Shown: positions 1 through 59,762, counted from the stretch's first letter. The stretch is 59,762 nt of DNA from Bacteroidaceae bacterium (GCA_024697285.1 JAILFY010000225.1:1-59762); one strand, 5' to 3'. The notes: generated by a model not told the origin, from the sequence alone. Numbers and translations are program-made.

Positions 1-570
1 TACATCCTGGAGGAACGTCAGCTGAATGTGACTCAGATGGATGTTTTCTCCCGTCTGATGATGGATCGCATCATTTTCCTCGGAACAGAGGTGAACGACT
101 ACACGTCCAACACCCTGCAAGCCCAGCTCCTTTACCTCGACAGCACCGACCCCGGAAAAGATATCAGCATCTACATCAACTCCCCTGGCGGCAGCGTCTA
201 TGCTGGTCTCGGCATCTACGACACCATGCAGTTTGTCAACTGTGACGTCCAGACCATCTGCACCGGAATGGCAGCGTCCATGGCTGCTGTGCTCCTCGTG
301 GCCGGTAAAGAGGGGAAAAGATGTGCACTTCCCCACAGCCGAGTAATGATTCACCAGCCTCTGGGTGGTGTCTCTGGCCAGGCTTCGGACATCGAGATAG
401 AGGCCCGTGAGATACAAAAACTCAAGAAGGAACTGTACCAGATCATTGCAGAGCACAGCCACACCGACTTCGACAAAGTGTGGGCTGACAGCGACCGCAA
501 CTACTGGATGACGGCCAACGAGGCCAAAGAGTACGGGATGATTGATCAGGTGTTGCAGCGCAAGGCATAA
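1..570 (+). CDS. clpP: ATP-dependent Clp protease proteolytic subunit ClpP, 5' end cut by the window edge
   Basis: Frame 1 is open from base 1 (YILEERQLNVTQMDVF...), so the track ORF 28..570 is only the in-window part. ClpP motifs are present: INSPGGSVYAG, the active-site Ser context TGMAASMAAVLL, and RVMIHQPLGG. clpX follows directly. Confidence 0.93.
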   Translation, partial: YILEERQLNVTQMDVFSRLMMDRIIFLGTEVNDYTSNTLQAQLLYLDSTDPGKDISIYINSPGGSVYAGLGIYDTMQFVNCDVQTICTGMAASMAAVLLVAGKEGKRCALPHSRVMIHQPLGGVSGQASDIEIEAREIQKLKKELYQIIAEHSHTDFDKVWADSDRNYWMTANEAKEYGMIDQVLQRKA

Positions 571-606
571 CGCACGCGTTCCTATTTTTAATAATAAGAA
601 TTATTC

Positions 607-1845
607 ATGGCGAGTAACACTCAACGCTGCTCATTCTGCGGTCGATCCAACGACGAGGTCGCAATGCTCATCACTGGAGAAACAGGAGCAATTTGCGATA
701 GTTGTCTGGAGCAGGCTTATGAAGTGATGCATCAGCATACAGAAAAGTACAGCCGCAAAAAAGGTGCCAACTTTGGAAAACTGAAGTTGGCCGACCTCCC
801 TCGTCCCGCCGATATTAAGAAATACTTAGATCAGTACGTCGTCGGACAGGATGACGCTAAACGCTACCTGAGCGTGGCAGTCTACAACCACTACAAGCGC
901 TTGTTGCAACCATCTACCAACGATGGTGTGGAAATCGAGAAAAGCAATATCGTTATGGTGGGTCCCACAGGCACTGGCAAGACCTTAATGGCACGCACCA
1001 TAGCCAAACTGCTGAAGGTGCCGTTTACCATCGTAGACGCCACAGTCTTCACGGAGGCTGGCTACGTGGGTGAAGACGTAGAGAGTATCCTCTCCCGACT
1101 TCTGCAAGTTTCGGACTACGACATTCCACTGGCCGAACGAGGTATCGTGTTTATCGACGAGATAGATAAGATAGCACGCAAGGCAGACAACCCCAGCATC
1201 ACCCGCGACGTCTCGGGCGAAGGAGTCCAACAGAGCCTCCTGAAACTGCTGGAAGGCACCATGGTTAACGTTCCACCCAAAGGCGGACGCAAGCACCCAG
1301 ATCAGGATTACGCCCACGTTGACACTAGCAACATCCTTTTTATCTGCGGAGGGGCCTTCGACGGTATCGAAAGAAAGATTGCACAACGACTGAACACCCA
1401 TGTGGTGGGATATAACTCAGTGGTCAACGCCACACACATCGACCGCAATGACTTGATGCGATACATACTGCCACAAGATTTGAAGTCCTTTGGCCTTATT
1501 CCGGAAATCATTGGACGTCTGCCTGTACTTACTCATCTGGACCAGTTGGACCGCAATACCCTTCGCAATATCCTGACCGAGCCCAAGAACTCACTCATCC
1601 GACAGCAACAGAAGCTTTTCAAAATGGATGGCATCGACCTGCAATTTGACGATGACGCTTTAGAATATATGGTGGACAAGGCTCTGGAATACAAACTGGG
1701 AGCACGAGGGCTGCGCAGCATCGTGGAAGCAATCATGATAAAACCTCAGTACGAACTACCATCGTCTGGAGTATCTGAGTTCCGCGTTACCAAAGAGTTC
1801 GCACAAGAACAATTAGAGAAGTCCAGCGTAAGACCTCTGAACTAA
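607..1845 (+). CDS. clpX: ATP-dependent Clp protease ATP-binding subunit ClpX
   Basis: N-terminal C4 zinc ribbon (CSFCGR...CDSC), Walker A GPTGTGKT, Walker [11 protein letters not shown]. Starts 36 nt after clpP. Confidence 0.95.
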
Positions 1846-1886
1846 AAGATCTTTTGTCCTGCTGAATCAAGCAGAATCACGTTTTT

Positions 1887-1930
1887 GCACTTCTCAACTC
1901 AAAAAATGATGTTGAGAAGTGCATTTTTAT
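1887..1930 (+). terminator. Rho-independent terminator after clpX
   Basis: A 12-bp perfect stem (gcacttctcaac / gttgagaagtgc, 1887-1898 and 1911-1922) is followed by atttttatt. Confidence 0.75.
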
Positions 1931-1949
1931 TGAAAAAACCAAGAGGAAA

Positions 1950-1982
1950 TTTGCAAAGTAGATGTTTTTTTGTATATCTTTG
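1950..1982 (+). promoter_or_regulatory. Bacteroides-type promoter for recQ (-33 TTTG, -7 TAtcTTTG)
   Basis: TTTG at 1950-1953 and TATCTTTG at 1975-1982 with a 21-nt spacer. The ATG is at 2003. Confidence 0.55.
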
Positions 1983-2002
1983 TAACGGATTAAAGAAAAT
2001 GC

Positions 2003-4177
2003 ATGAATAAGAATCAAGACCTGACCTCTCAACTGAAACATTATTTTGGCTTCGACACGTTTAAAGGCGACCAAGAAGCAATTATCCTCAACCTGCTGCA
2101 AGGGCACGACACTTTCGTACTTATGCCCACTGGTGGAGGCAAATCTCTTTGTTATCAGTTGCCTGCTCTACTCATGAATGGCACCGCCATCGTCATCTCG
2201 CCACTTATAGCGCTGATGAAGAACCAGGTGGACGCCATTCGTCAGGTCAGCGCCGACGATGGCATTGCGCACTTCATGAACTCCTCTTTGAACCGAACGG
2301 CCTTGGACCAAGTGAAATCTGATGTCATTTCCGGCAGGACAAAGTTGCTCTATGTAGCTCCCGAGTCTCTCACAAAAGAAGAGAATATCGACTTCCTGAA
2401 ACAAGTAAAGATATCCTTTTATGCAGTAGATGAAGCCCATTGCATCTCAGAATGGGGACATGATTTCCGACCGGAATATCGACGTATTCGTCCCATTGTG
2501 AGCGAGATAGGGACAGCACCCATAATAGCTCTTACGGCAACAGCCACCGACAAAGTGCGCGATGACATCAAGAAAAACCTGGGAATGCCAGATGCCGACG
2601 AGTTCCGAAGTTCCTTCAACCGACCCAACCTTTATTATGAGGTGCGGCCGAAGACAAAGGATATCGACAAGGATATCGTAAAATTCATCAAACAGAATGC
2701 AGGAAAAAGCGGCATCATCTACTGTCTCTCCCGTAAGAAAGTGGAGGAACTGGCAGAAGTTCTGAGAGCCAACGACATCAATGCCCGTGCCTACCACGCA
2801 GGTATGGACACACCGACTCGCACCCAGACACAGGATGATTTTGTCATGGACAAGATCAACGTCATCGTAGCAACCATCGCGTTTGGAATGGGCATAGACA
2901 AGCCCGACGTACGTTATGTCATTCATTATGACATCCCCAAAAGTCTGGAAGGCTATTATCAAGAGACGGGGCGCGCCGGACGCGATGGTGGAGAAGGCAA
3001 ATGTATCACCTTCTACACCTACAGAGATCTTCAGAAGTTGGAGAAATTCATGGAAGGCAAACCTGTGGCCGAACAAGATATTGGAAGACAGCTGCTTCAG
3101 GAGACAGCAGCTTATGCCGAGACTTCCGTTTGCAGACGCCGCGTACTCCTCCACTATTTCGGAGAGGAATATGAGGAAGAGAACTGCCACAACTGCGACA
3201 ACTGCCTGCATCCCAAGACTCTCATCGAAGCAAGAGAAGAGTTGAAGATGGCGCTGGAGGTTATCAGAGACACCAAAGAGAACTTCAAAGTCCCCCATAT
3301 CATCAACATCCTCACAGGCAACCCCACGGAGGAAGTCATATCACATATGCACGACGACCTGGAGTGCTTCGGGTGCGGTGATCAGAAGGATGCTCGCTAC
3401 TGGAATACCGTGCTTCGCCAAGCCCTGCTGAATGGCTACATTTTCAAGGAAGTGGAGAACTATGGTTTGCTGAAACTGACCGAACAGGGCCGCTCGTTCA
3501 TCAAGAAACCCACCTCTTTCAAGATTTCACTGGACAACGATTTCGAAAGCGATTATGTTGACACAGAGGCTGGTGGTACTGCCGCTCTCGACGAACAACT
3601 GCTCTCGATGCTGAAAAACCTTCGCAAGAAAGTATCCAAAGCCAAGAATATACCACCTTACGTCATCTTCCAAGACCAGAGTCTTGAAGCCATGGCCACT
3701 GTTTATCCCATAACCACCGAGGAACTGAAGAATATCCCAGGAGTGGGCGAAGGCAAAGCCAAACGCTATGGCAAAGAGTTCTGTGAACTCATCATGCGCC
3801 ACTGCGAAGAGAACGAGATAGAACGACCCGAAGACATGCGGGTGCGCACCGTCGTCAACAAGAGCAAGAACAAAGTGAGCATCATACAGAGCATCGACCG
3901 CAAGGTAGATCTGGAAATGTTGGCAAAGTCAAAAGGCCTGGACTTCGATGAGTTCCTCGACGAGCTGGACGCCATTGTCGACAGCGGCACAAAACTCGAC
4001 ATCAACTATTACCTCAATTCCATCATGGACTCCGATCAGATTGAGGATATATTTGAGTATTTCCGCGAAAGCGAGACCGACGACATCGACGACGCCCTGG
4101 ATGAGTTGGAAGACGACTACACGGAAGAACAGATACGCCTTGTACGCATAAAATTCATCAGCGAGCTAGGCAACTAA
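2003..4177 (+). CDS. recQ: ATP-dependent DNA helicase RecQ
   Basis: Walker A PTGGGKS, DEAH box VDEAHCISEWGHDFRPEY, RecQ Zn-binding Cys cluster (CRRRVLLHYF..CHNCDNC), C-terminal HRDC-like segment and an acidic tail. Confidence 0.93.
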   Translation: MNKNQDLTSQLKHYFGFDTFKGDQEAIILNLLQGHDTFVLMPTGGGKSLCYQLPALLMNGTAIVISPLIALMKNQVDAIRQVSADDGIAHFMNSSLNRTALDQVKSDVISGRTKLLYVAPESLTKEENIDFLKQVKISFYAVDEAHCISEWGHDFRPEYRRIRPIVSEIGTAPIIALTATATDKVRDDIKKNLGMPDADEFRSSFNRPNLYYEVRPKTKDIDKDIVKFIKQNAGKSGIIYCLSRKKVEELAEVLRANDINARAYHAGMDTPTRTQTQDDFVMDKINVIVATIAFGMGIDKPDVRYVIHYDIPKSLEGYYQETGRAGRDGGEGKCITFYTYRDLQKLEKFMEGKPVAEQDIGRQLLQETAAYAETSVCRRRVLLHYFGEEYEEENCHNCDNCLHPKTLIEAREELKMALEVIRDTKENFKVPHIINILTGNPTEEVISHMHDDLECFGCGDQKDARYWNTVLRQALLNGYIFKEVENYGLLKLTEQGRSFIKKPTSFKISLDNDFESDYVDTEAGGTAALDEQLLSMLKNLRKKVSKAKNIPPYVIFQDQSLEAMATVYPITTEELKNIPGVGEGKAKRYGKEFCELIMRHCEENEIERPEDMRVRTVVNKSKNKVSIIQSIDRKVDLEMLAKSKGLDFDEFLDELDAIVDSGTKLDINYYLNSIMDSDQIEDIFEYFRESETDDIDDALDELEDDYTEEQIRLVRIKFISELGN

Positions 4178-4197
4178 AGTCGTTAGAAACCCTTTTG

Positions 4198-4232
4198 AAG
4201 GCACGGATTCAACAAGAATCCGTGCCTTTAAC
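4198..4232 (+). terminator. Hairpin terminator after recQ
   Basis: A 13-bp perfect stem (aaggcacggattc / gaatccgtgcctt) with an aacaa loop. The downstream T-run is weak (ttaac). Confidence 0.55.
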
Positions 4233-4251
4233 ATAAAATCACGTACTCTTC

Positions 4252-4283
4252 TTTGGCAAATTCAGAGAAAAGCACTAATTTTG
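4252..4283 (+). promoter_or_regulatory. Bacteroides-type promoter for guaB (-33 TTTG, -7 TAatTTTG)
   Basis: TTTG at 4252-4255 and TAATTTTG at 4276-4283 with a 20-nt spacer. The ATG is at 4312. Confidence 0.55.
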
Positions 4284-4293
4284 CACGCAATAA

Positions 4294-5790
<1,497 letters not shown>

Positions 5791-5851
5791 TATGACTAAA
5801 ACAATAACGAGAACACAAACGACAGTCTTTGCAAATCGGACAATCAAGACG

Positions 5852-7288
5852 ATGAAACGACCTTTCTACATTCTATCCCTACTCCTCGGTGTCTTCTGTT
5901 CCAGCCTCTCGGCTCAGGAGGATGACCCTGTGGTAATGCGCATCAATGGAAAAGATGTCTTGCGCAGCGAGTTCGAATATAACTTCAACAAGAACAATAC
6001 CGATGGTGTTATCGACAAGAAGTCGGTGGAAGAATACACAGAGCTCTTCATCAACTACAAGTTGAAAGTTGAAGCAGCCCTCGACGCTCATTTCGACACG
6101 CTGACCAGTTATCAGAAAGAGTTCCGCACCTACCGGGACCAGCAAATTCGCCCCCTGCTGGTAACGCCAGAGGCCGAAGAAGCCGAAGTGCGTGCCTACT
6201 ACGACAACATGCTGCAGCAACTCGAAGGCAAGGAGTTGATACAACCCGCTCACATCTTCGTACGTGAAGTGCAACAGTCCACGGCCGAACAACAGGGAGC
6301 CGCCAAAGCCCGCATCGACAGCATCAACGGACTGATTACACGTGGTGACGACTTCGCAGTGGTTGCTGCTCAGTGTTCCGAGGATCCCGGCACGGCCCAA
6401 CGCGGAGGAATCATTGGATGGATAGGTCCCCACCAACTCCTGAAGGAGTTAGAAGATGCAGCCTACGCCTTGCAAGTTGGCGAGGTCAGCGCACCCATAC
6501 ACTCTACCGTCGGATGGCATATCATCAAGTTGATGGACAGCAAGCCACTGGAGCCCTACGACACCCTGGCTCCCCGTATCCTTCAGTTTCTGGAAGCACG
6601 AGGTATGAAAGACAAGGTAGCCGGCGCTATCGTCGACAGTCTGTCACGCGCCAGCAATGGCCAGAAGACAGTGGAACAAGTTCTCGATGAAGAGGCAGAA
6701 CGTCTTTCTGCTCAGGACAATGAACTGAAATATCTCATTCAGGAATATCACGACGGATTACTCCTCTTCGAGATTTGCCAGCGTCAGGTCTGGGAACCTG
6801 CTGCCAAGGACACCGCAGCACTGATAAGCTATTTCAAGGAGAACAAGAAAGCATATTCCTTCGACAAGCCCCATTTCACAGGAGCCCTGCTTCAAGCTCA
6901 ATCTCGCGCAATTCTGAAACAGGTACGTAAAGCCCTGAAGAAAGAAAAAGACGAGAATCGCTGGGCCGATATCGTGAAGACCCAGTTCAACAAGGATTCC
7001 ATACAAGTGCGTTTCGAGCGCCGTATGTTCGTTCAGGGCGACAACCCCCTCGTTGATTCTCTGGCGTTCAAGGTACGCGAAGGCAAGACACGCCTCAACG
7101 CACATTATCCTTCCGTGGCAGTAGTAGGCCGCAAACTCAAGAAAGGTCCCAAATACTGGTACGACGTAAGCGCACAAGTTGTCACGGATTATCAGGCTGT
7201 GAAAGAGCGCGAATTTGTGGAAGGACTGCGTAAGCGCTACTCTGTAGAGCTTTTCCATGAAGCCCTGGCCACCGTTAACAACCACTAA
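5852..7288 (+). CDS. Secreted parvulin-type peptidyl-prolyl isomerase (PpiC/SurA-like)
   Basis: A signal peptide (MKRPFYILSLLLGVFCSSLSAQ) starts at ATG 5852. The ORF part upstream of it overlaps guaB and is probably not translated. Parvulin motif GGIIGWIGPHQL...STVGWHIIKL. Confidence 0.82.
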   Translation: MKRPFYILSLLLGVFCSSLSAQEDDPVVMRINGKDVLRSEFEYNFNKNNTDGVIDKKSVEEYTELFINYKLKVEAALDAHFDTLTSYQKEFRTYRDQQIRPLLVTPEAEEAEVRAYYDNMLQQLEGKELIQPAHIFVREVQQSTAEQQGAAKARIDSINGLITRGDDFAVVAAQCSEDPGTAQRGGIIGWIGPHQLLKELEDAAYALQVGEVSAPIHSTVGWHIIKLMDSKPLEPYDTLAPRILQFLEARGMKDKVAGAIVDSLSRASNGQKTVEQVLDEEAERLSAQDNELKYLIQEYHDGLLLFEICQRQVWEPAAKDTAALISYFKENKKAYSFDKPHFTGALLQAQSRAILKQVRKALKKEKDENRWADIVKTQFNKDSIQVRFERRMFVQGDNPLVDSLAFKVREGKTRLNAHYPSVAVVGRKLKKGPKYWYDVSAQVVTDYQAVKEREFVEGLRKRYSVELFHEALATVNNH

Positions 7289-7290
7289 GC

Positions 7291-8649
7291 ATGAAGCAGT
7301 TACTCATCATCTTTCTTTCTATTCTGCCACTTGCCGCCTTTGCGCAACTCAACAATGCCATCGACGAGGTGGTGTGGATTGTTGGCGACGAAGCGATCTT
7401 CCGCAGCGACGTGGAGAAAGCACGTCAGCAGATGCAGCGTGTCAGTGGAAACCCCTATTGCACAATACCCGAGAACCTGGCCCTGCAGAAACTGTTCCTG
7501 CACCAGGCGAAGATAGACTCCATAGATGTTCCCGACGAAACCGTGAACCGCTATGTAGAGATGTATATCAACGAATGGGTACAAACCGCAGGTTCCAGAG
7601 AGAAACTGGAGGAGTATCGTGGGATGACCATGACCCAGATACGCGAAGAGACATATAATATGGTACGCGACAACCAACTGATGGCCGAGGTGCGCAAGGA
7701 ACTGACAAAAGATATCAAGGTGACACCCGCCGAGGTGCGCCATTTCTTCAAAGATATCCCCGCCGACTCCCTGCCGCTCATCGCCACTCAGGTGGAAGTG
7801 GAGTTGTTGGCCGAGCACCCTAAGGTACGTCAAGAAGAGATAGACCGTGTAAAAGGACTCCTCCGCGAATACACCGAGCGCATCAACTCCGGCGAATCCA
7901 CTTTCTCCATGTTGGCTCGTTTCTACAGCGACGATCCAGGTTCTGCCAAGCAAGGTGGCGAAATGGACTACATGAGTAAGATGGAACTGGACCCCGCTTT
8001 CGCCAATGTAGCCTGGAGCCTCACAGATCCCAGCAAGGTCTCCAAAATCGTGGAGTCACAGTTCGGATATCATATCATACAACTTATCGACAAGCGCGGC
8101 GACAAGCTGAAACTGCGCCACATCCTCAAGCGGGTGCACGTGGAGGAAGACGACATTCAGGCAGGCCTGCTTCGTCTGGACTCCATCATCATGGATGTCA
8201 AGGACGGCAAGTTCACCTTCGAAGATGCAGCCAGTATTCTCTCCGACGACAAGGACTCCCGAAACAATCGCGGTCTGATGTTCAATGTCACCGAGGACCC
8301 CGCCACCGGCGAACGCATCCGCACGTCCCGTTTCAAGATGGCCGACCTCCCCACAGAGATTGCACGCGTTGTAGAAAACATGGAAGTAGGCGACATCTCC
8401 GCTCCGTTCCAGATGCTCGACAAGAACGGCAAAGTACAGTGTGCCGTGATCAAGTTGAAGAGCCGCATCCCCGCCCACACCGCCACCATCACAGAGGACT
8501 TTCAGATTCTGCGACAAATCGTACAGAATCGTCGCTCCGAGGAATTCATCGACAAATGGATTCGAGAGAAACAACGCAGCACCTACGTACGCATCAACCC
8601 CGAATGGCAACAATGTGAGTTCCAGTATCCTGGCTGGGTAAAAGACTAA
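7291..8649 (+). CDS. Secreted SurA-like peptidyl-prolyl isomerase
   Basis: Signal peptide MKQLLIIFLSILPLAAFAQ and parvulin motif GGEMDYMSK...SQFGYHIIQL. Starts 3 nt after the previous stop. Confidence 0.82.
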   Translation: MKQLLIIFLSILPLAAFAQLNNAIDEVVWIVGDEAIFRSDVEKARQQMQRVSGNPYCTIPENLALQKLFLHQAKIDSIDVPDETVNRYVEMYINEWVQTAGSREKLEEYRGMTMTQIREETYNMVRDNQLMAEVRKELTKDIKVTPAEVRHFFKDIPADSLPLIATQVEVELLAEHPKVRQEEIDRVKGLLREYTERINSGESTFSMLARFYSDDPGSAKQGGEMDYMSKMELDPAFANVAWSLTDPSKVSKIVESQFGYHIIQLIDKRGDKLKLRHILKRVHVEEDDIQAGLLRLDSIIMDVKDGKFTFEDAASILSDDKDSRNNRGLMFNVTEDPATGERIRTSRFKMADLPTEIARVVENMEVGDISAPFQMLDKNGKVQCAVIKLKSRIPAHTATITEDFQILRQIVQNRRSEEFIDKWIREKQRSTYVRINPEWQQCEFQYPGWVKD

Positions 8650-8692
8650 GGGCCTACGCCCTGTCCCACCCTTCCGCGGTAGTCGTAGTCAC

Positions 8693-10603
8693 ATGATTCA
8701 TAATCTATTGAAAGCAAGATTTCCTTTTATACTTCTGTTCCTCATCACAGCCTTGTGCACCTTGGCTAGTGTGGCGCCCAACTCTTCACCAGATGGGCAG
8801 AGGAGCACTACGACCTCCAAGAAGTCCCGGAAAAAGGGCACGTTGATTCATCTGCTTCACTCCGACGAACTCTACTTCAACCAACAAGTGAACCGCGAGG
8901 CACAGATTTTGGTTGGTAACGTCCGTTTTCGTCACGACGACATCATCCTCACCTGCGACAGCGCCCTCTTCTACCAGCAGTCCAACTCTTTCGATGCTTT
9001 TGGGCATGTCCGTATGAACCAAGGCGATACGCTGACACTGGTTTCAGACGTCCTTTTCTACGACGGAACAGAACAGCTGGCACGTGCTCGCCACAACGTG
9101 GTGCTCACCCACAACCAGACACATCTCTATTGCGACTCATTAGACTACGACCGGCTCTATGAGCTTGGTTATTTTTTCAATGGTGGTCGTATGGTTGATG
9201 GCGAGAACACCCTCGAAAGCGAATGGGGGCAGTACAGCCCTCCAACCCACGAGGCGATCTTTAACTACAACGTGGATCTCAAGACACCCGAGAGTACCTT
9301 GCTATCAGACACCCTCCACTACAACACCGAATCGGGATGGGCCCGTATAGTAGGACCCTCGAACATCGACAATGGCGACAATCATATCTACAGCGAGAAC
9401 GGCCGCTATGACACTAAAGGCGAACGCGTCTACCTGCTCAATCGATCCATCGTCAGCAATAAAGGTGTCAGCATTGAAGGCGACTCCCTGTACTATCAGT
9501 CAGACAGCACCCTGGCTAAAGCCTATGGACGTGTCGTCTACATCGACCGCGACAACCACAATGAGCTTCGTGGCAACTACCTGCTCTACAGCGATTCTCT
9601 GGGTTACGCCGAAGCCTCGGACAGTGCAGTATGTATCGACTACTCGCAGCGCGACACCTTTTATATACATGCCGACACCTTCAAGCTCTTCACCTTCTAT
9701 ATAGAGCACGACAGCATCTGCGAAGACTCCATTGCAACAATCTCACAAGCAGCCGTCAGTCCCTCCTCACCTGCATTGGCACCTTCGGATTCCCTCCTTC
9801 GTCTTCCTGCAACGACTGCGTCTATTGCTCCCCAGACCGACTCCCTGCAGTGGTCCACAGACACAACAGCCACCGCCTCTCTGAAGACCCCTGCGGACTC
9901 CGTTCAGGTGGATTCCGTCTGGCGCGAGATTCGCGCTTACTACCACGTCCGGGCCTACCGACGTGATGTACAAGCAATTTGTGACTCCATGGTCTTCATC
10001 TCCAAGGACTCGTGCATGACCATGTACAAAGACCCCATACTCTGGCAAGAAGGGCAGCAACTCCTGGGCGAGGAGATCAAAGCCTGGGTGAACGACTCCA
10101 CGATAGACAGCACTCATGTCCTACGCCAAGCTCTCTCGGTCGAACGCATAGACTCTATGTGCTACAACCAAGTCTCCGGCAATGTCATGCGCAGCTACTT
10201 CGCCAACGGGCAGATGGACAAGACGATTGTAGAAGGCAACGTCCTCGTCAACTACTATCCCTTTGACTCCGATAGTCTTATGATAGGACTGCTGCATGCC
10301 GAAGGGACACTGTTGCATCTGTATATGGGCGAGAAGAAACTCGACCAGATCAAGTTCCTCGGGCAAGTGGATGGCTGTCTTCATCCGTTGGCACTGGTGA
10401 CCCCCACCGTTCGCTACCTCGAGAACTTTCATTGGTTCGACTATATCCGCCCCCAGGACAAAGATGACATCTTCAACTGGCGTCCTAAGAAAGACGAAGA
10501 GAAACTGAAGACATCCATTCGACATACCCGGACGAAGACCACCCTGCCATCGAAAGGTGGCAACACCTCCGGAAAGAAAATGCAAGGACTTCGTACACAA
10601 TGA
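8693..10603 (+). CDS. OstA/LptD-N-like domain protein
   Basis: N-terminal hydrophobic anchor, OstA-like repeated beta segments (GNVRFRHDDIILTCDSALFYQQSN..GHVRMNQGDTL; EGNVLVNYYP), and a Ser/Pro/Thr-rich linker. The family call is from memory only. Confidence 0.6.
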   Translation: MIHNLLKARFPFILLFLITALCTLASVAPNSSPDGQRSTTTSKKSRKKGTLIHLLHSDELYFNQQVNREAQILVGNVRFRHDDIILTCDSALFYQQSNSFDAFGHVRMNQGDTLTLVSDVLFYDGTEQLARARHNVVLTHNQTHLYCDSLDYDRLYELGYFFNGGRMVDGENTLESEWGQYSPPTHEAIFNYNVDLKTPESTLLSDTLHYNTESGWARIVGPSNIDNGDNHIYSENGRYDTKGERVYLLNRSIVSNKGVSIEGDSLYYQSDSTLAKAYGRVVYIDRDNHNELRGNYLLYSDSLGYAEASDSAVCIDYSQRDTFYIHADTFKLFTFYIEHDSICEDSIATISQAAVSPSSPALAPSDSLLRLPATTASIAPQTDSLQWSTDTTATASLKTPADSVQVDSVWREIRAYYHVRAYRRDVQAICDSMVFISKDSCMTMYKDPILWQEGQQLLGEEIKAWVNDSTIDSTHVLRQALSVERIDSMCYNQVSGNVMRSYFANGQMDKTIVEGNVLVNYYPFDSDSLMIGLLHAEGTLLHLYMGEKKLDQIKFLGQVDGCLHPLALVTPTVRYLENFHWFDYIRPQDKDDIFNWRPKKDEEKLKTSIRHTRTKTTLPSKGGNTSGKKMQGLRTQ

Positions 10604-10700
10604 GCCACCCACAGCAACACCACAGAACAACCACTGCCAACTTATAGTTCACATTACATAAAAGACTCTTACATCATCTCCCTCAAACGAATACACACTC

Positions 10701-10997
10701 ATGGCACTCTTTTCCACTCGCAGTCCCCGCCGGTTTCGCGGCGTACACATCTACACTTCCGAGCGTAAGGACAAACTCGACCGTCTTGTTGCCGAGGCCA
10801 AACGTGAGGAACAAATCGCTCAAGGCGAGACACCAGAATATCGTCCCGACATAGAATCCTATCGCGGCAAGTTTGCCCAGAATCTCCACAAAGTAGACCC
10901 CAACCGCAAGCGCCTCCACCCGGGAGTGGCCATCGCCATCATCGTCGTATTGTTGATTCTATGGCACTACTTGATGACAGGGTCTTTCCGTTTCTGA
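10701..10997 (+). CDS. Small tail-anchored membrane protein, hypothetical
   Basis: 98 aa with a basic N-terminus and a single C-terminal TM segment (VAIAIIVVLLILWHYL). I recognise no family. Confidence 0.4.
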   Translation: MALFSTRSPRRFRGVHIYTSERKDKLDRLVAEAKREEQIAQGETPEYRPDIESYRGKFAQNLHKVDPNRKRLHPGVAIAIIVVLLILWHYLMTGSFRF

Positions 10998-11062
10998 CAC
11001 ACACTCGTGTCTCCATTTCCCTGTCTCATCGCATAGCTAACCCTTTCAACCCCTACAGATAT

Positions 11063-12925
11063 TTGGACCTCATACAACTCCTTCCCGACAGCGTAGCCAA
11101 CCAGATTGCCGCGGGCGAAGTCATCCAACGACCCGCCTCCATGGTCAAAGAACTGGTGGAGAACGCCATTGATGCCGGTGCCCAGCACGTAGATGTGTTG
11201 GCTACAGATGCCGGCAGAACCAGTCTTCAAGTTATTGACGACGGATGTGGAATGAGTGAGACCGACGCTCGCCTGGCCTTCGAGCGCCACGCTACCAGCA
11301 AGATTCGTCAGGCCACGGACCTCTTCACGCTCACCACCATGGGATTTCGCGGCGAGGCTCTGCCCTCCATCGCCGCAGTAGCACAGGTGGAGCTGCAGAC
11401 ACGAACAGCCGAACAGGAGCTCGGCACACGCCTCATCTTAGAAGGTTCCAGGGTCATCTCGCAGGAACCCGTGGCATGTCCTGTTGGCAGTAACTTCATT
11501 GTCAAGAATCTATTCTTCAATGTTCCGGCCCGACGAAAGTTCCTGAAGTCCAACGCCACGGAACTCTCTAACATCACCAGCGAGCTCGAACGCATCGTTC
11601 TGGTTCACCCCGAGACGGCCTTCACACTCACCTCGAATGGTGCAACACTCATGAGCCTTACACCCTCTTCACTGAAAGGGCGCATTGCTGCAGTCTTCGG
11701 GCAAAGACTCACGGACAAGCTCCTTTCCGTGGAGGTGGAGACACCCATGGTAAGTATTCATGGTTTCGTGGGCGCCCCCGAATCAGCCCGCAAGCGCGGT
11801 GCACAACAATACTTCTTCGTCAATAATCGCTACATGCGGCACCCTTACTTCCATCGTGCCGTGCAGGAAGCCTTTACGCAGCTCATCCCTTCGGACGAGC
11901 AGGTACCCTATTTCATCTATTTCGACGTGGAACCAGCCGAGATTGATGTCAATATCCATCCGACGAAGACAGAAATCAAGTTCGAGAACGAACAACCTAT
12001 CTGGCAAATACTGCTCGCTGCAGTACGTGAGTCCTTAGGACGTTTTGCTGCTGTACCAACCATCGACTTCGACACCGAAGGACGCCCGACTGATATCCCT
12101 GTCTACAATCCGCTCGACACCACCCGTCCCCTGCCGCAACAACCTGTTGTGGAGGTGAACCCCAACTACAATCCTTTCGCTACGGGCCCCTCATCCCGAG
12201 AACAGCACACGCCATCGGGCTGGGATCCCACACCATATGGCCGAGACCATACACCATCTGGTTGGGAACAACTCTATCGGGATCTCTCCTCCACTCCCGA
12301 CGCCTCCGCCATAGCATCCGAGAAGGGGATATTCCCCTCCAACTTAGATACTGCGAGCACAGCTCACTCTTCCATGGCTCAGTACAGGGGTCAGTATCTG
12401 CTGACGACAGCCGACGAGGGCCTGCTATTTGTGGATCAACACCGAGCCCACATCCGCATTCTCTACGACCGCTATCTCACGCAGTTCTCTGCCAGCCCCC
12501 AGCCCTCCCAGCGGCTGCTCTTCCCCGAAGTCGTGAAGTTGTCGGCAAGCGAATCCTCTACGCTGACGGGCGTGCTGTCGGACCTTCTGGCCCTGGGATT
12601 CGATATCAGCGATCTGGGCAGCGGAGCGTTCAGCATCTTAGGAATCCCCGCAGGACTCGAAGGTCTCGATCCTCAGTCGCTGCTGCTGGACCTCATCGGA
12701 GCTGCTGCCGATCGCGGCATACTTCCCTCAGACGACATCCACTCCCGACTGGCCATAGCACTGGCGCGGGCTGCCGCCATTCCGGTAGGACAGTTCCTCA
12801 GTCCCATAGAACAAGACGACCTCCTCTGCCAGCTGCACGCCTCCACGGACCCCGTCCACACGCCCGACGGACATCTCATCCAAGTCGTGCTTCCACAAGA
12901 GACCATCGACAAACTCTTCAGATAA
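11063..12925 (+). CDS. mutL: DNA mismatch repair protein MutL
   Basis: GHKL ATPase motifs LPDSVANQIAAGEVIQRPASMVKELVENAIDAG, DDGCGM and GFRGEAL. The ORF is open from ATG 10961, but that extension is not MutL-like. TTG at 11063 gives M-DLIQLLPDS and is my preferred start, so the start is uncertain. Confidence 0.85.
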   Translation: MDLIQLLPDSVANQIAAGEVIQRPASMVKELVENAIDAGAQHVDVLATDAGRTSLQVIDDGCGMSETDARLAFERHATSKIRQATDLFTLTTMGFRGEALPSIAAVAQVELQTRTAEQELGTRLILEGSRVISQEPVACPVGSNFIVKNLFFNVPARRKFLKSNATELSNITSELERIVLVHPETAFTLTSNGATLMSLTPSSLKGRIAAVFGQRLTDKLLSVEVETPMVSIHGFVGAPESARKRGAQQYFFVNNRYMRHPYFHRAVQEAFTQLIPSDEQVPYFIYFDVEPAEIDVNIHPTKTEIKFENEQPIWQILLAAVRESLGRFAAVPTIDFDTEGRPTDIPVYNPLDTTRPLPQQPVVEVNPNYNPFATGPSSREQHTPSGWDPTPYGRDHTPSGWEQLYRDLSSTPDASAIASEKGIFPSNLDTASTAHSSMAQYRGQYLLTTADEGLLFVDQHRAHIRILYDRYLTQFSASPQPSQRLLFPEVVKLSASESSTLTGVLSDLLALGFDISDLGSGAFSILGIPAGLEGLDPQSLLLDLIGAAADRGILPSDDIHSRLAIALARAAAIPVGQFLSPIEQDDLLCQLHASTDPVHTPDGHLIQVVLPQETIDKLFR

Positions 12926-12934
12926 TTCTCATAA

Positions 12935-14041
<1,107 letters not shown>

Positions 14042-14110
14042 AGACATAGAAAGTATGTTCATATAAATAATCATCTTTTCCATTAATCCCTTAACAAAAC
14101 TCGAAAAGAA

Positions 14111-15085
14111 ATGAAAAAGACATTAATGCTTTTTGCACTGGGACTCGTCACGCTGACAGCCAGTGCCCAACAGAAAGTGAGTTTCCAAACCGCATGTCAT
14201 CCTGAAGACGTAAAGCACTACGACACAAAGATGCTGCGCGAACGCTTCGTCATGGAGAAAGTCATGGTGGCCGACGAAATCAACCTGACCTACTCCCACT
14301 ACGATCGCTTCATCTTCGGCGGTGCCATGCCTGTCACGAAGACCCTGAAGCTGGAGAACTTCCTCGAGCTGGGACTGGATGTAGATCCTAATATCAAGGA
14401 GAAATACTTCCTCTACAACCGCGAGCTTGGCGTAGTCAACTGCGGCCAGGGCGACGGAGTGGTCATCGTCGATGGCAAGGAATATGCTCTTGCTCCGAAA
14501 GAGGCTCTCTACATCGGCCGCGGACATATCGCCAAAGACAAGGATGTGAACAAGGAAGTGCTGTTCCGCTCCAACGATCCTTCCAAACCCGCTAAGTTCT
14601 ACTTGAACAGTGCCACCGCCCACCAGCACTACAAGACCCAATGGGTGACTCTCGACGGCCGCAAAGGTTCGCTCAAGGCTGCCGTATGGGGCCCCGTAGG
14701 TTCACTGGAGGAATGCAACAACCGCACCGTCTACAAGCTGATCGTGAACGACGTCCTGGAGGAGGGTCCTTGCCAGTTGCAGCTGGGTCTCACCCAACTG
14801 AATCCCGGAGCCGCCTGGAACACCATGCCGCCTCACACCCACGGCCGTCGCATCGAAGCCTACTACTACTTCAACCTCCCCGAGGAACAGACCATCGCTC
14901 ATATCATGGGTGAGCCCCAGGAGAGCCGCGTCGTATGGTTGCACAACGAGCAGGCTATCATGTCGCCCGAATGGAGCATCCACGCAGCAGCAGGCACCTA
15001 CTACTACACCTTCATCTGGGGTATGGCGGGTGAGAACCTCTACTACAACGACAAGGATAACATCCCCGTCATCGACATTCAATAA
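14111..15085 (+). CDS. kduI: 5-dehydro-4-deoxy-D-glucuronate isomerase (KduI) with an N-terminal signal-peptide-like extension
   Basis: Similar by eye to E. coli KduI over nearly its full length ([55 protein letters not shown]). The N-terminus [21 protein letters not shown] looks like a Sec signal. Confidence 0.85.
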
Positions 15086-15100
15086 ACCTCGAAAATCTTC

Positions 15101-15150
15101 AGGTCATCAGGAATCACAGGATAGTGGCTCCTGATGACCTGCTTTTTTTT
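15101..15150 (+). terminator. Rho-independent terminator after kduI
   Basis: A 12-bp perfect stem (aggtcatcagga / tcctgatgacct) is followed by gctttttttt. It ends 8 nt before the GH97 ATG. Confidence 0.8.
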
Positions 15151-15157
15151 ATCAAAG

Positions 15158-17107
15158 ATGAAAACTCTTAAAGCAATCTTGATGGCAGCGATAGCTCTCG
15201 TAGCCATTCCCATGAATGTCCTGGCCGCCAAGGCAGTGCAAATCAAATCCCCCAACGGACAACTTATCGTAGAACTCAACACCCAGAAGGGACAGCTCGG
15301 CTGGACCGTCAGCCGCAGCGGTCAGTTGCTCTACACCATGGAGCAAGTAGGAATGACACTGAGCAACAAGACAGTGGGCGTCGCCGCCGGAAGTGTCAGA
15401 CAGCGCTCCTGCAACGAGACCATCAGACCTGTTGTTCCGCTGAAACAGTCCGACATCCAGAGCAGCTACACGGAAGCACGCGCGAAGGTGCAGAATGGCA
15501 CCCTGGTATTGCGAGTCCTCGACAATGCCGTGGCCTATCGTTTCGAGACAACAGTAAAAGGTGAGGTCGAGGTGACCACAGACCGCTTCATCCTGCGCCC
15601 TGCCGTAGAGGTCACCACACACGTGCAGCTACCCAATAGCTGGCGCACCTCTTGCGAAGAGAGCTATACACATCAGAGCATAGATGCATGGAAAGAGAGT
15701 GGCAAATTCGCTATCACCCCGGCCCTCCTCTCCGGGCCCGACGATCTGCAGATGCTCATCGCCGAAACGGACTTGCGCGACTATCCGCACCTTTGCCTGC
15801 GCCCCACCGCAGACGGAGCTATAGAGAGCACCTTCCCGCCTGCCCCGGCAAAATATGAATGGCAAGGCGACCGCGGCTTCAACGTCACAGAAGAAGCTCC
15901 TTATTATGCCAAGACACAAGGCACTCGCTCTTTTGCCTGGCGTTATGTGGTCATCACAGACTCCAAAGGGCTACTCACCCAAACCATTCCCACCCAATTA
16001 GCTCCGAAGAACGAACTGTCCGACGTCAGCTGGATCAAACCTGGCAAGGTCATCTGGGAATGGTGGAACGGAGCCACTCCCTTCGGTCCGGACGTGACTT
16101 TCAAAGCTGGCTGCAACTACGAGACCTACTGCTACTTCGCTGACTTTGCTGCCAAATATGGCATTGAATATATCCTCCTCGACGAAGGATGGGCCAAGAG
16201 CACCCGCGACCCCTTTGTGGGCAACGATGACCTTCGCCTCCACGACCTCATCGCCTACTGCAAGCAGAAGGGTGTAGGAGTGATCCTTTGGCTGCCCTGG
16301 CTTACGGCAGAACTCCACATGGATCTATTCCAGAGATATGCGGAATGGGGCGTGGCAGGAGTGAAGATTGATTTCATGGACCACTTTGATCAGTGGATGG
16401 TGAACTTCTACGAACGTATCGTCAGAGCCGCTGCCGACAACCACCTCCTCATAGACCTCCACGGAGCCTACACACCCGCAGGTCTGGAATACCGTTATCC
16501 CAATTTCATCAGCTACGAGGGTGTGAGAGGTCTCGAACAGATGGGTGGCTGTCCTCCCGACAACACCATCTTCATCCCCTTCATACGCAACGCCGTAGGC
16601 GCAGCCGACTTCACTCCCGGCGGTATGTTCAATGCCCAGCCTGGCATCTATGCTTCGCGTCGTCCCAACTCTGCTGCTATGGGTACTCGTTGTTTCCAGA
16701 TGGCTCTTTATGTGGTACTTGAGAGTGGCGTGCAGATGCTGGCAGACAACCCCACACGTTACTATCAGAACGAGGACTGTGCCCGCTACATCGCCAGTGT
16801 GCCTGTAGTATGGGACGAGACCCGCTGCCTCAGCGCAGTCGTAGGAAACCACGCCGTACTAGCCCGTCGCACCGGTCAGAAATGGTTCCTCGGTGCCGTG
16901 CAAGGCACCAACGAGCCACAAACCGTCCGCGTTCGTCTGAACTTCCTGCCGGCAGGTCGCACGTTCAAGCTCAAGGCTTTCGTAGATGGAATTAATGCCG
17001 ACTATCAGGCTATGCACTACAATGTGCTCGAACAAGAGGTCTCTTCCACCACGGAACTAAACATCAAGATGGCCCGCAACGGCGGCTTCGCAGCAGTAAT
17101 AGAATAG
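15158..17107 (+). CDS. Glycoside hydrolase family 97 (alpha-glucosidase/alpha-galactosidase type)
   Basis: A signal peptide (MKTLKAILMAAIALVAIPMNVLA) starts at ATG 15158. GH97-like core: GVAGVKIDFMDH...LIDLHGAYTPAGLEYRYPNFISYEGVRGLE. The family call is from memory. Confidence 0.8.
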   Translation: MKTLKAILMAAIALVAIPMNVLAAKAVQIKSPNGQLIVELNTQKGQLGWTVSRSGQLLYTMEQVGMTLSNKTVGVAAGSVRQRSCNETIRPVVPLKQSDIQSSYTEARAKVQNGTLVLRVLDNAVAYRFETTVKGEVEVTTDRFILRPAVEVTTHVQLPNSWRTSCEESYTHQSIDAWKESGKFAITPALLSGPDDLQMLIAETDLRDYPHLCLRPTADGAIESTFPPAPAKYEWQGDRGFNVTEEAPYYAKTQGTRSFAWRYVVITDSKGLLTQTIPTQLAPKNELSDVSWIKPGKVIWEWWNGATPFGPDVTFKAGCNYETYCYFADFAAKYGIEYILLDEGWAKSTRDPFVGNDDLRLHDLIAYCKQKGVGVILWLPWLTAELHMDLFQRYAEWGVAGVKIDFMDHFDQWMVNFYERIVRAAADNHLLIDLHGAYTPAGLEYRYPNFISYEGVRGLEQMGGCPPDNTIFIPFIRNAVGAADFTPGGMFNAQPGIYASRRPNSAAMGTRCFQMALYVVLESGVQMLADNPTRYYQNEDCARYIASVPVVWDETRCLSAVVGNHAVLARRTGQKWFLGAVQGTNEPQTVRVRLNFLPAGRTFKLKAFVDGINADYQAMHYNVLEQEVSSTTELNIKMARNGGFAAVIE

Positions 17108-17183
17108 ATATACAAGCCTCCCATGGGTCGAGTGCGCCGCGGTCCGTCCGCGGCGATCATCCTCCCTCCAGCGAAAAATGTTG

Positions 17184-17267
17184 TTCAAAATAAACTACAT
17201 ACTACATGAAAGTGAAGGAAAATGGACTTCTCAATACAAATTCATGTAGTATGTAGTTTATTTTGAA
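17184..17267. repeat. Perfect 27-bp inverted repeat with a 30-bp loop
   Basis: ttcaaaataaactacatactacatgaa (17184-17210) is the exact reverse complement of ttcatgtagtatgtagtttattttgaa (17241-17267). It lies 77 nt after the GH97 stop. Confidence 0.95.
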
Positions 17268-17419
17268 TAACTTTTCTCGCGGACACGTACTTTTGCTATT
17301 TGTGATGACAGCAGACTGGAGGAGAAAAAGTGGAGTTAAACAGGGGAGCACAATGAAGACACAGGGGATAACCGAACTGGGTAGAATCTTATACGAATAA
17401 GATATATATCTTATGGACA

Positions 17420-17702
17420 GAAGATTTATATCTTTTGAGCTGAAGATATATATCTTTTGAGCTGAAGATATATACATCTTGAAATCTAATCTACATGTGT
17501 TTTTCAACACGTATGTACATCTTCGCCAACACGTACGTACATCTTCGCCAACACGTACGTACATCTTCGCCAACACGTACGTACATCTTCTCCCACACGT
17601 ACGTACATCTTCTCCCACACGTACGTACATCTTCTCCAACACGTACGTACGTCTTCGCCCACACGTATATACATCTTCGCCAACACGTATATACGTATAA
17701 AA
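17420..17702 (+). repeat. 22-bp-period tandem array: 3 AT-rich units plus 9 units with a CACGTACGTACA core
   Basis: The AT-rich unit gaagatWtatatcttttgagct starts at 17420, 17442 and 17464. The unit CAACACGTACGTACATCTTCGC repeats exactly every 22 bp from 17505 to about 17702 with small variants. Confidence 0.95.
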
Positions 17703-18009
17703 TGTAACTATGCCTTTCCAAAGTGGTCACAATTATTCGCCTTACACTCATGCATTACGTCGACTTTCTCCGATTCATGTATGAATCAGACTAAACATGG
17801 AATGAAATCCTTGCCAAGGAAATACAAAAGTTACCTCTGGAACTGACCTTTTTTGAATGAAGGGGGCTTACTTTGCAAAAATATGCCTGGAAGTCTGGCT
17901 TTACAGGCTTTTGGGGGCGGGATTTTATTGCATCCTGAATTTACTGGACAGCAATAATATCTTATGAGTAGAAGATATAAATAATATTATGGATCCTCGT
18001 TTCGTAGAC

Positions 18010-18054
18010 AATAAAATGCCCCGGGGCCACGACATCACGTCGTACCTCCGGGGC
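18010..18054 (-). terminator. Rho-independent terminator on the minus strand, ending the transcript of the Ser/Gly/Arg repeat protein gene
   Basis: Compound hairpin gccccgg..acgac atcac gtcgt..ccggggc (18018-18054). On the minus strand it is followed by attttat (plus 18011-18017). Confidence 0.65.
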
Positions 18055-18094
18055 TGGCGATATTATGTAAGGTTCTTCCAGTTATTTTTCTTCT

Positions 18095-18390
18095 TTATTT
18101 ACTTTCCTTTTTTGAGCTACTTTTCTTTTACAGTTCTTGTGTTTTTCCGAATTTTTGTCTTCTTTTAGTTACTTTTCTTTTCTGAGCAACCTTTTCTTCT
18201 TACTGTTCTTGTGTTTTTTGAATTTTTGTCTTCTTTTAGTCACTTTTCTTTTGAGCAACCCTTATTCTTACAGTTCTTGTGTTCTTCTTATTCTTCACTT
18301 CTTTTAGTATCTTATTCTTTTTTGAGCACCCTTTATTCTTACAGTTCTTGTGTTCTTTTTATTATTTTTCTTCTTTCAGAATCTATCTTT
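18095..18390 (-). repeat. About 70-bp tandem repeat x4, purine-rich on the minus strand, lying between the stop codon and the terminator
   Basis: tgagc landmarks at 18113, 18183, 18252 and 18323, and acWgttcttgtgtt landmarks at 18130, 18203, 18270 and 18341. Stop codons occur in all minus-strand frames. Confidence 0.9.
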
Positions 18391-18391
18391 G

Positions 18392-19618
18392 TTATCTGCC
18401 TCCGCGACCACCGCCACGAGAACTTCCTCCATGGGAACCGCCGCCGAATGAAGAGCCGCCTCCGGCACTGCGGGACATACTGCCGCTACGCGACGCCCCG
18501 CTGAAACTGCCAGAACTTCTGGTACTGCTGTGGGAGATGCTGCTGCGACTGGAACTCATGGAACTACTGCTTCGTCCGGAACTGTAGCTGCCGCTGCGAA
18601 CGGTGGTTCGAGTTGAACTCTCGCGCTGGTAGGAGGAGCGACCTGAATAGCTGCCGCTGCTGCGTGAACCGCTGAGGCTGCTGCTGCGACCTGAATAGCT
18701 GCCGCTGCTGCGAGATCCGCTGAGGCTGCCGCTGCTGCTGCGACCCGAGTAGCTGCCGCTGCTGCGTGAACCGCTGAGGCTGCCGCTGCTGCTGCGACCC
18801 GAGTAGCTGCCGCTGCTGCGAGAACCGCTGAGGTTGCCGCTGGCACTGCGACCCGTGTAGCTGCCGCTGCTGCGAGAACCATTGAGGCTGCCGCTGGTGC
18901 TGCGACCTGAGTAGCTGCCGCTGCTGCGAGAACCGTTGAGGCTGCCGCTGGCACTGCGACCCGAGTAGTTGCCGCTGCTGCGAGTATCTCCGATGGTGTA
19001 TCCTTGATGACTGCGAGAATGGTTGTAGTTACCGCCACGGGAGGCAGAAGCGCGACCGCCACCTATCTGATAAGATCTGTGTCCATTGTCATGGAGACCG
19101 CCACGACCACGATGGGTGATTGCTCCACGTGTCATGCCTCGGAAACCACCGCCCCAGCGATGGGGACGACGAGAGGCGTAGAAACCATTGTGGAAATAGT
19201 AGCGGCCGTGGCCACCACGATAGCTCCAGAACACACGGGGATGATCATAGTAGTAGTAGCCTACCCGATAATAACGATAGACGGGGAAGTACCAGGCTCC
19301 GCGCAACCACGAGACCGGATTCAGGAAATAGTCGGCTGCGGCAAAGAGAGACCACTGCCAGTCGAAGAGGATGTGACGAAGGTCGGCATTGCGGTAGCCC
19401 AGATATTCTCCGTATAGGATATCGTTCTCCGACGACAGGTTCAGCAGATAGTCGAGGTTGATTTCGTAGCAGTCGTTGTACTGCTGGTCGTTCAAGTTGA
19501 GTTCATATGCCATCTTGTCCGTGAGGAAACGGGCTTCTTCGCTGGCGCGCTCGTAGCTCATAGCGTCAGCCGAGGTGGCTGCGAGAGCAAGGATGAGGGT
19601 GAATATAAACTTTTTCAT
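18392..19618 (-). CDS. Secreted low-complexity protein: N-terminal domain, Tyr/Arg/Gly-rich segment, 18-aa Ser/Gly/Arg repeats, GGR tail
   Basis: Signal peptide MKKFIFTLILALAATSADA. About 6.5 copies of SSGSYSGRSSSGSLSGSR. The C-terminus is GGSSRGGGRGGR. It has its own TACCTTTG -7 box upstream. Confidence 0.7.
   Translation of the reverse strand: MKKFIFTLILALAATSADAMSYERASEEARFLTDKMAYELNLNDQQYNDCYEINLDYLLNLSSENDILYGEYLGYRNADLRHILFDWQWSLFAAADYFLNPVSWLRGAWYFPVYRYYRVGYYYYDHPRVFWSYRGGHGRYYFHNGFYASRRPHRWGGGFRGMTRGAITHRGRGGLHDNGHRSYQIGGGRASASRGGNYNHSRSHQGYTIGDTRSSGNYSGRSASGSLNGSRSSGSYSGRSTSGSLNGSRSSGSYTGRSASGNLSGSRSSGSYSGRSSSGSLSGSRSSGSYSGRSSSGSLSGSRSSGSYSGRSSSLSGSRSSGSYSGRSSYQRESSTRTTVRSGSYSSGRSSSSMSSSRSSISHSSTRSSGSFSGASRSGSMSRSAGGGSSFGGGSHGGSSRGGGRGGR
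18632..18979 (-). repeat. 54-bp in-frame tandem repeat inside the CDS
   Basis: The unit gctgccgctgctgcgagaaccgctgaggctgccgctgctgctgcgacccgagta recurs with small variants and encodes residues ~214-329. Confidence 0.9.
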
Positions 19619-19666
19619 AAGGCTTGTTATTTATGCGTTAGACACCTTGTTATTTGTTTGATGGTG

Positions 19667-19674
19667 CAAAGGTA
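19667..19674 (-). promoter_or_regulatory. -7 box TACCTTTG for the repeat-protein gene
   Basis: Plus-strand caaaggta is TACCTTTG on the minus strand, 49 nt upstream of ATG 19618. Confidence 0.45.
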
Positions 19675-19781
19675 GAGCATAAAAATGAAGCCTGCAAGAG
19701 GAAAAACCTAAAGTGAGCGGGGATTTTCCCTATTGTGAATAGGTAAGGAGGAAGAGAAAGGCAAACTGACAGCAGAAAGTA

Positions 19782-20303
19782 TCAGAGGAAATAGGTGAAG
19801 ACGTATGCATCAACGTAGTCGTATTCGTCTATCAACCAGTCTTTTAGGATGGCACTTTGCTCGAAGCCCAAGCCTTGGAACAGGCGAGTGGCGGGAATAT
19901 TCTTGGAGGAGATAATGGCATAGATTTGATGCAGTCGCTGGCTACGCGCATAGTTGATAAGAGCATTAACAACAGTGGGACCGATATGTAGGCCTTGGTA
20001 CTGGGGAAGCAGGGCCAGCGAAATCTCGGCCCGGTGGTGCTGGGGAGAGAAGTTCACGAGGTCTGCTAATCCCAGGGCTGTTGGCTTTCCTGCTGCGTCC
20101 TTCGCCTCGATAACCAGACGAACTTGTTGGTCGATATAGAGATCGTTGTTTGCTGATTGCAGGTATTGTCGGAGCGTGTAGCGCGAATAGGGCACAGTGG
20201 TGGAGCCATAGCGCCAGAAAGTTGGGTCGTTCTCTATCTGGTAGAGCAGTTCCAGATCTTCTGGCTCCATGGCCCGCAGGTGTATGTCAGTTGCAGATAT
20301 CAT
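19782..20303 (-). CDS. GNAT family N-acetyltransferase (RimJ/RimL-like)
   Basis: 173 aa with an acetyl-CoA-binding-type segment QGLHIGPTVVNALINYA...NIPATRLFQGLGF. Overlaps the upstream GT2 gene by 17 nt. Confidence 0.75.
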   Translation of the reverse strand: MISATDIHLRAMEPEDLELLYQIENDPTFWRYGSTTVPYSRYTLRQYLQSANNDLYIDQQVRLVIEAKDAAGKPTALGLADLVNFSPQHHRAEISLALLPQYQGLHIGPTVVNALINYARSQRLHQIYAIISSKNIPATRLFQGLGFEQSAILKDWLIDEYDYVDAYVFTYFL

Positions 20304-21459
20304 TGGGCAGAAGAAGTATGTTCGTGGTCTGGTTGAAGGTGCCTAAGTGTAGGTCCAGCCCATTGTCGTAGATCGATTGCAGAAATCTCAGTATCTCGGA
20401 ATATGGGGTTCCTTCGTTTCCGGTCTGGAAGGCTATATAATTAAAGGTACGCGCACGCGCGAGTTCCCGGGCCTCCTCGGTGCTCTTAGCACGTTGGGGG
20501 ATGATGGCTGCGCGCTGGCATATAGCTTCCACGGCTGACCATGATTGTTCATTGCCTACATAGAGCAGATAGTATGTGATCTCGGAACCAGAATGTCGTT
20601 GCAGCAAATGCTTGAGCTGCCGATAGACGTACTCGAAGAATCCCTTGATGTCCACAGCAAGGTGAACAAACAGTGTGAACAGCCGATAGCGGTGCCGGAA
20701 GTGGCGGTCGAAGAAGATGAGCATCGCGTTGTAGAAACTGTGAACATAGCGGAAGCTGGTCTTCTGGGTGCTCTCGCCTTTGTAGTGGAGGATGGGCAGC
20801 GGCTGGTAGTAGTTGTGCCAACCGGCTTTCAGCAGACTGTAGCTGAGGTCGATATCTTCGCCGTACATGAAATATTCTTCACTGAGCAATCCCACTTGCT
20901 CCAGGGCGGTGCGACGTAGCATGAAGAAAGCGCCGGAGATGATTTCTATCTCAGAGACCTCGTTGCGGTCGAGATAACGCATGTAGTATTTGCCGAAACG
21001 ACGACTGTAGGGGAACAGGGAGCACAGACCAGAAAACTTGTAGAAGGCGGTGGCTGGAGTAGGAACGCCGCGACGGGACTCGTAGGCAAAGGAACCATTG
21101 CGGTTGAGCATCATGGTGCCTGTGGCACCTGCTTCGGGATGTTTGTCCAGAAAGTCCACACAGCCTTGGAGAACGTCCTCGCCGACAATGGTGTCGGGGT
21201 TCAGGAGCAACACGTATTCACCTTGGGAGAGGCGGATAGCTTGGTTGTTGGCGCGGGCGAAACCAACGTTCTCCTCATTCTGGATGAAATGAACGTCGGG
21301 AAAATGGTCGCGAAGGAGAGAGACACTACCGTCGGTGCTGCAGTTGTCCACCACCCACACATCGGCATCCATCTCTGCCGTTGCTCGAAGAACGCTGTCC
21401 AGGCATTGGAAGAGGTAGTGACGAACGTTATAACTGACGATGACAACACTGAGTTTCAT
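20287..21459 (-). CDS. Glycosyltransferase family 2
   Basis: MKLSVVIVSYNVRHYL..DNCSTDGS..GFARANN, typical of a GT-A fold. An alternative start at 21474 (MKANSMKL) would overlap the upstream stop. Confidence 0.85.
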   Translation of the reverse strand: MKLSVVIVSYNVRHYLFQCLDSVLRATAEMDADVWVVDNCSTDGSVSLLRDHFPDVHFIQNEENVGFARANNQAIRLSQGEYVLLLNPDTIVGEDVLQGCVDFLDKHPEAGATGTMMLNRNGSFAYESRRGVPTPATAFYKFSGLCSLFPYSRRFGKYYMRYLDRNEVSEIEIISGAFFMLRRTALEQVGLLSEEYFMYGEDIDLSYSLLKAGWHNYYQPLPILHYKGESTQKTSFRYVHSFYNAMLIFFDRHFRHRYRLFTLFVHLAVDIKGFFEYVYRQLKHLLQRHSGSEITYYLLYVGNEQSWSAVEAICQRAAIIPQRAKSTEEARELARARTFNYIAFQTGNEGTPYSEILRFLQSIYDNGLDLHLGTFNQTTNILLLPNDICN

Positions 21460-21460
21460 G

Positions 21461-21907
21461 CTATTTGCTTTCATCTTGGCTCTCTTCTGTAGCACATTCA
21501 TATTCCATCTTTCCCTGCGAGGGCCATGCGAAAAGCATGCCAACAACGACCATCAACCCGAGGTAGCCCAAGGTGGCATCTAATCCCGAGAGGTAATAAG
21601 TCACCACGTCGAAGAGCAATGCGACCCCTAAGATGCTTATTCGCAGCAGGCTCAGCGGGAAGTATCTTTCGGGATGTTCATGGAGCTGGCGCTTGATGCA
21701 TGTGAAGTTCATGAGTCGCAGTGCCAGGGGGATGGCTATCAGGGTGAGTACTACTCCCGTCATCTCGAGAATATAGTTTTGAGCGCTGTCTGCTGCCTGA
21801 GTGCCTATGGGCAGCAGCGCTGTCTCGAAGGCAAAGACTATCAGAAGGGCAACCATAAGCACGCCCAGGTAGATGGCTCTAAGAATGTTTATTTTCTTTT
21901 GTATCAT
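21461..21907 (-). CDS. Small integral membrane protein, hypothetical
   Basis: Reading from ATG 21907 (MIQKKINILRAIYLGVLMVALL...) gives about 4 hydrophobic helices. The longer ORF start at 22033 overlaps recR. Confidence 0.55.
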   Translation of the reverse strand: MIQKKINILRAIYLGVLMVALLIVFAFETALLPIGTQAADSAQNYILEMTGVVLTLIAIPLALRLMNFTCIKRQLHEHPERYFPLSLLRISILGVALLFDVVTYYLSGLDATLGYLGLMVVVGMLFAWPSQGKMEYECATEESQDESK

Positions 21908-21947
21908 GATTATTTGATTTTCCAGAAAGGGAGGTGCAGAGAAGAAG

Positions 21948-22553
21948 TTATGCGCTGAAGGGCCTGCGGTCCAGAATACTTCTGCCGAGGGTGGCTTCGT
22001 CAGTGTAGTGCAGTTGGTCGTTCTGAGCCACACCGCGGGCCAAGGTTGTGATTTTCAATTCTCTGTCTGCCAGCCGGCGATAGATGTAGAAGCAGGTGGT
22101 GTCGCCCTCCATGGTAGGACTGAGGGCCAGAATGACTTCCCGAATATCTCCCGCTTCCACGCGTTGTACCAGGGACGTGATTTCCAGGTCCTGTGGTCCG
22201 ATTCCGTCCATAGGGGAGATGATTCCTCCCAACACATGATAGACACCGGTAAACTGCTGGGTGGCTTCGATGGCCATTACATCTTGGATATTCTCCACAA
22301 CGCACACCGTAGAGTGGTCGCGACGCGGGTTCTTGCAGATGGAACACTCGTCTTCGTCGGAGAGGTTGTGGCATATTTTGCAGTAGCGGACATTCTGCAC
22401 GAGCTCGTCCAGAGATCGGGCGAAAGCCCGGACATCATCTGGCTCGCGCTTGAGCAAGTGCAGCACCAGACGCATGGCTGTCTTCCGGCCAATGCCTGGC
22501 AGTCCTGAAAACTGGTCAACAGCACGTTCTAAATATATTGATGGTATTTCCAT
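21948..22553 (-). CDS. recR: Recombination protein RecR
   Basis: HhH motif [13 protein letters not shown]4 zinc finger [16 protein letters not shown], and a Toprim segment. Confidence 0.93.
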
Positions 22554-22561
22554 TGCGGGTG

Positions 22562-22569
22562 CAAAGATA
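22562..22569 (-). promoter_or_regulatory. -7 box TATCTTTG immediately upstream of recR
   Basis: Plus-strand caaagata has only 8 nt between the motif and ATG 22553, which implies a very short or absent leader. Confidence 0.4.
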
Positions 22570-22622
22570 GTAAAAAGTTTAGAGTTTATTATCTCTGCTT
22601 GTCTTTTTTTTGATGTAGGAAC

Positions 22623-25580
22623 TTATTTGGAGTCGGAATTATTGTTCTGGTAGTTCTTGATGTAGTGTATGAGTTGTTCGTAGGGTTCGCACGTGCTTAA
22701 TAATCTGAGGTTGCCTACAAGGATGAATTGCTTGCGGGCGCGGGTTACGGCGACGTTTAGTTTGCGGTCGATAAGTTGGCCGTCGGTCTCGATGGGTGCG
22801 CAGAGGATGGGCAACTGCCAGGGGGCACTGACGACGGTGGTGAAGAGGATGATGTCGCGTTGCGAGCCTTGGTAACGCTCTACGGTGTCTATCGTTATAT
22901 CGGAAATTTCCGGAACACCCAGGGCTTCCAGAGAGGTGAAGAGCTGCTGAATCTGGCTGCGGAAAGGTACGATGATACCGAGCCGGTGGGGCCAGTCGAG
23001 GGGCAACTGGTTCTTCTGAAGCAGCGCGGTCAGCGAGGCAACGATGAGTGCTGCCAGATCTGCCTCTTGGGAATTGTGCTTCAGCCCTGCTTCTGTGGGC
23101 GTCGGAACGTCAAAGCAGAGCAAACGATAGTTTGCCAACATCGTATGGAGTGGGATGTCGGAAGAATAATGTTGCCATTCCAGGGGACCTGTCTGGTGGG
23201 GAAGGGGAATCAGGTCGAGTTGTCCATTGTAGTACTGTTGGCTGGCAAAGGTGGCAATGTCTTGATGCATCCTGCCCTGGTGATGCAACATCCCAATGAT
23301 CTGGCTGGTGCCTTGTTGCGACGAGAGGTGATGGAGGCGCTCGAAAAGGGAGTTCCTGCAGTTGGTGAGTCCTATTGCATGGAGTGCAGGGTCTGCCACG
23401 GCAGAACTTTCTGCCGATTGCATCACCACTGCGGGGAGTTGCTTGTGGTCGCCAATGAAGATGAATCGCCGGATGGCCTGTTGTCCCCTGGCCCGAGCAC
23501 AGAGTAGTGGCAGGAGCTGTGGCTCAAGCACTTGTGAGGCTTCGTCCACGATGGCGGTGTCGAATGTCTTCAGTTGGAAGAGTTCCTGCGAAGAACTGAT
23601 GGATGCAATCGTTCCTACGATGATGGGCGCCTGCGACAGCAGTTGTTGCAATCCTTTGCGGGTGGGATTGTGGCGCGAGAGCACAGCGAGCGTGTGGGCG
23701 CGGCTGGCGGGGGACGCTGATAGTTCGGGGCCAATCCGGATGAAGGAGGGTGCTGGGGTGATATGGCTGAGCATCTGGCAGATCTCATCTACTGCACGAT
23801 TGGTGAAGGCGCTCAGAAGCAGGGCCGGGCGCTGGCTCGAACTTGCCTGGGGTGTTTCTTTCTCGTAGTCAGCCAGATACTCGATGACCATCTGCCGAAG
23901 GGCTATGTTTGTCTTGCCCGTACCCGGAGGACCCACAAGAAGAAAATAATCTTCGGCTTGCTTGGCTCGGAGGACGATATCTCGCAGTTCTTCGTTGGGA
24001 ATGGCTACGGACAGGGAGCGAGAAGTGTCGGTGCGCGGGCGGCGTTGGCCCAGAAGGAGGCTGCGACGGTCGGGAGAGGTCGTGAGGAGCGAGAAGAGTC
24101 CCTGATAGAGGATGTTGAAGGAGGAGTCAGCGTGAGTGGGTTCTATGGAATAGGTGTGGGTGACGTCTATCGACGTGGTGTCTCGCTGCGGGAAGCGCAG
24201 GCGGAGTGTCAGGTCGCTCGCTCCTAACTCCTCGATGACACAGGGGAAATAGAAGTCGGCACGGGTGTCGCTGTGCAACATAACAAGGTCTCCGCAGCGG
24301 AAGTTGGACGTTGTCGTCGTCTGTTCCATTCTGAAGTGGAATCGGATGAGTGCTCCTTGCTGGTCTTTCTCGGTGTCTTCCCTACGAAGAGTGAGGCCTG
24401 AGAGCAGGTTGCCGGCGTCTTGTCGGGCTTCTGAAGTAGTGCGCCAGATGTCGGCGAAACCATGTTTCCCCAGCGGCAGGTCGAGGCCTTCTACTCCTGT
24501 CTTGGCCAACGATTGTTCTCGTTGCAGGAAGGAGAGCATCGTCATGAAATAGGTGCGGGACAGACTGTCGGAACATTGGATGGTGCCGAGGAAATGCTGG
24601 ATAGTCGGTAGCTTGTACTGCCGGAAAAAACGATCTGCGCGTCCCAGCGGATTGAAGTCTTCTGTACGGAGTGACGTCAGGAACAGGCTGGGAGAGAGGC
24701 GCAGTTGTCGCTCCTGGGCGACCATCCCATTGCGCAGCAGCATTGCCCGGTGGATGTCTTTGCGTCCCAGATGGATGTCCATCAGTGCAGGGTAGAGGGA
24801 ATAGAAGAGCAACGTCTGAACCTGTGCGTAGGGCAGACCTATATTATAATAGAGTGACTCCTTGTAGAGGGCCATCTGAAGGGCGTGCTCGTATTTGTAG
24901 GCTATCTGGTCGGGATTCCCGGTGAAACCGCCTTTGCCGGATTTCAGTTCTATGATGGTTCTTCGGTCGCCGCTCATGAGGTCCATTCGTCCTTGAATAC
25001 CGAGGGCGGGGCAGATGAAGGCTGTTTCCAGCTGGGGTTGCTCTATGGGGTGGTGGGCTAAGGTGCTTTGTATATTCTGGAATTGTTTCCTGCATTGTTC
25101 GGGGAAAGTGGCATCGAGGGCTACGGTGGTGAAGCGCAGGGGGTCGGAGGTGAAACTCTTGCGCAAGGACTGGCGATAGAGTTCTTCAGAAGGGGTGTCA
25201 CTGGTGTTGGTGACATCATCCAGAAACTGGTTCGCTACGGCTCCGAGTTGAGTGGCGGAAGTCGCATTGTTCGGGAGGAATTTCTGGAGCAGATGGGTGG
25301 CAGGGGCGTCGCCGCACTCCGTGGCACAACGGCAGATGGCTGTGACGTCTATCAGATAGTCCGGGTCCAGAACGATATGTTGAGGCTGCAACTGACCATC
25401 TGCTGTGCGCTCGCTGAGCAGAAGGTTGGCGATAGCTCCCTCGTAGAGCCACTCACGCGGCAGCTCGGAATCTGCGACAACGACCTTCAGCGCCTCCGAG
25501 GAGGTCGGGCCTTCTGCGGTCCCGTAGATGTGGGTGTCGTCGTATTCGTTGACTCTTATTCTTAGTAGCTTCTGGGTCAT
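22623..25580 (-). CDS. Dna2/Upf1-like SF1 helicase with an N-terminal PD-(D/E)XK-type nuclease-like region
   Basis: GRMDLM...IIELKSGK nuclease-like motif, Walker A GPPGTGKT, DEASQ, VERYQGSQRDIILF, LNVAVTRARKQFILVG. ATG 25580 overlaps the upstream stop as ATGA. Confidence 0.8.
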   Translation of the reverse strand: MTQKLLRIRVNEYDDTHIYGTAEGPTSSEALKVVVADSELPREWLYEGAIANLLLSERTADGQLQPQHIVLDPDYLIDVTAICRCATECGDAPATHLLQKFLPNNATSATQLGAVANQFLDDVTNTSDTPSEELYRQSLRKSFTSDPLRFTTVALDATFPEQCRKQFQNIQSTLAHHPIEQPQLETAFICPALGIQGRMDLMSGDRRTIIELKSGKGGFTGNPDQIAYKYEHALQMALYKESLYYNIGLPYAQVQTLLFYSLYPALMDIHLGRKDIHRAMLLRNGMVAQERQLRLSPSLFLTSLRTEDFNPLGRADRFFRQYKLPTIQHFLGTIQCSDSLSRTYFMTMLSFLQREQSLAKTGVEGLDLPLGKHGFADIWRTTSEARQDAGNLLSGLTLRREDTEKDQQGALIRFHFRMEQTTTTSNFRCGDLVMLHSDTRADFYFPCVIEELGASDLTLRLRFPQRDTTSIDVTHTYSIEPTHADSSFNILYQGLFSLLTTSPDRRSLLLGQRRPRTDTSRSLSVAIPNEELRDIVLRAKQAEDYFLLVGPPGTGKTNIALRQMVIEYLADYEKETPQASSSQRPALLLSAFTNRAVDEICQMLSHITPAPSFIRIGPELSASPASRAHTLAVLSRHNPTRKGLQQLLSQAPIIVGTIASISSSQELFQLKTFDTAIVDEASQVLEPQLLPLLCARARGQQAIRRFIFIGDHKQLPAVVMQSAESSAVADPALHAIGLTNCRNSLFERLHHLSSQQGTSQIIGMLHHQGRMHQDIATFASQQYYNGQLDLIPLPHQTGPLEWQHYSSDIPLHTMLANYRLLCFDVPTPTEAGLKHNSQEADLAALIVASLTALLQKNQLPLDWPHRLGIIVPFRSQIQQLFTSLEALGVPEISDITIDTVERYQGSQRDIILFTTVVSAPWQLPILCAPIETDGQLIDRKLNVAVTRARKQFILVGNLRLLSTCEPYEQLIHYIKNYQNNNSDSK

Positions 25581-26704
25581 GGCAGGCTGTCTTTGAGGAA
25601 GTCCTCGCGCGGACGAATACGGGGATTGCGATGTTCGGAAGAGGGTGGGGCCGAAGGTGACAAGGCACGAGCGGAGCCTCGATACTGGGCCCATCGACCC
25701 ATGATCTGTTGGACATAACCGGCGGTCTCGTTACCTCTGAGGTAACCTGCTTTGACGACCGGGTCGCGGTAGTACCGAGGTTGTGACAGCAAGAGAACAT
25801 AATGCTGCACCTCTGTCCAGCGATGGTCGTTGCCGCCGTACTTCGCGGTGAGTGCCATGGCATCTCTTACGTGAGCAACTCCGCCATTGTAGGCAGCCAG
25901 CACAAAACACAACCGTTCCTGCCGCTCTCGAATATCGCTGAAGGTGGTTTGCAACATGGCCAGATAGCGTGCTGCGGCTGCGATGTTCTGCGCGGGGTCG
26001 AAGACAGCAGAAGTGGGCAATCCGAGTTGTGCTGCGGTGCCCGGCATGATTTGCATCAGTCCTTGTGCTCCGGCCCAGGATACGGCTTTCGGGTCGAAAG
26101 CAGATTCCTGGTAACATTGGGCAGCCATCAGTCGCCAATCCATGCCTGCCACAGGTGCGTGGCGTTGGAAGAGATTATCGTAGCTGCTGATGATTCCTTT
26201 CTCGCGGGAGAGCATGGGAGGTCGCGAGACGCGGCGCACTCTGAGGTGGGTACTTTGCTTCTGGCGCTCGGCTGTGCGGGTGCGCTCGCGCAACTCTGGT
26301 TCCCACCAAGCCTGAAGTGCAGAGGTCAGCTCGGGGGAGTTTGGTCGTGTCTGCCACGAGGGAGGGGTAAGAGCGATGTCTGCCTCGCCCGATTCCAATT
26401 TCTGAAGGAGGTCCGAGGAGTCCTGAGCTATCTCTATGCGCAGGCGGGTTCCAAGATAGCTGGCGAAAGACTGGGCCATCTCATATTCCACGCCGAAACC
26501 TGCACCGCGGTACTCATAATAGGTGTCCGGTCCCGAAAGCACCGTGGCTATAAGTTCGCCGGAGGCCTGGATGTCCGGGAGGTCATAGGAGGCGGCGTTC
26601 TGCACCTCTGCCTGACCGAACATGACAGATGGCTTGTGAGGTTGTTCCCCACAAGCTGTCAGCAACAGTATAGCGGTAAGAAAGAGCAGGGCCTTTCTGT
26701 ACAT
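25577..26704 (-). CDS. MltF-like lytic transglycosylase (solute-binding-like domain plus SLT domain), lipoprotein
   Basis: Lipobox LLLTAC and SLT motif QCYQESAFDPKAVSWAGAQGLMQIMPGTA. Confidence 0.8.
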   Translation of the reverse strand: MYRKALLFLTAILLLTACGEQPHKPSVMFGQAEVQNAASYDLPDIQASGELIATVLSGPDTYYEYRGAGFGVEYEMAQSFASYLGTRLRIEIAQDSSDLLQKLESGEADIALTPPSWQTRPNSPELTSALQAWWEPELRERTRTAERQKQSTHLRVRRVSRPPMLSREKGIISSYDNLFQRHAPVAGMDWRLMAAQCYQESAFDPKAVSWAGAQGLMQIMPGTAAQLGLPTSAVFDPAQNIAAAARYLAMLQTTFSDIRERQERLCFVLAAYNGGVAHVRDAMALTAKYGGNDHRWTEVQHYVLLLSQPRYYRDPVVKAGYLRGNETAGYVQQIMGRWAQYRGSARALSPSAPPSSEHRNPRIRPREDFLKDSLP

Positions 26705-26705
26705 C

Positions 26706-27317
26706 TCAGGGTTTGAGTCGGTGGATTATATATGTCCTCATGATATCTATGGCCTTTTGGTTGGCTCCTCCTTGCGGAATGATGAGGTCGGCGTAGCGCT
26801 TGGTGGGTTCGATGAACTCCAGATGCATGGGCTTGAGGACATCTACGTAGCGATCCATGACCATCTGTGCGGTACGCCCACGTTCCACCATGTCTCGGGC
26901 GATGACGCGCATCAACCGGTCGTCGGGGTCGGCATCCACGAATATCTTCAGGTCCATCAGGTCGCGCAACTCTTTGCGGCAGAGGGCCATGATACCTTCG
27001 ATGATGATGACTTCGCAAGGCTCGATATGTATCGTTTCGGGCAAACGATTACTCTCTATATAAGAATAGGTGGGTTGTTCGATGGCACGGCCGTTGCGCA
27101 ACTCATTGATTTGGTGGATTAGTAACTTCCAGTCGAAGGCGTTGGGGTGGTCGAAGTTTATCTTTCGCCGCTCTTCCATGGAAATGCCGGTGTTGTCGTT
27201 GTAGTATGAGTCCTGCGGGATGACGGCCACCTTCTCGTTGGGCAGGGATTCTACAATCTTACGGACTACAGTGGTCTTGCCGGAACCGGTGCCACCTGCG
27301 ATGCCAATGATATACAT
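26706..27317 (-). CDS. udk: Uridine kinase
   Basis: MYIIGIAGGTGSGKTT P-loop from ATG 27317, followed by a DSYY segment. The stop lies 1 nt before the mltF-like ATG. Confidence 0.9.
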   Translation of the reverse strand: MYIIGIAGGTGSGKTTVVRKIVESLPNEKVAVIPQDSYYNDNTGISMEERRKINFDHPNAFDWKLLIHQINELRNGRAIEQPTYSYIESNRLPETIHIEPCEVIIIEGIMALCRKELRDLMDLKIFVDADPDDRLMRVIARDMVERGRTAQMVMDRYVDVLKPMHLEFIEPTKRYADLIIPQGGANQKAIDIMRTYIIHRLKP

Positions 27318-27346
27318 GATTCTGTTGTTTTTATTGTTTCTTGGTG

Positions 27347-27354
27347 CAAAAATA
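27347..27354 (-). promoter_or_regulatory. -7 box TATTTTTG for udk
   Basis: Plus-strand caaaaata, 30 nt upstream of ATG 27317. Confidence 0.4.
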
Positions 27355-27468
27355 CTCATTATCCATGAAGTTCACAATAAAAAGTGCCAAAAATGCAGGT
27401 AACTGATGTAGAATTGAGTATATTCGGTGCCTGTAGCGGATGTGTCTTCTCTGGCTTTCCTCATGCAA

Positions 27469-27952
27469 TCCTTCCATTTATGATTCATCCTTCTATTTAT
27501 GATTCATCCTTCCATTTGTGATTCATTATATGTGCCTAATTCATGAACATTATATGTGAGAAAGGGATTGCAAAGCTTGAATTCCAGATATTATGTATTC
27601 TTGGAGATGACATGTGAAACTTCTATTCGTGATTCATTATATGTGCCTAATTCATGAACATTATATGTGAGAAAGGGATAGCAAAGCTTGTATTCCAGAT
27701 ATTATGTAATCTTGGAGATGACATGTGAAACTTCCATTTGTGATTCATTATGTGTGCTCAATTCATGAAGATTATATGTGAGAAAGGGATAGCAAAGCTT
27801 GAATTCCAGATATTATGTAATCTTGGAGACGACATGTGAAACTTCTATTCGTGATTCATTATATGTGCCTAATTCATGAACATTATATGTGAGAAAGGGA
27901 TAGCAAGCCACCTATTTCAGATTTCATGTACTCGAGGAGGCGACATGTGACA
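27469..27952 (+). repeat. 111-bp tandem repeat x4, preceded by three 19-bp mini-repeats
   Basis: Units start at 27509, 27620, 27731 and 27842, an exact 111-bp period. The mini-repeats atccttcYatttRtgattc run from 27469 to 27528. There is no ORF of 60 aa or more in any frame. Confidence 0.95.
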
Positions 27953-27965
27953 AACCTCTTTCCAC

Positions 27966-28075
27966 CCACGTATATACCTCTTTCTTCACACGTATATACG
28001 TGTGGACGAATACGTATATACGTGTTGGCGATTATGTATATACGTGTTGACAAAGACGTAGATAAGGTGACTTCA
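27966..28075 (-). repeat. 22-bp-period array (5 units) related to the 17505-17702 array but in the opposite orientation
   Basis: The core CGTATATACGTGT or a variant starts at 27969, 27991, 28013, 28035 and 28057. GTATATACGTGTTGGCGA matches the reverse complement of the 17.5 kb unit. Confidence 0.85.
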
Positions 28076-28235
28076 CATAGAATAGGTACACACTTTGTTA
28101 CCTATATTTACTATGAATGTACACACTTGTTTCATTGTCTTCCTGAGGCAGTGCACATTCTCCTCAGATGCTTTGTGATTCTAAACTTGAATAGGAATAT
28201 TCAAGTTGATGTCGCATCGTGATAGCAGAGATGAC

Positions 28236-28272
28236 AACAAAAAAGAGAGGGTTCTTAGGAAGAACTCTCTCT
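28236..28272 (-). terminator. Rho-independent terminator after tRNA-Thr
   Basis: Stem agagagggttctt / aagaactctctct with one mismatched position pair. On the minus strand it is followed by a T-run (plus acaacaaaaa). Confidence 0.65.
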
Positions 28273-28276
28273 CTTG

Positions 28277-28350
28277 AGCCTCTTGTCGGATTCGAACCAA
28301 CGACCCCGAGATTACAAATCACGTGCTCTGGCCAACTGAGCTAAAGAGGC
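28277..28350 (-). tRNA. tRNA-Thr (anticodon TGT)
   Basis: The reverse complement folds as a cloverleaf: acceptor GCCTCTT/AAGAGGC, D arm GCTC..GAGC, anticodon loop TTTGTAA, T arm GTTGG TTCGAAT CCGAC. Length 74 nt. Confidence 0.9.
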
Positions 28351-28450
28351 GGGTGGGAATGCGATCTGCATCGCGCCGCTACGACCAAGTACCCTTGCTG
28401 CGGTCAAGCCCTGGGGGATTCCGAGGGAGCTGGCCGTACAGGACATTCCC
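28351..28450 (-). ncRNA. Candidate structured RNA between the two tRNAs, possibly a divergent small SRP/4.5S-type RNA
   Basis: A terminal 7-bp helix (GGGAAUG...CAUUCCC) is followed by ACCC, giving an end ...CCCACCC as in E. coli 4.5S RNA. There is a second helix of about 12 bp (CUGUACGGCCAG / CUUGGUCGUAGCGG, with G-U pairs) and an internal GCAGCAAGG. The canonical apical GGAA tetraloop context is not evident. Confidence 0.35.
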
Positions 28451-28461
28451 GTGTATGGTTG

Positions 28462-28549
28462 CGGAGAGAGCGAGATTCGAACTCGCGAACCGGTTTTGCC
28501 GGTCACACGCTTTCCAGGCGTGCCTCTTCAGCCACTCGAGCACCTCTCC
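28462..28549 (-). tRNA. tRNA-Ser (anticodon GGA)
   Basis: Acceptor GGAGAGG/TCTCTCC, anticodon stem-loop CACGC CTGGAAA GCGTG, long variable arm ACCGG..CCGGT, T arm GCGAG TTCGAAT CTCGC. Length 88 nt. Confidence 0.9.
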
Positions 28550-28576
28550 TTGTACGTCCCTTTCGGAATGCGGGTG

Positions 28577-28609
28577 CAAAGGTAGAATTTTCTTGGGAAC
28601 TGAGCAAAC
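28577..28609 (-). promoter_or_regulatory. Bacteroides-type promoter for the tRNA-Ser / spacer RNA / tRNA-Thr unit
   Basis: On the minus strand, TTTG (plus caaa, 28606-28609) and TACCTTTG (plus 28577-28584) are separated by a 21-nt spacer. The unit lies 28 nt upstream of the tRNA-Ser 5' end. Confidence 0.55.
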
Positions 28610-28670
28610 TTTTTAAGATAATTTTTTGTATTTTGCCGATAAAATTTGAATTCAGTTGCTTTTTGCGCAC

Positions 28671-28709
28671 AAAAAAGCCCCCGCAGCAGTTCTGACGGGG
28701 GCTTTTTTC
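28671..28709 (-). terminator. Strong bidirectional hairpin terminator ending the FAS1-SusCD operon
   Basis: The sequence is aaaaaa, stem agcccccg, a 12-nt loop, stem cgggggct, then tttttt. It sits 41 nt past the SusD-like stop. Confidence 0.85.
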
Positions 28710-28749
28710 TTGTACGCAAAACGAAGTCGTCTTGCGGGTTAAGTGGTGC

Positions 28750-30948
28750 TTACAGTCCGATAAGACCCTTCCAGCTGATGAACCACTTGTTGGGGTCGCT
28801 GACGAGGGGTCCGACGGAGGAATCGCGTTGGCTCAGCTTCTGTGACATATAGGTACCCTTGTCGGTACTGCGATATGCAGCGCGCATGAGCTGACCGAAG
28901 CGGAATCCTTCGAAAGCTGTTTCCAGTGCTGATTCCACATCCAGAAGGCTGTCGACAACGATAACCTGACGGGCGTGGACCTGAGGTACTGCATAGTTGC
29001 GATACCAAGTGGCTACGTCGTCGGCCCATTTCTGCTGGATGCTGTCGGAGTAGGCAATCATCTCAGCCTCAAAGGCCTGAACGGCAGCAAGCTTCTGTGC
29101 ATTTGTTCCTGTGAAAGTAGTGAGGTCCAAAATGGTGATACCATCATTTGCTACAGCCCAGGGGAAGAACTCTGTGTTGTTGTTGAGAATCGTCTCTAAG
29201 TTCTCAGCAGCAGAGGTGAAGGTGCCCAGTGCATTGTACACAGGAGGCTGCGTGGGATAACCCGTGGAGTCAGCCGGTGCATCGTTGTTGGGATCGTAGT
29301 ATTTCGGATTGGCAATGGAGAAACCGCTGCCACGTGCATGGAGACCAATCTGGTTGACGTTGCTGGATTCTTCTTCGGAATTGATGTTGGGCTCGCCATT
29401 TGTCTTGTAGCTCTGCACACGTGTCTGGAAGAACTTGGTGGGGAAGTCAAAGTACTTGACAAAGGTGCTGTCGGCGGTCGTCGTGCACTGGCTGAGCACT
29501 TCGTGGTTGATAACGACGTTGTCCAGACCTGTGGTGAGAATGGCGAGGGCGAATTTCGGGAAACCTGCCACGTTCAGCGCTTCGGCCATACGCAGATAGA
29601 CGTCACCCGTGCGATAGATGATAACATCCTGGGGGAAATAGGTCTTCCATATCATCTGTGACTCGTAGTCATGGTCGCCACGGTAGTCGGTGCTGATATT
29701 AGCAGGCAGACGCAGGTCGCCTAAGTAGTGCTTAGTGAGCTGTGTCTCGGTGAGGACGCTGGATGTGACGTAGTTGGTCACATAGTTTGTTCCATCGTGG
29801 TAATACTCTGCATAGATCTGTCCGTCGGAGTAATCGTAGCAAGCCTGAGAGGGAGATATACTGGCTTCGACGTCTTCGTTCTCCATGTCGTAGTTGTAGA
29901 GGACACGAAGTTCATTGTAGTTCTCGTCGGAGGCCAGGGAGTCCATGGCGATGGCTGTGATCACTTCGTCCCTTGTGGTACCGAAGGAGGTGGTGCTCCA
30001 GTAGGCGTTGTTAGAGTTCTGGAAGCTGGTGAAGTCGCTGGTGGTGAAGCAGCGAGAGGGCCAGTAGGTGCGACGTGTGGAGGTCACGGTCTTCTGCTTG
30101 TAGCCTTCGTTGTTGTCGACACCAATCTCAGTGGGCAGCCAAGTGATGTAGTCGTAGTAGGACTTGGCTGCTTCGCGGGCCAGGTTCTGGTCTTGCTTGA
30201 TGCTGGCGCTCCAGAGGTAGAGATCACCTAAGACCAATTGTATGGGCATAACAGCCATGCGATTCGGCATAGCGTAGCCGTAGACATTATGGTGATAGGG
30301 ATATGCAAACCAGCTGACGAAGGGTTTCAGGTCGTCGATGAAATAGTCGCAAATCTGTTCCAGAGTCATCTTACTGCTGGAAGCATCGCTCAGGATGTTA
30401 TTCGCGTCGTCCAGCGAAAGCACGGGTTTGGTGATGACGGGAATGTTTGAGCCATAGATCTGTCCGAGCTGGAGATAAACCCAAGCGCGGATGGCGCGAA
30501 CGGCACAGTATTCTGCCTGGAAGACGCGGAAGTCATAGGCGGACTGGGTCGTGGCATCGAACCTACGCTCGAACAAGGCGGTGTCGGCGTTGGCCAGATA
30601 ATAGTTGCAGTTGTTGATGACTGCGTAGTAGTCGCGCGGATCGTTGTAGGCATTGTCATCTGTCACGGAGAAGTTGGCAATCTCCTTCAGGTCCGAATTG
30701 GCGTTGGCGTTGACGACGACGAGGTCACCGCGAAGCTCTCCATAGAGATTCGTGCGCACAGCAATCTTCTGAAGTTGTGCCAGGATTCCCACGAACGAGT
30801 TGACGGTGTCGGTGCCCTGTGTAAGATGGTTCTCGTCTGCATAGAGCACATCGTCGTTGCCCATATCAAGCATATCGTCGCAGGAGGTGATGGCTGTGGC
30901 CATTATCGCCAGCAAGGCAAAGGGCAGGATATATTTAATTCTTTTCAT
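28750..30948 (-). CDS. SusD/RagB-family outer-membrane lipoprotein (732 aa, unusually long)
   Basis: Lipobox AITSC followed by DDM. It sits immediately downstream of a SusC-like gene. SusD-like N-terminal helical region (YAVINNCNYYLANAD, RAIRAWVYLQLGQIYG). Confidence 0.8.
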   Translation of the reverse strand: MKRIKYILPFALLAIMATAITSCDDMLDMGNDDVLYADENHLTQGTDTVNSFVGILAQLQKIAVRTNLYGELRGDLVVVNANANSDLKEIANFSVTDDNAYNDPRDYYAVINNCNYYLANADTALFERRFDATTQSAYDFRVFQAEYCAVRAIRAWVYLQLGQIYGSNIPVITKPVLSLDDANNILSDASSSKMTLEQICDYFIDDLKPFVSWFAYPYHHNVYGYAMPNRMAVMPIQLVLGDLYLWSASIKQDQNLAREAAKSYYDYITWLPTEIGVDNNEGYKQKTVTSTRRTYWPSRCFTTSDFTSFQNSNNAYWSTTSFGTTRDEVITAIAMDSLASDENYNELRVLYNYDMENEDVEASISPSQACYDYSDGQIYAEYYHDGTNYVTNYVTSSVLTETQLTKHYLGDLRLPANISTDYRGDHDYESQMIWKTYFPQDVIIYRTGDVYLRMAEALNVAGFPKFALAILTTGLDNVVINHEVLSQCTTTADSTFVKYFDFPTKFFQTRVQSYKTNGEPNINSEEESSNVNQIGLHARGSGFSIANPKYYDPNNDAPADSTGYPTQPPVYNALGTFTSAAENLETILNNNTEFFPWAVANDGITILDLTTFTGTNAQKLAAVQAFEAEMIAYSDSIQQKWADDVATWYRNYAVPQVHARQVIVVDSLLDVESALETAFEGFRFGQLMRAAYRSTDKGTYMSQKLSQRDSSVGPLVSDPNKWFISWKGLIGL

Positions 30949-30984
30949 ATCTTTAAGTCGTTAAGCGATTATGCGTATAGACGT

Positions 30985-33900
30985 TTAGAGGTTGATTTTT
31001 ACACCCACATTTACAGTGCGGCCCTGAGAAACCCATCCAGCATCAATGCCCTGATAGAGGACGCTGTTGGACATGGAGAACTCGGGATCTGTTCCGAGAT
31101 AGCGTGTGAGGGTGAAGAGGTTGGTGGCGTTGCCCCAAACGGTGATACCCTGGATATAGGTATTGTTGATGGGGAGCTTGTAGCTGAGTGTTACGTTCTT
31201 GAGGCGTAAGTAGCTGCCATCTTCAATCCAACGGTCAGAGAAGGCGCTGTTGCCCATGGGATCGCCATAGGTGACACGCGGAACATCTGTGACTTGTCCC
31301 TCGTAGGTCCAACGATTGAGCAGGTTGGTTGTCTGGTTCATGAAGCGAGAACCGGACTCCAGCTGCTGACGCATATAGTTGTAGACGTCTCCACCGAGGC
31401 TGTAGTTGAAGCCGAGTTCGAGAGTAAGACGACGGTAGGAGAGGGTTGTCCAGAGATTGCCATAGATATCGGGATTGGCATCGCCGATGAATGTGCGGTC
31501 GTTGTCGTCTATCCGTCCATTGTTGTCTTGGTCTACATATTTCACGTCGCCGGAGGTGAAGTAGGTCTTTGTCTCTCCGTCGGCAGCCAAGCGGTAGAGT
31601 CCGTCGGCGGCTGCTTCTGCATCGGTGGAATAGACGATACCGCCAGAAGGTGTCTTGGCTGTCTGCAAACCATAGAAACAATTGATGCTGTTGCCAACCT
31701 GGCTGCGGATGGTACCTCCGAGAACGGAGTGATCTTCGTAGTCCAGATTATCGGGCAGCTCGGTGAGAGTGTTGACATAGTGTCCGACACTTGCGCCTAC
31801 ACTCCAGTTCCATTTGTTACCAGAGATGACGTGTGCGGTGAGGCTTACGTCGAAACCTTGGTTCTCCAGCTTGCCGCCGTTGCTCCAGTACTGACTGATA
31901 CCTGTGAGGAAGTTGGAGCTGCGGAGAGTGAGAAGGTCGCTGGTCCAGGAATAGAAGTAGTTGAAGGCTGCAGCAAGGCGGTTGTTGAGGAAGCGTGCTT
32001 CCACACCGGCGTTGAACCGACGGGTCGTCTCCCACTTGAGTTCGGTGTTACCGATGTTCTCGAAGCTCAGACCGGGGGTGGAACTCAGGAACAAGCGGCT
32101 CTTGAAATAGCTCTTGGAGGCGTCGAAGGGGAGATTGTCGTTACCGCTGAGGCCATAACCTGTCTGCAACTTCAGATAGTCCACTCCTTGCACATCGAAC
32201 CAGGGCTCGTTGGAAACCACCCATCCTGCCTGGAGGCTGGGGAAGATTCCCCATACGACACCGCCAAGCTTCAGGCCATCGGCGTCGCGACCGAATTGGG
32301 AGTTGGTCTCCATGGCGATGTCACCCTGCAAGTAGTAGCGGTTGGCGTAGTTGTATTTTGCCTGACCATACCAGGAGAGGGATGCCCAGTTCTCGCGGGT
32401 GCCGTCGATCTGCTTCTGGGCGGTGCCGGAGATAAGAGGAGTCTTGTCGTTGCCGGTGTTATAACCGCTCTGGCTGGTGAGGTAGTAGCCTTCGTTGATG
32501 AATCGGAAACCACCCATCACGTCGATGCTATGTGCATCATAGCGGTTGTTCCATTGCACCTTTGTATCGCTGAGGATACTGTTCTGGCGGGAGTAGAGCG
32601 AACCGATCATATTGTCCATCTTCTGGTGGAAAGCCTGTACCCAGAATGCGGGAACACCATTCATCGGGATGTAGCGTTTCTCGTTGGTGTTGACCAGAGA
32701 ATAGCTGAACAAGGAGGAGAACTTCAGGTGTTTGTTGGGATGCCAGGAGGGGGTGATGGCCAGATTGACGTAGGAATTGTCGTAGTAGTTCTTGTTCTGA
32801 GCAGTTCCGTACTCCAGAATGGCGGTGGGATTAGCCAACTCGTAGTTGGAGTTCCTCAGCTGGGAAATCTCAGAGAGGTAATCCTCGTCGTCGATATCCA
32901 AGTGAGCAGTGGAGATGATGCCAGGACCATTGTTGGATGCTACAAAGCTGTAGGGAGAGAGCATGGGGCTCTTGGCATAGCCCAGGAAGTTCAGTGAGGT
33001 CACTGTGCTCTGCTCGTAGTCCTCGGGGGCACCCAGGTCGTAGAGCTTGCGGGTGGAGTTGCTGAAGCTGGCGTCGAAGCGGACGTCGATCCAGTCGGTG
33101 ATCTTGATATCCGTGTTGAATCGGATATTCAAGCGGTTGTAGTTCATCTCTTTGATGGTCTCGTCGGCGTGATAATAACCCAGCGAGAGCATGTAGTTGG
33201 CCACGTCACCACCACCTTGTACACTTAGACCATAGCGCTGAGCGACGGCTGCGTTGTACACTTCCTTTGTCCAGTCCGTGTTGTTGGAGTACTTGTTGTA
33301 GTAGTAGTTGTAGTTGTACGGGTCAGCGGAGTTGTAGGGACGCTCATCCACGAACTTGAAGGAAAGCATCTTCGTACCAGTGGACTGCATGAGTGAACTG
33401 GCATAAGTCTTGAACTGAGAGCCACTCAACATGCTGTAGTGATCAGGGATGAATTCCACACCTACGCTGGCTGTTGCAGCAATGCGAGTAGCCAAGGAGG
33501 TGTTGCGCTTTGTGTTGATGAGGATGACTCCGTTCGCACCTTTTGCGCCATAGATAGCGGTACCATTGCGCATGACCTCAACACTCTCGATGTCGTTGAC
33601 GTTGAAGTTGGAGAGGACGTCGTTGTAGAAGCCGGAGTGAATCATTTCGCGGTCGTACTGCATTTCGGTGATGACACCGTCGATGACCACGAGAGGCTGA
33701 GCGTTGGAGAGGTAACTGCCTACACCACTTATCTGCATGTAAGCACCCAGTCCGTTGATACCGCTGCGCTCTGTCGTATAGACATCGGCACCCAGCTGGT
33801 TCTCTATTTCCGTGGCAACGTTGGCGGCAGAGGAGAAATCGAAGCCGCCGGCACGGGAGTGACCGAGGATGTTGTCGTCTTCGCCATAGAGAGCTTTGGC

Positions 33901-34287
33901 AGCATCGCTTTGCATGACGATATCACGCAGATGTCCACTCTCGTTGAGTCCCACGCGTACCTTATTATATCCAGGGATGGTGACTTCTACGGCCGAGCTG
34001 TAGAGGGGAACGTTCAGTTTGAAGGTTCCGTCTTCTTCAGTAAGTGCTGAATAGCCATTGCCGGCAATAGACTGTACGAGGACACCTGCCAAGGGGGCGA
34101 GGCCCTGCTGGCTCACTACCCGTCCCGTGATCTCGCGGGTGGGTTCCTGTTTCTTCGCGGCAGCCTTTCGTGCACGCAACACGGCGGTGGTGTCGATTTC
34201 TTCTTCCTCGATTTCGTCCTGCGCAAATCCGGCAACAGGAGCAGCTACGAGAAACAGGGAGAAACAAATATATCCTATTGTCTTCAT
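30985..34287 (-). CDS. SusC/RagA-family TonB-dependent outer-membrane transporter
   Basis: Signal peptide, carboxypeptidase-regulatory-like N-domain (ITGRVVSQQGLAPLAGVLVQ), a plug (AIYGAKGANGVILINTKR), and a long beta-barrel ending in NVGVKINL. Confidence 0.9.
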   Translation of the reverse strand: MKTIGYICFSLFLVAAPVAGFAQDEIEEEEIDTTAVLRARKAAAKKQEPTREITGRVVSQQGLAPLAGVLVQSIAGNGYSALTEEDGTFKLNVPLYSSAVEVTIPGYNKVRVGLNESGHLRDIVMQSDAAKALYGEDDNILGHSRAGGFDFSSAANVATEIENQLGADVYTTERSGINGLGAYMQISGVGSYLSNAQPLVVIDGVITEMQYDREMIHSGFYNDVLSNFNVNDIESVEVMRNGTAIYGAKGANGVILINTKRNTSLATRIAATASVGVEFIPDHYSMLSGSQFKTYASSLMQSTGTKMLSFKFVDERPYNSADPYNYNYYYNKYSNNTDWTKEVYNAAVAQRYGLSVQGGGDVANYMLSLGYYHADETIKEMNYNRLNIRFNTDIKITDWIDVRFDASFSNSTRKLYDLGAPEDYEQSTVTSLNFLGYAKSPMLSPYSFVASNNGPGIISTAHLDIDDEDYLSEISQLRNSNYELANPTAILEYGTAQNKNYYDNSYVNLAITPSWHPNKHLKFSSLFSYSLVNTNEKRYIPMNGVPAFWVQAFHQKMDNMIGSLYSRQNSILSDTKVQWNNRYDAHSIDVMGGFRFINEGYYLTSQSGYNTGNDKTPLISGTAQKQIDGTRENWASLSWYGQAKYNYANRYYLQGDIAMETNSQFGRDADGLKLGGVVWGIFPSLQAGWVVSNEPWFDVQGVDYLKLQTGYGLSGNDNLPFDASKSYFKSRLFLSSTPGLSFENIGNTELKWETTRRFNAGVEARFLNNRLAAAFNYFYSWTSDLLTLRSSNFLTGISQYWSNGGKLENQGFDVSLTAHVISGNKWNWSVGASVGHYVNTLTELPDNLDYEDHSVLGGTIRSQVGNSINCFYGLQTAKTPSGGIVYSTDAEAAADGLYRLAADGETKTYFTSGDVKYVDQDNNGRIDDNDRTFIGDANPDIYGNLWTTLSYRRLTLELGFNYSLGGDVYNYMRQQLESGSRFMNQTTNLLNRWTYEGQVTDVPRVTYGDPMGNSAFSDRWIEDGSYLRLKNVTLSYKLPINNTYIQGITVWGNATNLFTLTRYLGTDPEFSMSNSVLYQGIDAGWVSQGRTVNVGVKINL

Positions 34288-36236
34288 AGTGAGATGTTGA
34301 ATTCTTTCAGGTTAGACAAATCGAGTTGGAAGTTGTTGGCTTCTTCTTCCGTCTCGAACGGAATGTAGATGATGCGGTTTATGCGCATAATATTAGTCTG
34401 CTGACCTCTGGAGAGTGCCGAGTTGCTGACGTCGGAAGCGACACTGTAGCGGAGAACCGTTTCCGTGTTGGCGCTCAGGAAATTGTATGACGAGAAGGTC
34501 GGCTTGCGAGCTTTGTCGATGCAGATGATGTCAATTTCATTGCCAGTGGTCATGAATTTCGTGGCGCTACCAGCGCTGTGGGTTTCCCCTGCGGGCACCT
34601 TCAGAAGGTGTTCGGGCTTGCGGTCGTTCTTCTGCTCGTCGTACTTGAGGTCGTCGTTGGGGTAGGACTGCATGAAGGCGCTGTCCTGCTTGTCTGTACG
34701 TTCCTCTTCCAGGCGCTCGTGGAAATAGCACTCAAAACGCATAGGCAGTACCTCGGACTTCTGATAACCATCGTAGGAGAGGTAGGGAGGAACCATCACC
34801 AGATATACGTTATAATAGAGGTTGGCAAACGTATTGGGGAGGTAGAAGTACATACGGCTGGTGGTGTTCTTCACGCCAGGGTAGGCCAAAGGTGCCACCT
34901 CTAGGTAGTTCTCTCCCTTGAGGACATTCTGTTGCTTCAGCAGACTTACATCATAAGTTGTGCCCTCGTAAGTGACTGTGTCCACGAAGGAGCGGATGGT
35001 TGTCTGCACGGCAGGTACTATTTCTCCTGCATATCCAATCTTGGAGAGGTTGAAGTAGCGGGGACTTGTTGCCATGAGATAGCGAGACTCCAAGAAGGTG
35101 TTCTTGGGATCCACTCTGCCTTCTGTATCTTTGTAGATCCGGCCGTTGGAGCAGCTCCAAGGTGTGAGTCCGTCGAGGATGCCACCTGCTTCATTGGGCT
35201 GGTAGAAGACGTTGAGACCATAGTAGTCTTTGTGGCGAACATACATGGTATTGACCAAGGAATCACATTCCTCGATTTTCTTACCACGCTGACCATTCAT
35301 GTTGAACATCCTGCCTCGGATGATGGCAATCTTGGCGTTCAGGAGAGCCACACTGTCGCGGTTCTGGACGTCCTTGACGTAGTTGAACAAGGGTGAGAAG
35401 CGTACCAATTCTTTACTCCATACATCGTTGGTGGGAGCCAAGAAGGCGTAGGAGCTGTCCTCGCGGGCAATCCATCCTAAAGTACTGTAGAGTTGGTTGC
35501 TCAGGTTCAGTACAGAGTCAGCGTAAACGATCTTACCATTGACAATGCCTCTCTGCACGCTGGCACTCTCGTCGAGGGAGTATTGGTCGAAGAGGGTGTA
35601 GAAGGCAGCCACGCTGTCGAGGTCTGCGTCGAGCAGCAGGTGGTCACGAACACTCGGTATGAAGACGAGGGGACTGCTGAGGGTGTAGAGAATACCATTA
35701 TTGGCCACCACATTCTTGCGGACGAAGGTGGCTTCGTTGAGGGCATTCTCGGTAAGCACCATGTATTTGCCATTCATCATTCTGATGGAGTCGGAATAGT
35801 TCTCATATACCGAGCGACCGTACAGGGCGATGTGGTTCTGCAGGAACTGTGTGATGGCTTTGTTGTCCTTGTCTTGGATATATCGCTGCGAGCCATCAGG
35901 CATTGTTATAATGGTGTGCTTCTGTGTGTCATAGAGGGCTATGATACTGTCGGCCTGTTCCGTGGTGAGGGCAGGAGCCCACACTGTCAGCGACTGTGGG
36001 CCATCGAGCACGAGGTCGTAGCCGATATGTTCCAGCACGCGCTGGAATTCTTTCAGACTGCCGTCGGCCTTGATGAGCTCAAAGAGCGAAGGTTGGTTGG
36101 CAGCGTTTTCGTTGTCGGAGTCCTCATAGTGGCTGTTCCAATCGTCGGAGCAGGAACTGATGCCCAGTGCGCCTACTGCGAAGATGGCGGAAGCCATGAG
36201 GGTCAGATATCTGGATGTTTTCATTGTAGTATACAA
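34284..36236 (-). CDS. FAS1 (fasciclin)-domain lipoprotein, 650 aa
   Basis: Lipobox GISSC followed by SDDW. FAS1-like segment LKEFQRVLEHIGYDLVLDGPQSLTVWAPALT. The stop overlaps the SusC ATG as ATGA. An alternative ATG is at 36224. Confidence 0.7.
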   Translation of the reverse strand: MYTTMKTSRYLTLMASAIFAVGALGISSCSDDWNSHYEDSDNENAANQPSLFELIKADGSLKEFQRVLEHIGYDLVLDGPQSLTVWAPALTTEQADSIIALYDTQKHTIITMPDGSQRYIQDKDNKAITQFLQNHIALYGRSVYENYSDSIRMMNGKYMVLTENALNEATFVRKNVVANNGILYTLSSPLVFIPSVRDHLLLDADLDSVAAFYTLFDQYSLDESASVQRGIVNGKIVYADSVLNLSNQLYSTLGWIAREDSSYAFLAPTNDVWSKELVRFSPLFNYVKDVQNRDSVALLNAKIAIIRGRMFNMNGQRGKKIEECDSLVNTMYVRHKDYYGLNVFYQPNEAGGILDGLTPWSCSNGRIYKDTEGRVDPKNTFLESRYLMATSPRYFNLSKIGYAGEIVPAVQTTIRSFVDTVTYEGTTYDVSLLKQQNVLKGENYLEVAPLAYPGVKNTTSRMYFYLPNTFANLYYNVYLVMVPPYLSYDGYQKSEVLPMRFECYFHERLEEERTDKQDSAFMQSYPNDDLKYDEQKNDRKPEHLLKVPAGETHSAGSATKFMTTGNEIDIICIDKARKPTFSSYNFLSANTETVLRYSVASDVSNSALSRGQQTNIMRINRIIYIPFETEEEANNFQLDLSNLKEFNISL

Positions 36237-36268
36237 TTCAGATTGTGGATTACGTTGTTTCGGGTGAA

Positions 36269-38446
36269 TTAGAGGTCGTCTTCGGCAGCCTCTTCATTTT
36301 CTACTCCATATACACTCTTAGGTACAATCTCGATGTAGTCAAGCATCAGCTCGGCTCCACCGATAGCCATGACGGACCTGATGCGCATTGTGTGTTGCTT
36401 GTTTCCGTCGAGGTAGCCTTCGTAGATGACTTTGCGGGGATTACGTGCAGCGCTGGCCGCCGAGCCGGAGTTGGATGTGGAGAGCAGCAAGTCGTTCTTC
36501 ACGCTGCCGGCACCGGTGGTGACATAACGTGTGCTGCGCGGTCCATGATACCATCCGAGGTTGTGCATATCCTTCTTGACTTGGTCCAGACGTTCTTTCT
36601 GAGCAGTGGACATGGTTCCGTCGGGGATGGCAATCCAACCTCCGATACGCTGTGCGAAGACGGCGTCGTCGTTGTTACGCATATCGAGAGGAATACCTTG
36701 GGGGATATCGTCGATATAGAACTGAGCGATACCGCGGGTGGCCATGGCGCAGAAGCCTTGACGAATCTGATACTGACCGGAGGGCACGCTGGGAAGGTTG
36801 AATGTGATGTCGTAGGAGTTGTTGTCTGAACGGAGGTTGAACTCGTCACCCTCGTAGCTCCAGAAGTAGTTACGGCAGTTCTGCAGGAAGAAGTCACCAT
36901 CCTCGGCCACCGTTACGTTGTCCAGATATCCCGGGGGGAAGATATAGTTGCGGGCGTCGGCATTGGGGTCTTCAGTGCCCAGGTTACCCCAGGTGCGGGT
37001 CGTACGCATATCATTGTTCATGCACTCTGGGAAGAGGGTGTAGTAGTCGATACGCATACGATTGTTGAAGACGGTGTTCTGCGTCGTAGCTCCATAGTCG
37101 ATGAGGCGGTCGATGTAGTAATAGACACCATTGACGGCTTCCTGGGTGAGTCCTTCGCCCACGGAGGTGCTTACGATAGCACCGCGCTGGGTCAGGGCCG
37201 GACGAGCAGGATCGTACATACGGTTGAGGTACAACGTGTTCGGAGTTGCATCACCACGGAACTTATTGGCTGTTGCTGCGATGTGCTCCACCTTCAGGGT
37301 GCTCAAGGGATTCATGGTGGAATACCATTCCACGGAGTTCACAAGAGCATGATAGACGGTGCAGTTGGTATAGAGCTTGTTGTACACACCCTTACGGTTT
37401 AGCAAGTGGTAAGCTATCAGCTTGTGCAGGGGGTTGCGTTCGTCCTTCAGGGCTTCGGAGTCCTTACCATAGTAGTCAGAACCGGCTCCTTCAGGATATA
37501 CGGTGCAAGCATAGTCATAGAGATCTTCCCAGGATGTGATGCCATATACGGCTGCGAGCACGCTGTCGGGAACGCAGAAGGCGGTATATCCATAGCGACG
37601 TTCTTCGGGTACGTGGCAGTAGTCATACTGAGCACCTGTCCAGTAGAGCTTCTCCAGATTCTTGGTTCCGCCCAGACGCCATACATAGGGGTCGTAGGAT
37701 GCATCCTTGATGCGGTACATTTCCTGATTCAGACCAGTCATCTCCAAGCAGTTGTAGAAGATGCTGATATTCGGATCTTTCTTCAGCAGCACGGGCAGTG
37801 TTTCGGAGCTGCTGGCCACTAAGCCATCCACTGGGTGCACGACGCCATTTTCTACGGAGTCATTGTGCAGTTCATAGATGATGGTACCGGACTTGTTGAT
37901 GCGGTAGGTGGTAGCTTCCACTTCTTTTATGGTGCCGTCGAGCTGTTCCTGCTGAATGGTGATGGGAACGGACTCGATGGTAAGATAGCGACCGAGGAGG
38001 TTGGTGGATGCGATGAAGGCCGTTGTCGTAGTGGTGGTCTCATCTTCACCAGAAGCCTGGTCCAGTTCTTCACCCAGTTCTGTGGTGAAGTACATCTTGT
38101 CGATGAGTGCCGTGCGAGTGAGCGTGTCGCAGTCTGCCACGGAGAGTTGGTCCACAGAGGTGAGGCCCATCGACTGAAGGTATTCGTCCACGGCCTTGTT
38201 CGTAGGTGCAAAGCAGGTGTAGGTGCCGTAGGTGCTGAGCAGGTCCATCTGTCCGGCGCGCTCCACGATGGCGGCGAACTTGGAGAAGTCTTCATTGTTA
38301 CGAAGCCAGTCGCTGAGCATCTCCGCCTTGTAGGTGTAGAGGTCATCGGCACTCATATCATCACTGCACGACACGAGCGAGAAGCTGGACGCGACAGCCA
38401 CGAAGGCAACTGCCAACAATGCGAAATAGTGATTTATCCTTTTCAT
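36269..38446 (-). CDS. FAS1 (fasciclin)-domain lipoprotein, 725 aa
   Basis: Lipobox SLVSC followed by SDDM. Classic FAS1 motif FSKFAAIVERAGQMDLLSTYGTYTCFAPTNKAVDEYL. Confidence 0.75.
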   Translation of the reverse strand: MKRINHYFALLAVAFVAVASSFSLVSCSDDMSADDLYTYKAEMLSDWLRNNEDFSKFAAIVERAGQMDLLSTYGTYTCFAPTNKAVDEYLQSMGLTSVDQLSVADCDTLTRTALIDKMYFTTELGEELDQASGEDETTTTTTAFIASTNLLGRYLTIESVPITIQQEQLDGTIKEVEATTYRINKSGTIIYELHNDSVENGVVHPVDGLVASSSETLPVLLKKDPNISIFYNCLEMTGLNQEMYRIKDASYDPYVWRLGGTKNLEKLYWTGAQYDYCHVPEERRYGYTAFCVPDSVLAAVYGITSWEDLYDYACTVYPEGAGSDYYGKDSEALKDERNPLHKLIAYHLLNRKGVYNKLYTNCTVYHALVNSVEWYSTMNPLSTLKVEHIAATANKFRGDATPNTLYLNRMYDPARPALTQRGAIVSTSVGEGLTQEAVNGVYYYIDRLIDYGATTQNTVFNNRMRIDYYTLFPECMNNDMRTTRTWGNLGTEDPNADARNYIFPPGYLDNVTVAEDGDFFLQNCRNYFWSYEGDEFNLRSDNNSYDITFNLPSVPSGQYQIRQGFCAMATRGIAQFYIDDIPQGIPLDMRNNDDAVFAQRIGGWIAIPDGTMSTAQKERLDQVKKDMHNLGWYHGPRSTRYVTTGAGSVKNDLLLSTSNSGSAASAARNPRKVIYEGYLDGNKQHTMRIRSVMAIGGAELMLDYIEIVPKSVYGVENEEAAEDDL

Positions 38447-38459
38447 AATTGTATATCTT

Positions 38460-40277
38460 TTACTTATTCATTTCTATACCTTCAGTGGCCTCATTCTTGT
38501 AGATAACCTTCTGATTAAGGTTCGGATTGACTTTAATCTCTTCCTTGTTGTAGGGCCAGAAGAGGTGAGCCATGCTTGGGAAACCATTGTTGGAGCTGGC
38601 ACCACCCATGGTCTTGGACGAAGGAACGTTAGCCTTTACGATGTCCGTCTTACCCTCGCGTCGAGCGTAGCGAACGAGGTCGAACCAACGTTTGCCTTCG
38701 AACATCAGTTCGCGGTTGCGCTCCTGCATGAGGAAGGTGTTCATCAGCGCTCTGGTCGTCATGTTGGCAGCGGTGGGGGAGAGGTATTTGCTGTTGTCGG
38801 TGACGGAGCGGCGGTTGACGAGATAGATGAGGTCAAAGGCCTGGTTCATGAGAGCCGTGTTCTCCTCGCTGACTTCGTCGGTTGCCTTCTGCAACAGAGC
38901 TTCTGCTTCCATGAGCATGACGTCTGTCAGTCTGTAGAAAATCCAGTTGCGATTCAACTCGCTATCCAAAATGAAATTGCTGGCGTTGTAGTTGATAAAG
39001 GGCATCGTTGCGTTGCTCTGGTCGGAAGTGATGTTGAATTCCATGGCTACGCCTTTGCGAATTGTGCCTTCACCATACTCGCTATTGGCGGGCTTGACGT
39101 TGTTGTAGTAGCGAACGTCATACTGGTGGGGGTAGTAGGTGTAGCTGCGGCTGTAGACATCAGATACGATGTCGGGACGTGCCGTGAGATAACCGCTTCC
39201 GGAGTTTGAGGGGCCGATAGATGTGTCGGTGTTTCCGGTTCCGAAGAGGGTTGCCAGAGCGGAGCTCTTGACATAGTTCTTACTGCTGGAGCTGTAGTTG
39301 AAGCTCAGCTCAAAGATACTCTCGAAGCTGTTGCCTGTTCCGAAAATGGCATTGAACGACTGCGAGGGGTCCTGGCGTGTGTTCTGATAGAGATAAGCCA
39401 CGCGTCCGAAGGGAGCTCCGGTGATTTCTTTGGGAGTGTTCGAAATGGATGAACTTCCAGTCTGATTCCCGTAGAACTCATAGTAGTCAGAAGCCTTGGA
39501 TTTGATGATTTCCTCGGCGCAAGCGATACATTTGTCCCACTCGCCCGTCCAGAGATACATATCACACAGCATGGCGTCGATTCCATAACGGGTGATGCGG
39601 TTGCAGTTGCTGTTGTAGTCACGTCCGATGTTGTCCAGACTGCTCATGGGGTAGCGTGAGAGCGCGTCGTTCTTCACGTACTCGAGGTCCTTGATGATCT
39701 CATTGAGGACGTAGTTGAAGCTGTCGGGTGCGAGGTATTGCACTTCGTCCTCCTGCTGCACGCTTTCGCGGTAGAAAGGAACATCCTCAAAGGCGCGGAT
39801 GAGGTAGAAGTAGCAGAGGGAACGCAGGGCTGTCATCTCTGCAATGGTGGCTTTCACGTCGCTCTCCCTGTAGGAGGGGTCTTTCTCGCTGACGACGGGA
39901 GCCATGCGGATAATCGTGTTGCACTTGTTGATGACTGCATAGAAGCTGGACCAGTTCGTGAAGGAGCTGGTGGAGAGCAGGTTCTCGCGCAGTGCCTGAT
40001 AGAGGTCGTTATTATCGTTTTCCACGTTGGAACCCGGATAGATGTTGTCGCTGCGGAGTTCTCCCCATACTTCACATCTATTGATGAAGTCAGCGCTTTG
40101 CATGGAAGCGTAGCATCCAGCAACCATCTGGTCAACGTCCGTCTTCTCGTTCCAGAAGTTATCTTCTGTGACGATATCACGAGGCTCGATCTCCAGGAAG
40201 TCGGCACAACTGACTGCACCCAAAGCCATGATGGCTATAAGTGTGGCATTCTTTATATTTATATATAGGTGTCTCAT
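38460..40277 (-). CDS. SusD/RagB-family outer-membrane lipoprotein (605 aa)
   Basis: From ATG 40277: MRHLYINIKNATLIAIMALGAVSCADF. SusD-like helices (FYAVINKCNTIIR, LRSLCYFYLIRAFEDVPF; RWFDLVRY near the C-terminus). Confidence 0.88.
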   Translation of the reverse strand: MRHLYINIKNATLIAIMALGAVSCADFLEIEPRDIVTEDNFWNEKTDVDQMVAGCYASMQSADFINRCEVWGELRSDNIYPGSNVENDNNDLYQALRENLLSTSSFTNWSSFYAVINKCNTIIRMAPVVSEKDPSYRESDVKATIAEMTALRSLCYFYLIRAFEDVPFYRESVQQEDEVQYLAPDSFNYVLNEIIKDLEYVKNDALSRYPMSSLDNIGRDYNSNCNRITRYGIDAMLCDMYLWTGEWDKCIACAEEIIKSKASDYYEFYGNQTGSSSISNTPKEITGAPFGRVAYLYQNTRQDPSQSFNAIFGTGNSFESIFELSFNYSSSSKNYVKSSALATLFGTGNTDTSIGPSNSGSGYLTARPDIVSDVYSRSYTYYPHQYDVRYYNNVKPANSEYGEGTIRKGVAMEFNITSDQSNATMPFINYNASNFILDSELNRNWIFYRLTDVMLMEAEALLQKATDEVSEENTALMNQAFDLIYLVNRRSVTDNSKYLSPTAANMTTRALMNTFLMQERNRELMFEGKRWFDLVRYARREGKTDIVKANVPSSKTMGGASSNNGFPSMAHLFWPYNKEEIKVNPNLNQKVIYKNEATEGIEMNK

Positions 40278-40296
40278 ATCTTCATGTTGCTTTAGA

Positions 40297-43200
40297 TTAG
40301 AAACCAATGGTGAGGCCTACGGTGTAGGATTTAGAGCGCGGTGTCTGGCTGCCGTCGGTGGTGACGCCGTAGCCACCGTAACCGATTTCCGGATCCACGC
40401 CGGAATACTTCGTCAGGCAGAAGAGGTTGTTGGCGCTGGCGTAGAAGTTCAGTGTGGACATATTCCATCTCTTCAGCTTCTTGGGATCGAAGCTGTAGTT
40501 GATCTGCAGATAGTTCAGACGCAGGAATGTGCCGTCCTCTACGAAGCGGTCGCTGATAAGTGTGTTGTAGTTGGAGCCGCTACCGAACATAGCGCGTGGA
40601 ATGCTGGTGACGTCACCTTCCTTGCGCCAGCGATAGTTCACGGCCTCGCTCTGGTTGTTGTTGCTGATCATGGATTCCATGTCCAGACGAGCCATGTTCA
40701 GGATGTCGTAGTCTATACGATAGTTGAAGTTGGCTCTCAGGGCCCAACGGTCGTAGTGCAGTGTAAGACCGAAACCACCGGTGAGCTTCGGCAGAGAGTT
40801 GCCGAGGTACACGATATCAAGCTGGTTGATATTACCATCGTGGTTCACGTCTTCGTAGATGGCGTCGCCACCCTTGAAGGCATAGCCCGTACCCGTGGAA
40901 GTCTTGTAGGCGAAGCGCATCTGAATAGGATCTCCGTGAGCGTCGCGGACAAAAGTTCCGTCGGCGTTGGTCACGATAGGATAGGTCCATCCCTTCTGAT
41001 CCATGTTGGCTTGCAGCTGGTCCGTTCCTGCCTTGATGTCGGAGCGGGCGATGTCGCGGGCGGTGTCGTAGTTATATTGGTAAACGCCCTTGTAGCGGAA
41101 TCCGTAGATGGAACCGAACGGGTTGTTGAGCTGTACGCGCTGGAGCACGGAACGGTTGTTCTCTGTCCAGTCGATGTTCAAGCTGGCGAGCACCAGAGGA
41201 TCCATCTTTGTGATGACGTTGCGGTTGTTGGCGAAGTTGACGTAGGCGTCCATCCAGAATTTGCCCTTCTTGAGGAGGCGTTCGCCGTCGATCTGCAATT
41301 CCCAACCTTCGTTCTTCATGTCACCCACATTTCTGTAAGTGAGGCTGGACCAACCGTTGCTGGAAGGAATGCCGGAGTTGCTCATCAGCATGTCCTTGGT
41401 GGTACGGTGATAGAGGTCGACGACGAACTTCAGTCTGTCGTCGAAGAAGTGCAGGTTCACACCTAAGTTCCAGGTGATGATGTTCTCCCACTTGAGTTCG
41501 GTCAGCTTCAGTCCACTGGGGTTCATACTCACTTGATTCAGGTAGTTGGAACCTTGTGCGAAGCGGTTCATATACAGGTAGTCAGCACCCGGAGGGTTAC
41601 CCACGAGACCCCATCCCGGACGGATGGAGAACATGCTTACTTTAGCCTTCTCGCGTGCCCATTCCATCCAAGGTTCATCGATGATGTTCCAACGGCCGGA
41701 AACGGCGGGGAAGTAACCCCAGCGGTTGTTGGGACCGAACTTCGTGGTGGCGTCGATACGCATTGAGAAGTCAAACATGTAGCGGCTCTTGTAGCTGTAG
41801 TGAGTAGATAAGGTGTAGTAGAGAGAGCGCCATTCATTGAAGCCGCTGCTCATGGCGCTTACGAAGCCGCCGGAGGTGACGCTCTGCTGGCGTTCCGGCA
41901 GACGGTAGACATCTGTGCTCTGGCTGCTGGAGCTACCGCTGACGAGCTGGAAGCGTCCCATGGCCAGCAAGTAGTGGTCTTTGTTTTCGAAGTAAGGCTG
42001 GAAGGTCAGCGTGTGGGTGGTCGTGAAAGCCAGGTTCTTACGAGAATAGCTGTAGGCCGAACCGGAATCCCAGTAGTTGGTAGTTACCTGTGAGCTGGGG
42101 AAACTTTTGTCGGTGTAGTCGTTGTACACGTTCATCACCACGCGGCCGTTGTAGCGCAGTTGCGTGCTGTTGTCATCCAGACCCAGGAGCTTGTACTCCA
42201 GCTCCAGTTCGGGAGTGATATCGTAAGTCGTCTGGTCGTTCTTCGCAAATTTTGCACTCGACAGCGGGTTGTGCAGGTCACGTTGGTCTGTGAAGTTGTT
42301 CTGCTGCGCAGCCGTAAGTTGTCCGTAGTTGGTGAAGGCGTAGCGAGGAACGATGTAGTATTCACCCGTGTTGTATTCGTTGCCATTCTCGTCGTAGGCG
42401 TAGCGATAGGGCGAGAGGTTAGGCATCTTCGTGTAGGCGATACCGAGGAGACCATCGTAGTTACGATTGTTCTTCGTGTAGGTTAGTGCGAAGTTGGAGA
42501 TGATCTTGATGCGGTCGTTGACGTAGTAGTCCAGAGCCATACGCGTGCTGAAGCGGTTCAGCTTCTGCTCGATGATGGTACCTGTCTCGTGGTCATAACC
42601 GCCGGAGATGCGGAAGAGGGTCTTCTCGTCACCACCGGAGATGCTGACGTAGTGGTTCTGGCGCAGACCGTTTTGCTTCACGAGGTCCACCCAGTCGGTG
42701 TTCTTGTTGAACATCAGGAACTCGGAGTAGGACTCGTCGTAGTTGAGCTCATTGACCTGACCTACCCAGGGATCCAGCTGCGGATTGAAGTAGCTCTCTT
42801 TCAGAAGCATGGTGTAGTGGTCACCGTCGAGGAGCTTGATGCCCTCGGGCTGGTGTGTCATGGTCATCTTCAGGGAGTAGGTCACTTTTGGTTTGCCTCG
42901 TGAACCACGTTTTGTGGTGATCTCGATGACACCATTAGCACCCTGAGAACCCCAGATAGCTGTTGCGGCAGCATCCTTCAGCACCTTGATGTCGGCAATA
43001 TCCTCCGTGTTCACATTCAGCAACTGAGCGAATTTCTCGTCGTTGGCAGTGCTGACATCGAAGTCTGAGAGGTCCACGTTCCAAACGTTTCCGTTGACGA
43101 CGATGAGCGGTTCATTGGAGGTGAGGGTGGACACGGTGGTGGCGCCGCGCAGACGCATGCTGGTACCTGAGCCGAGGTCACCGGAGTTCATCACGATATC

Positions 43201-43674
43201 CAGACCGGCGATACGTCCTTGCAGGGCTTCGTCAACAGAAGTGATACCGAGACCCTCGAACTCCTTGGCGCTGATGCCCTGTGCCGAGAAGCTGACCTCT
43301 CGTTCGGGGATTTCCAGACCCGAAGTCTTCATCTTCTTCTTCACCACGACTTGCACTTCCTTCATCTGCTTGGTAGCGTCCTGCATGGTGATCTTATAGA
43401 CAGTCTTGTTGATAGGCAGCTGCTGGGTTTTGTAGCCCATGAAGCTGATGCGCAGTTTGTTTTTCGCACTCTTGATGGGGAGGACGAAATTACCATTCAT
43501 ATCGGTCACAGTGGCGTTGACGACACGATTAGAGGCGTCGACCTCAGCCACGCTGGCACCAGGGAGTACATCGATATCATCACTGATAGTACCACTGATG
43601 CGTGAAATCTGAGCCATTGCCAGAGAACTCACCAGCATGAGGCTAAGCGTTATATAATATCTTAATGTTTTCAT
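40297..43674 (-). CDS. SusC/RagA-family TonB-dependent outer-membrane transporter
   Basis: Signal peptide, N-terminal carboxypeptidase-regulatory-like domain, a plug (ALQGRIAGLDI..AIWGSQGANGVIEITTKRG), and a barrel ending in TVGLTIGF. Confidence 0.92.
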   Translation of the reverse strand: MKTLRYYITLSLMLVSSLAMAQISRISGTISDDIDVLPGASVAEVDASNRVVNATVTDMNGNFVLPIKSAKNKLRISFMGYKTQQLPINKTVYKITMQDATKQMKEVQVVVKKKMKTSGLEIPEREVSFSAQGISAKEFEGLGITSVDEALQGRIAGLDIVMNSGDLGSGTSMRLRGATTVSTLTSNEPLIVVNGNVWNVDLSDFDVSTANDEKFAQLLNVNTEDIADIKVLKDAAATAIWGSQGANGVIEITTKRGSRGKPKVTYSLKMTMTHQPEGIKLLDGDHYTMLLKESYFNPQLDPWVGQVNELNYDESYSEFLMFNKNTDWVDLVKQNGLRQNHYVSISGGDEKTLFRISGGYDHETGTIIEQKLNRFSTRMALDYYVNDRIKIISNFALTYTKNNRNYDGLLGIAYTKMPNLSPYRYAYDENGNEYNTGEYYIVPRYAFTNYGQLTAAQQNNFTDQRDLHNPLSSAKFAKNDQTTYDITPELELEYKLLGLDDNSTQLRYNGRVVMNVYNDYTDKSFPSSQVTTNYWDSGSAYSYSRKNLAFTTTHTLTFQPYFENKDHYLLAMGRFQLVSGSSSSQSTDVYRLPERQQSVTSGGFVSAMSSGFNEWRSLYYTLSTHYSYKSRYMFDFSMRIDATTKFGPNNRWGYFPAVSGRWNIIDEPWMEWAREKAKVSMFSIRPGWGLVGNPPGADYLYMNRFAQGSNYLNQVSMNPSGLKLTELKWENIITWNLGVNLHFFDDRLKFVVDLYHRTTKDMLMSNSGIPSSNGWSSLTYRNVGDMKNEGWELQIDGERLLKKGKFWMDAYVNFANNRNVITKMDPLVLASLNIDWTENNRSVLQRVQLNNPFGSIYGFRYKGVYQYNYDTARDIARSDIKAGTDQLQANMDQKGWTYPIVTNADGTFVRDAHGDPIQMRFAYKTSTGTGYAFKGGDAIYEDVNHDGNINQLDIVYLGNSLPKLTGGFGLTLHYDRWALRANFNYRIDYDILNMARLDMESMISNNNQSEAVNYRWRKEGDVTSIPRAMFGSGSNYNTLISDRFVEDGTFLRLNYLQINYSFDPKKLKRWNMSTLNFYASANNLFCLTKYSGVDPEIGYGGYGVTTDGSQTPRSKSYTVGLTIGF

Positions 43675-43686
43675 CTTCTGAGCCCT

Positions 43687-46626
43687 TTATTTGCGTTTTA
43701 CCTCGAAATCTGCTACAGGATAAGTGGGCTTGGGGAAGCCATCGGGTAGCAATTGGTCGTCGGAGTAGAGCAGCACATTGTCGATAGTGTGAACCACGAC
43801 GTATGCAGAGGAGTATATCCAACGATTCTTGTTGAATGCATATTGACGGGAGACAAGGTTGCTGTGGTCGCCAGCTACTACGTTGGCCACCTTGCCACGG
43901 GCATCGGTCACGGTGATAGCAGATCCCGAGTTGCCCACATTGAGTCGGCGGAAGAGGCTGGTGGCCTCGTCGTAGGCTGCTGTCTCATAGACGTTGCTCG
44001 TCTGCTCTCCTCCCAGGTAGATGGAGCCGTCCTGGATATGATAGCGTACGAAGTTCGTCTGCACAGAGTCGATGAAGGCCATGCAGCTCTTGGCTTTCGT
44101 CTCAATGCTGTCGTACTTCTCGTTCTCCAAGGTCTCGCGGTCAGCCCATTGCTGCTTGAGGACTTCGTCGTCCTTGTCAGCTGAGTTCTTGAAGTCGGTG
44201 TACAGAGAGTCGAAGATGTCCTTGATGACCTTAGCGCTGTCGATCACGCTCTGCCACTCGTCGTATTCCTCGATGGTGGGCAGCTTGTGCTTATCGATAA
44301 GTTCTTGGATCTTGTCATTCTGAGGTACGTAGATAGTATAGTGGTACTTGCTCAGGATATTGATACCATAGTTGATGTATGGGTAGTCAGCCGAACCGAA
44401 GTTCTTCGAGATGATGGAACTGCTGGGGCCAATCAACGTGGCGAAGAGCGAGAAGTCGGGGTGGCTGATGGTGTCGTGAAGGATGTCGTAGGGGGCGGTG
44501 AGTGTCGTCGAAGGGATGGAATCCAGGACGTAGGACACGCCGTTGCCGGCTTCCGTCTGGTCGAAGATCATGTCTTCCTTCACGGGGATGAAGGTGCCGC
44601 GTTCCATCTGTGCAGAGCCTGCAATGCCGGTCACCTTGGTGCCGGAGAATTGCACCTTGATGGGGCTTCCAGCCTTCGTCAGGTAGATTTCCTGTTCGGG
44701 GTGGAATGTCTGAGAACCTTTAGACCCATGCACGACGATGAGGTTGTCGAAGAAATCCGTCATGCGGTTGTTGATGAATCCGAGGCCCTTGGAGTCTGTG
44801 GAGGTAGGCTGGAAGGTGGCCGGTTCGTCCGTGACAATCATCTGGCCGCCAGTGGTGTCCACTACGAAGGCTTCTGCCGAGACGGGGAAGTTCTTGCTCT
44901 GGGAATCGATATAGTAGCGATAAGCCACCGGCTTCTTGTTGCTCAGGTTCTGTTCATAGATGCCATAAGGATCAATGATATTCGTGAACGCCTCGTCTTT
45001 CGGCAACAGGAAGCTGTAGGTGGAAGCCATAGAGTTCACGTAAGCCTGGTTCTCATAACCGGTCCAGTCCATGGTGTAGGCGTGTGTTGGTGGCTTATAA
45101 CGAGTATCGGATATGAAGCGATACATCACGCTGAGGTCCTGATCTTGTCGGAGGGTTACGGGGAAGAAGACGCTCTGGTGCTCAGGAGCGACGTAGACGT
45201 TGCTCATCTGGTACACCACGCCATTACATGCCATGAAGCAGCTGTCCACCTTATCTACGGTAAGACCCATGGGTTCGGACTGGGTGTCTTTCACGTTGTC
45301 GAACTTGCTGGGAGTAGAAGAGATAAGGCTGCTCTTCATGCAGTTGTTCAGGAAGGGGAGCACGATAGCATCGGGCACGTTATCCCAATTATAATTATAC
45401 TTGACACCGATGGGTTTGCCGTCGCCTTGTGTGATGTAGTAATTCATCCATTCGTCGGTGGGGACGAAGATGGCGGCACCATCGGTGTTAGCTGTGATTT
45501 GTTCGTTGGTAGTATTGATGCAGTAGGCATTCCATCCTGGATCCAGAGTCAGCACGCTGCTCAGAGGTGTCTCCGAGTCAGAGGGTGTGTCGAACGCGTT
45601 CTTGCCGTTGTTGAAGTAACGCTTCACGAAGATAGAGTCGCTGCGGCCTTCCACCTCGCGCATACCGATGAACTGCGGATAGCTGAAGCGCTCGAGCAGC
45701 GAACTGAAGATGCTGAACTGCGGTTTCGTGCGGATGATCTCTGCCATGTTGGGCAGCTGCTCGGGAACGGATTCCAGCACGTGGATGTAACCATTCTGGC
45801 AGGTGATGTCCTGCAGGAACTCCTTGGCCGAACCGTCGGTGTTCACATCCTTGTCCGGCCATCTGCCATCGTTCTCCGCCACAGGCAGACCATTGATGTA
45901 GCTGCGGTCGGTGGTCTGGCAGGCACCGTTGGTCAGCACCTGGATGTCCTGTTGCACGATGTCGTTGCTCGACATGAAGTCGGGCGTGAAGTGCACCATC
46001 GTCGGAGCGTTGTTGTCCTTATATAATAAGATGTTCGCGCGTCCGCGCACGTGACTCCAGTAGTCAATCACGGAAGTGTTGCCGGCGGTGTCGCTTTCTA
46101 TTCGAGCAGGGTTGTAGGGAGGCATCTCCGAGGCCAGCACTACGGGAATGGAATCGCTGATATCCACGCGGCTTGAGCGGCGCATGAACAATCCTTCTGT
46201 TGGAGGATCGCCAGGTTTGTTGCTCAGCAATTCGATGAGGTAGGCGTTGTTGATCATCGCACCTTTCAGCAGGTTCTTCTTTTCTGCCTTCGAAAGTTCG
46301 TTGACTGACGACACCCCACGTGCGTCCAGATACTTTTTCCATGCCGCATCATCGGCCACGAACAAGGTGAGGCTTCCCGTGCGGCGAAGCATCTCCGGAT
46401 AGTTCGTCTCCGAGAGGTCTGGGTCGTTGATGAGAGCCAGCGTCGTTTGGAAGTCGCCTCTGCTCTCCAGCTCTTCATAAATGCTGCTGCCCAACCATGT
46501 AGGAGTGCCTGTGAGCAAGTCGTCCGTACAGGACGTCCAGCTCAACGGTCCTCCGATGAGGAGCATTGCAGCAAACACTCGGCTTGCACCTTTGGCAAGC
46601 CTTCGCTTGAGAATACTGTTTTCCAT
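43687..46626 (-). CDS. Multi-FAS1-like lipoprotein, 979 aa, first gene of the operon
   Basis: Lipobox SWTSC followed by TDDL. Several FAS1-like motifs (SLTLFVADDAAWKKYL, AAIFVPTDEWMNYY, YSFLLPKDEAFTNI, YTIYVPQNDKIQELI). Confidence 0.7.
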   Translation of the reverse strand: MENSILKRRLAKGASRVFAAMLLIGGPLSWTSCTDDLLTGTPTWLGSSIYEELESRGDFQTTLALINDPDLSETNYPEMLRRTGSLTLFVADDAAWKKYLDARGVSSVNELSKAEKKNLLKGAMINNAYLIELLSNKPGDPPTEGLFMRRSSRVDISDSIPVVLASEMPPYNPARIESDTAGNTSVIDYWSHVRGRANILLYKDNNAPTMVHFTPDFMSSNDIVQQDIQVLTNGACQTTDRSYINGLPVAENDGRWPDKDVNTDGSAKEFLQDITCQNGYIHVLESVPEQLPNMAEIIRTKPQFSIFSSLLERFSYPQFIGMREVEGRSDSIFVKRYFNNGKNAFDTPSDSETPLSSVLTLDPGWNAYCINTTNEQITANTDGAAIFVPTDEWMNYYITQGDGKPIGVKYNYNWDNVPDAIVLPFLNNCMKSSLISSTPSKFDNVKDTQSEPMGLTVDKVDSCFMACNGVVYQMSNVYVAPEHQSVFFPVTLRQDQDLSVMYRFISDTRYKPPTHAYTMDWTGYENQAYVNSMASTYSFLLPKDEAFTNIIDPYGIYEQNLSNKKPVAYRYYIDSQSKNFPVSAEAFVVDTTGGQMIVTDEPATFQPTSTDSKGLGFINNRMTDFFDNLIVVHGSKGSQTFHPEQEIYLTKAGSPIKVQFSGTKVTGIAGSAQMERGTFIPVKEDMIFDQTEAGNGVSYVLDSIPSTTLTAPYDILHDTISHPDFSLFATLIGPSSSIISKNFGSADYPYINYGINILSKYHYTIYVPQNDKIQELIDKHKLPTIEEYDEWQSVIDSAKVIKDIFDSLYTDFKNSADKDDEVLKQQWADRETLENEKYDSIETKAKSCMAFIDSVQTNFVRYHIQDGSIYLGGEQTSNVYETAAYDEATSLFRRLNVGNSGSAITVTDARGKVANVVAGDHSNLVSRQYAFNKNRWIYSSAYVVVHTIDNVLLYSDDQLLPDGFPKPTYPVADFEVKRK

Positions 46627-46775
46627 TTAAAATTGTTAATATATGAATGTTTTGATTTCCTTTTGAGATAAACTCTTTTGTTGGGTGAATAATGCTGATT
46701 TCTTGGCTGTTACGTTGTAAATTTCTTTATTACATGTTAGTTAGCACTCGTGGGTACAAACCCACATATTTGCAA

Positions 46776-46783
46776 CAAAATTA
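46776..46783 (-). promoter_or_regulatory. Nearest candidate -7 box (TAATTTTG) for the FAS1-SusCD operon
   Basis: Plus-strand caaaatta, about 150 nt upstream of ATG 46626. I saw no clear -33 TTTG. Confidence 0.3.
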
Positions 46784-46970
46784 TAGCTTATTTCAGAAAC
46801 TTTATAAGAAAAAGGATAAAAATGTTTCGTCTTATGTTGAATAACATATAAATTTTGCAATTCTTCCTTAATTACAAGTCAAATATAGTGCAATTTAAGT
46901 GTACAAACTACCATTTTATCCTATTCTTCTTATGATTTTTCAGAAATGATTGTGTGGGGGGAAATAGTAT

Positions 46971-47424
46971 GGGCAGTCCCCCGTGCCAGCCCGAACAGCT
47001 GACAGGCTGTAAGTGTATACCCAGGTTTGTTGTTCGCAGTCTGGTCCGCCGGTATTTGTACGCCGTGACCGACGTTTGGGCTGGCACGGGGGGTCTGCCC
47101 CTACAGCGGCAGAAAATACGTGACGAAATAAACGCAAGGCGGAGCAAATACATCCGCTGTAGGGGCAGTCACCCGTGCCAGTCCGAACAGCCGACAGGCT
47201 GTAGGTATGCATTCAGGTTTGTTGTTTGTGACAACCATCTGATTGATTTGGATTGATTTGTTGTATTTTTCGCCGAAGGCGACTCAAAAAACACGGGGCT
47301 TGGCTTGTTGTCGCCACAGGACTACAGAAAAGGGGAGTGCCGCTGCGCGGCAGAAATCTCACGAATCAATATAAATCGAACAAGATAAACGATACAAACG
47401 TACAGCCTGTTGGCTGTTCGGGCT
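46971..47424. repeat. Cluster of GC-rich palindromic repeat elements (4 copies here, plus a fragment at 48108-48130)
   Basis: Copy 1 is 46971-47034 (direct), copy 2 is 47074-47109 (inverted), copy 3 is 47154-47226 (direct), and the core of copy 4 is 47401-47424 (inverted). The shared core is GTGCCAGYCCGAACAGCYRACAGGCTGTA and contains an ACAGCC/GGCTGT hairpin. Confidence 0.9.
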
Positions 47425-47657
47425 ATAACGCTACAAAGGAACTCATAAATATGCAAAAATTAACCTGTTTTTCTCCTCCCAAATCATTAATTTGTCAAAA
47501 AAATCATTCAATATACATTTTTACATCCTAAAATACATCATAAATACATCATATTAACCAAATGATTTTAAATCATTTAACCCATATTGAATGTAAAAAT
47601 GTATGGAAAACAATGTTCTCACGTGCGCGCGCGAGGATATTTCTCACAACCCTTGCT

Positions 47658-47790
47658 CCCTCTCTTGCCGATGCATCCAAATCAGAAATACCCTCAACCG
47701 GAAACCTATTCACATCCGCCTTCACCCTCTTTCCGATGCATCCAAATCAGATTTACCCACAACCGAAAACTTATTAACCTCTATCTGTCT
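47658..47790 (+). repeat. Direct repeat x2, about 65 bp
   Basis: ccgatgcatccaaatcaga occurs at 47668-47686 and 47733-47751, with similar flanks on both sides. Confidence 0.85.
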
Positions 47791-47890
47791 CGCTCAACAC
47801 CCTCCATTCAGGATAACTACCACTCTCCCCACCCTTGTATAGTTCCATGTTTCAACAGGTCCTAACCCTTGTTTTAACAGGCTACACCCT

Positions 47891-47966
47891 CTTCTTTGTT
47901 CGGTCATGTTCGAACCATTGTTCGATCATGTTCGAACAAACGTTCGATCATGACCGAACATAGAAG
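47891..47966. promoter_or_regulatory. Three 22-bp-phased imperfect palindromes (GTTCGRTCATGNNCGAAC) inside an 18-bp outer inverted repeat; a candidate protein-binding array
   Basis: Units TGTTCGGTCATGTTCGAAC (47897), TGTTCGATCATGTTCGAAC (47919) and CGTTCGATCATGACCGAAC (47941). Outer arms cttctttgttcggtcatg (47891-47908) and catgaccgaacatagaag (47949-47966) match at 17 of 18 positions. Confidence 0.6.
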
Positions 47967-48280
47967 ACACTATAGCCCCTTTTTTCGCCACCCTATACTT
48001 GCCTTCCACAAGAACTATTTCCCGTGAACTATGCAAACATTCATCCTCCATTCTGCACCCCTATTACAGTTTGGAATTCATTGCACTCCAGGTGAAAAGT
48101 ATATAGACTGGCATGGGGTCCTGCCCCTACTTTAACTTTGCCGCAGCGGGTGCGAACGCAGACTGTAAACGCCTGGCGGAGAGGGTTCACTCCACCCCTG
48201 CCTTTAATCTGCCACCCTCCGCCTTTCACGACATCAATATTTGTCTCACATATAATAGTCATGAATTACATACATATGAT

Positions 48281-48595
48281 GATCATGAATGTTTATTTAT
48301 GGTATATTATATGTCCCTAATTTTTGGACATTCGTGTGAAAGAGAGATGGAAAATAGAATGTTCATGAATGTTTATTTATGGTATATTATATGTCCCTAA
48401 TTTCTGGACATTCGTGTGAAAGAGATATGGAAAATATAATGATCATGAATGTTTATTTATGGTATATTATATGTCCCTAATTTTTAGACATTCGTGTGAA
48501 AGAGAGATGGAAAATAAAATGTTCATGAATGATTATTTATGGTATATAATATGTCCCTAATTTCTGGACATTCGTGTGAAAGAGAGATTCGTAAC
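48281..48595 (+). repeat. 80-bp tandem repeat x~4, related to the 111-bp array at 27.5 kb
   Basis: Units start at 48281, 48361, 48441 and 48521. The shared core with the 27.5 kb array is ATTATATGTSCCTAATT...GTGWGAAAG. Confidence 0.95.
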
Positions 48596-48802
48596 GTCTG
48601 AGAGATTCTCGGTATGGTTCACCGACGCGCAAAAAAAGGCGAGTTAGATCGTGTCATTGCATGAAAATGGCAAAAAAGCCTCACCCTGTCACCCATCTAT
48701 CACTAAAAGTGTTACCCTGTATTGTGTTGTTTAATAGTTGATTACGTAAAAAGGTGACGTTTTATGCTTTCTGGTGTGCAGGTTAAATGGATAAATCTTT
48801 TT

Positions 48803-49507
48803 TCACCTTGTGAATTCCACGAGTGCACTTACCTCTTCTCCCAGGGCCAATGATACCAGGAAGGAGGAAGGGAGGTGGTAGGTGGTGGGGAGGAGGATGT
48901 CTGATTGTTTGGCGGGAACACGGTACTCCACGCGGAGCCCCTTCACGATGAAATCATCTGGCAGCAATTCCATGGCCATTCGGATATAATTCGCATTGTT
49001 GAGGTGCTTGTTGTAATCGATATCCGATTTGCGCACCACGATGGGTTCAGCCGCTATGCCACCTTCCTTGGGGAGGATGATGCGTCGGTCGCCGTAGGTC
49101 ATGTCCAGCTGTGGTTCCAGGATCATGGATTTTATTGTCGGCTCGTCCACCCGTTTCAGCTTCCCGGTTGTCTTGTCCACGAAGGCCCCCATACTCCAAG
49201 TCTTGTAGCAAGGATTCCCTTGTGCGTCGTAGATGAATGTGTTGCGGAACCCGAACATCGGTTTCATCCCATAAACGGACGTTGCCACGGTGAGCTCTTC
49301 CTTGAACCGCGGAACCCGTACGATTTCCACCTGACGCGAGGCCAGGAGCTGCGTCATGTTTTGTTCGGTGAAATACTGCAAGACGCCCGGTTCGCTGTCT
49401 ATCCACATCTCCGAACAATCCTGCATCATCTGCAGCGCCGAATAGAGTTTCAGCCGGCCCTCGCTGTCGCAAGTGCTTGTAGTGACTTTGTATTTCAAGC
49501 TATACAT
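48803..49507 (-). CDS. Acyl-ACP thioesterase
   Basis: 234 aa double hot-dog layout. The C-terminal half carries DIDYNKHLNNANYIRMAMELLP, typical of the acyl-ACP thioesterase family. Confidence 0.8.
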   Translation of the reverse strand: MYSLKYKVTTSTCDSEGRLKLYSALQMMQDCSEMWIDSEPGVLQYFTEQNMTQLLASRQVEIVRVPRFKEELTVATSVYGMKPMFGFRNTFIYDAQGNPCYKTWSMGAFVDKTTGKLKRVDEPTIKSMILEPQLDMTYGDRRIILPKEGGIAAEPIVVRKSDIDYNKHLNNANYIRMAMELLPDDFIVKGLRVEYRVPAKQSDILLPTTYHLPSSFLVSLALGEEVSALVEFTR

Positions 49508-49593
49508 CGTATTATTATCTCATGATTAGTTTCAGATTATATATGTTTTTAGTTGATCAGGTGAGGGTCGTGGGAGCTTTGCTTCTTATCCCT

Positions 49594-50580
49594 TTATGGC
49601 TTGAAATGTGCCAGGGTCGTCAGTTTGTCCCCCTCGTCGTTCATCAGGAACAGGTGAGGAATGCGTATAGTACGTCCATTCACTTTCTCGTGGCTGTGAA
49701 TGGCGCAGAGCAGTCGTCCTTTCCAGTCGTGGAAAAGCATCCCATGTCCGTAGTTGGGAGGAGTGATGGGCTTGGGCTCTTGTATCCACGGCCCCTCTAT
49801 GGTTCCCGAGAGGCTGTAGGCCACGCCTTGTGTGTAAATCTGTCCTATCCAGCTTGTCCACAACATCCCGAGTCGTCCTGTCTGGGTGCGGAAGAGGAAT
49901 GGTCCGTCGGTGACCACATTCGGTCCTGTGCCATCGTCGTTGCGGCTCCAGGGGCTGTCGCTGGCTCGGAAGAGGGTGCGGGAAGTCCAGAGGGTGCCGG
50001 TGAGGTCGTCGCGCAGGCGGATGCGCTCTATGGTTCCGTCGTTGTTCTGCAGCCACTCGTGGCAATAGACCATATAGGGATGACCGTCGTTGTCCTCGAA
50101 GAGGGTGGCGTCGAGCGTAGCCATGTGAGCAGGCAGATATACCGGGTCTCCGGTGGGGCGGTAGGGGCCGTCGGGCTTGTCGGCCACCAGTACGTGGCTG
50201 GCCCTGCGTGGCACCCTTCGTCCGGCCACGCTATCTATCGTGATAGCCTCGTTGGTGAAGGTGGCGAAATAATAATACTTGCCTTTGTAGTGATGCAGTT
50301 CGGCAGCCCAGATAGCGGGATGACGTCCCATCCATGAGGTGGAATCCAGCTCCAGCACCCATTTCGGACCATCCCACGTCTGCAGGTTCTTGGAGGTCCA
50401 CATCAGGCCGCCGGTGCCCGTCATATAATAGGTGTGGGTGGCTGAGTCAGCCAGGATGAAGGGATCGCTGAGCCGTATGCTGTCCATGGGCACACCCTCG
50501 CGGTAGTAGGGCAGTCGGCGTTGGGCACTTACGCATAAAGCGGTGGAGCAGAGGAGCAGGAGGAGGAAAAATCGTCTCAT
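49594..50580 (-). CDS. Glycoside hydrolase family 43
   Basis: From ATG 50580: signal peptide MRRFFLLLLLCSTALCVSAQ. GH43-like blades: SDPFILADSATHTYYMTGTGG and IWAAELHHYKGKYYYFATF. Confidence 0.72.
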   Translation of the reverse strand: MRRFFLLLLLCSTALCVSAQRRLPYYREGVPMDSIRLSDPFILADSATHTYYMTGTGGLMWTSKNLQTWDGPKWVLELDSTSWMGRHPAIWAAELHHYKGKYYYFATFTNEAITIDSVAGRRVPRRASHVLVADKPDGPYRPTGDPVYLPAHMATLDATLFEDNDGHPYMVYCHEWLQNNDGTIERIRLRDDLTGTLWTSRTLFRASDSPWSRNDDGTGPNVVTDGPFLFRTQTGRLGMLWTSWIGQIYTQGVAYSLSGTIEGPWIQEPKPITPPNYGHGMLFHDWKGRLLCAIHSHEKVNGRTIRIPHLFLMNDEGDKLTTLAHFKP

Positions 50581-50615
50581 GACTGTTTTTTTATTAGAGG
50601 GAAAAATCTTATAGG

Positions 50616-51908
50616 TTAGCGGGTGTAGAAATCGATAAGCCTTTTCAGTGCACGCTGACAGACGGGACAGAACTCTTCCACCTCGTTGACTTTCATCCTG
50701 CACTCTTGTGCGGGCCTGTAGACACCTTTCAGCTGGTAGCCCCCGCCCTCATAGACGCCCACCTTGGAGGTGAGTTCCTTGCCGTCGGGTTGTGTGGGCA
50801 CAGTTGTCCCCTCAGGGAGCATATCCTGCCACTTCGAGGCGAAGTCCACGAGCGTTGTCAGGTTCGGTTCCCATGGTTCGGTGTCGGCGGGGTACATCGT
50901 TTCCGCCTGTGCATCGTAGGCATATTCGTCGCCGAGACCGCCGAAGCTATGGCCGAACTCATGCACGATCACTTCATATCGGGACCGCGGACACTTGGCG
51001 GAAGCCATATTATAACTATTGTAGATACCTCCGCCGCCATACTCTTCCGTGTTGGCCAGGATGATGAAGTGCTCGAAGGGGATGCCCGTCATCAGGTCGT
51101 AGAGTCGCTGCAGATGCAGGGTGGTGAGGTACCGATTGCTGTAAAATGTGTCGAAGCTGGAGGCCAGCGGGGTATCGTGCCACACGCCGAGGTGGGGAAT
51201 GGAAACGCCGCTGTCCACGGAAGGCGGCATCACAGCCACGAAGTTGAACCTGTCGATCATCGAGCGGAAAGGTTCGTGAGCCGCCAGGGCCATGATACTG
51301 CTGTCGCAGACCTGCAGGAAGTCCTGCATCTCCGATTCCCGGAACCCCTCTGCCACGAACGCCACGTCTATGCACTCGCGGGAATCGCCTCCCTTGCGAA
51401 GGTATTTCCAGGGTGTCTGTTCCTCGTTGCTGCGGTCGCGGATGAGGATATCGGCAGGATCTACCCGATGGCGCAATTGCGCAACGACCTTCCCATGAGT
51501 GTCTCGCAGCTGGCAGACGAGTTCCACCACCTCCCGAGGCCTCGGCAGCACGAAGGTGTTCTCGAAGGATTTCTCCACCCGTTGTGCCTCCTCCGTCTCC
51601 TGCCATTCCTGGAACAGAGTGGAGAAGCTGTGGCAATAGAGCGTGTCGCCCGTGCTTGCATCGAGCATCATCAGTTGGCCGTTGCCCTGGAGGGGCAGAC
51701 GATCCAGGTTATGACGACGCCCATACCACCCTGCCGTCTCCGACAGACGACTCAACGCAATATGCGACGTTCTGTTGGTGCCGGAGAAAAGATAATCCAC
51801 TCGCAGCGTGGAATCCGAGAAATGCTCGTCGAAGACATCACCGTCCGGCTGCCCCAGGACTGGAACACAGAGTAGCAATGAGAGTAAGAGGGAACAGGAG
51901 AATCTCAT
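50616..51908 (-). CDS. Peptidase family M64 (IgA-peptidase-like zinc metalloprotease)
   Basis: Signal peptide and the zinc motif VIVHEFGHSFGGLGDEY, characteristic of M64. Confidence 0.85.
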   Translation of the reverse strand: MRFSCSLLLSLLLCVPVLGQPDGDVFDEHFSDSTLRVDYLFSGTNRTSHIALSRLSETAGWYGRRHNLDRLPLQGNGQLMMLDASTGDTLYCHSFSTLFQEWQETEEAQRVEKSFENTFVLPRPREVVELVCQLRDTHGKVVAQLRHRVDPADILIRDRSNEEQTPWKYLRKGGDSRECIDVAFVAEGFRESEMQDFLQVCDSSIMALAAHEPFRSMIDRFNFVAVMPPSVDSGVSIPHLGVWHDTPLASSFDTFYSNRYLTTLHLQRLYDLMTGIPFEHFIILANTEEYGGGGIYNSYNMASAKCPRSRYEVIVHEFGHSFGGLGDEYAYDAQAETMYPADTEPWEPNLTTLVDFASKWQDMLPEGTTVPTQPDGKELTSKVGVYEGGGYQLKGVYRPAQECRMKVNEVEEFCPVCQRALKRLIDFYTR

Positions 51909-52363
51909 TAGTTATTGATGCGGATTTGAGAAGTACGTGAGGCCTCGCCATATAGCTGTCCGGTGCTGGTCTGACCGGAGAGGTTGTAGTACGCCCGGAT
52001 CGTAACGGTCAGGTCGCTGGCGATATTGGCCGGAAGCCAGAAGCCCGCCACAGGGTCGTCGCTGCTGATGCCGTCGTAGTTGGTGGTAATCGTTCGGGTG
52101 ACCGTGGTGTCGCGCGTGGCAGCTCCGTCGTAGAAGTAGCTGTACTTCAGCGTCCAGTCGTAGGACGTCTTGTTTATCAGTTTCCCCTTCTGGTCCTGAA
52201 CGGCCGTCAGAGTGATGCTGTCGCCAGGATTGGGCAGAGAAGGTTCACAAACGATGCCCGAGAAATGAGGCACTACGCTGATGCCGTCGCTCTCGTCGTC
52301 GCAACTGATTGTCATGCAGAGGACAGACAATAGCAACGAGCTGAATACGAAAAACTTTTTCAT
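51908..52363 (-). CDS. Small lipoprotein, hypothetical, about 151 aa, beta-rich
   Basis: From ATG 52363: MKKFFVFSSLLLSVLCMTISCDDESDG. Its ATG overlaps the maf stop (ATGA) and its stop overlaps the M64 ATG (TAATG). Confidence 0.65.
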   Translation of the reverse strand: MKKFFVFSSLLLSVLCMTISCDDESDGISVVPHFSGIVCEPSLPNPGDSITLTAVQDQKGKLINKTSYDWTLKYSYFYDGAATRDTTVTRTITTNYDGISSDDPVAGFWLPANIASDLTVTIRAYYNLSGQTSTGQLYGEASRTSQIRINN

Positions 52364-52932
52364 CTTATGTTGAAATTTTGTTTCAAAGCTTGATAGAGGC
52401 GCTGCACGGGCAGTCCCACCACATTGAAGTAGGACCCTTCCACTCGCTCCACACCGATATATCCAATCCATTCCTGCACGCCATAGGCTCCGGCCTTGTC
52501 CAGAGGGCGGAAACGGCTGACGTAGTGCTGTATCTCCTCTTCCTCTAGTTTCGCGAAGGTGACGTCGGTGCGGCAGGAGAAAGCCACTCGCTTCTCGGTG
52601 GTGGTCAGACTAACGCCCGTGAACACCTGATGCGTGTGTCCGCTCAGCTGTCGCAGCATGCGGCAGGCGTCGTCCTCGTCCTTGGGTTTCTCCATCACCT
52701 GTCCGTCCAGCCATACGATGGTGTCGGCGGTGATGAGTAGTTCGTCCGGTGCCAGCGAGGGCAGATACGCCTCCGCTTTCTGCTGGGCTATATATAGAGG
52801 TATGTCGCCCTCGGCGAGCTCGGCGGGATAACTCTCGGCGATGCCGGGCAGCACTCGCACTTCAAATTCGAGCCCCAGGCCCGCCAGTAGTTCGCGGCGG
52901 CGAGGGGAGTTGCTGGCAAGTATAAGTTTCAT
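52360..52932 (-). CDS. maf: Maf-like nucleoside triphosphate pyrophosphatase
   Basis: From ATG 52932: MKLILASNSPRRRELL...GAYGVQE. The long ORF 52360..53613 is an artefactual upstream extension. Confidence 0.88.
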   Translation of the reverse strand: MKLILASNSPRRRELLAGLGLEFEVRVLPGIAESYPAELAEGDIPLYIAQQKAEAYLPSLAPDELLITADTIVWLDGQVMEKPKDEDDACRMLRQLSGHTHQVFTGVSLTTTEKRVAFSCRTDVTFAKLEEEEIQHYVSRFRPLDKAGAYGVQEWIGYIGVERVEGSYFNVVGLPVQRLYQALKQNFNIR

Positions 52933-52988
52933 GATGCCGTGGTAGCTGTATTGCTTTGTTGGGGCGGGGGAGTGGGCCGCTGTGGACC

Positions 52989-53507
52989 TCACCACCCGAA
53001 GGCGGTCTTGTCGGACATCCATTTGCCCTGTGCGCGGAGCACTTGTTCGAGCACGTCGCGCACACAACCGTAGCCGCCACGTTTGTGGCTTACGTAGATG
53101 GATATCTCTTTTATCTCTGGAGCGGCGTCGGCCGGGCACACCGGACAGCCCACGCGCCGCATGATCTCGTAGTCCGGGATATCGTCGCCCATGTAGAGCA
53201 CCTCCTCGTCGCGCAGTTGGTATTTCTCTTTCAGGAGGTCGTAGGTCTCGGTCTTTACGGAGCAGCTGAGGAAGATGTCCGGCACCCCCAGGTATTCGTA
53301 TCGCTTGCGGATACTCTGCGGACGTGCTCCGGTGATGATGGCCACATGCAGTCCCCGCAGGCAAGCCAGCCGCAGGGCGTAGCCGTCCTTGATATTCACG
53401 GTTCGCAAGGGTTCTCCCTCGGAGTCCTGGGATACCGTCTCGGCGCTGAGCACTCCATCGACATCGAAGAGCAGAGCGCGCAGTTGTGTGAGGTCGTAGT
53501 TGATCAT
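52989..53507 (-). CDS. kdsC: KDO 8-phosphate phosphatase (HAD superfamily)
   Basis: LLFDVDGVLS motif I and YMGDDIPD motif. 172 aa. Its ATG overlaps the upstream stop as ATGA. Confidence 0.85.
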   Translation of the reverse strand: MINYDLTQLRALLFDVDGVLSAETVSQDSEGEPLRTVNIKDGYALRLACLRGLHVAIITGARPQSIRKRYEYLGVPDIFLSCSVKTETYDLLKEKYQLRDEEVLYMGDDIPDYEIMRRVGCPVCPADAAPEIKEISIYVSHKRGGYGCVRDVLEQVLRAQGKWMSDKTAFGW

Positions 53508-54337
53508 TTGTCTTGCTTTGGGGTTGAGTGAGGTTGCTGGATGCTGCGGGTGAGGGTGTCGTAAACGGCCAGCAGGTCGGGCCGCTGGAGCAGCATCGCG
53601 CGCTGCATTCCAATCACATTGCTGTCGCGCCGCACGGCAGGTCCGGTCTGTGCGTCCTCGGGCGAGAGTGTGTTGAGTTTCTCCACCGTCTCCTGAATCA
53701 GCGGCAGCATAGCGTCGAAGGGCAGTCCGGCATCCTGCAGGATATCATCGGCCAGGGCGAAACAGCGGTTGGCGAAGTTGCAGGCGAAGACGGCCGCCAG
53801 ATGCAGCCTCCGGCGCTCGGCAGACCCTGCCTCGTGGATGTGCTCTTCGGCGGTGAGCCCCGATGCCAGTTGGGCGAGCAGTCGCAGGTCCTCCGTGGTG
53901 GTGGCCTCGATGAAGAAGTGTAGCCGGGAGAAATCCACGGCCCGCTGCTTCGAGAACGTCTGCATCGGATAGAAGACACCTCCCCGCTCGTGGCCCGCCT
54001 CGGCAAACAGCCCCAGAGGCATGGAACCCGCGGTGTGGGCGAAGAGGGCCCGTTCGCGCCCCTTGTGCAAGGCGCCCACGACCTCCTGCAGGGCGGCGTC
54101 GCTGACGCTGATGATATAGACGTCCGCTTCGGTGGTGGCCTCGCCGACGTGGCCCCAGGCGGCGTGGCACTTCAGTCGTGCAGCCAGCTCCGAAGCCGAC
54201 TCGCGGGTACGGCTCCACACTTCCAGGAGCTCGCAACCGGCAGCCTGCAGGGCGGGAGCCAGGTTCGTGGCCAACCGGCCGGCACCTATGAATGCTATTT
54301 TCAGAGGTTCCACGGCGCCGCCACTATTCCGTTGCAT
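53504..54337 (-). CDS. Rossmann-fold / DUF2520-like oxidoreductase-like protein
   Basis: LKIAFIGAGRLATNLAPAL dinucleotide-binding fold. The start is ATG 54337 or GTG 54313. The longer ORF start at 54424 overlaps the nitroreductase gene. Confidence 0.6.
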   Translation of the reverse strand: MQRNSGGAVEPLKIAFIGAGRLATNLAPALQAAGCELLEVWSRTRESASELAARLKCHAAWGHVGEATTEADVYIISVSDAALQEVVGALHKGRERALFAHTAGSMPLGLFAEAGHERGGVFYPMQTFSKQRAVDFSRLHFFIEATTTEDLRLLAQLASGLTAEEHIHEAGSAERRRLHLAAVFACNFANRCFALADDILQDAGLPFDAMLPLIQETVEKLNTLSPEDAQTGPAVRRDSNVIGMQRAMLLQRPDLLAVYDTLTRSIQQPHSTPKQDK

Positions 54338-54866
54338 CGCCAAAGGAGCCCACGTGCACTTTCTCCCAGAGCAGCCGTGCCTCGTTGAAGGGTTTGCGTT
54401 CCATGCCCTTGTGGCCCACGGCAACGATGGTGACCGGGCGCATCGAGTCGGGGATATTCAGTAGTTCGCGTACGATCTCATCAGAGGAGTTGCCCTCGGG
54501 GTCGAAGCGGTTGTGAAGCTGTATCCAGCACGCACCCAGACCCAGGTCCTCGGCCTGCAGCAGCAGGATGGTGCTGGCCACGCTGCAGTCCTCCACCCAC
54601 ACATCGCTCTCCTCGGGTTCGCCCACCACCACGATGGCCAGGGGCGCTCCCGCCAGGAAGTCGGAACCCACCGACTTGCAGGCCGACAACTGCTTCAACA
54701 TCGCCTTGTCATCCACGACTACGAAATGCCAGGCGTGCTTGCCCTTGCTCGAAGGCGACATCAGTGCTGACTTCAACAAAACTTCCACCTGTTCGGGCGA
54801 CAGGGGCTCGTCGGTGAACTTGCGCATCGAACGGCGTTGGCGAACGAGATCAGAGAAATTTTCCAT
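54324..54866 (-). CDS. Nitroreductase family protein
   Basis: RRSMRKFTDEPLS N-terminal motif. 180 aa. Confidence 0.8.
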   Translation of the reverse strand: MENFSDLVRQRRSMRKFTDEPLSPEQVEVLLKSALMSPSSKGKHAWHFVVVDDKAMLKQLSACKSVGSDFLAGAPLAIVVVGEPEESDVWVEDCSVASTILLLQAEDLGLGACWIQLHNRFDPEGNSSDEIVRELLNIPDSMRPVTIVAVGHKGMERKPFNEARLLWEKVHVGSFGDATE

Positions 54867-54910
54867 ATACCTTATTTATATATAATGTTCTGTGTGTTTT
54901 TTTACGGCCG

Positions 54911-54918
54911 CAAAGATA
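54911..54918 (-). promoter_or_regulatory. -7 box TATCTTTG for the nitroreductase-led operon
   Basis: Plus-strand caaagata, 45 nt upstream of ATG 54866. Confidence 0.45.
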
Positions 54919-55045
54919 GTGAAAAGTTGCAAGTAAAAAGGAGAAAGCCGAAAGTTTTTCTCAATCAGGAGTCAAAATGGGGGGAATTTGGCTCCATTGC
55001 TCAAAAAACTACACGCCTCAAAAACCAAACTCTAAACTTTTTCCG

Positions 55046-55053
55046 TACCTTTG
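55046..55053 (+). promoter_or_regulatory. -7 box TACCTTTG immediately upstream of the Pif1-like helicase gene
   Basis: Only 4 nt lie between the motif and ATG 55058. The next in-frame ATG is at 55085. Confidence 0.4.
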
Positions 55054-55057
55054 CAGC

Positions 55058-57256
55058 ATGAACGATAAAAATGCAGAACTGGAGATGGCGCGCAACTATG
55101 CGCTCTACACGCGTCGCAACATCTTCCTCACGGGCAAGGCCGGCACGGGCAAGACGACGTTCCTACGCCGTCTGCAGCAGGAGTCGCGCAAACGCATCAT
55201 CGTCGTGGCGCCCACGGGCGTGGCAGCTATCAATGCCGGCGGCGTCACCATCCATTCTTTCTTCCAGCTTGCTCCCGGGTTATTTCTCCCGGGCGGACAA
55301 GAAGTGGCCGGGCGCGACAAGCGAGGTCACTATTCCTATTCCAAGAACAAACTGAATATCCTGCGGTCGCTGGACATTCTCGTCATCGACGAGATATCCA
55401 TGGTCCGCGCCGACCTTCTCGACGCCATCGACTCCGTGCTGCGCCGCTTCCAGAAGCGCGACCAGCCTTTCGGCGGCGTGCAGCTGTTGCTCATCGGCGA
55501 TCTCCAGCAGCTGGCACCCGTGGCCAACGACGAGGAATGGCCCATCCTGCAGCAGTACTACTCCACACCCTACTTCTTCTCCTCGCTGGCGCTGCAGAAG
55601 ACCGACCTCGTGTTCATAGAGCTGCGCAAGATCTACCGTCAGCAGGACGAACATTTCGTGAACCTCCTCAACAGCGTCCGCGACGGTAATATCACCAGCG
55701 ACGTCATGCAGCAACTCAACGCCCGCTTCAAACCCGCCTTCGACCCGCCCGACGAGGAGAACTGGATCACCCTTACGACCCACAACCACCAGGCGGCACA
55801 GATCAATAGTCACAAGCTGGAGGCCCTGGCAGCGCCGCCGGTGCTCTTCCAGGCTGTCGTCAAGGGCGACTTCCCCGAACTCGCCTATCCCACCGACGCC
55901 CTGCTGACGCTGAAGGTGGGGGCGCAGGTGATGTTCTGCAAGAACGACCCCACCACGGCCAAGGCCTACTACAACGGACTCATCGGTCGCATCGAACAGA
56001 TCACCAACACCAAGGTTACCGTCCTCTGCGGACAGGACCGCATAGAGGTGGGCCCGCAGGAGTGGACCAACACGAAGTACACCACCGACTCCTCCACGGG
56101 AGTCATCCGCGAGGAAGTGGTGGGCTCGTTCGTTCAGATACCTTTGCGCACGGCTTGGGCCATCACCATCCACAAGAGCCAGGGTCTCACCTTCGACCGC
56201 GTCATCGTCAACGCCGGCCGGGCGTTCTCCCATGGCCAGGTCTATGTGGCCCTCTCCCGCTGCCGCACCCTCGAGGGCATCGTGCTCTCCACCCCCATCT
56301 CTTCCGCCGTCGTCACCACCGACCCCGACGTCACCCAGTTCGAGGACCAGGCGCGCGAGCTCATCCCCTCGGCCACCACCTTCCTGCACGACCGCCGTAG
56401 CTTCGAGGAGGACATCCTCTCCACCGTCTTCGACTTCAAGGCCATCTCCATGCGGCTGCGTTATTTCCTGCGGTTGGCAAGTGAGTACATGCCCTTCTTC
56501 CCGGACTACCTCCGGATGGTGCAGGCCGCTGCCCAGGAGACCGACGCCCGGCTGATGGCCGTGGGCGTCAAGTTCCAGGCGCAGATTCGCGAACTCACTC
56601 CCCTGGCCGACAGCTACGCCGACAATGTGTCCCTACGTCAGCGGGTTCATGCTGCCATCGGATACTATTGCAAGGAAACAGCCAATATCCTGGGTACGCT
56701 CATGGAGTCAGAACTGCCGGAGGTGGACAACGCCCGCGGCAAGGAACAGATAGAGAAAGAGTTCGACCTGCTGAAAGCTGATTTCAACCTGAAGATGAGC
56801 ATCTTCATCGCTTGCATGTCCGAGTTCTCGCTGGACGCCTACTGGGACGCCAAGGCACGGGCTTCCATGACCGAGGATACCTCCCGGAAGCGCTCGGCAT
56901 CGCCGCGCAGGCGACGTGCCTCCCGCACCGGCGACCCCGCTGCCGCCGACGCCAGCGGCAGCGCCACCAGCAGCACACCACCCACCCGGAGCAGCCGCGT
57001 GGCCAAAGCCGATGTCGATGTCTCTTCGGTGCACAACCCTTCGCTCTACCGCGCCATTCTCGACTGGCGCAAGGATATGGCCCGGCAGCGCCACATGCCG
57101 CCAGCCTACATCATGCCTCTGCGCACCGTCATAGCCCTGACCAACAGTCAGCCCTCCACCCCCGATGCGTTGCTCTCCGTGCCCGGCATCGGTCAGAAGA
57201 TCGCCAGCGACCACGGAGCCGACCTCCTGGAGATCATTGCCACCCACCGCCGCTGA
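55058..57256 (+). CDS. Pif1/RecD-like SF1 helicase with a C-terminal HRDC domain
   Basis: Walker A GKAGTGKTT, Walker B ILVIDEISM, QLAPV, TIHKSQGLTF. A basic Ser/Arg/Pro linker precedes an HRDC-like end (LYRAILDWRKDMARQ...VPGIGQKIA). The track ORF start at 54977 lies upstream of the promoter box. Confidence 0.82.
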   Translation: MNDKNAELEMARNYALYTRRNIFLTGKAGTGKTTFLRRLQQESRKRIIVVAPTGVAAINAGGVTIHSFFQLAPGLFLPGGQEVAGRDKRGHYSYSKNKLNILRSLDILVIDEISMVRADLLDAIDSVLRRFQKRDQPFGGVQLLLIGDLQQLAPVANDEEWPILQQYYSTPYFFSSLALQKTDLVFIELRKIYRQQDEHFVNLLNSVRDGNITSDVMQQLNARFKPAFDPPDEENWITLTTHNHQAAQINSHKLEALAAPPVLFQAVVKGDFPELAYPTDALLTLKVGAQVMFCKNDPTTAKAYYNGLIGRIEQITNTKVTVLCGQDRIEVGPQEWTNTKYTTDSSTGVIREEVVGSFVQIPLRTAWAITIHKSQGLTFDRVIVNAGRAFSHGQVYVALSRCRTLEGIVLSTPISSAVVTTDPDVTQFEDQARELIPSATTFLHDRRSFEEDILSTVFDFKAISMRLRYFLRLASEYMPFFPDYLRMVQAAAQETDARLMAVGVKFQAQIRELTPLADSYADNVSLRQRVHAAIGYYCKETANILGTLMESELPEVDNARGKEQIEKEFDLLKADFNLKMSIFIACMSEFSLDAYWDAKARASMTEDTSRKRSASPRRRRASRTGDPAAADASGSATSSTPPTRSSRVAKADVDVSSVHNPSLYRAILDWRKDMARQRHMPPAYIMPLRTVIALTNSQPSTPDALLSVPGIGQKIASDHGADLLEIIATHRR

Positions 57257-57346
57257 GCTTTCCGGTCGTTCCCCCCTTTCCGCCGACACTTCATCCTGAT
57301 AACTCTCTCCCCTATCCCTACGAGTCCATATCCCCACCTCTCGCCC

Positions 57347-58123
57347 ATGAAACAGGCTATGCTACTCGCTGCCGGTCTTGGCACCCGACTGCGCCCATAC
57401 ACGGATTCCATGCCCAAGGCCCTGGTGCCCGTGGCCGGACGTCCGCTCCTCCACCACGTCATCGCCCGCCTCAAGAAGGCCGGCTTCCAACGCATCGTTG
57501 TCAACATCCATCATTTCGGACAGCAGATCATCGACGACCTCGCCGCCAACCACTATTTCGGACTCGATATCCGCATCAGCGACGAGCGCGACCTCCTGCT
57601 CGACACCGGTGGGGCGCTGAAGCATGCCGCCCCCCTCTTTGACCCCGAATATCCCGTGTTCATTCATAATGTAGATATCCTTTCGAACCTTGATATCTCC
57701 GCCTTCTGCGCCCGCTACCAGCAATCCCCCGACATTGCGGCCGCCCTCGTTGTCTCGCCCCGTCGGAGCAGTCGTCAACTGCTCTTCGACCCCACCACCC
57801 AGCACCTCATAGGCTGGCAAAACACCCAGTCGGGCGAGTTGCGCGGGCCCATAGCCCAGCGCGTGTCGCCGTCTGCCTCCCTGTCGGCGCAGCAGGCCAC
57901 GCCCCTTGCCTTCGCCGGTATCCACATGATCTCGCCGCAGCTCTTCCCCCTGATGCAGTCGTGGCCGGAGAAGTTCTCCATCATCACCTTCTACCTGGAC
58001 ATCTGCGCCAACCGCTCTCTCCTCGGTTTCGTCCCGCCCGCTTTCCGGCTGATGGATGCCGGCAAGGCAGAGACCCTGGCGGAAGCTGACGCCTTTGCAC
58101 AATCCCTCATGCAGGAAGCTTGA
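57347..58123 (+). CDS. Sugar-phosphate nucleotidyltransferase family protein
   Basis: N-terminal LLAAGLGTRLRPYTDSMPKALVPV signature. Confidence 0.78.
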   Translation: MKQAMLLAAGLGTRLRPYTDSMPKALVPVAGRPLLHHVIARLKKAGFQRIVVNIHHFGQQIIDDLAANHYFGLDIRISDERDLLLDTGGALKHAAPLFDPEYPVFIHNVDILSNLDISAFCARYQQSPDIAAALVVSPRRSSRQLLFDPTTQHLIGWQNTQSGELRGPIAQRVSPSASLSAQQATPLAFAGIHMISPQLFPLMQSWPEKFSIITFYLDICANRSLLGFVPPAFRLMDAGKAETLAEADAFAQSLMQEA

Positions 58124-58239
58124 GGCCAACTGTCTACAAGGGAATCTACGTACCCTCTCTCCCTATAATCATTCCAGACAAAGTCTCTTTATAATAATTG
58201 AAGTTTCGCGTATGCTAAATGCTTATATTATAGGAACGT

Positions 58240-58360
58240 TAACCCCTTAAACCGCGCCTTAGGCAGCCCCATAAACTGCGAGCTTGCTCGCACCTTAAAC
58301 CCCTTAAACCGCGCCTTGGTGCCCTTTAAACCGCAGCCAAAGGCTGCATCTTAAACGAAA
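58240..58360 (+). repeat. Repeated TTAAACC-plus-GC-mini-hairpin modules in the guaA upstream region
   Basis: ccccttaaaccgcgcctt occurs twice (about 58242 and 58299). Related modules are ataaactgcgagcttgctcgc and tttaaaccgcagccaaaggctgc. Confidence 0.8.
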
Positions 58361-58397
58361 GTTGAGAAAAAAGAACACATCACATAGTCACACATTT

Positions 58398-59762
58398 ATG
58401 CAGAAAATCATCATCCTTGATTTCGGTTCACAAACCACACAGCTCATCGGACGCCGCGTCCGCGAACTCGACACGTTTTGCGAAATCCTGCCCTACAACA
58501 AGTTCCCGCAAGACGACCCCGACGTCATCGGCGTCATTCTCTCCGGTTCCCCCTTCTCCGTCTATGACCCGGAAGCCTTCCAGATTGACCTCAGCACAAT
58601 CCGAGGTCGCTACCCCATACTGGGCATCTGCTACGGGGCCCAGTTCATGAGCCACACCCTTGGAGGTCGGGTGGAACCTGCCCCTTCGCGCGAGTACGGC
58701 CGTCAGCAACTCACCACGATAGATGTCACCAACCCCCTCTTCCGCGGCTTCGAGCTCGGCTCCCAAGTGTGGATGAGCCATGGCGACACCATCACTGCCC
58801 TGCCCACCGGTTTCCAAGTCATCGCCTCCACCGAAACCGTCTCCAACGCTGCCTACCAGTGCCAGGGCGAACCGCTGTGGGGCGTGCAGTTCCACCCCGA
58901 GGTCTTCCATTCCACCCAGGGCTCCCTGCTCCTGCGCAATTTCGTCGTGGATATCTGCGGCAGCCGTCAGGACTGGAGTGCTGCCAGCTTCGTGGAGACA
59001 ACGGTGGCACAGCTGCGCCAGCAGATAGGCGACGACCGCGTCATCCTCGGCCTCTCGGGAGGCGTGGATAGCAGCGTGGCCGCCGTGCTCCTCCATCGCG
59101 CCGTCGGCGACCGCCTCACATGTATCTTCGTGGACCACGGCATGTTGCGGAAAAACGAGTTCCGCGATGTCCTCCACGACTACGAGTGTCTGGGACTCAA
59201 CGTACGTGGCGTCGATGCCAGTGCCAAGTTCTTCGCAGACCTGGCAGGAGTGGCTGACCCCGAACAGAAACGTAAGATCATCGGACGGGACTTTGTGGAA
59301 GTCTTCAACGAGGAAGCACGTAAGGTGCAGGGAGCCAAGTGGCTGGCACAAGGAACCATCTATCCCGACCGTATCGAATCGCTGAACATCACCGGCAAGG
59401 TCATCAAGAGCCATCATAATGTGGGAGGACTCCCAAAGGAGATGAACCTGCAGCTCTGCGAACCCCTGAAATGGCTGTTCAAGGACGAAGTGCGGCGTGT
59501 GGGCCGGCAGCTCGGAATGCCCGAACACCTCATCACCCGTCACCCCTTCCCCGGTCCTGGGCTGGCTGTGAGAATCCTCGGCGACATCACCCCGGAGCGC
59601 GTGAGGATCCTGCAGGAAGCAGACGACATATATATCCGTGCACTTAGACAATATAAGGTGCGGCTGCGCGGCGACGAAGCCCGCCGGGTGCTGGCTGCCG
59701 GTGTTCCGGCGCAGATGACCGATGGCGAGATAGAAGTGTCGCTCTACGACCAAGTGTGGCAG
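58398..59762 (+). CDS. guaA: GMP synthase (glutamine-hydrolysing), 3' end cut by the window edge
   Basis: It is absent from the ORF track because no stop codon is reached. My translation from ATG 58398 is [36 protein letters not shown]...[10 protein letters not shown] (GATase Cys) and [15 protein letters not shown] (PP-loop, 59040 onward). The frame is open to 59762. Confidence 0.93.

Follow-up and report, generated by a model that had tools for sequence, protein, structure and literature searches.

The window, a 59.8-kb stretch of Bacteroidaceae DNA, carries a seven-gene cassette (G1 to G7) in which three FAS1 lipoproteins are interleaved with two SusC/SusD pairs and in which no enzyme or sensor is encoded. 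We believe it probable (about 0.6) that this cassette is a self-contained, utilisome-like double SusCD uptake machine whose FAS1 lipoproteins capture the substrate, most likely a plant cell-wall glycan or glycoconjugate. A first-pass annotation had read the locus as an uptake-only module; this reading is supported, and none of the outcomes that it had named as refuting appeared in the analyses below.

Prevotella and related bacteria are dominant members of the rumen and of many human gut communities, and knowledge of SusCD transport comes mostly from a handful of Bacteroides polysaccharide utilization loci (PULs) with enzymes and sensors. The block described here, shared by hundreds of gut and rumen species of the Prevotella group, lacks a cognate enzyme or regulator. 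No description of a seven-gene FAS1/double-SusCD cassette was found in the literature searched: papers on FAS1 or fasciclin with SusCD, on PULs, on TonB-dependent transporters, and on Prevotella or Paraprevotella held no characterized PUL that matches it, and no tie between the FAS1 family and nutrient uptake was found in the accessible literature. If the FAS1 lipoproteins do capture substrate, they would extend the utilisome model by a new class of surface-binding protein, fixed double-SusCD machines would be shown to exist, and a nutrient, probably plant-derived, of broad relevance to Prevotellaceae ecology would be revealed.

Organization of the cassette

All seven minus-strand open reading frames of the first-pass annotation were found at its coordinates, 28750-46626, a block that is 99.3% coding (Table 1). 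The tight spacing that it reported is present, including the ATGA overlap, and these junctions imply coupled expression. The G5 gene was likewise confirmed, with a revised start: in place of the 650-aa TTG form, the ATG start giving 646 aa is most likely.

The putative promoter box lies 157 nt 5' of the G1 start codon, and an equivalent -7 box is found ~70-140 nt 5' of G1 in most related loci shown. Leaders of close relatives have two hairpins that match in position and vary in sequence. Folding energies relative to shuffled sequences (mean z -1.4; below -2 in 5 of 13 leaders) indicate a modest structure signal across relatives that is suggestive only, and in a MAFFT alignment RNAalifold found no consensus base pairs. 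No riboswitch or known RNA was detected in the leader or in the 2.2-kb gap upstream by Rfam, either at the gathering threshold or at E <= 1, where the matches were spurious miRNA-precursor matches on inverted repeats only. At the other end, the strong hairpin terminator previously proposed was upheld: its GC-rich stem leads into a T-run, and a 110-nt region around it has a folding energy of -42.2 kcal/mol (z -5.6), a stability that none of 200 shuffles reached. No terminator-like sites were found on the minus strand within the cassette. The spacing, the single upstream promoter box, the lack of internal terminators, and the one strong terminal hairpin fit a single transcription unit, in which the seven genes would be co-transcribed.

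Table 1. Features of the cassette and its upstream neighbors in the window. Bit scores are from the families named; a hyphen within a lipobox follows the cysteine.
Feature	Coordinates	Strand	Junction with next gene	Basis
M64 peptidase gene, upstream	50616-51908	same as cassette		
GH43 gene, upstream	49594-50703	same as cassette		
Bacteroidetes-type -7 promoter box TAATTTTG (TAnnTTTG), putative	46776..46783	-		sequence motif
5' leader with shared motifs CUAACUAAC and CAAAAGGAAAUCAA	46627..46775	-		alignment of 13 close-clade leaders
G1, 979-aa lipoprotein, lipobox TSC-TDDL	43687..46626	-	12-nt gap	PF02469 37.4 bits; AlphaFold2; Foldseek
G2, SusC/RagA TonB-dependent transporter 1, 1125 aa	40297..43674	-	11-nt overlap (TTG start of G3) or 19-nt gap (ATG start; 605 aa, as in the first-pass annotation)	TIGR04056 660 bits; TIGR04057 53.5 bits; Pfam
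G3, SusD-like lipoprotein 1, 605 aa from ATG, lipobox AVSC-ADFLE	38460..40277	-	13-nt gap	PF07980 63 bits; PF14322 39 bits
G4, 725-aa lipoprotein, lipobox LVSC-SDDM	36269..38446	-	32 nt (TTG start of G5) or 44 nt (ATG start)	PF02469 34.1 bits; AlphaFold2; Foldseek
G4 C-terminal CBM35/CBM6-like beta-sandwich, ~residues 490-715	36302..36979	-		Foldseek
G5, 646-aa lipoprotein, lipobox ISSC-SDDW	34284..36224	-	ATGA overlap, 34284-34287	PF02469 19.8 bits; ortholog profile
G6, SusC/RagA TonB-dependent transporter 2, 1100 aa	30985..34287	-	36-nt gap	TIGR04056 555 bits; Plug domain
G7, divergent SusD-like lipoprotein 2, 732 aa, lipobox ITSC-DDMLD	28750..30948	-		PF07980 23.5 bits
Intrinsic terminator hairpin AAAAAAGCCCCCG...CGGGGGCTTTTTT	28671..28709	-		sequence; folding

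The FAS1 lipoproteins

The three proteins outside the SusCD pairs had been assigned to FAS1 on the strength of four short motifs, all of which are present in the proteins named. The Pfam Fasciclin search suggested at the time agrees: G1 and G4 exceed the PF02469 gathering score of 22 bits, while G5 alone falls under it and is supported through its ortholog profile, which matches periostin FAS1 (E 3e-6) and the N-terminal FAS1 region of the G4 family (97% by hhalign). The three are thus FAS1 proteins rather than CAZymes or peptidases, as judged by Pfam and NCBIfam and, for G1 and G4, by structure.

The AlphaFold2 model of G1 (pLDDT 91.8, pTM 0.83) is a predicted TGFBIp/periostin-like FAS1 chain in which residues 785-862, close to the C-terminus, form a long helical hairpin, and Foldseek aligned it with TGFBIp 7asg over ~940 columns (E 8e-18). 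That of G4 (pLDDT 90.8, pTM 0.85) is predicted to be a tandem FAS1 pair followed by a C-terminal beta-sandwich; its two N-terminal domains match the fasciclin I FAS1 pair 1o70, and the G4 profile matches FAS1 domains of periostin and TGFBIp. Against TGFBIp, periostin, and fasciclin I the two models gave E values of 8e-18 to 7e-11, with single FAS1 domains at target TM 0.7-0.78, and the sequence identity of the FAS1 lipoproteins to FAS1 structures is 10-14%. No enzyme fold was found in either model by Foldseek, and none by family.

The beta-sandwich of G4 was matched by Foldseek to the xanthan-binding module MiXBM (7ehg; target TM 0.73, E 4e-5) and to the CBM35 entries 2w47, 4qb2, and 2w1w (target TM 0.56-0.60), with matches at E 4e-5 to 3e-3 and 8-14% identity that indicate fold likeness only. 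No Pfam CBM family was detected in it even at E <= 10, and the domain has many invariant Arg, Asp, Glu, Gln, and Tyr columns. Besides its N-terminal FAS1 domain, G5 has another FAS1-type motif (AFLAPTN) at residue 264. Searches of G5 against Pfam and NCBIfam matched no enzyme family, and its C-terminal half could conceal an activity. A CBM-like domain common to G5 and G4 was ruled out, as their C-terminal halves have no hhalign match and the 96% profile match of the full-length proteins rests mainly on the N-terminal FAS1 region.

The lipobox strings SCTDDL, SCSDDM, and SCSDDW reported for these proteins are all in place. Acidic residues lie within ~5 residues of the lipobox cysteine in all five lipoproteins of the cassette (Table 1), and similar strings are frequent in ortholog lipoboxes by a crude motif tally. 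From the lipobox and acidic residues, G1, G4, and G5 are probably exposed at the cell surface.

Two distinct SusCD pairs

The two SusC/SusD pairs of the first-pass annotation hold up on family models and profile comparison. G2 and G6 both score above the TIGR04056 cut-off of 368 bits and carry a Plug domain, which places them in the SusC/RagA family. The TIGR04057 signature (cut-off 46.2) is passed by G2 and not by G6, which scores 36.9, and CarbopepD_reg_2 likewise exceeds its cut-off in G2 and falls short of it in G6. G2 has a CarboxypepD_reg-like N-terminal domain; the N-terminus of G6 is extended by an acidic/basic stretch, and the G6 start overlaps the stop of G5. An STN domain was not matched in either SusC by Pfam. 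G3 and G7 combine a SusD/RagB family score with an N-terminal lipobox. The score of G7 is borderline (PF07980 cut-off 23.1 bits), and its ortholog profile matches that of G3 with a probability of 100% (hhalign, E 2e-44).

G2 and G6 are 23% identical, as are G3 and G7, so that the description of the module as duplicated stands only for an ancient event; each SusC and SusD now belongs to a separate conserved ortholog group, indicating that the double-transporter layout is a fixed architecture. Across most related loci, identity is 51-90% for G2 and 47-87% for G6. The best-matching solved chain for both was 8aa4_A, the SusC of the B. thetaiotaomicron dextran utilisome (307 bits for G2, 248 for G6). 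Levan SusC scored 182 and 179, against 172 and 156 for the peptide importer RagA and, for the peptide importer BT_2264, 72 with G2 and no match to G6 at E <= 1e-10; such a bit-score ranking is a weak predictor of substrate.

Distribution and genomic neighborhood

A survey for FAS1 genes embedded among SusCD pairs, as the first-pass annotation had proposed, returned the same seven genes in identical order and strand in 74 of 74 comparison loci, these being the loci with both G1 and G7 in order. Lipoprotein identity falls to 27-35% across this set, and the two SusC are its most conserved members. A G4 relative is encoded in at least 590 species-representative genomes, from Prevotella, Paraprevotella, Hallella, and uncultured rumen Bacteroidaceae, and the G4 family comprises 544 clusters (50% identity level) at E <= 1e-30. 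Looked up by cluster, distant G4 relatives were nearly all metagenomic proteins. Locus L066 has no DNA similarity to the window.

The flanks vary by lineage and include panB, tRNA synthetases, and polysaccharide-synthesis genes, an argument that it is the heptad itself that is under selection. In the flanks of the comparison loci, no enzyme or regulator accompanies the cassette universally. A CAZyme family was detected in none of the seven proteins, and a CAZyme fold in neither the G1 nor the G4 model. The annotated long ORFs of the window include no HTCS, SusR, or ECF/anti-sigma gene, and HTCS-type Reg_prop occurs in 2 of 100 downstream and 0 of 58 upstream flank ORFs. The earlier statement that no enzyme or sensor lies in or next to the locus holds for the cassette and is slightly overstated, as to enzymes, for its surroundings, since GH43 and M64 genes lie 3-5 kb upstream, past an acyl-ACP thioesterase gene and the 2.2-kb repeat-rich gap. 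Neither is a conserved partner in the comparative loci. The locus is enzyme-free here, but the cassettes of other lineages gain likely enzymes, namely GH43-CBM6, T9SS HExxH proteins, and DUF6055 proteins.

GH43 is the most recurrent CAZyme in the flanks, in a sporadic linkage (6 of 158 ORFs) among phylogenetically non-independent loci. GH43 genes are abundant in these genomes, making chance adjacency plausible. GH43 as a conserved partner was ruled out, an ortholog of the window gene being found only in locus L013, on the opposite side and strand. In P. xylaniphila, a same-strand GH43-CBM6 gene, 21% identical to the window GH43, ends 177 bp upstream of G1. Stand-alone G4 paralogs lie beside GH10, GH43, and an MFS_2 sugar symporter, as well as 52 bp upstream of a GH31.

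The strongest lineage-specific neighbors look like zinc peptidases, not glycosidases. Prevotella-type loci encode a T9SS protein (c7) whose HEGIH motif is invariant and whose gene stops 2-36 bp short of G1, and in ~17 loci one or two DUF6055 proteins with an HExGH motif follow G7 (26 of 100 downstream ORFs). One paper describes a DUF6055 domain in a protein assigned to the poorly described MEROPS family M106, and a search of the PDB gave no sequence relative. A tblastn search of the window for remains of c1, c2, c5, and c7, the flank genes of Prevotella-type loci, found nothing.

Discussion

Surface glycan-binding proteins (SGBPs) often carry glycan-binding modules, and those characterized consist mostly of Ig-like or beta-sandwich domains. 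Of the hallmarks of a canonical PUL, an adjacent susC/susD-like pair is present twice here (G2/G3 and G6/G7). A co-localized GH, PL, or CE gene is lacking, the nearest GH43 lying 3 kb upstream and not being a conserved neighbor, and no linked HTCS, SusR, or ECF sigma/anti-sigma system acting via STN was found among the window ORFs or in either SusC. The cassette resembles the Bacteroides PULs and utilisomes (Sus for starch; levan and dextran in B. thetaiotaomicron; PDB 8A9Y-8AA4, PMC7618045) in its adjacent SusC and SusD with extra surface lipoproteins, in the placement of both SusC nearest the dextran-utilisome SusC among solved structures, and in the CBM-like domain of one accessory lipoprotein. 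Unlike them, it has no GH, lyase, or HTCS/SusR/ECF sensor, with none conserved in the flanks, and it also departs from them in having two non-identical SusCD pairs in one unit, a housekeeping-like context, and FAS1 proteins as accessories.

The absence of CAZymes around a SusC/SusD core is shared with BT_2261-2264 (PDB 5fq6-5fq8), which also has two extra lipoproteins, and with P. gingivalis RagAB (PDB 6sli and others), both of which take up pre-processed substrate in the form of peptides. Unlike the cassette, these systems have a single SusCD pair, and their sequence likeness to it is below that of glycan SusC. Their accessory lipoproteins are not known to be FAS1 proteins.

Among FAS1 proteins, the likeness is to TGFBIp/betaig-h3, periostin, and insect fasciclin I, with G1 spanning the four-FAS1 chain of TGFBIp and G4 matching a FAS1 pair. 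Bacterial single-FAS1 proteins include Rhodobacter Fdp (1w7d) and MPB70. Unlike these eukaryotic and bacterial proteins, G1, G4, and G5 are predicted Gram-negative outer-membrane lipoproteins encoded inside a transporter operon, and they differ from them in their large insertions, such as the G1 hairpin, and in the fusion of G4 to a CBM-like beta-sandwich. In marine Flavobacteriaceae, among them Gramella portivictoriae, a "cellulose/hemicellulose-like" PUL with GH5, GH9, and GH26 is drawn with a FAS1 protein (PMC4891872). There, too, a FAS1 gene stands beside SusD and TonB-dependent transporter genes in a glycan locus of the Bacteroidota; unlike the cassette, that PUL has CAZymes, an AraC regulator, and inner-membrane transporters, and its FAS1 protein appears in a figure only and was not studied.

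We propose that G2 and G6 would form two distinct TonB-dependent barrels, each with its own SusD-type lid (G3 and G7, respectively), and that G1 (a rod of ~four FAS1 domains), G4, and G5 would act in complex with them as surface arms for substrate capture, filling the role of SGBPs in classical PULs. Captured ligand would pass to a SusD lid and then through the SusC barrel, driven by TonB energy. With no depolymerase and no sensor in the cassette, the ligand should be pre-processed or the enzymes should come from elsewhere: it may be already small or soluble enough, such as oligosaccharides or glycoconjugate fragments freed by other enzymes or organisms, or uptake may depend on enzymes encoded elsewhere, candidates for which adjoin the cassette in some lineages. 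The ligand is most likely a plant cell-wall-derived glycan or glycoconjugate. The leaning toward a glycan comes from the CBM35/CBM6- and xanthan-module-like domain of G4, the higher scores of both SusC against dextran and levan SusC than against RagA and BT_2264, the GH10/GH43/MFS_2 and GH31 neighbors of G4 paralogs, the GH43-CBM6 gene of P. xylaniphila, the recurrence of GH43 in the flanks, and the FAS1 protein of the Flavobacteriaceae PUL (PMC4891872).

It is possible, if rather unlikely, that the cassette instead imports peptides or glycopeptides in the manner of RagAB or BT_2261-2264, its FAS1 lipoproteins binding proteins or glycoproteins such as plant cell-wall extensins or arabinogalactan proteins cut by neighboring zinc peptidases. 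Eukaryotic FAS1 domains mediate protein-protein adhesion, the cassette has no CAZyme, the window has an M64 peptidase gene 4 kb upstream of it, and both the HEGIH protein before G1 and the DUF6055 proteins after G7 would fit such a role. The DUF6055 proteins weakly resemble Svx/AvrXca, and one report presents Svx as a gluzincin metallopeptidase presumed to act on plant extensins (PMC10815107). The likeness to Svx is, however, far under the family cut-off (33-55 versus 625 bits), and the homology between c7 and DUF6055 is unproven at an hhalign probability of 18%. These peptidase-like neighbors are lineage-specific, occurring neither in the window nor in its closest relatives, and those downstream begin 240-400 bp beyond G7. 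The lower scores of both SusC against RagA and BT_2264 and the CBM-like module and CAZyme-adjacent paralogs of G4 also argue for a glycan over a peptide.

FAS1 is classically an adhesion domain, genome papers have read bacterial FAS1 in this way (PMC2668756, PMC7661554), and G1 is a predicted long, TGFBIp-like multi-FAS1 rod; the lipoproteins could thus be mainly adhesins for plant particles, mucus, or cells, with the SusCD pairs co-located and functionally secondary. We regard this as improbable, as the interleaved order with two SusCD pairs is kept in 74 loci and suggests a joint machine, conservation is highest in the SusC proteins, and the junctions imply coupled expression. Import of a non-polymeric nutrient (a cofactor, metal chelate, or lipid-like molecule), akin to vitamin uptake by some SusCD-like and TonB-dependent systems with accessory lipoproteins, would suit the housekeeping-like contexts (panB, tRNA synthetases), the lack of both enzymes and a dedicated sensor, and the very broad conservation. 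Binding of small hydrophobic ligands is known for some proteins with the FAS1 fold, and AstaPo1 (8c18), which binds carotenoids, is among the Foldseek matches. Such a role is improbable given the lack of an upstream riboswitch or Rfam element even at E <= 1, the glycan signal of the CBM-like domain and CAZyme-adjacent paralogs, and the elaborateness, for a small molecule, of two SusCD pairs with three large multidomain lipoproteins.

The double SusCD uptake machine that we favor may be taken further as a speculation, itself unlikely in its full form: the heptad would serve Prevotellaceae as a core "glycoconjugate utilisome", largely independent of sensors, with FAS1 as a new class of substrate binder and with two channels importing two kinds of fragment, for example glycan and glycopeptide from hydroxyproline-rich glycoproteins of plant cell walls (extensins or arabinogalactan proteins), freed by GH43, Svx-like DUF6055, and T9SS HExxH proteins.

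The Paraprevotella trypsin-recruiting locus 00502-00509 (PMC9477747) was considered as an instance of the cassette and ruled out, with six intervening genes (00503-00508) against seven. Eleven of the 12 mutagenesis primers for 00503-00508, which are P. clara sequences, had no match (up to 4 mismatches) in seven loci, none of them from P. clara, and the twelfth gave a single, spurious 4-mismatch match in locus L039. The 82% identity of 00503 between P. clara and P. xylaniphila likewise does not fit that of G1, which is at least 90% between the two species. The cassette is itself found in cultured Paraprevotella and, as P. clara has already yielded both insertional and deletion mutants (PMC9477747), it is directly testable.

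Organization of the FAS1-SusCD cassette

An ORF listing agreed exactly with the seven long minus-strand reading frames, G1 to G7, that the first-pass annotation had described, and the ATGA overlap it had claimed was borne out at the G5/G6 junction (Table). The gene order stood as well, but the 650-residue length proposed for G5 probably does not, as an ATG start yielding 646 residues is more likely. At the 3' end, the expected hairpin consists of a GC stem and a trailing T-run; the folding energy of the surrounding region is -42.2 kcal/mol (z -5.6). No internal minus-strand terminator-like sites were found within the cassette. Given the tight gene spacing, the single putative promoter box, this lack of internal sites and the one strong terminator, G1 to G7 fit a single predicted operon.

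Table. Features of the cassette and the surrounding window (forward-strand coordinates)
Feature	Position	Strand	Remarks
KduI/IolB-like gene, then GH97 gene	14111-17107	plus	~12 kb downstream of cassette
tRNA-Ser(GGA), Bacteroidales small SRP RNA (RF04183, 115 bits), tRNA-Thr(TGT)	28276-28549	minus	head-to-tail, 0-3 nt apart, directly 3' of cassette terminator
Terminator hairpin	28671-28709		
Cassette, G1 to G7	28750-46626	minus	99.3% coding
G1/G2 junction			12 nt
G2/G3 junction			11-nt overlap with TTG start, or 19-nt gap with ATG start (605 aa)
G3/G4 junction			13 nt
G4/G5 junction			32 nt with TTG start, or 44 nt with ATG start
G5/G6 junction	34284-34287		ATGA overlap
G6/G7 junction			36 nt
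Leader of G1	46627-46783	minus	
-7 box, Bacteroidetes type	157 nt upstream of G1	minus	sequence motif TAATTTTG
Inverted or palindromic repeats	47069-47194, 47877-47980		large
22-bp unit TTGTTCGATCATGTTCGAACAA	47896-47960		three copies
Tandem repeat, 80-bp unit	48279-48588		3.9 copies, 93% match, AT-rich
GH43 gene	49594-50703	minus	3-5 kb upstream of cassette
M64 (IgA-peptidase-like) peptidase gene	50616-51908	minus	3-5 kb upstream of cassette

In most of the related loci compared, such a box lies ~70-140 nt upstream of G1. Within the close clade (L001, L006-L017 and L035) the leader keeps one layout, running from the -7 box through a variable hairpin, CUAACUAAC, a second variable hairpin and UAACCAAAAGGAAAUCAA to the AUG ~25 nt further on; the hairpins match in position and vary in sequence. 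Folding z-scores of these leaders average -1.4 and fall below -2 in 5 of 13, and the window's own leader, which carries a ~45-nt insertion, scores -0.1, giving only modest support for leader structure. The leader may nevertheless be cis-regulatory and of an undescribed kind. Rfam searches upstream of the cassette found no known riboswitch.

Two divergent transporters and three FAS1 lipoproteins

The profile searches suggested in the first-pass annotation identified both G2 and G6 as SusC/RagA transporters (TIGR04056, 660 and 555 bits against a cut-off of 368), each with a Plug domain. Neither matched an STN domain in family profile searches, which would rule out trans-envelope ECF-sigma signaling through these transporters. 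G3 is SusD-like (PF07980, 63 bits), and G7 is a divergent SusD-like protein with a borderline score (23.5 bits) whose profile matches that of the G3 family with 100% probability (E 2e-44). The double SusCD layout was correctly recognized. G2 and G6 are only 23% identical, as are G3 and G7, indicating from sequence divergence that the layout is ancient and fixed and did not arise by recent duplication.

G1 and G4 score above the Fasciclin (PF02469) cut-off, at 37.4 and 34.1 bits. G5 falls below it at 19.8 bits, and its profile matches the FAS1 domain of periostin (E 3e-6) and the FAS1 region of G4 (97%). AlphaFold2 models built from alignments of ~100 sequences were confident for G1 (pLDDT 91.8, pTM 0.83) and G4 (pLDDT 90.8, pTM 0.85). 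In Foldseek searches of the PDB, the G1 model matched the four-FAS1 chain of TGFBIp/periostin across ~940 aligned columns (E 8e-18) and showed no fold other than FAS1. The G4 model comprises a FAS1 pair and a C-terminal beta-sandwich resembling the xanthan-binding module MiXBM (target TM 0.73) and CBM35 modules (target TM 0.56-0.60). This C-terminal domain matches no Pfam family and has a high density of invariant Arg, Asp, Glu, Gln and Tyr (R463, R465, D467, R481, D534, E535, R562, Q575, Y577, R671, R688, D703 and E706). Profile comparison detected no relation between it and the C-terminal half of G5.

All FAS1 motifs and lipobox strings quoted in the first-pass annotation are present in the sequence. 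In all five cassette lipoproteins the lipobox cysteine precedes acidic residues. This pattern, which agrees with the surface-export signal of Bacteroidota, recurs in orthologs by a crude motif tally and suggests that these proteins are exposed at the cell surface.

Distribution and synteny

G4 has hundreds of full-length homologs, nearly all of them in uncultured Bacteroidaceae and Prevotellaceae of gut and rumen, and those with names are annotated solely as "fasciclin domain-containing protein". With each GTDB species represented by a single genome, at least 590 of the genomes scanned encode a G4 relative, and an exhaustive search of 50%-identity representatives returned 544 clusters with the G4 architecture at E <= 1e-30. 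When the seven proteins were placed on 85 loci, the order G1 to G7 on a single strand was found in all 74 loci holding both G1 and G7 in order. Across loci, identity falls to 27-35% for the lipoproteins and is 47-90% in most loci for the two SusC proteins. Paraprevotella xylaniphila, P. clara and Hallella faecis are among the cultured species that have the cassette; blastn of the window against the P. xylaniphila record NZ_GL883891.1 found no similarity. One Prevotella MAG, PUUB57_bin.008, holds two complete cassettes on separate contigs, which suggests paralogous diversification of the kind usual for PULs.

Genes flanking the cassette

The flanks vary by lineage, with panB and genes for Ile-tRNA synthetase, polysaccharide synthesis and helicases among the neighbors. 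In the ORFs closest to the cassette, a bulk Pfam scan counted panB (14), MFS_1 (5), GH43 (4) and GH16 (1) among 58 upstream ORFs and DUF6055 (26), Glyco_hydro_cc (4), GH43 (2) and Reg_prop (2) among 100 downstream ORFs. No universal partner enzyme or regulator appeared among these ORFs, which argues that the heptad itself is the unit under selection.

Prevotella-type loci carry a tightly coupled eighth gene placed first, ahead of G1 (L043, L050, L058, L059, L062, L068, L071, L073-L075, L078 and L085). Its product is a T9SS cargo protein of 690-770 residues that matches no Pfam family and contains an invariant HEGIH motif. Loci of this type also encode one or two DUF6055 proteins, with an HExGH motif, 240-400 bp after G7. 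A collinear alignment of the two families brings their HExxH motifs into register, but at an hhalign probability of only 18%.

In P. xylaniphila YIT 11841 (L066), a same-strand GH43-CBM6 gene (693-2222 of that locus) stops 177 bp before G1 begins, and downstream of the cassette the opposite strand encodes a 781-residue protein. This protein has no confident Pfam or NCBIfam family; other members of its family have a T9SS-type C-terminus. Two stand-alone G4 paralogs, 42% identical, lie outside any SusCD cassette in one MAG (L028 3635-5791 and L029 9944-12070). One adjoins a GH43-GH10-MFS_2 symporter cluster of the xylan-utilization type, a GH31 gene begins 52 bp after the other, and both have unannotated neighbors with T9SS-type C-termini.

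Proposed function and relation to known systems

The first-pass annotation had described the locus as lacking both enzyme and sensor. Within the cassette this is correct for enzymes: none of the seven proteins matches an enzyme family, nor do the G1 and G4 models match an enzyme fold. It does not extend to the neighborhood, where a GH43 gene and an M64 peptidase gene lie shortly upstream on the same strand. No HTCS, SusR or ECF/anti-sigma sensor occurs among the annotated ORFs of the window. Overall the interpretation is supported, with these caveats.

We favor, at a probability of about 0.6, a utilisome-like uptake-only machine with FAS1 proteins as its capture subunits. Gene content, folds, synteny and the lack of an enzyme or sensor are observed; localization, assembly, ligand and regulation are inferred. 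The machine would comprise two SusC barrels, each with its own SusD lid, and three FAS1 lipoproteins serving as capture arms at the cell surface, of which G1 would be a long rod reaching outward, G4 would present the CBM-like module and G5 would be of a build related to the other arms. The ligands would probably be plant-derived oligosaccharides or glycoconjugate fragments, released by enzymes encoded elsewhere, by other community members or, in some lineages, by the neighboring T9SS and DUF6055 proteins.

We give even odds to a glycan as the substrate class. The modeled CBM35/6-like domain of G4 points to one, as do the CAZyme neighbors of the stand-alone G4 paralogs and the P. xylaniphila GH43-CBM6 gene. 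For both SusC proteins, the scores against the dextran-utilisome SusC 8AA4 (307 and 248 bits) and the levan SusC exceed those against RagA and BT_2264, a ranking that likewise points toward glycans. By analogy, so does a marine Flavobacteriaceae GH5/GH9/GH26 PUL drawn with a FAS1 protein inside (PMC4891872). A peptide or glycopeptide substrate appears unlikely, although protein or glycoprotein would be favored by the HEGIH protein gene ending 2-36 bp before G1 in about a dozen Prevotella-type loci and by the DUF6055 proteins after G7 in ~17 loci, which are weakly similar to Svx/AvrXca. Svx has been described as a gluzincin metallopeptidase with plant extensins as its presumed target (PMC10815107). 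Plant cell-wall material would be consistent with either set of clues. The window's own cassette lacks the lineage-specific partners, namely GH43-CBM6, the HEGIH protein and DUF6055.

A machine of this kind would work like a PUL-encoded SusCD utilisome. Linked CAZymes and a linked sensor are two of the features that define canonical PULs, and because the cassette has neither we class it as a PUL variant and not as a true PUL. The BT_2261-2264 and RagAB systems, which also lack enzymes, follow a similar logic, but the accessory proteins, the two SusCD pairs and the sequence affinities of the cassette set it apart. Identity with the Paraprevotella trypsin-recruiting locus (PMC9477747) was considered and rejected on gene number, on interspecies identity and on a search with its published primers of seven loci, none of them from P. 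clara. Literature searches combining FAS1 or fasciclin with SusC/SusD, PULs, TonB-dependent transporters, Prevotella or Paraprevotella yielded no study of a FAS1 and double SusCD cassette, in agreement with its first-pass description as uncharacterized; it is known so far solely from automatic annotation. The cassette is not a categorically new mechanism but a widespread, intact and uncharacterized transporter architecture, very common in dominant gut and rumen Prevotellaceae and testable in cultured Paraprevotella.

Other features of the window

Apart from the GH97, KduI-like, GH43 and M64 genes, the other annotated long ORFs of the window are housekeeping genes. The RNA genes just past the terminator, with their Bacteroidales-type small SRP RNA, assign the organism to Bacteroidales. 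No SusCD pair adjoins the KduI/IolB-like and GH97 genes. The GH43 ORF as listed begins at a GTG and shares 88 nt with the M64 gene; its true start is therefore probably further inside. A GH43 ortholog (70% identical) lies just downstream of the cassette in L013, on the opposite strand.

An acyl-ACP thioesterase gene and a repeat-rich noncoding gap of 2.2 kb set the GH43/M64 pair apart from G1. The tandem array in this gap contains no ORF and has no Rfam match, and the only Rfam matches of the inverted or palindromic repeats are spurious miRNA precursors below gathering scores. These repeats are large and include a thrice-repeated 22-bp unit, and the gap also holds GC-rich repeated segments (ctgtaggggcag...cgtgccag) at ~47000-47400 and ~48100-48200.
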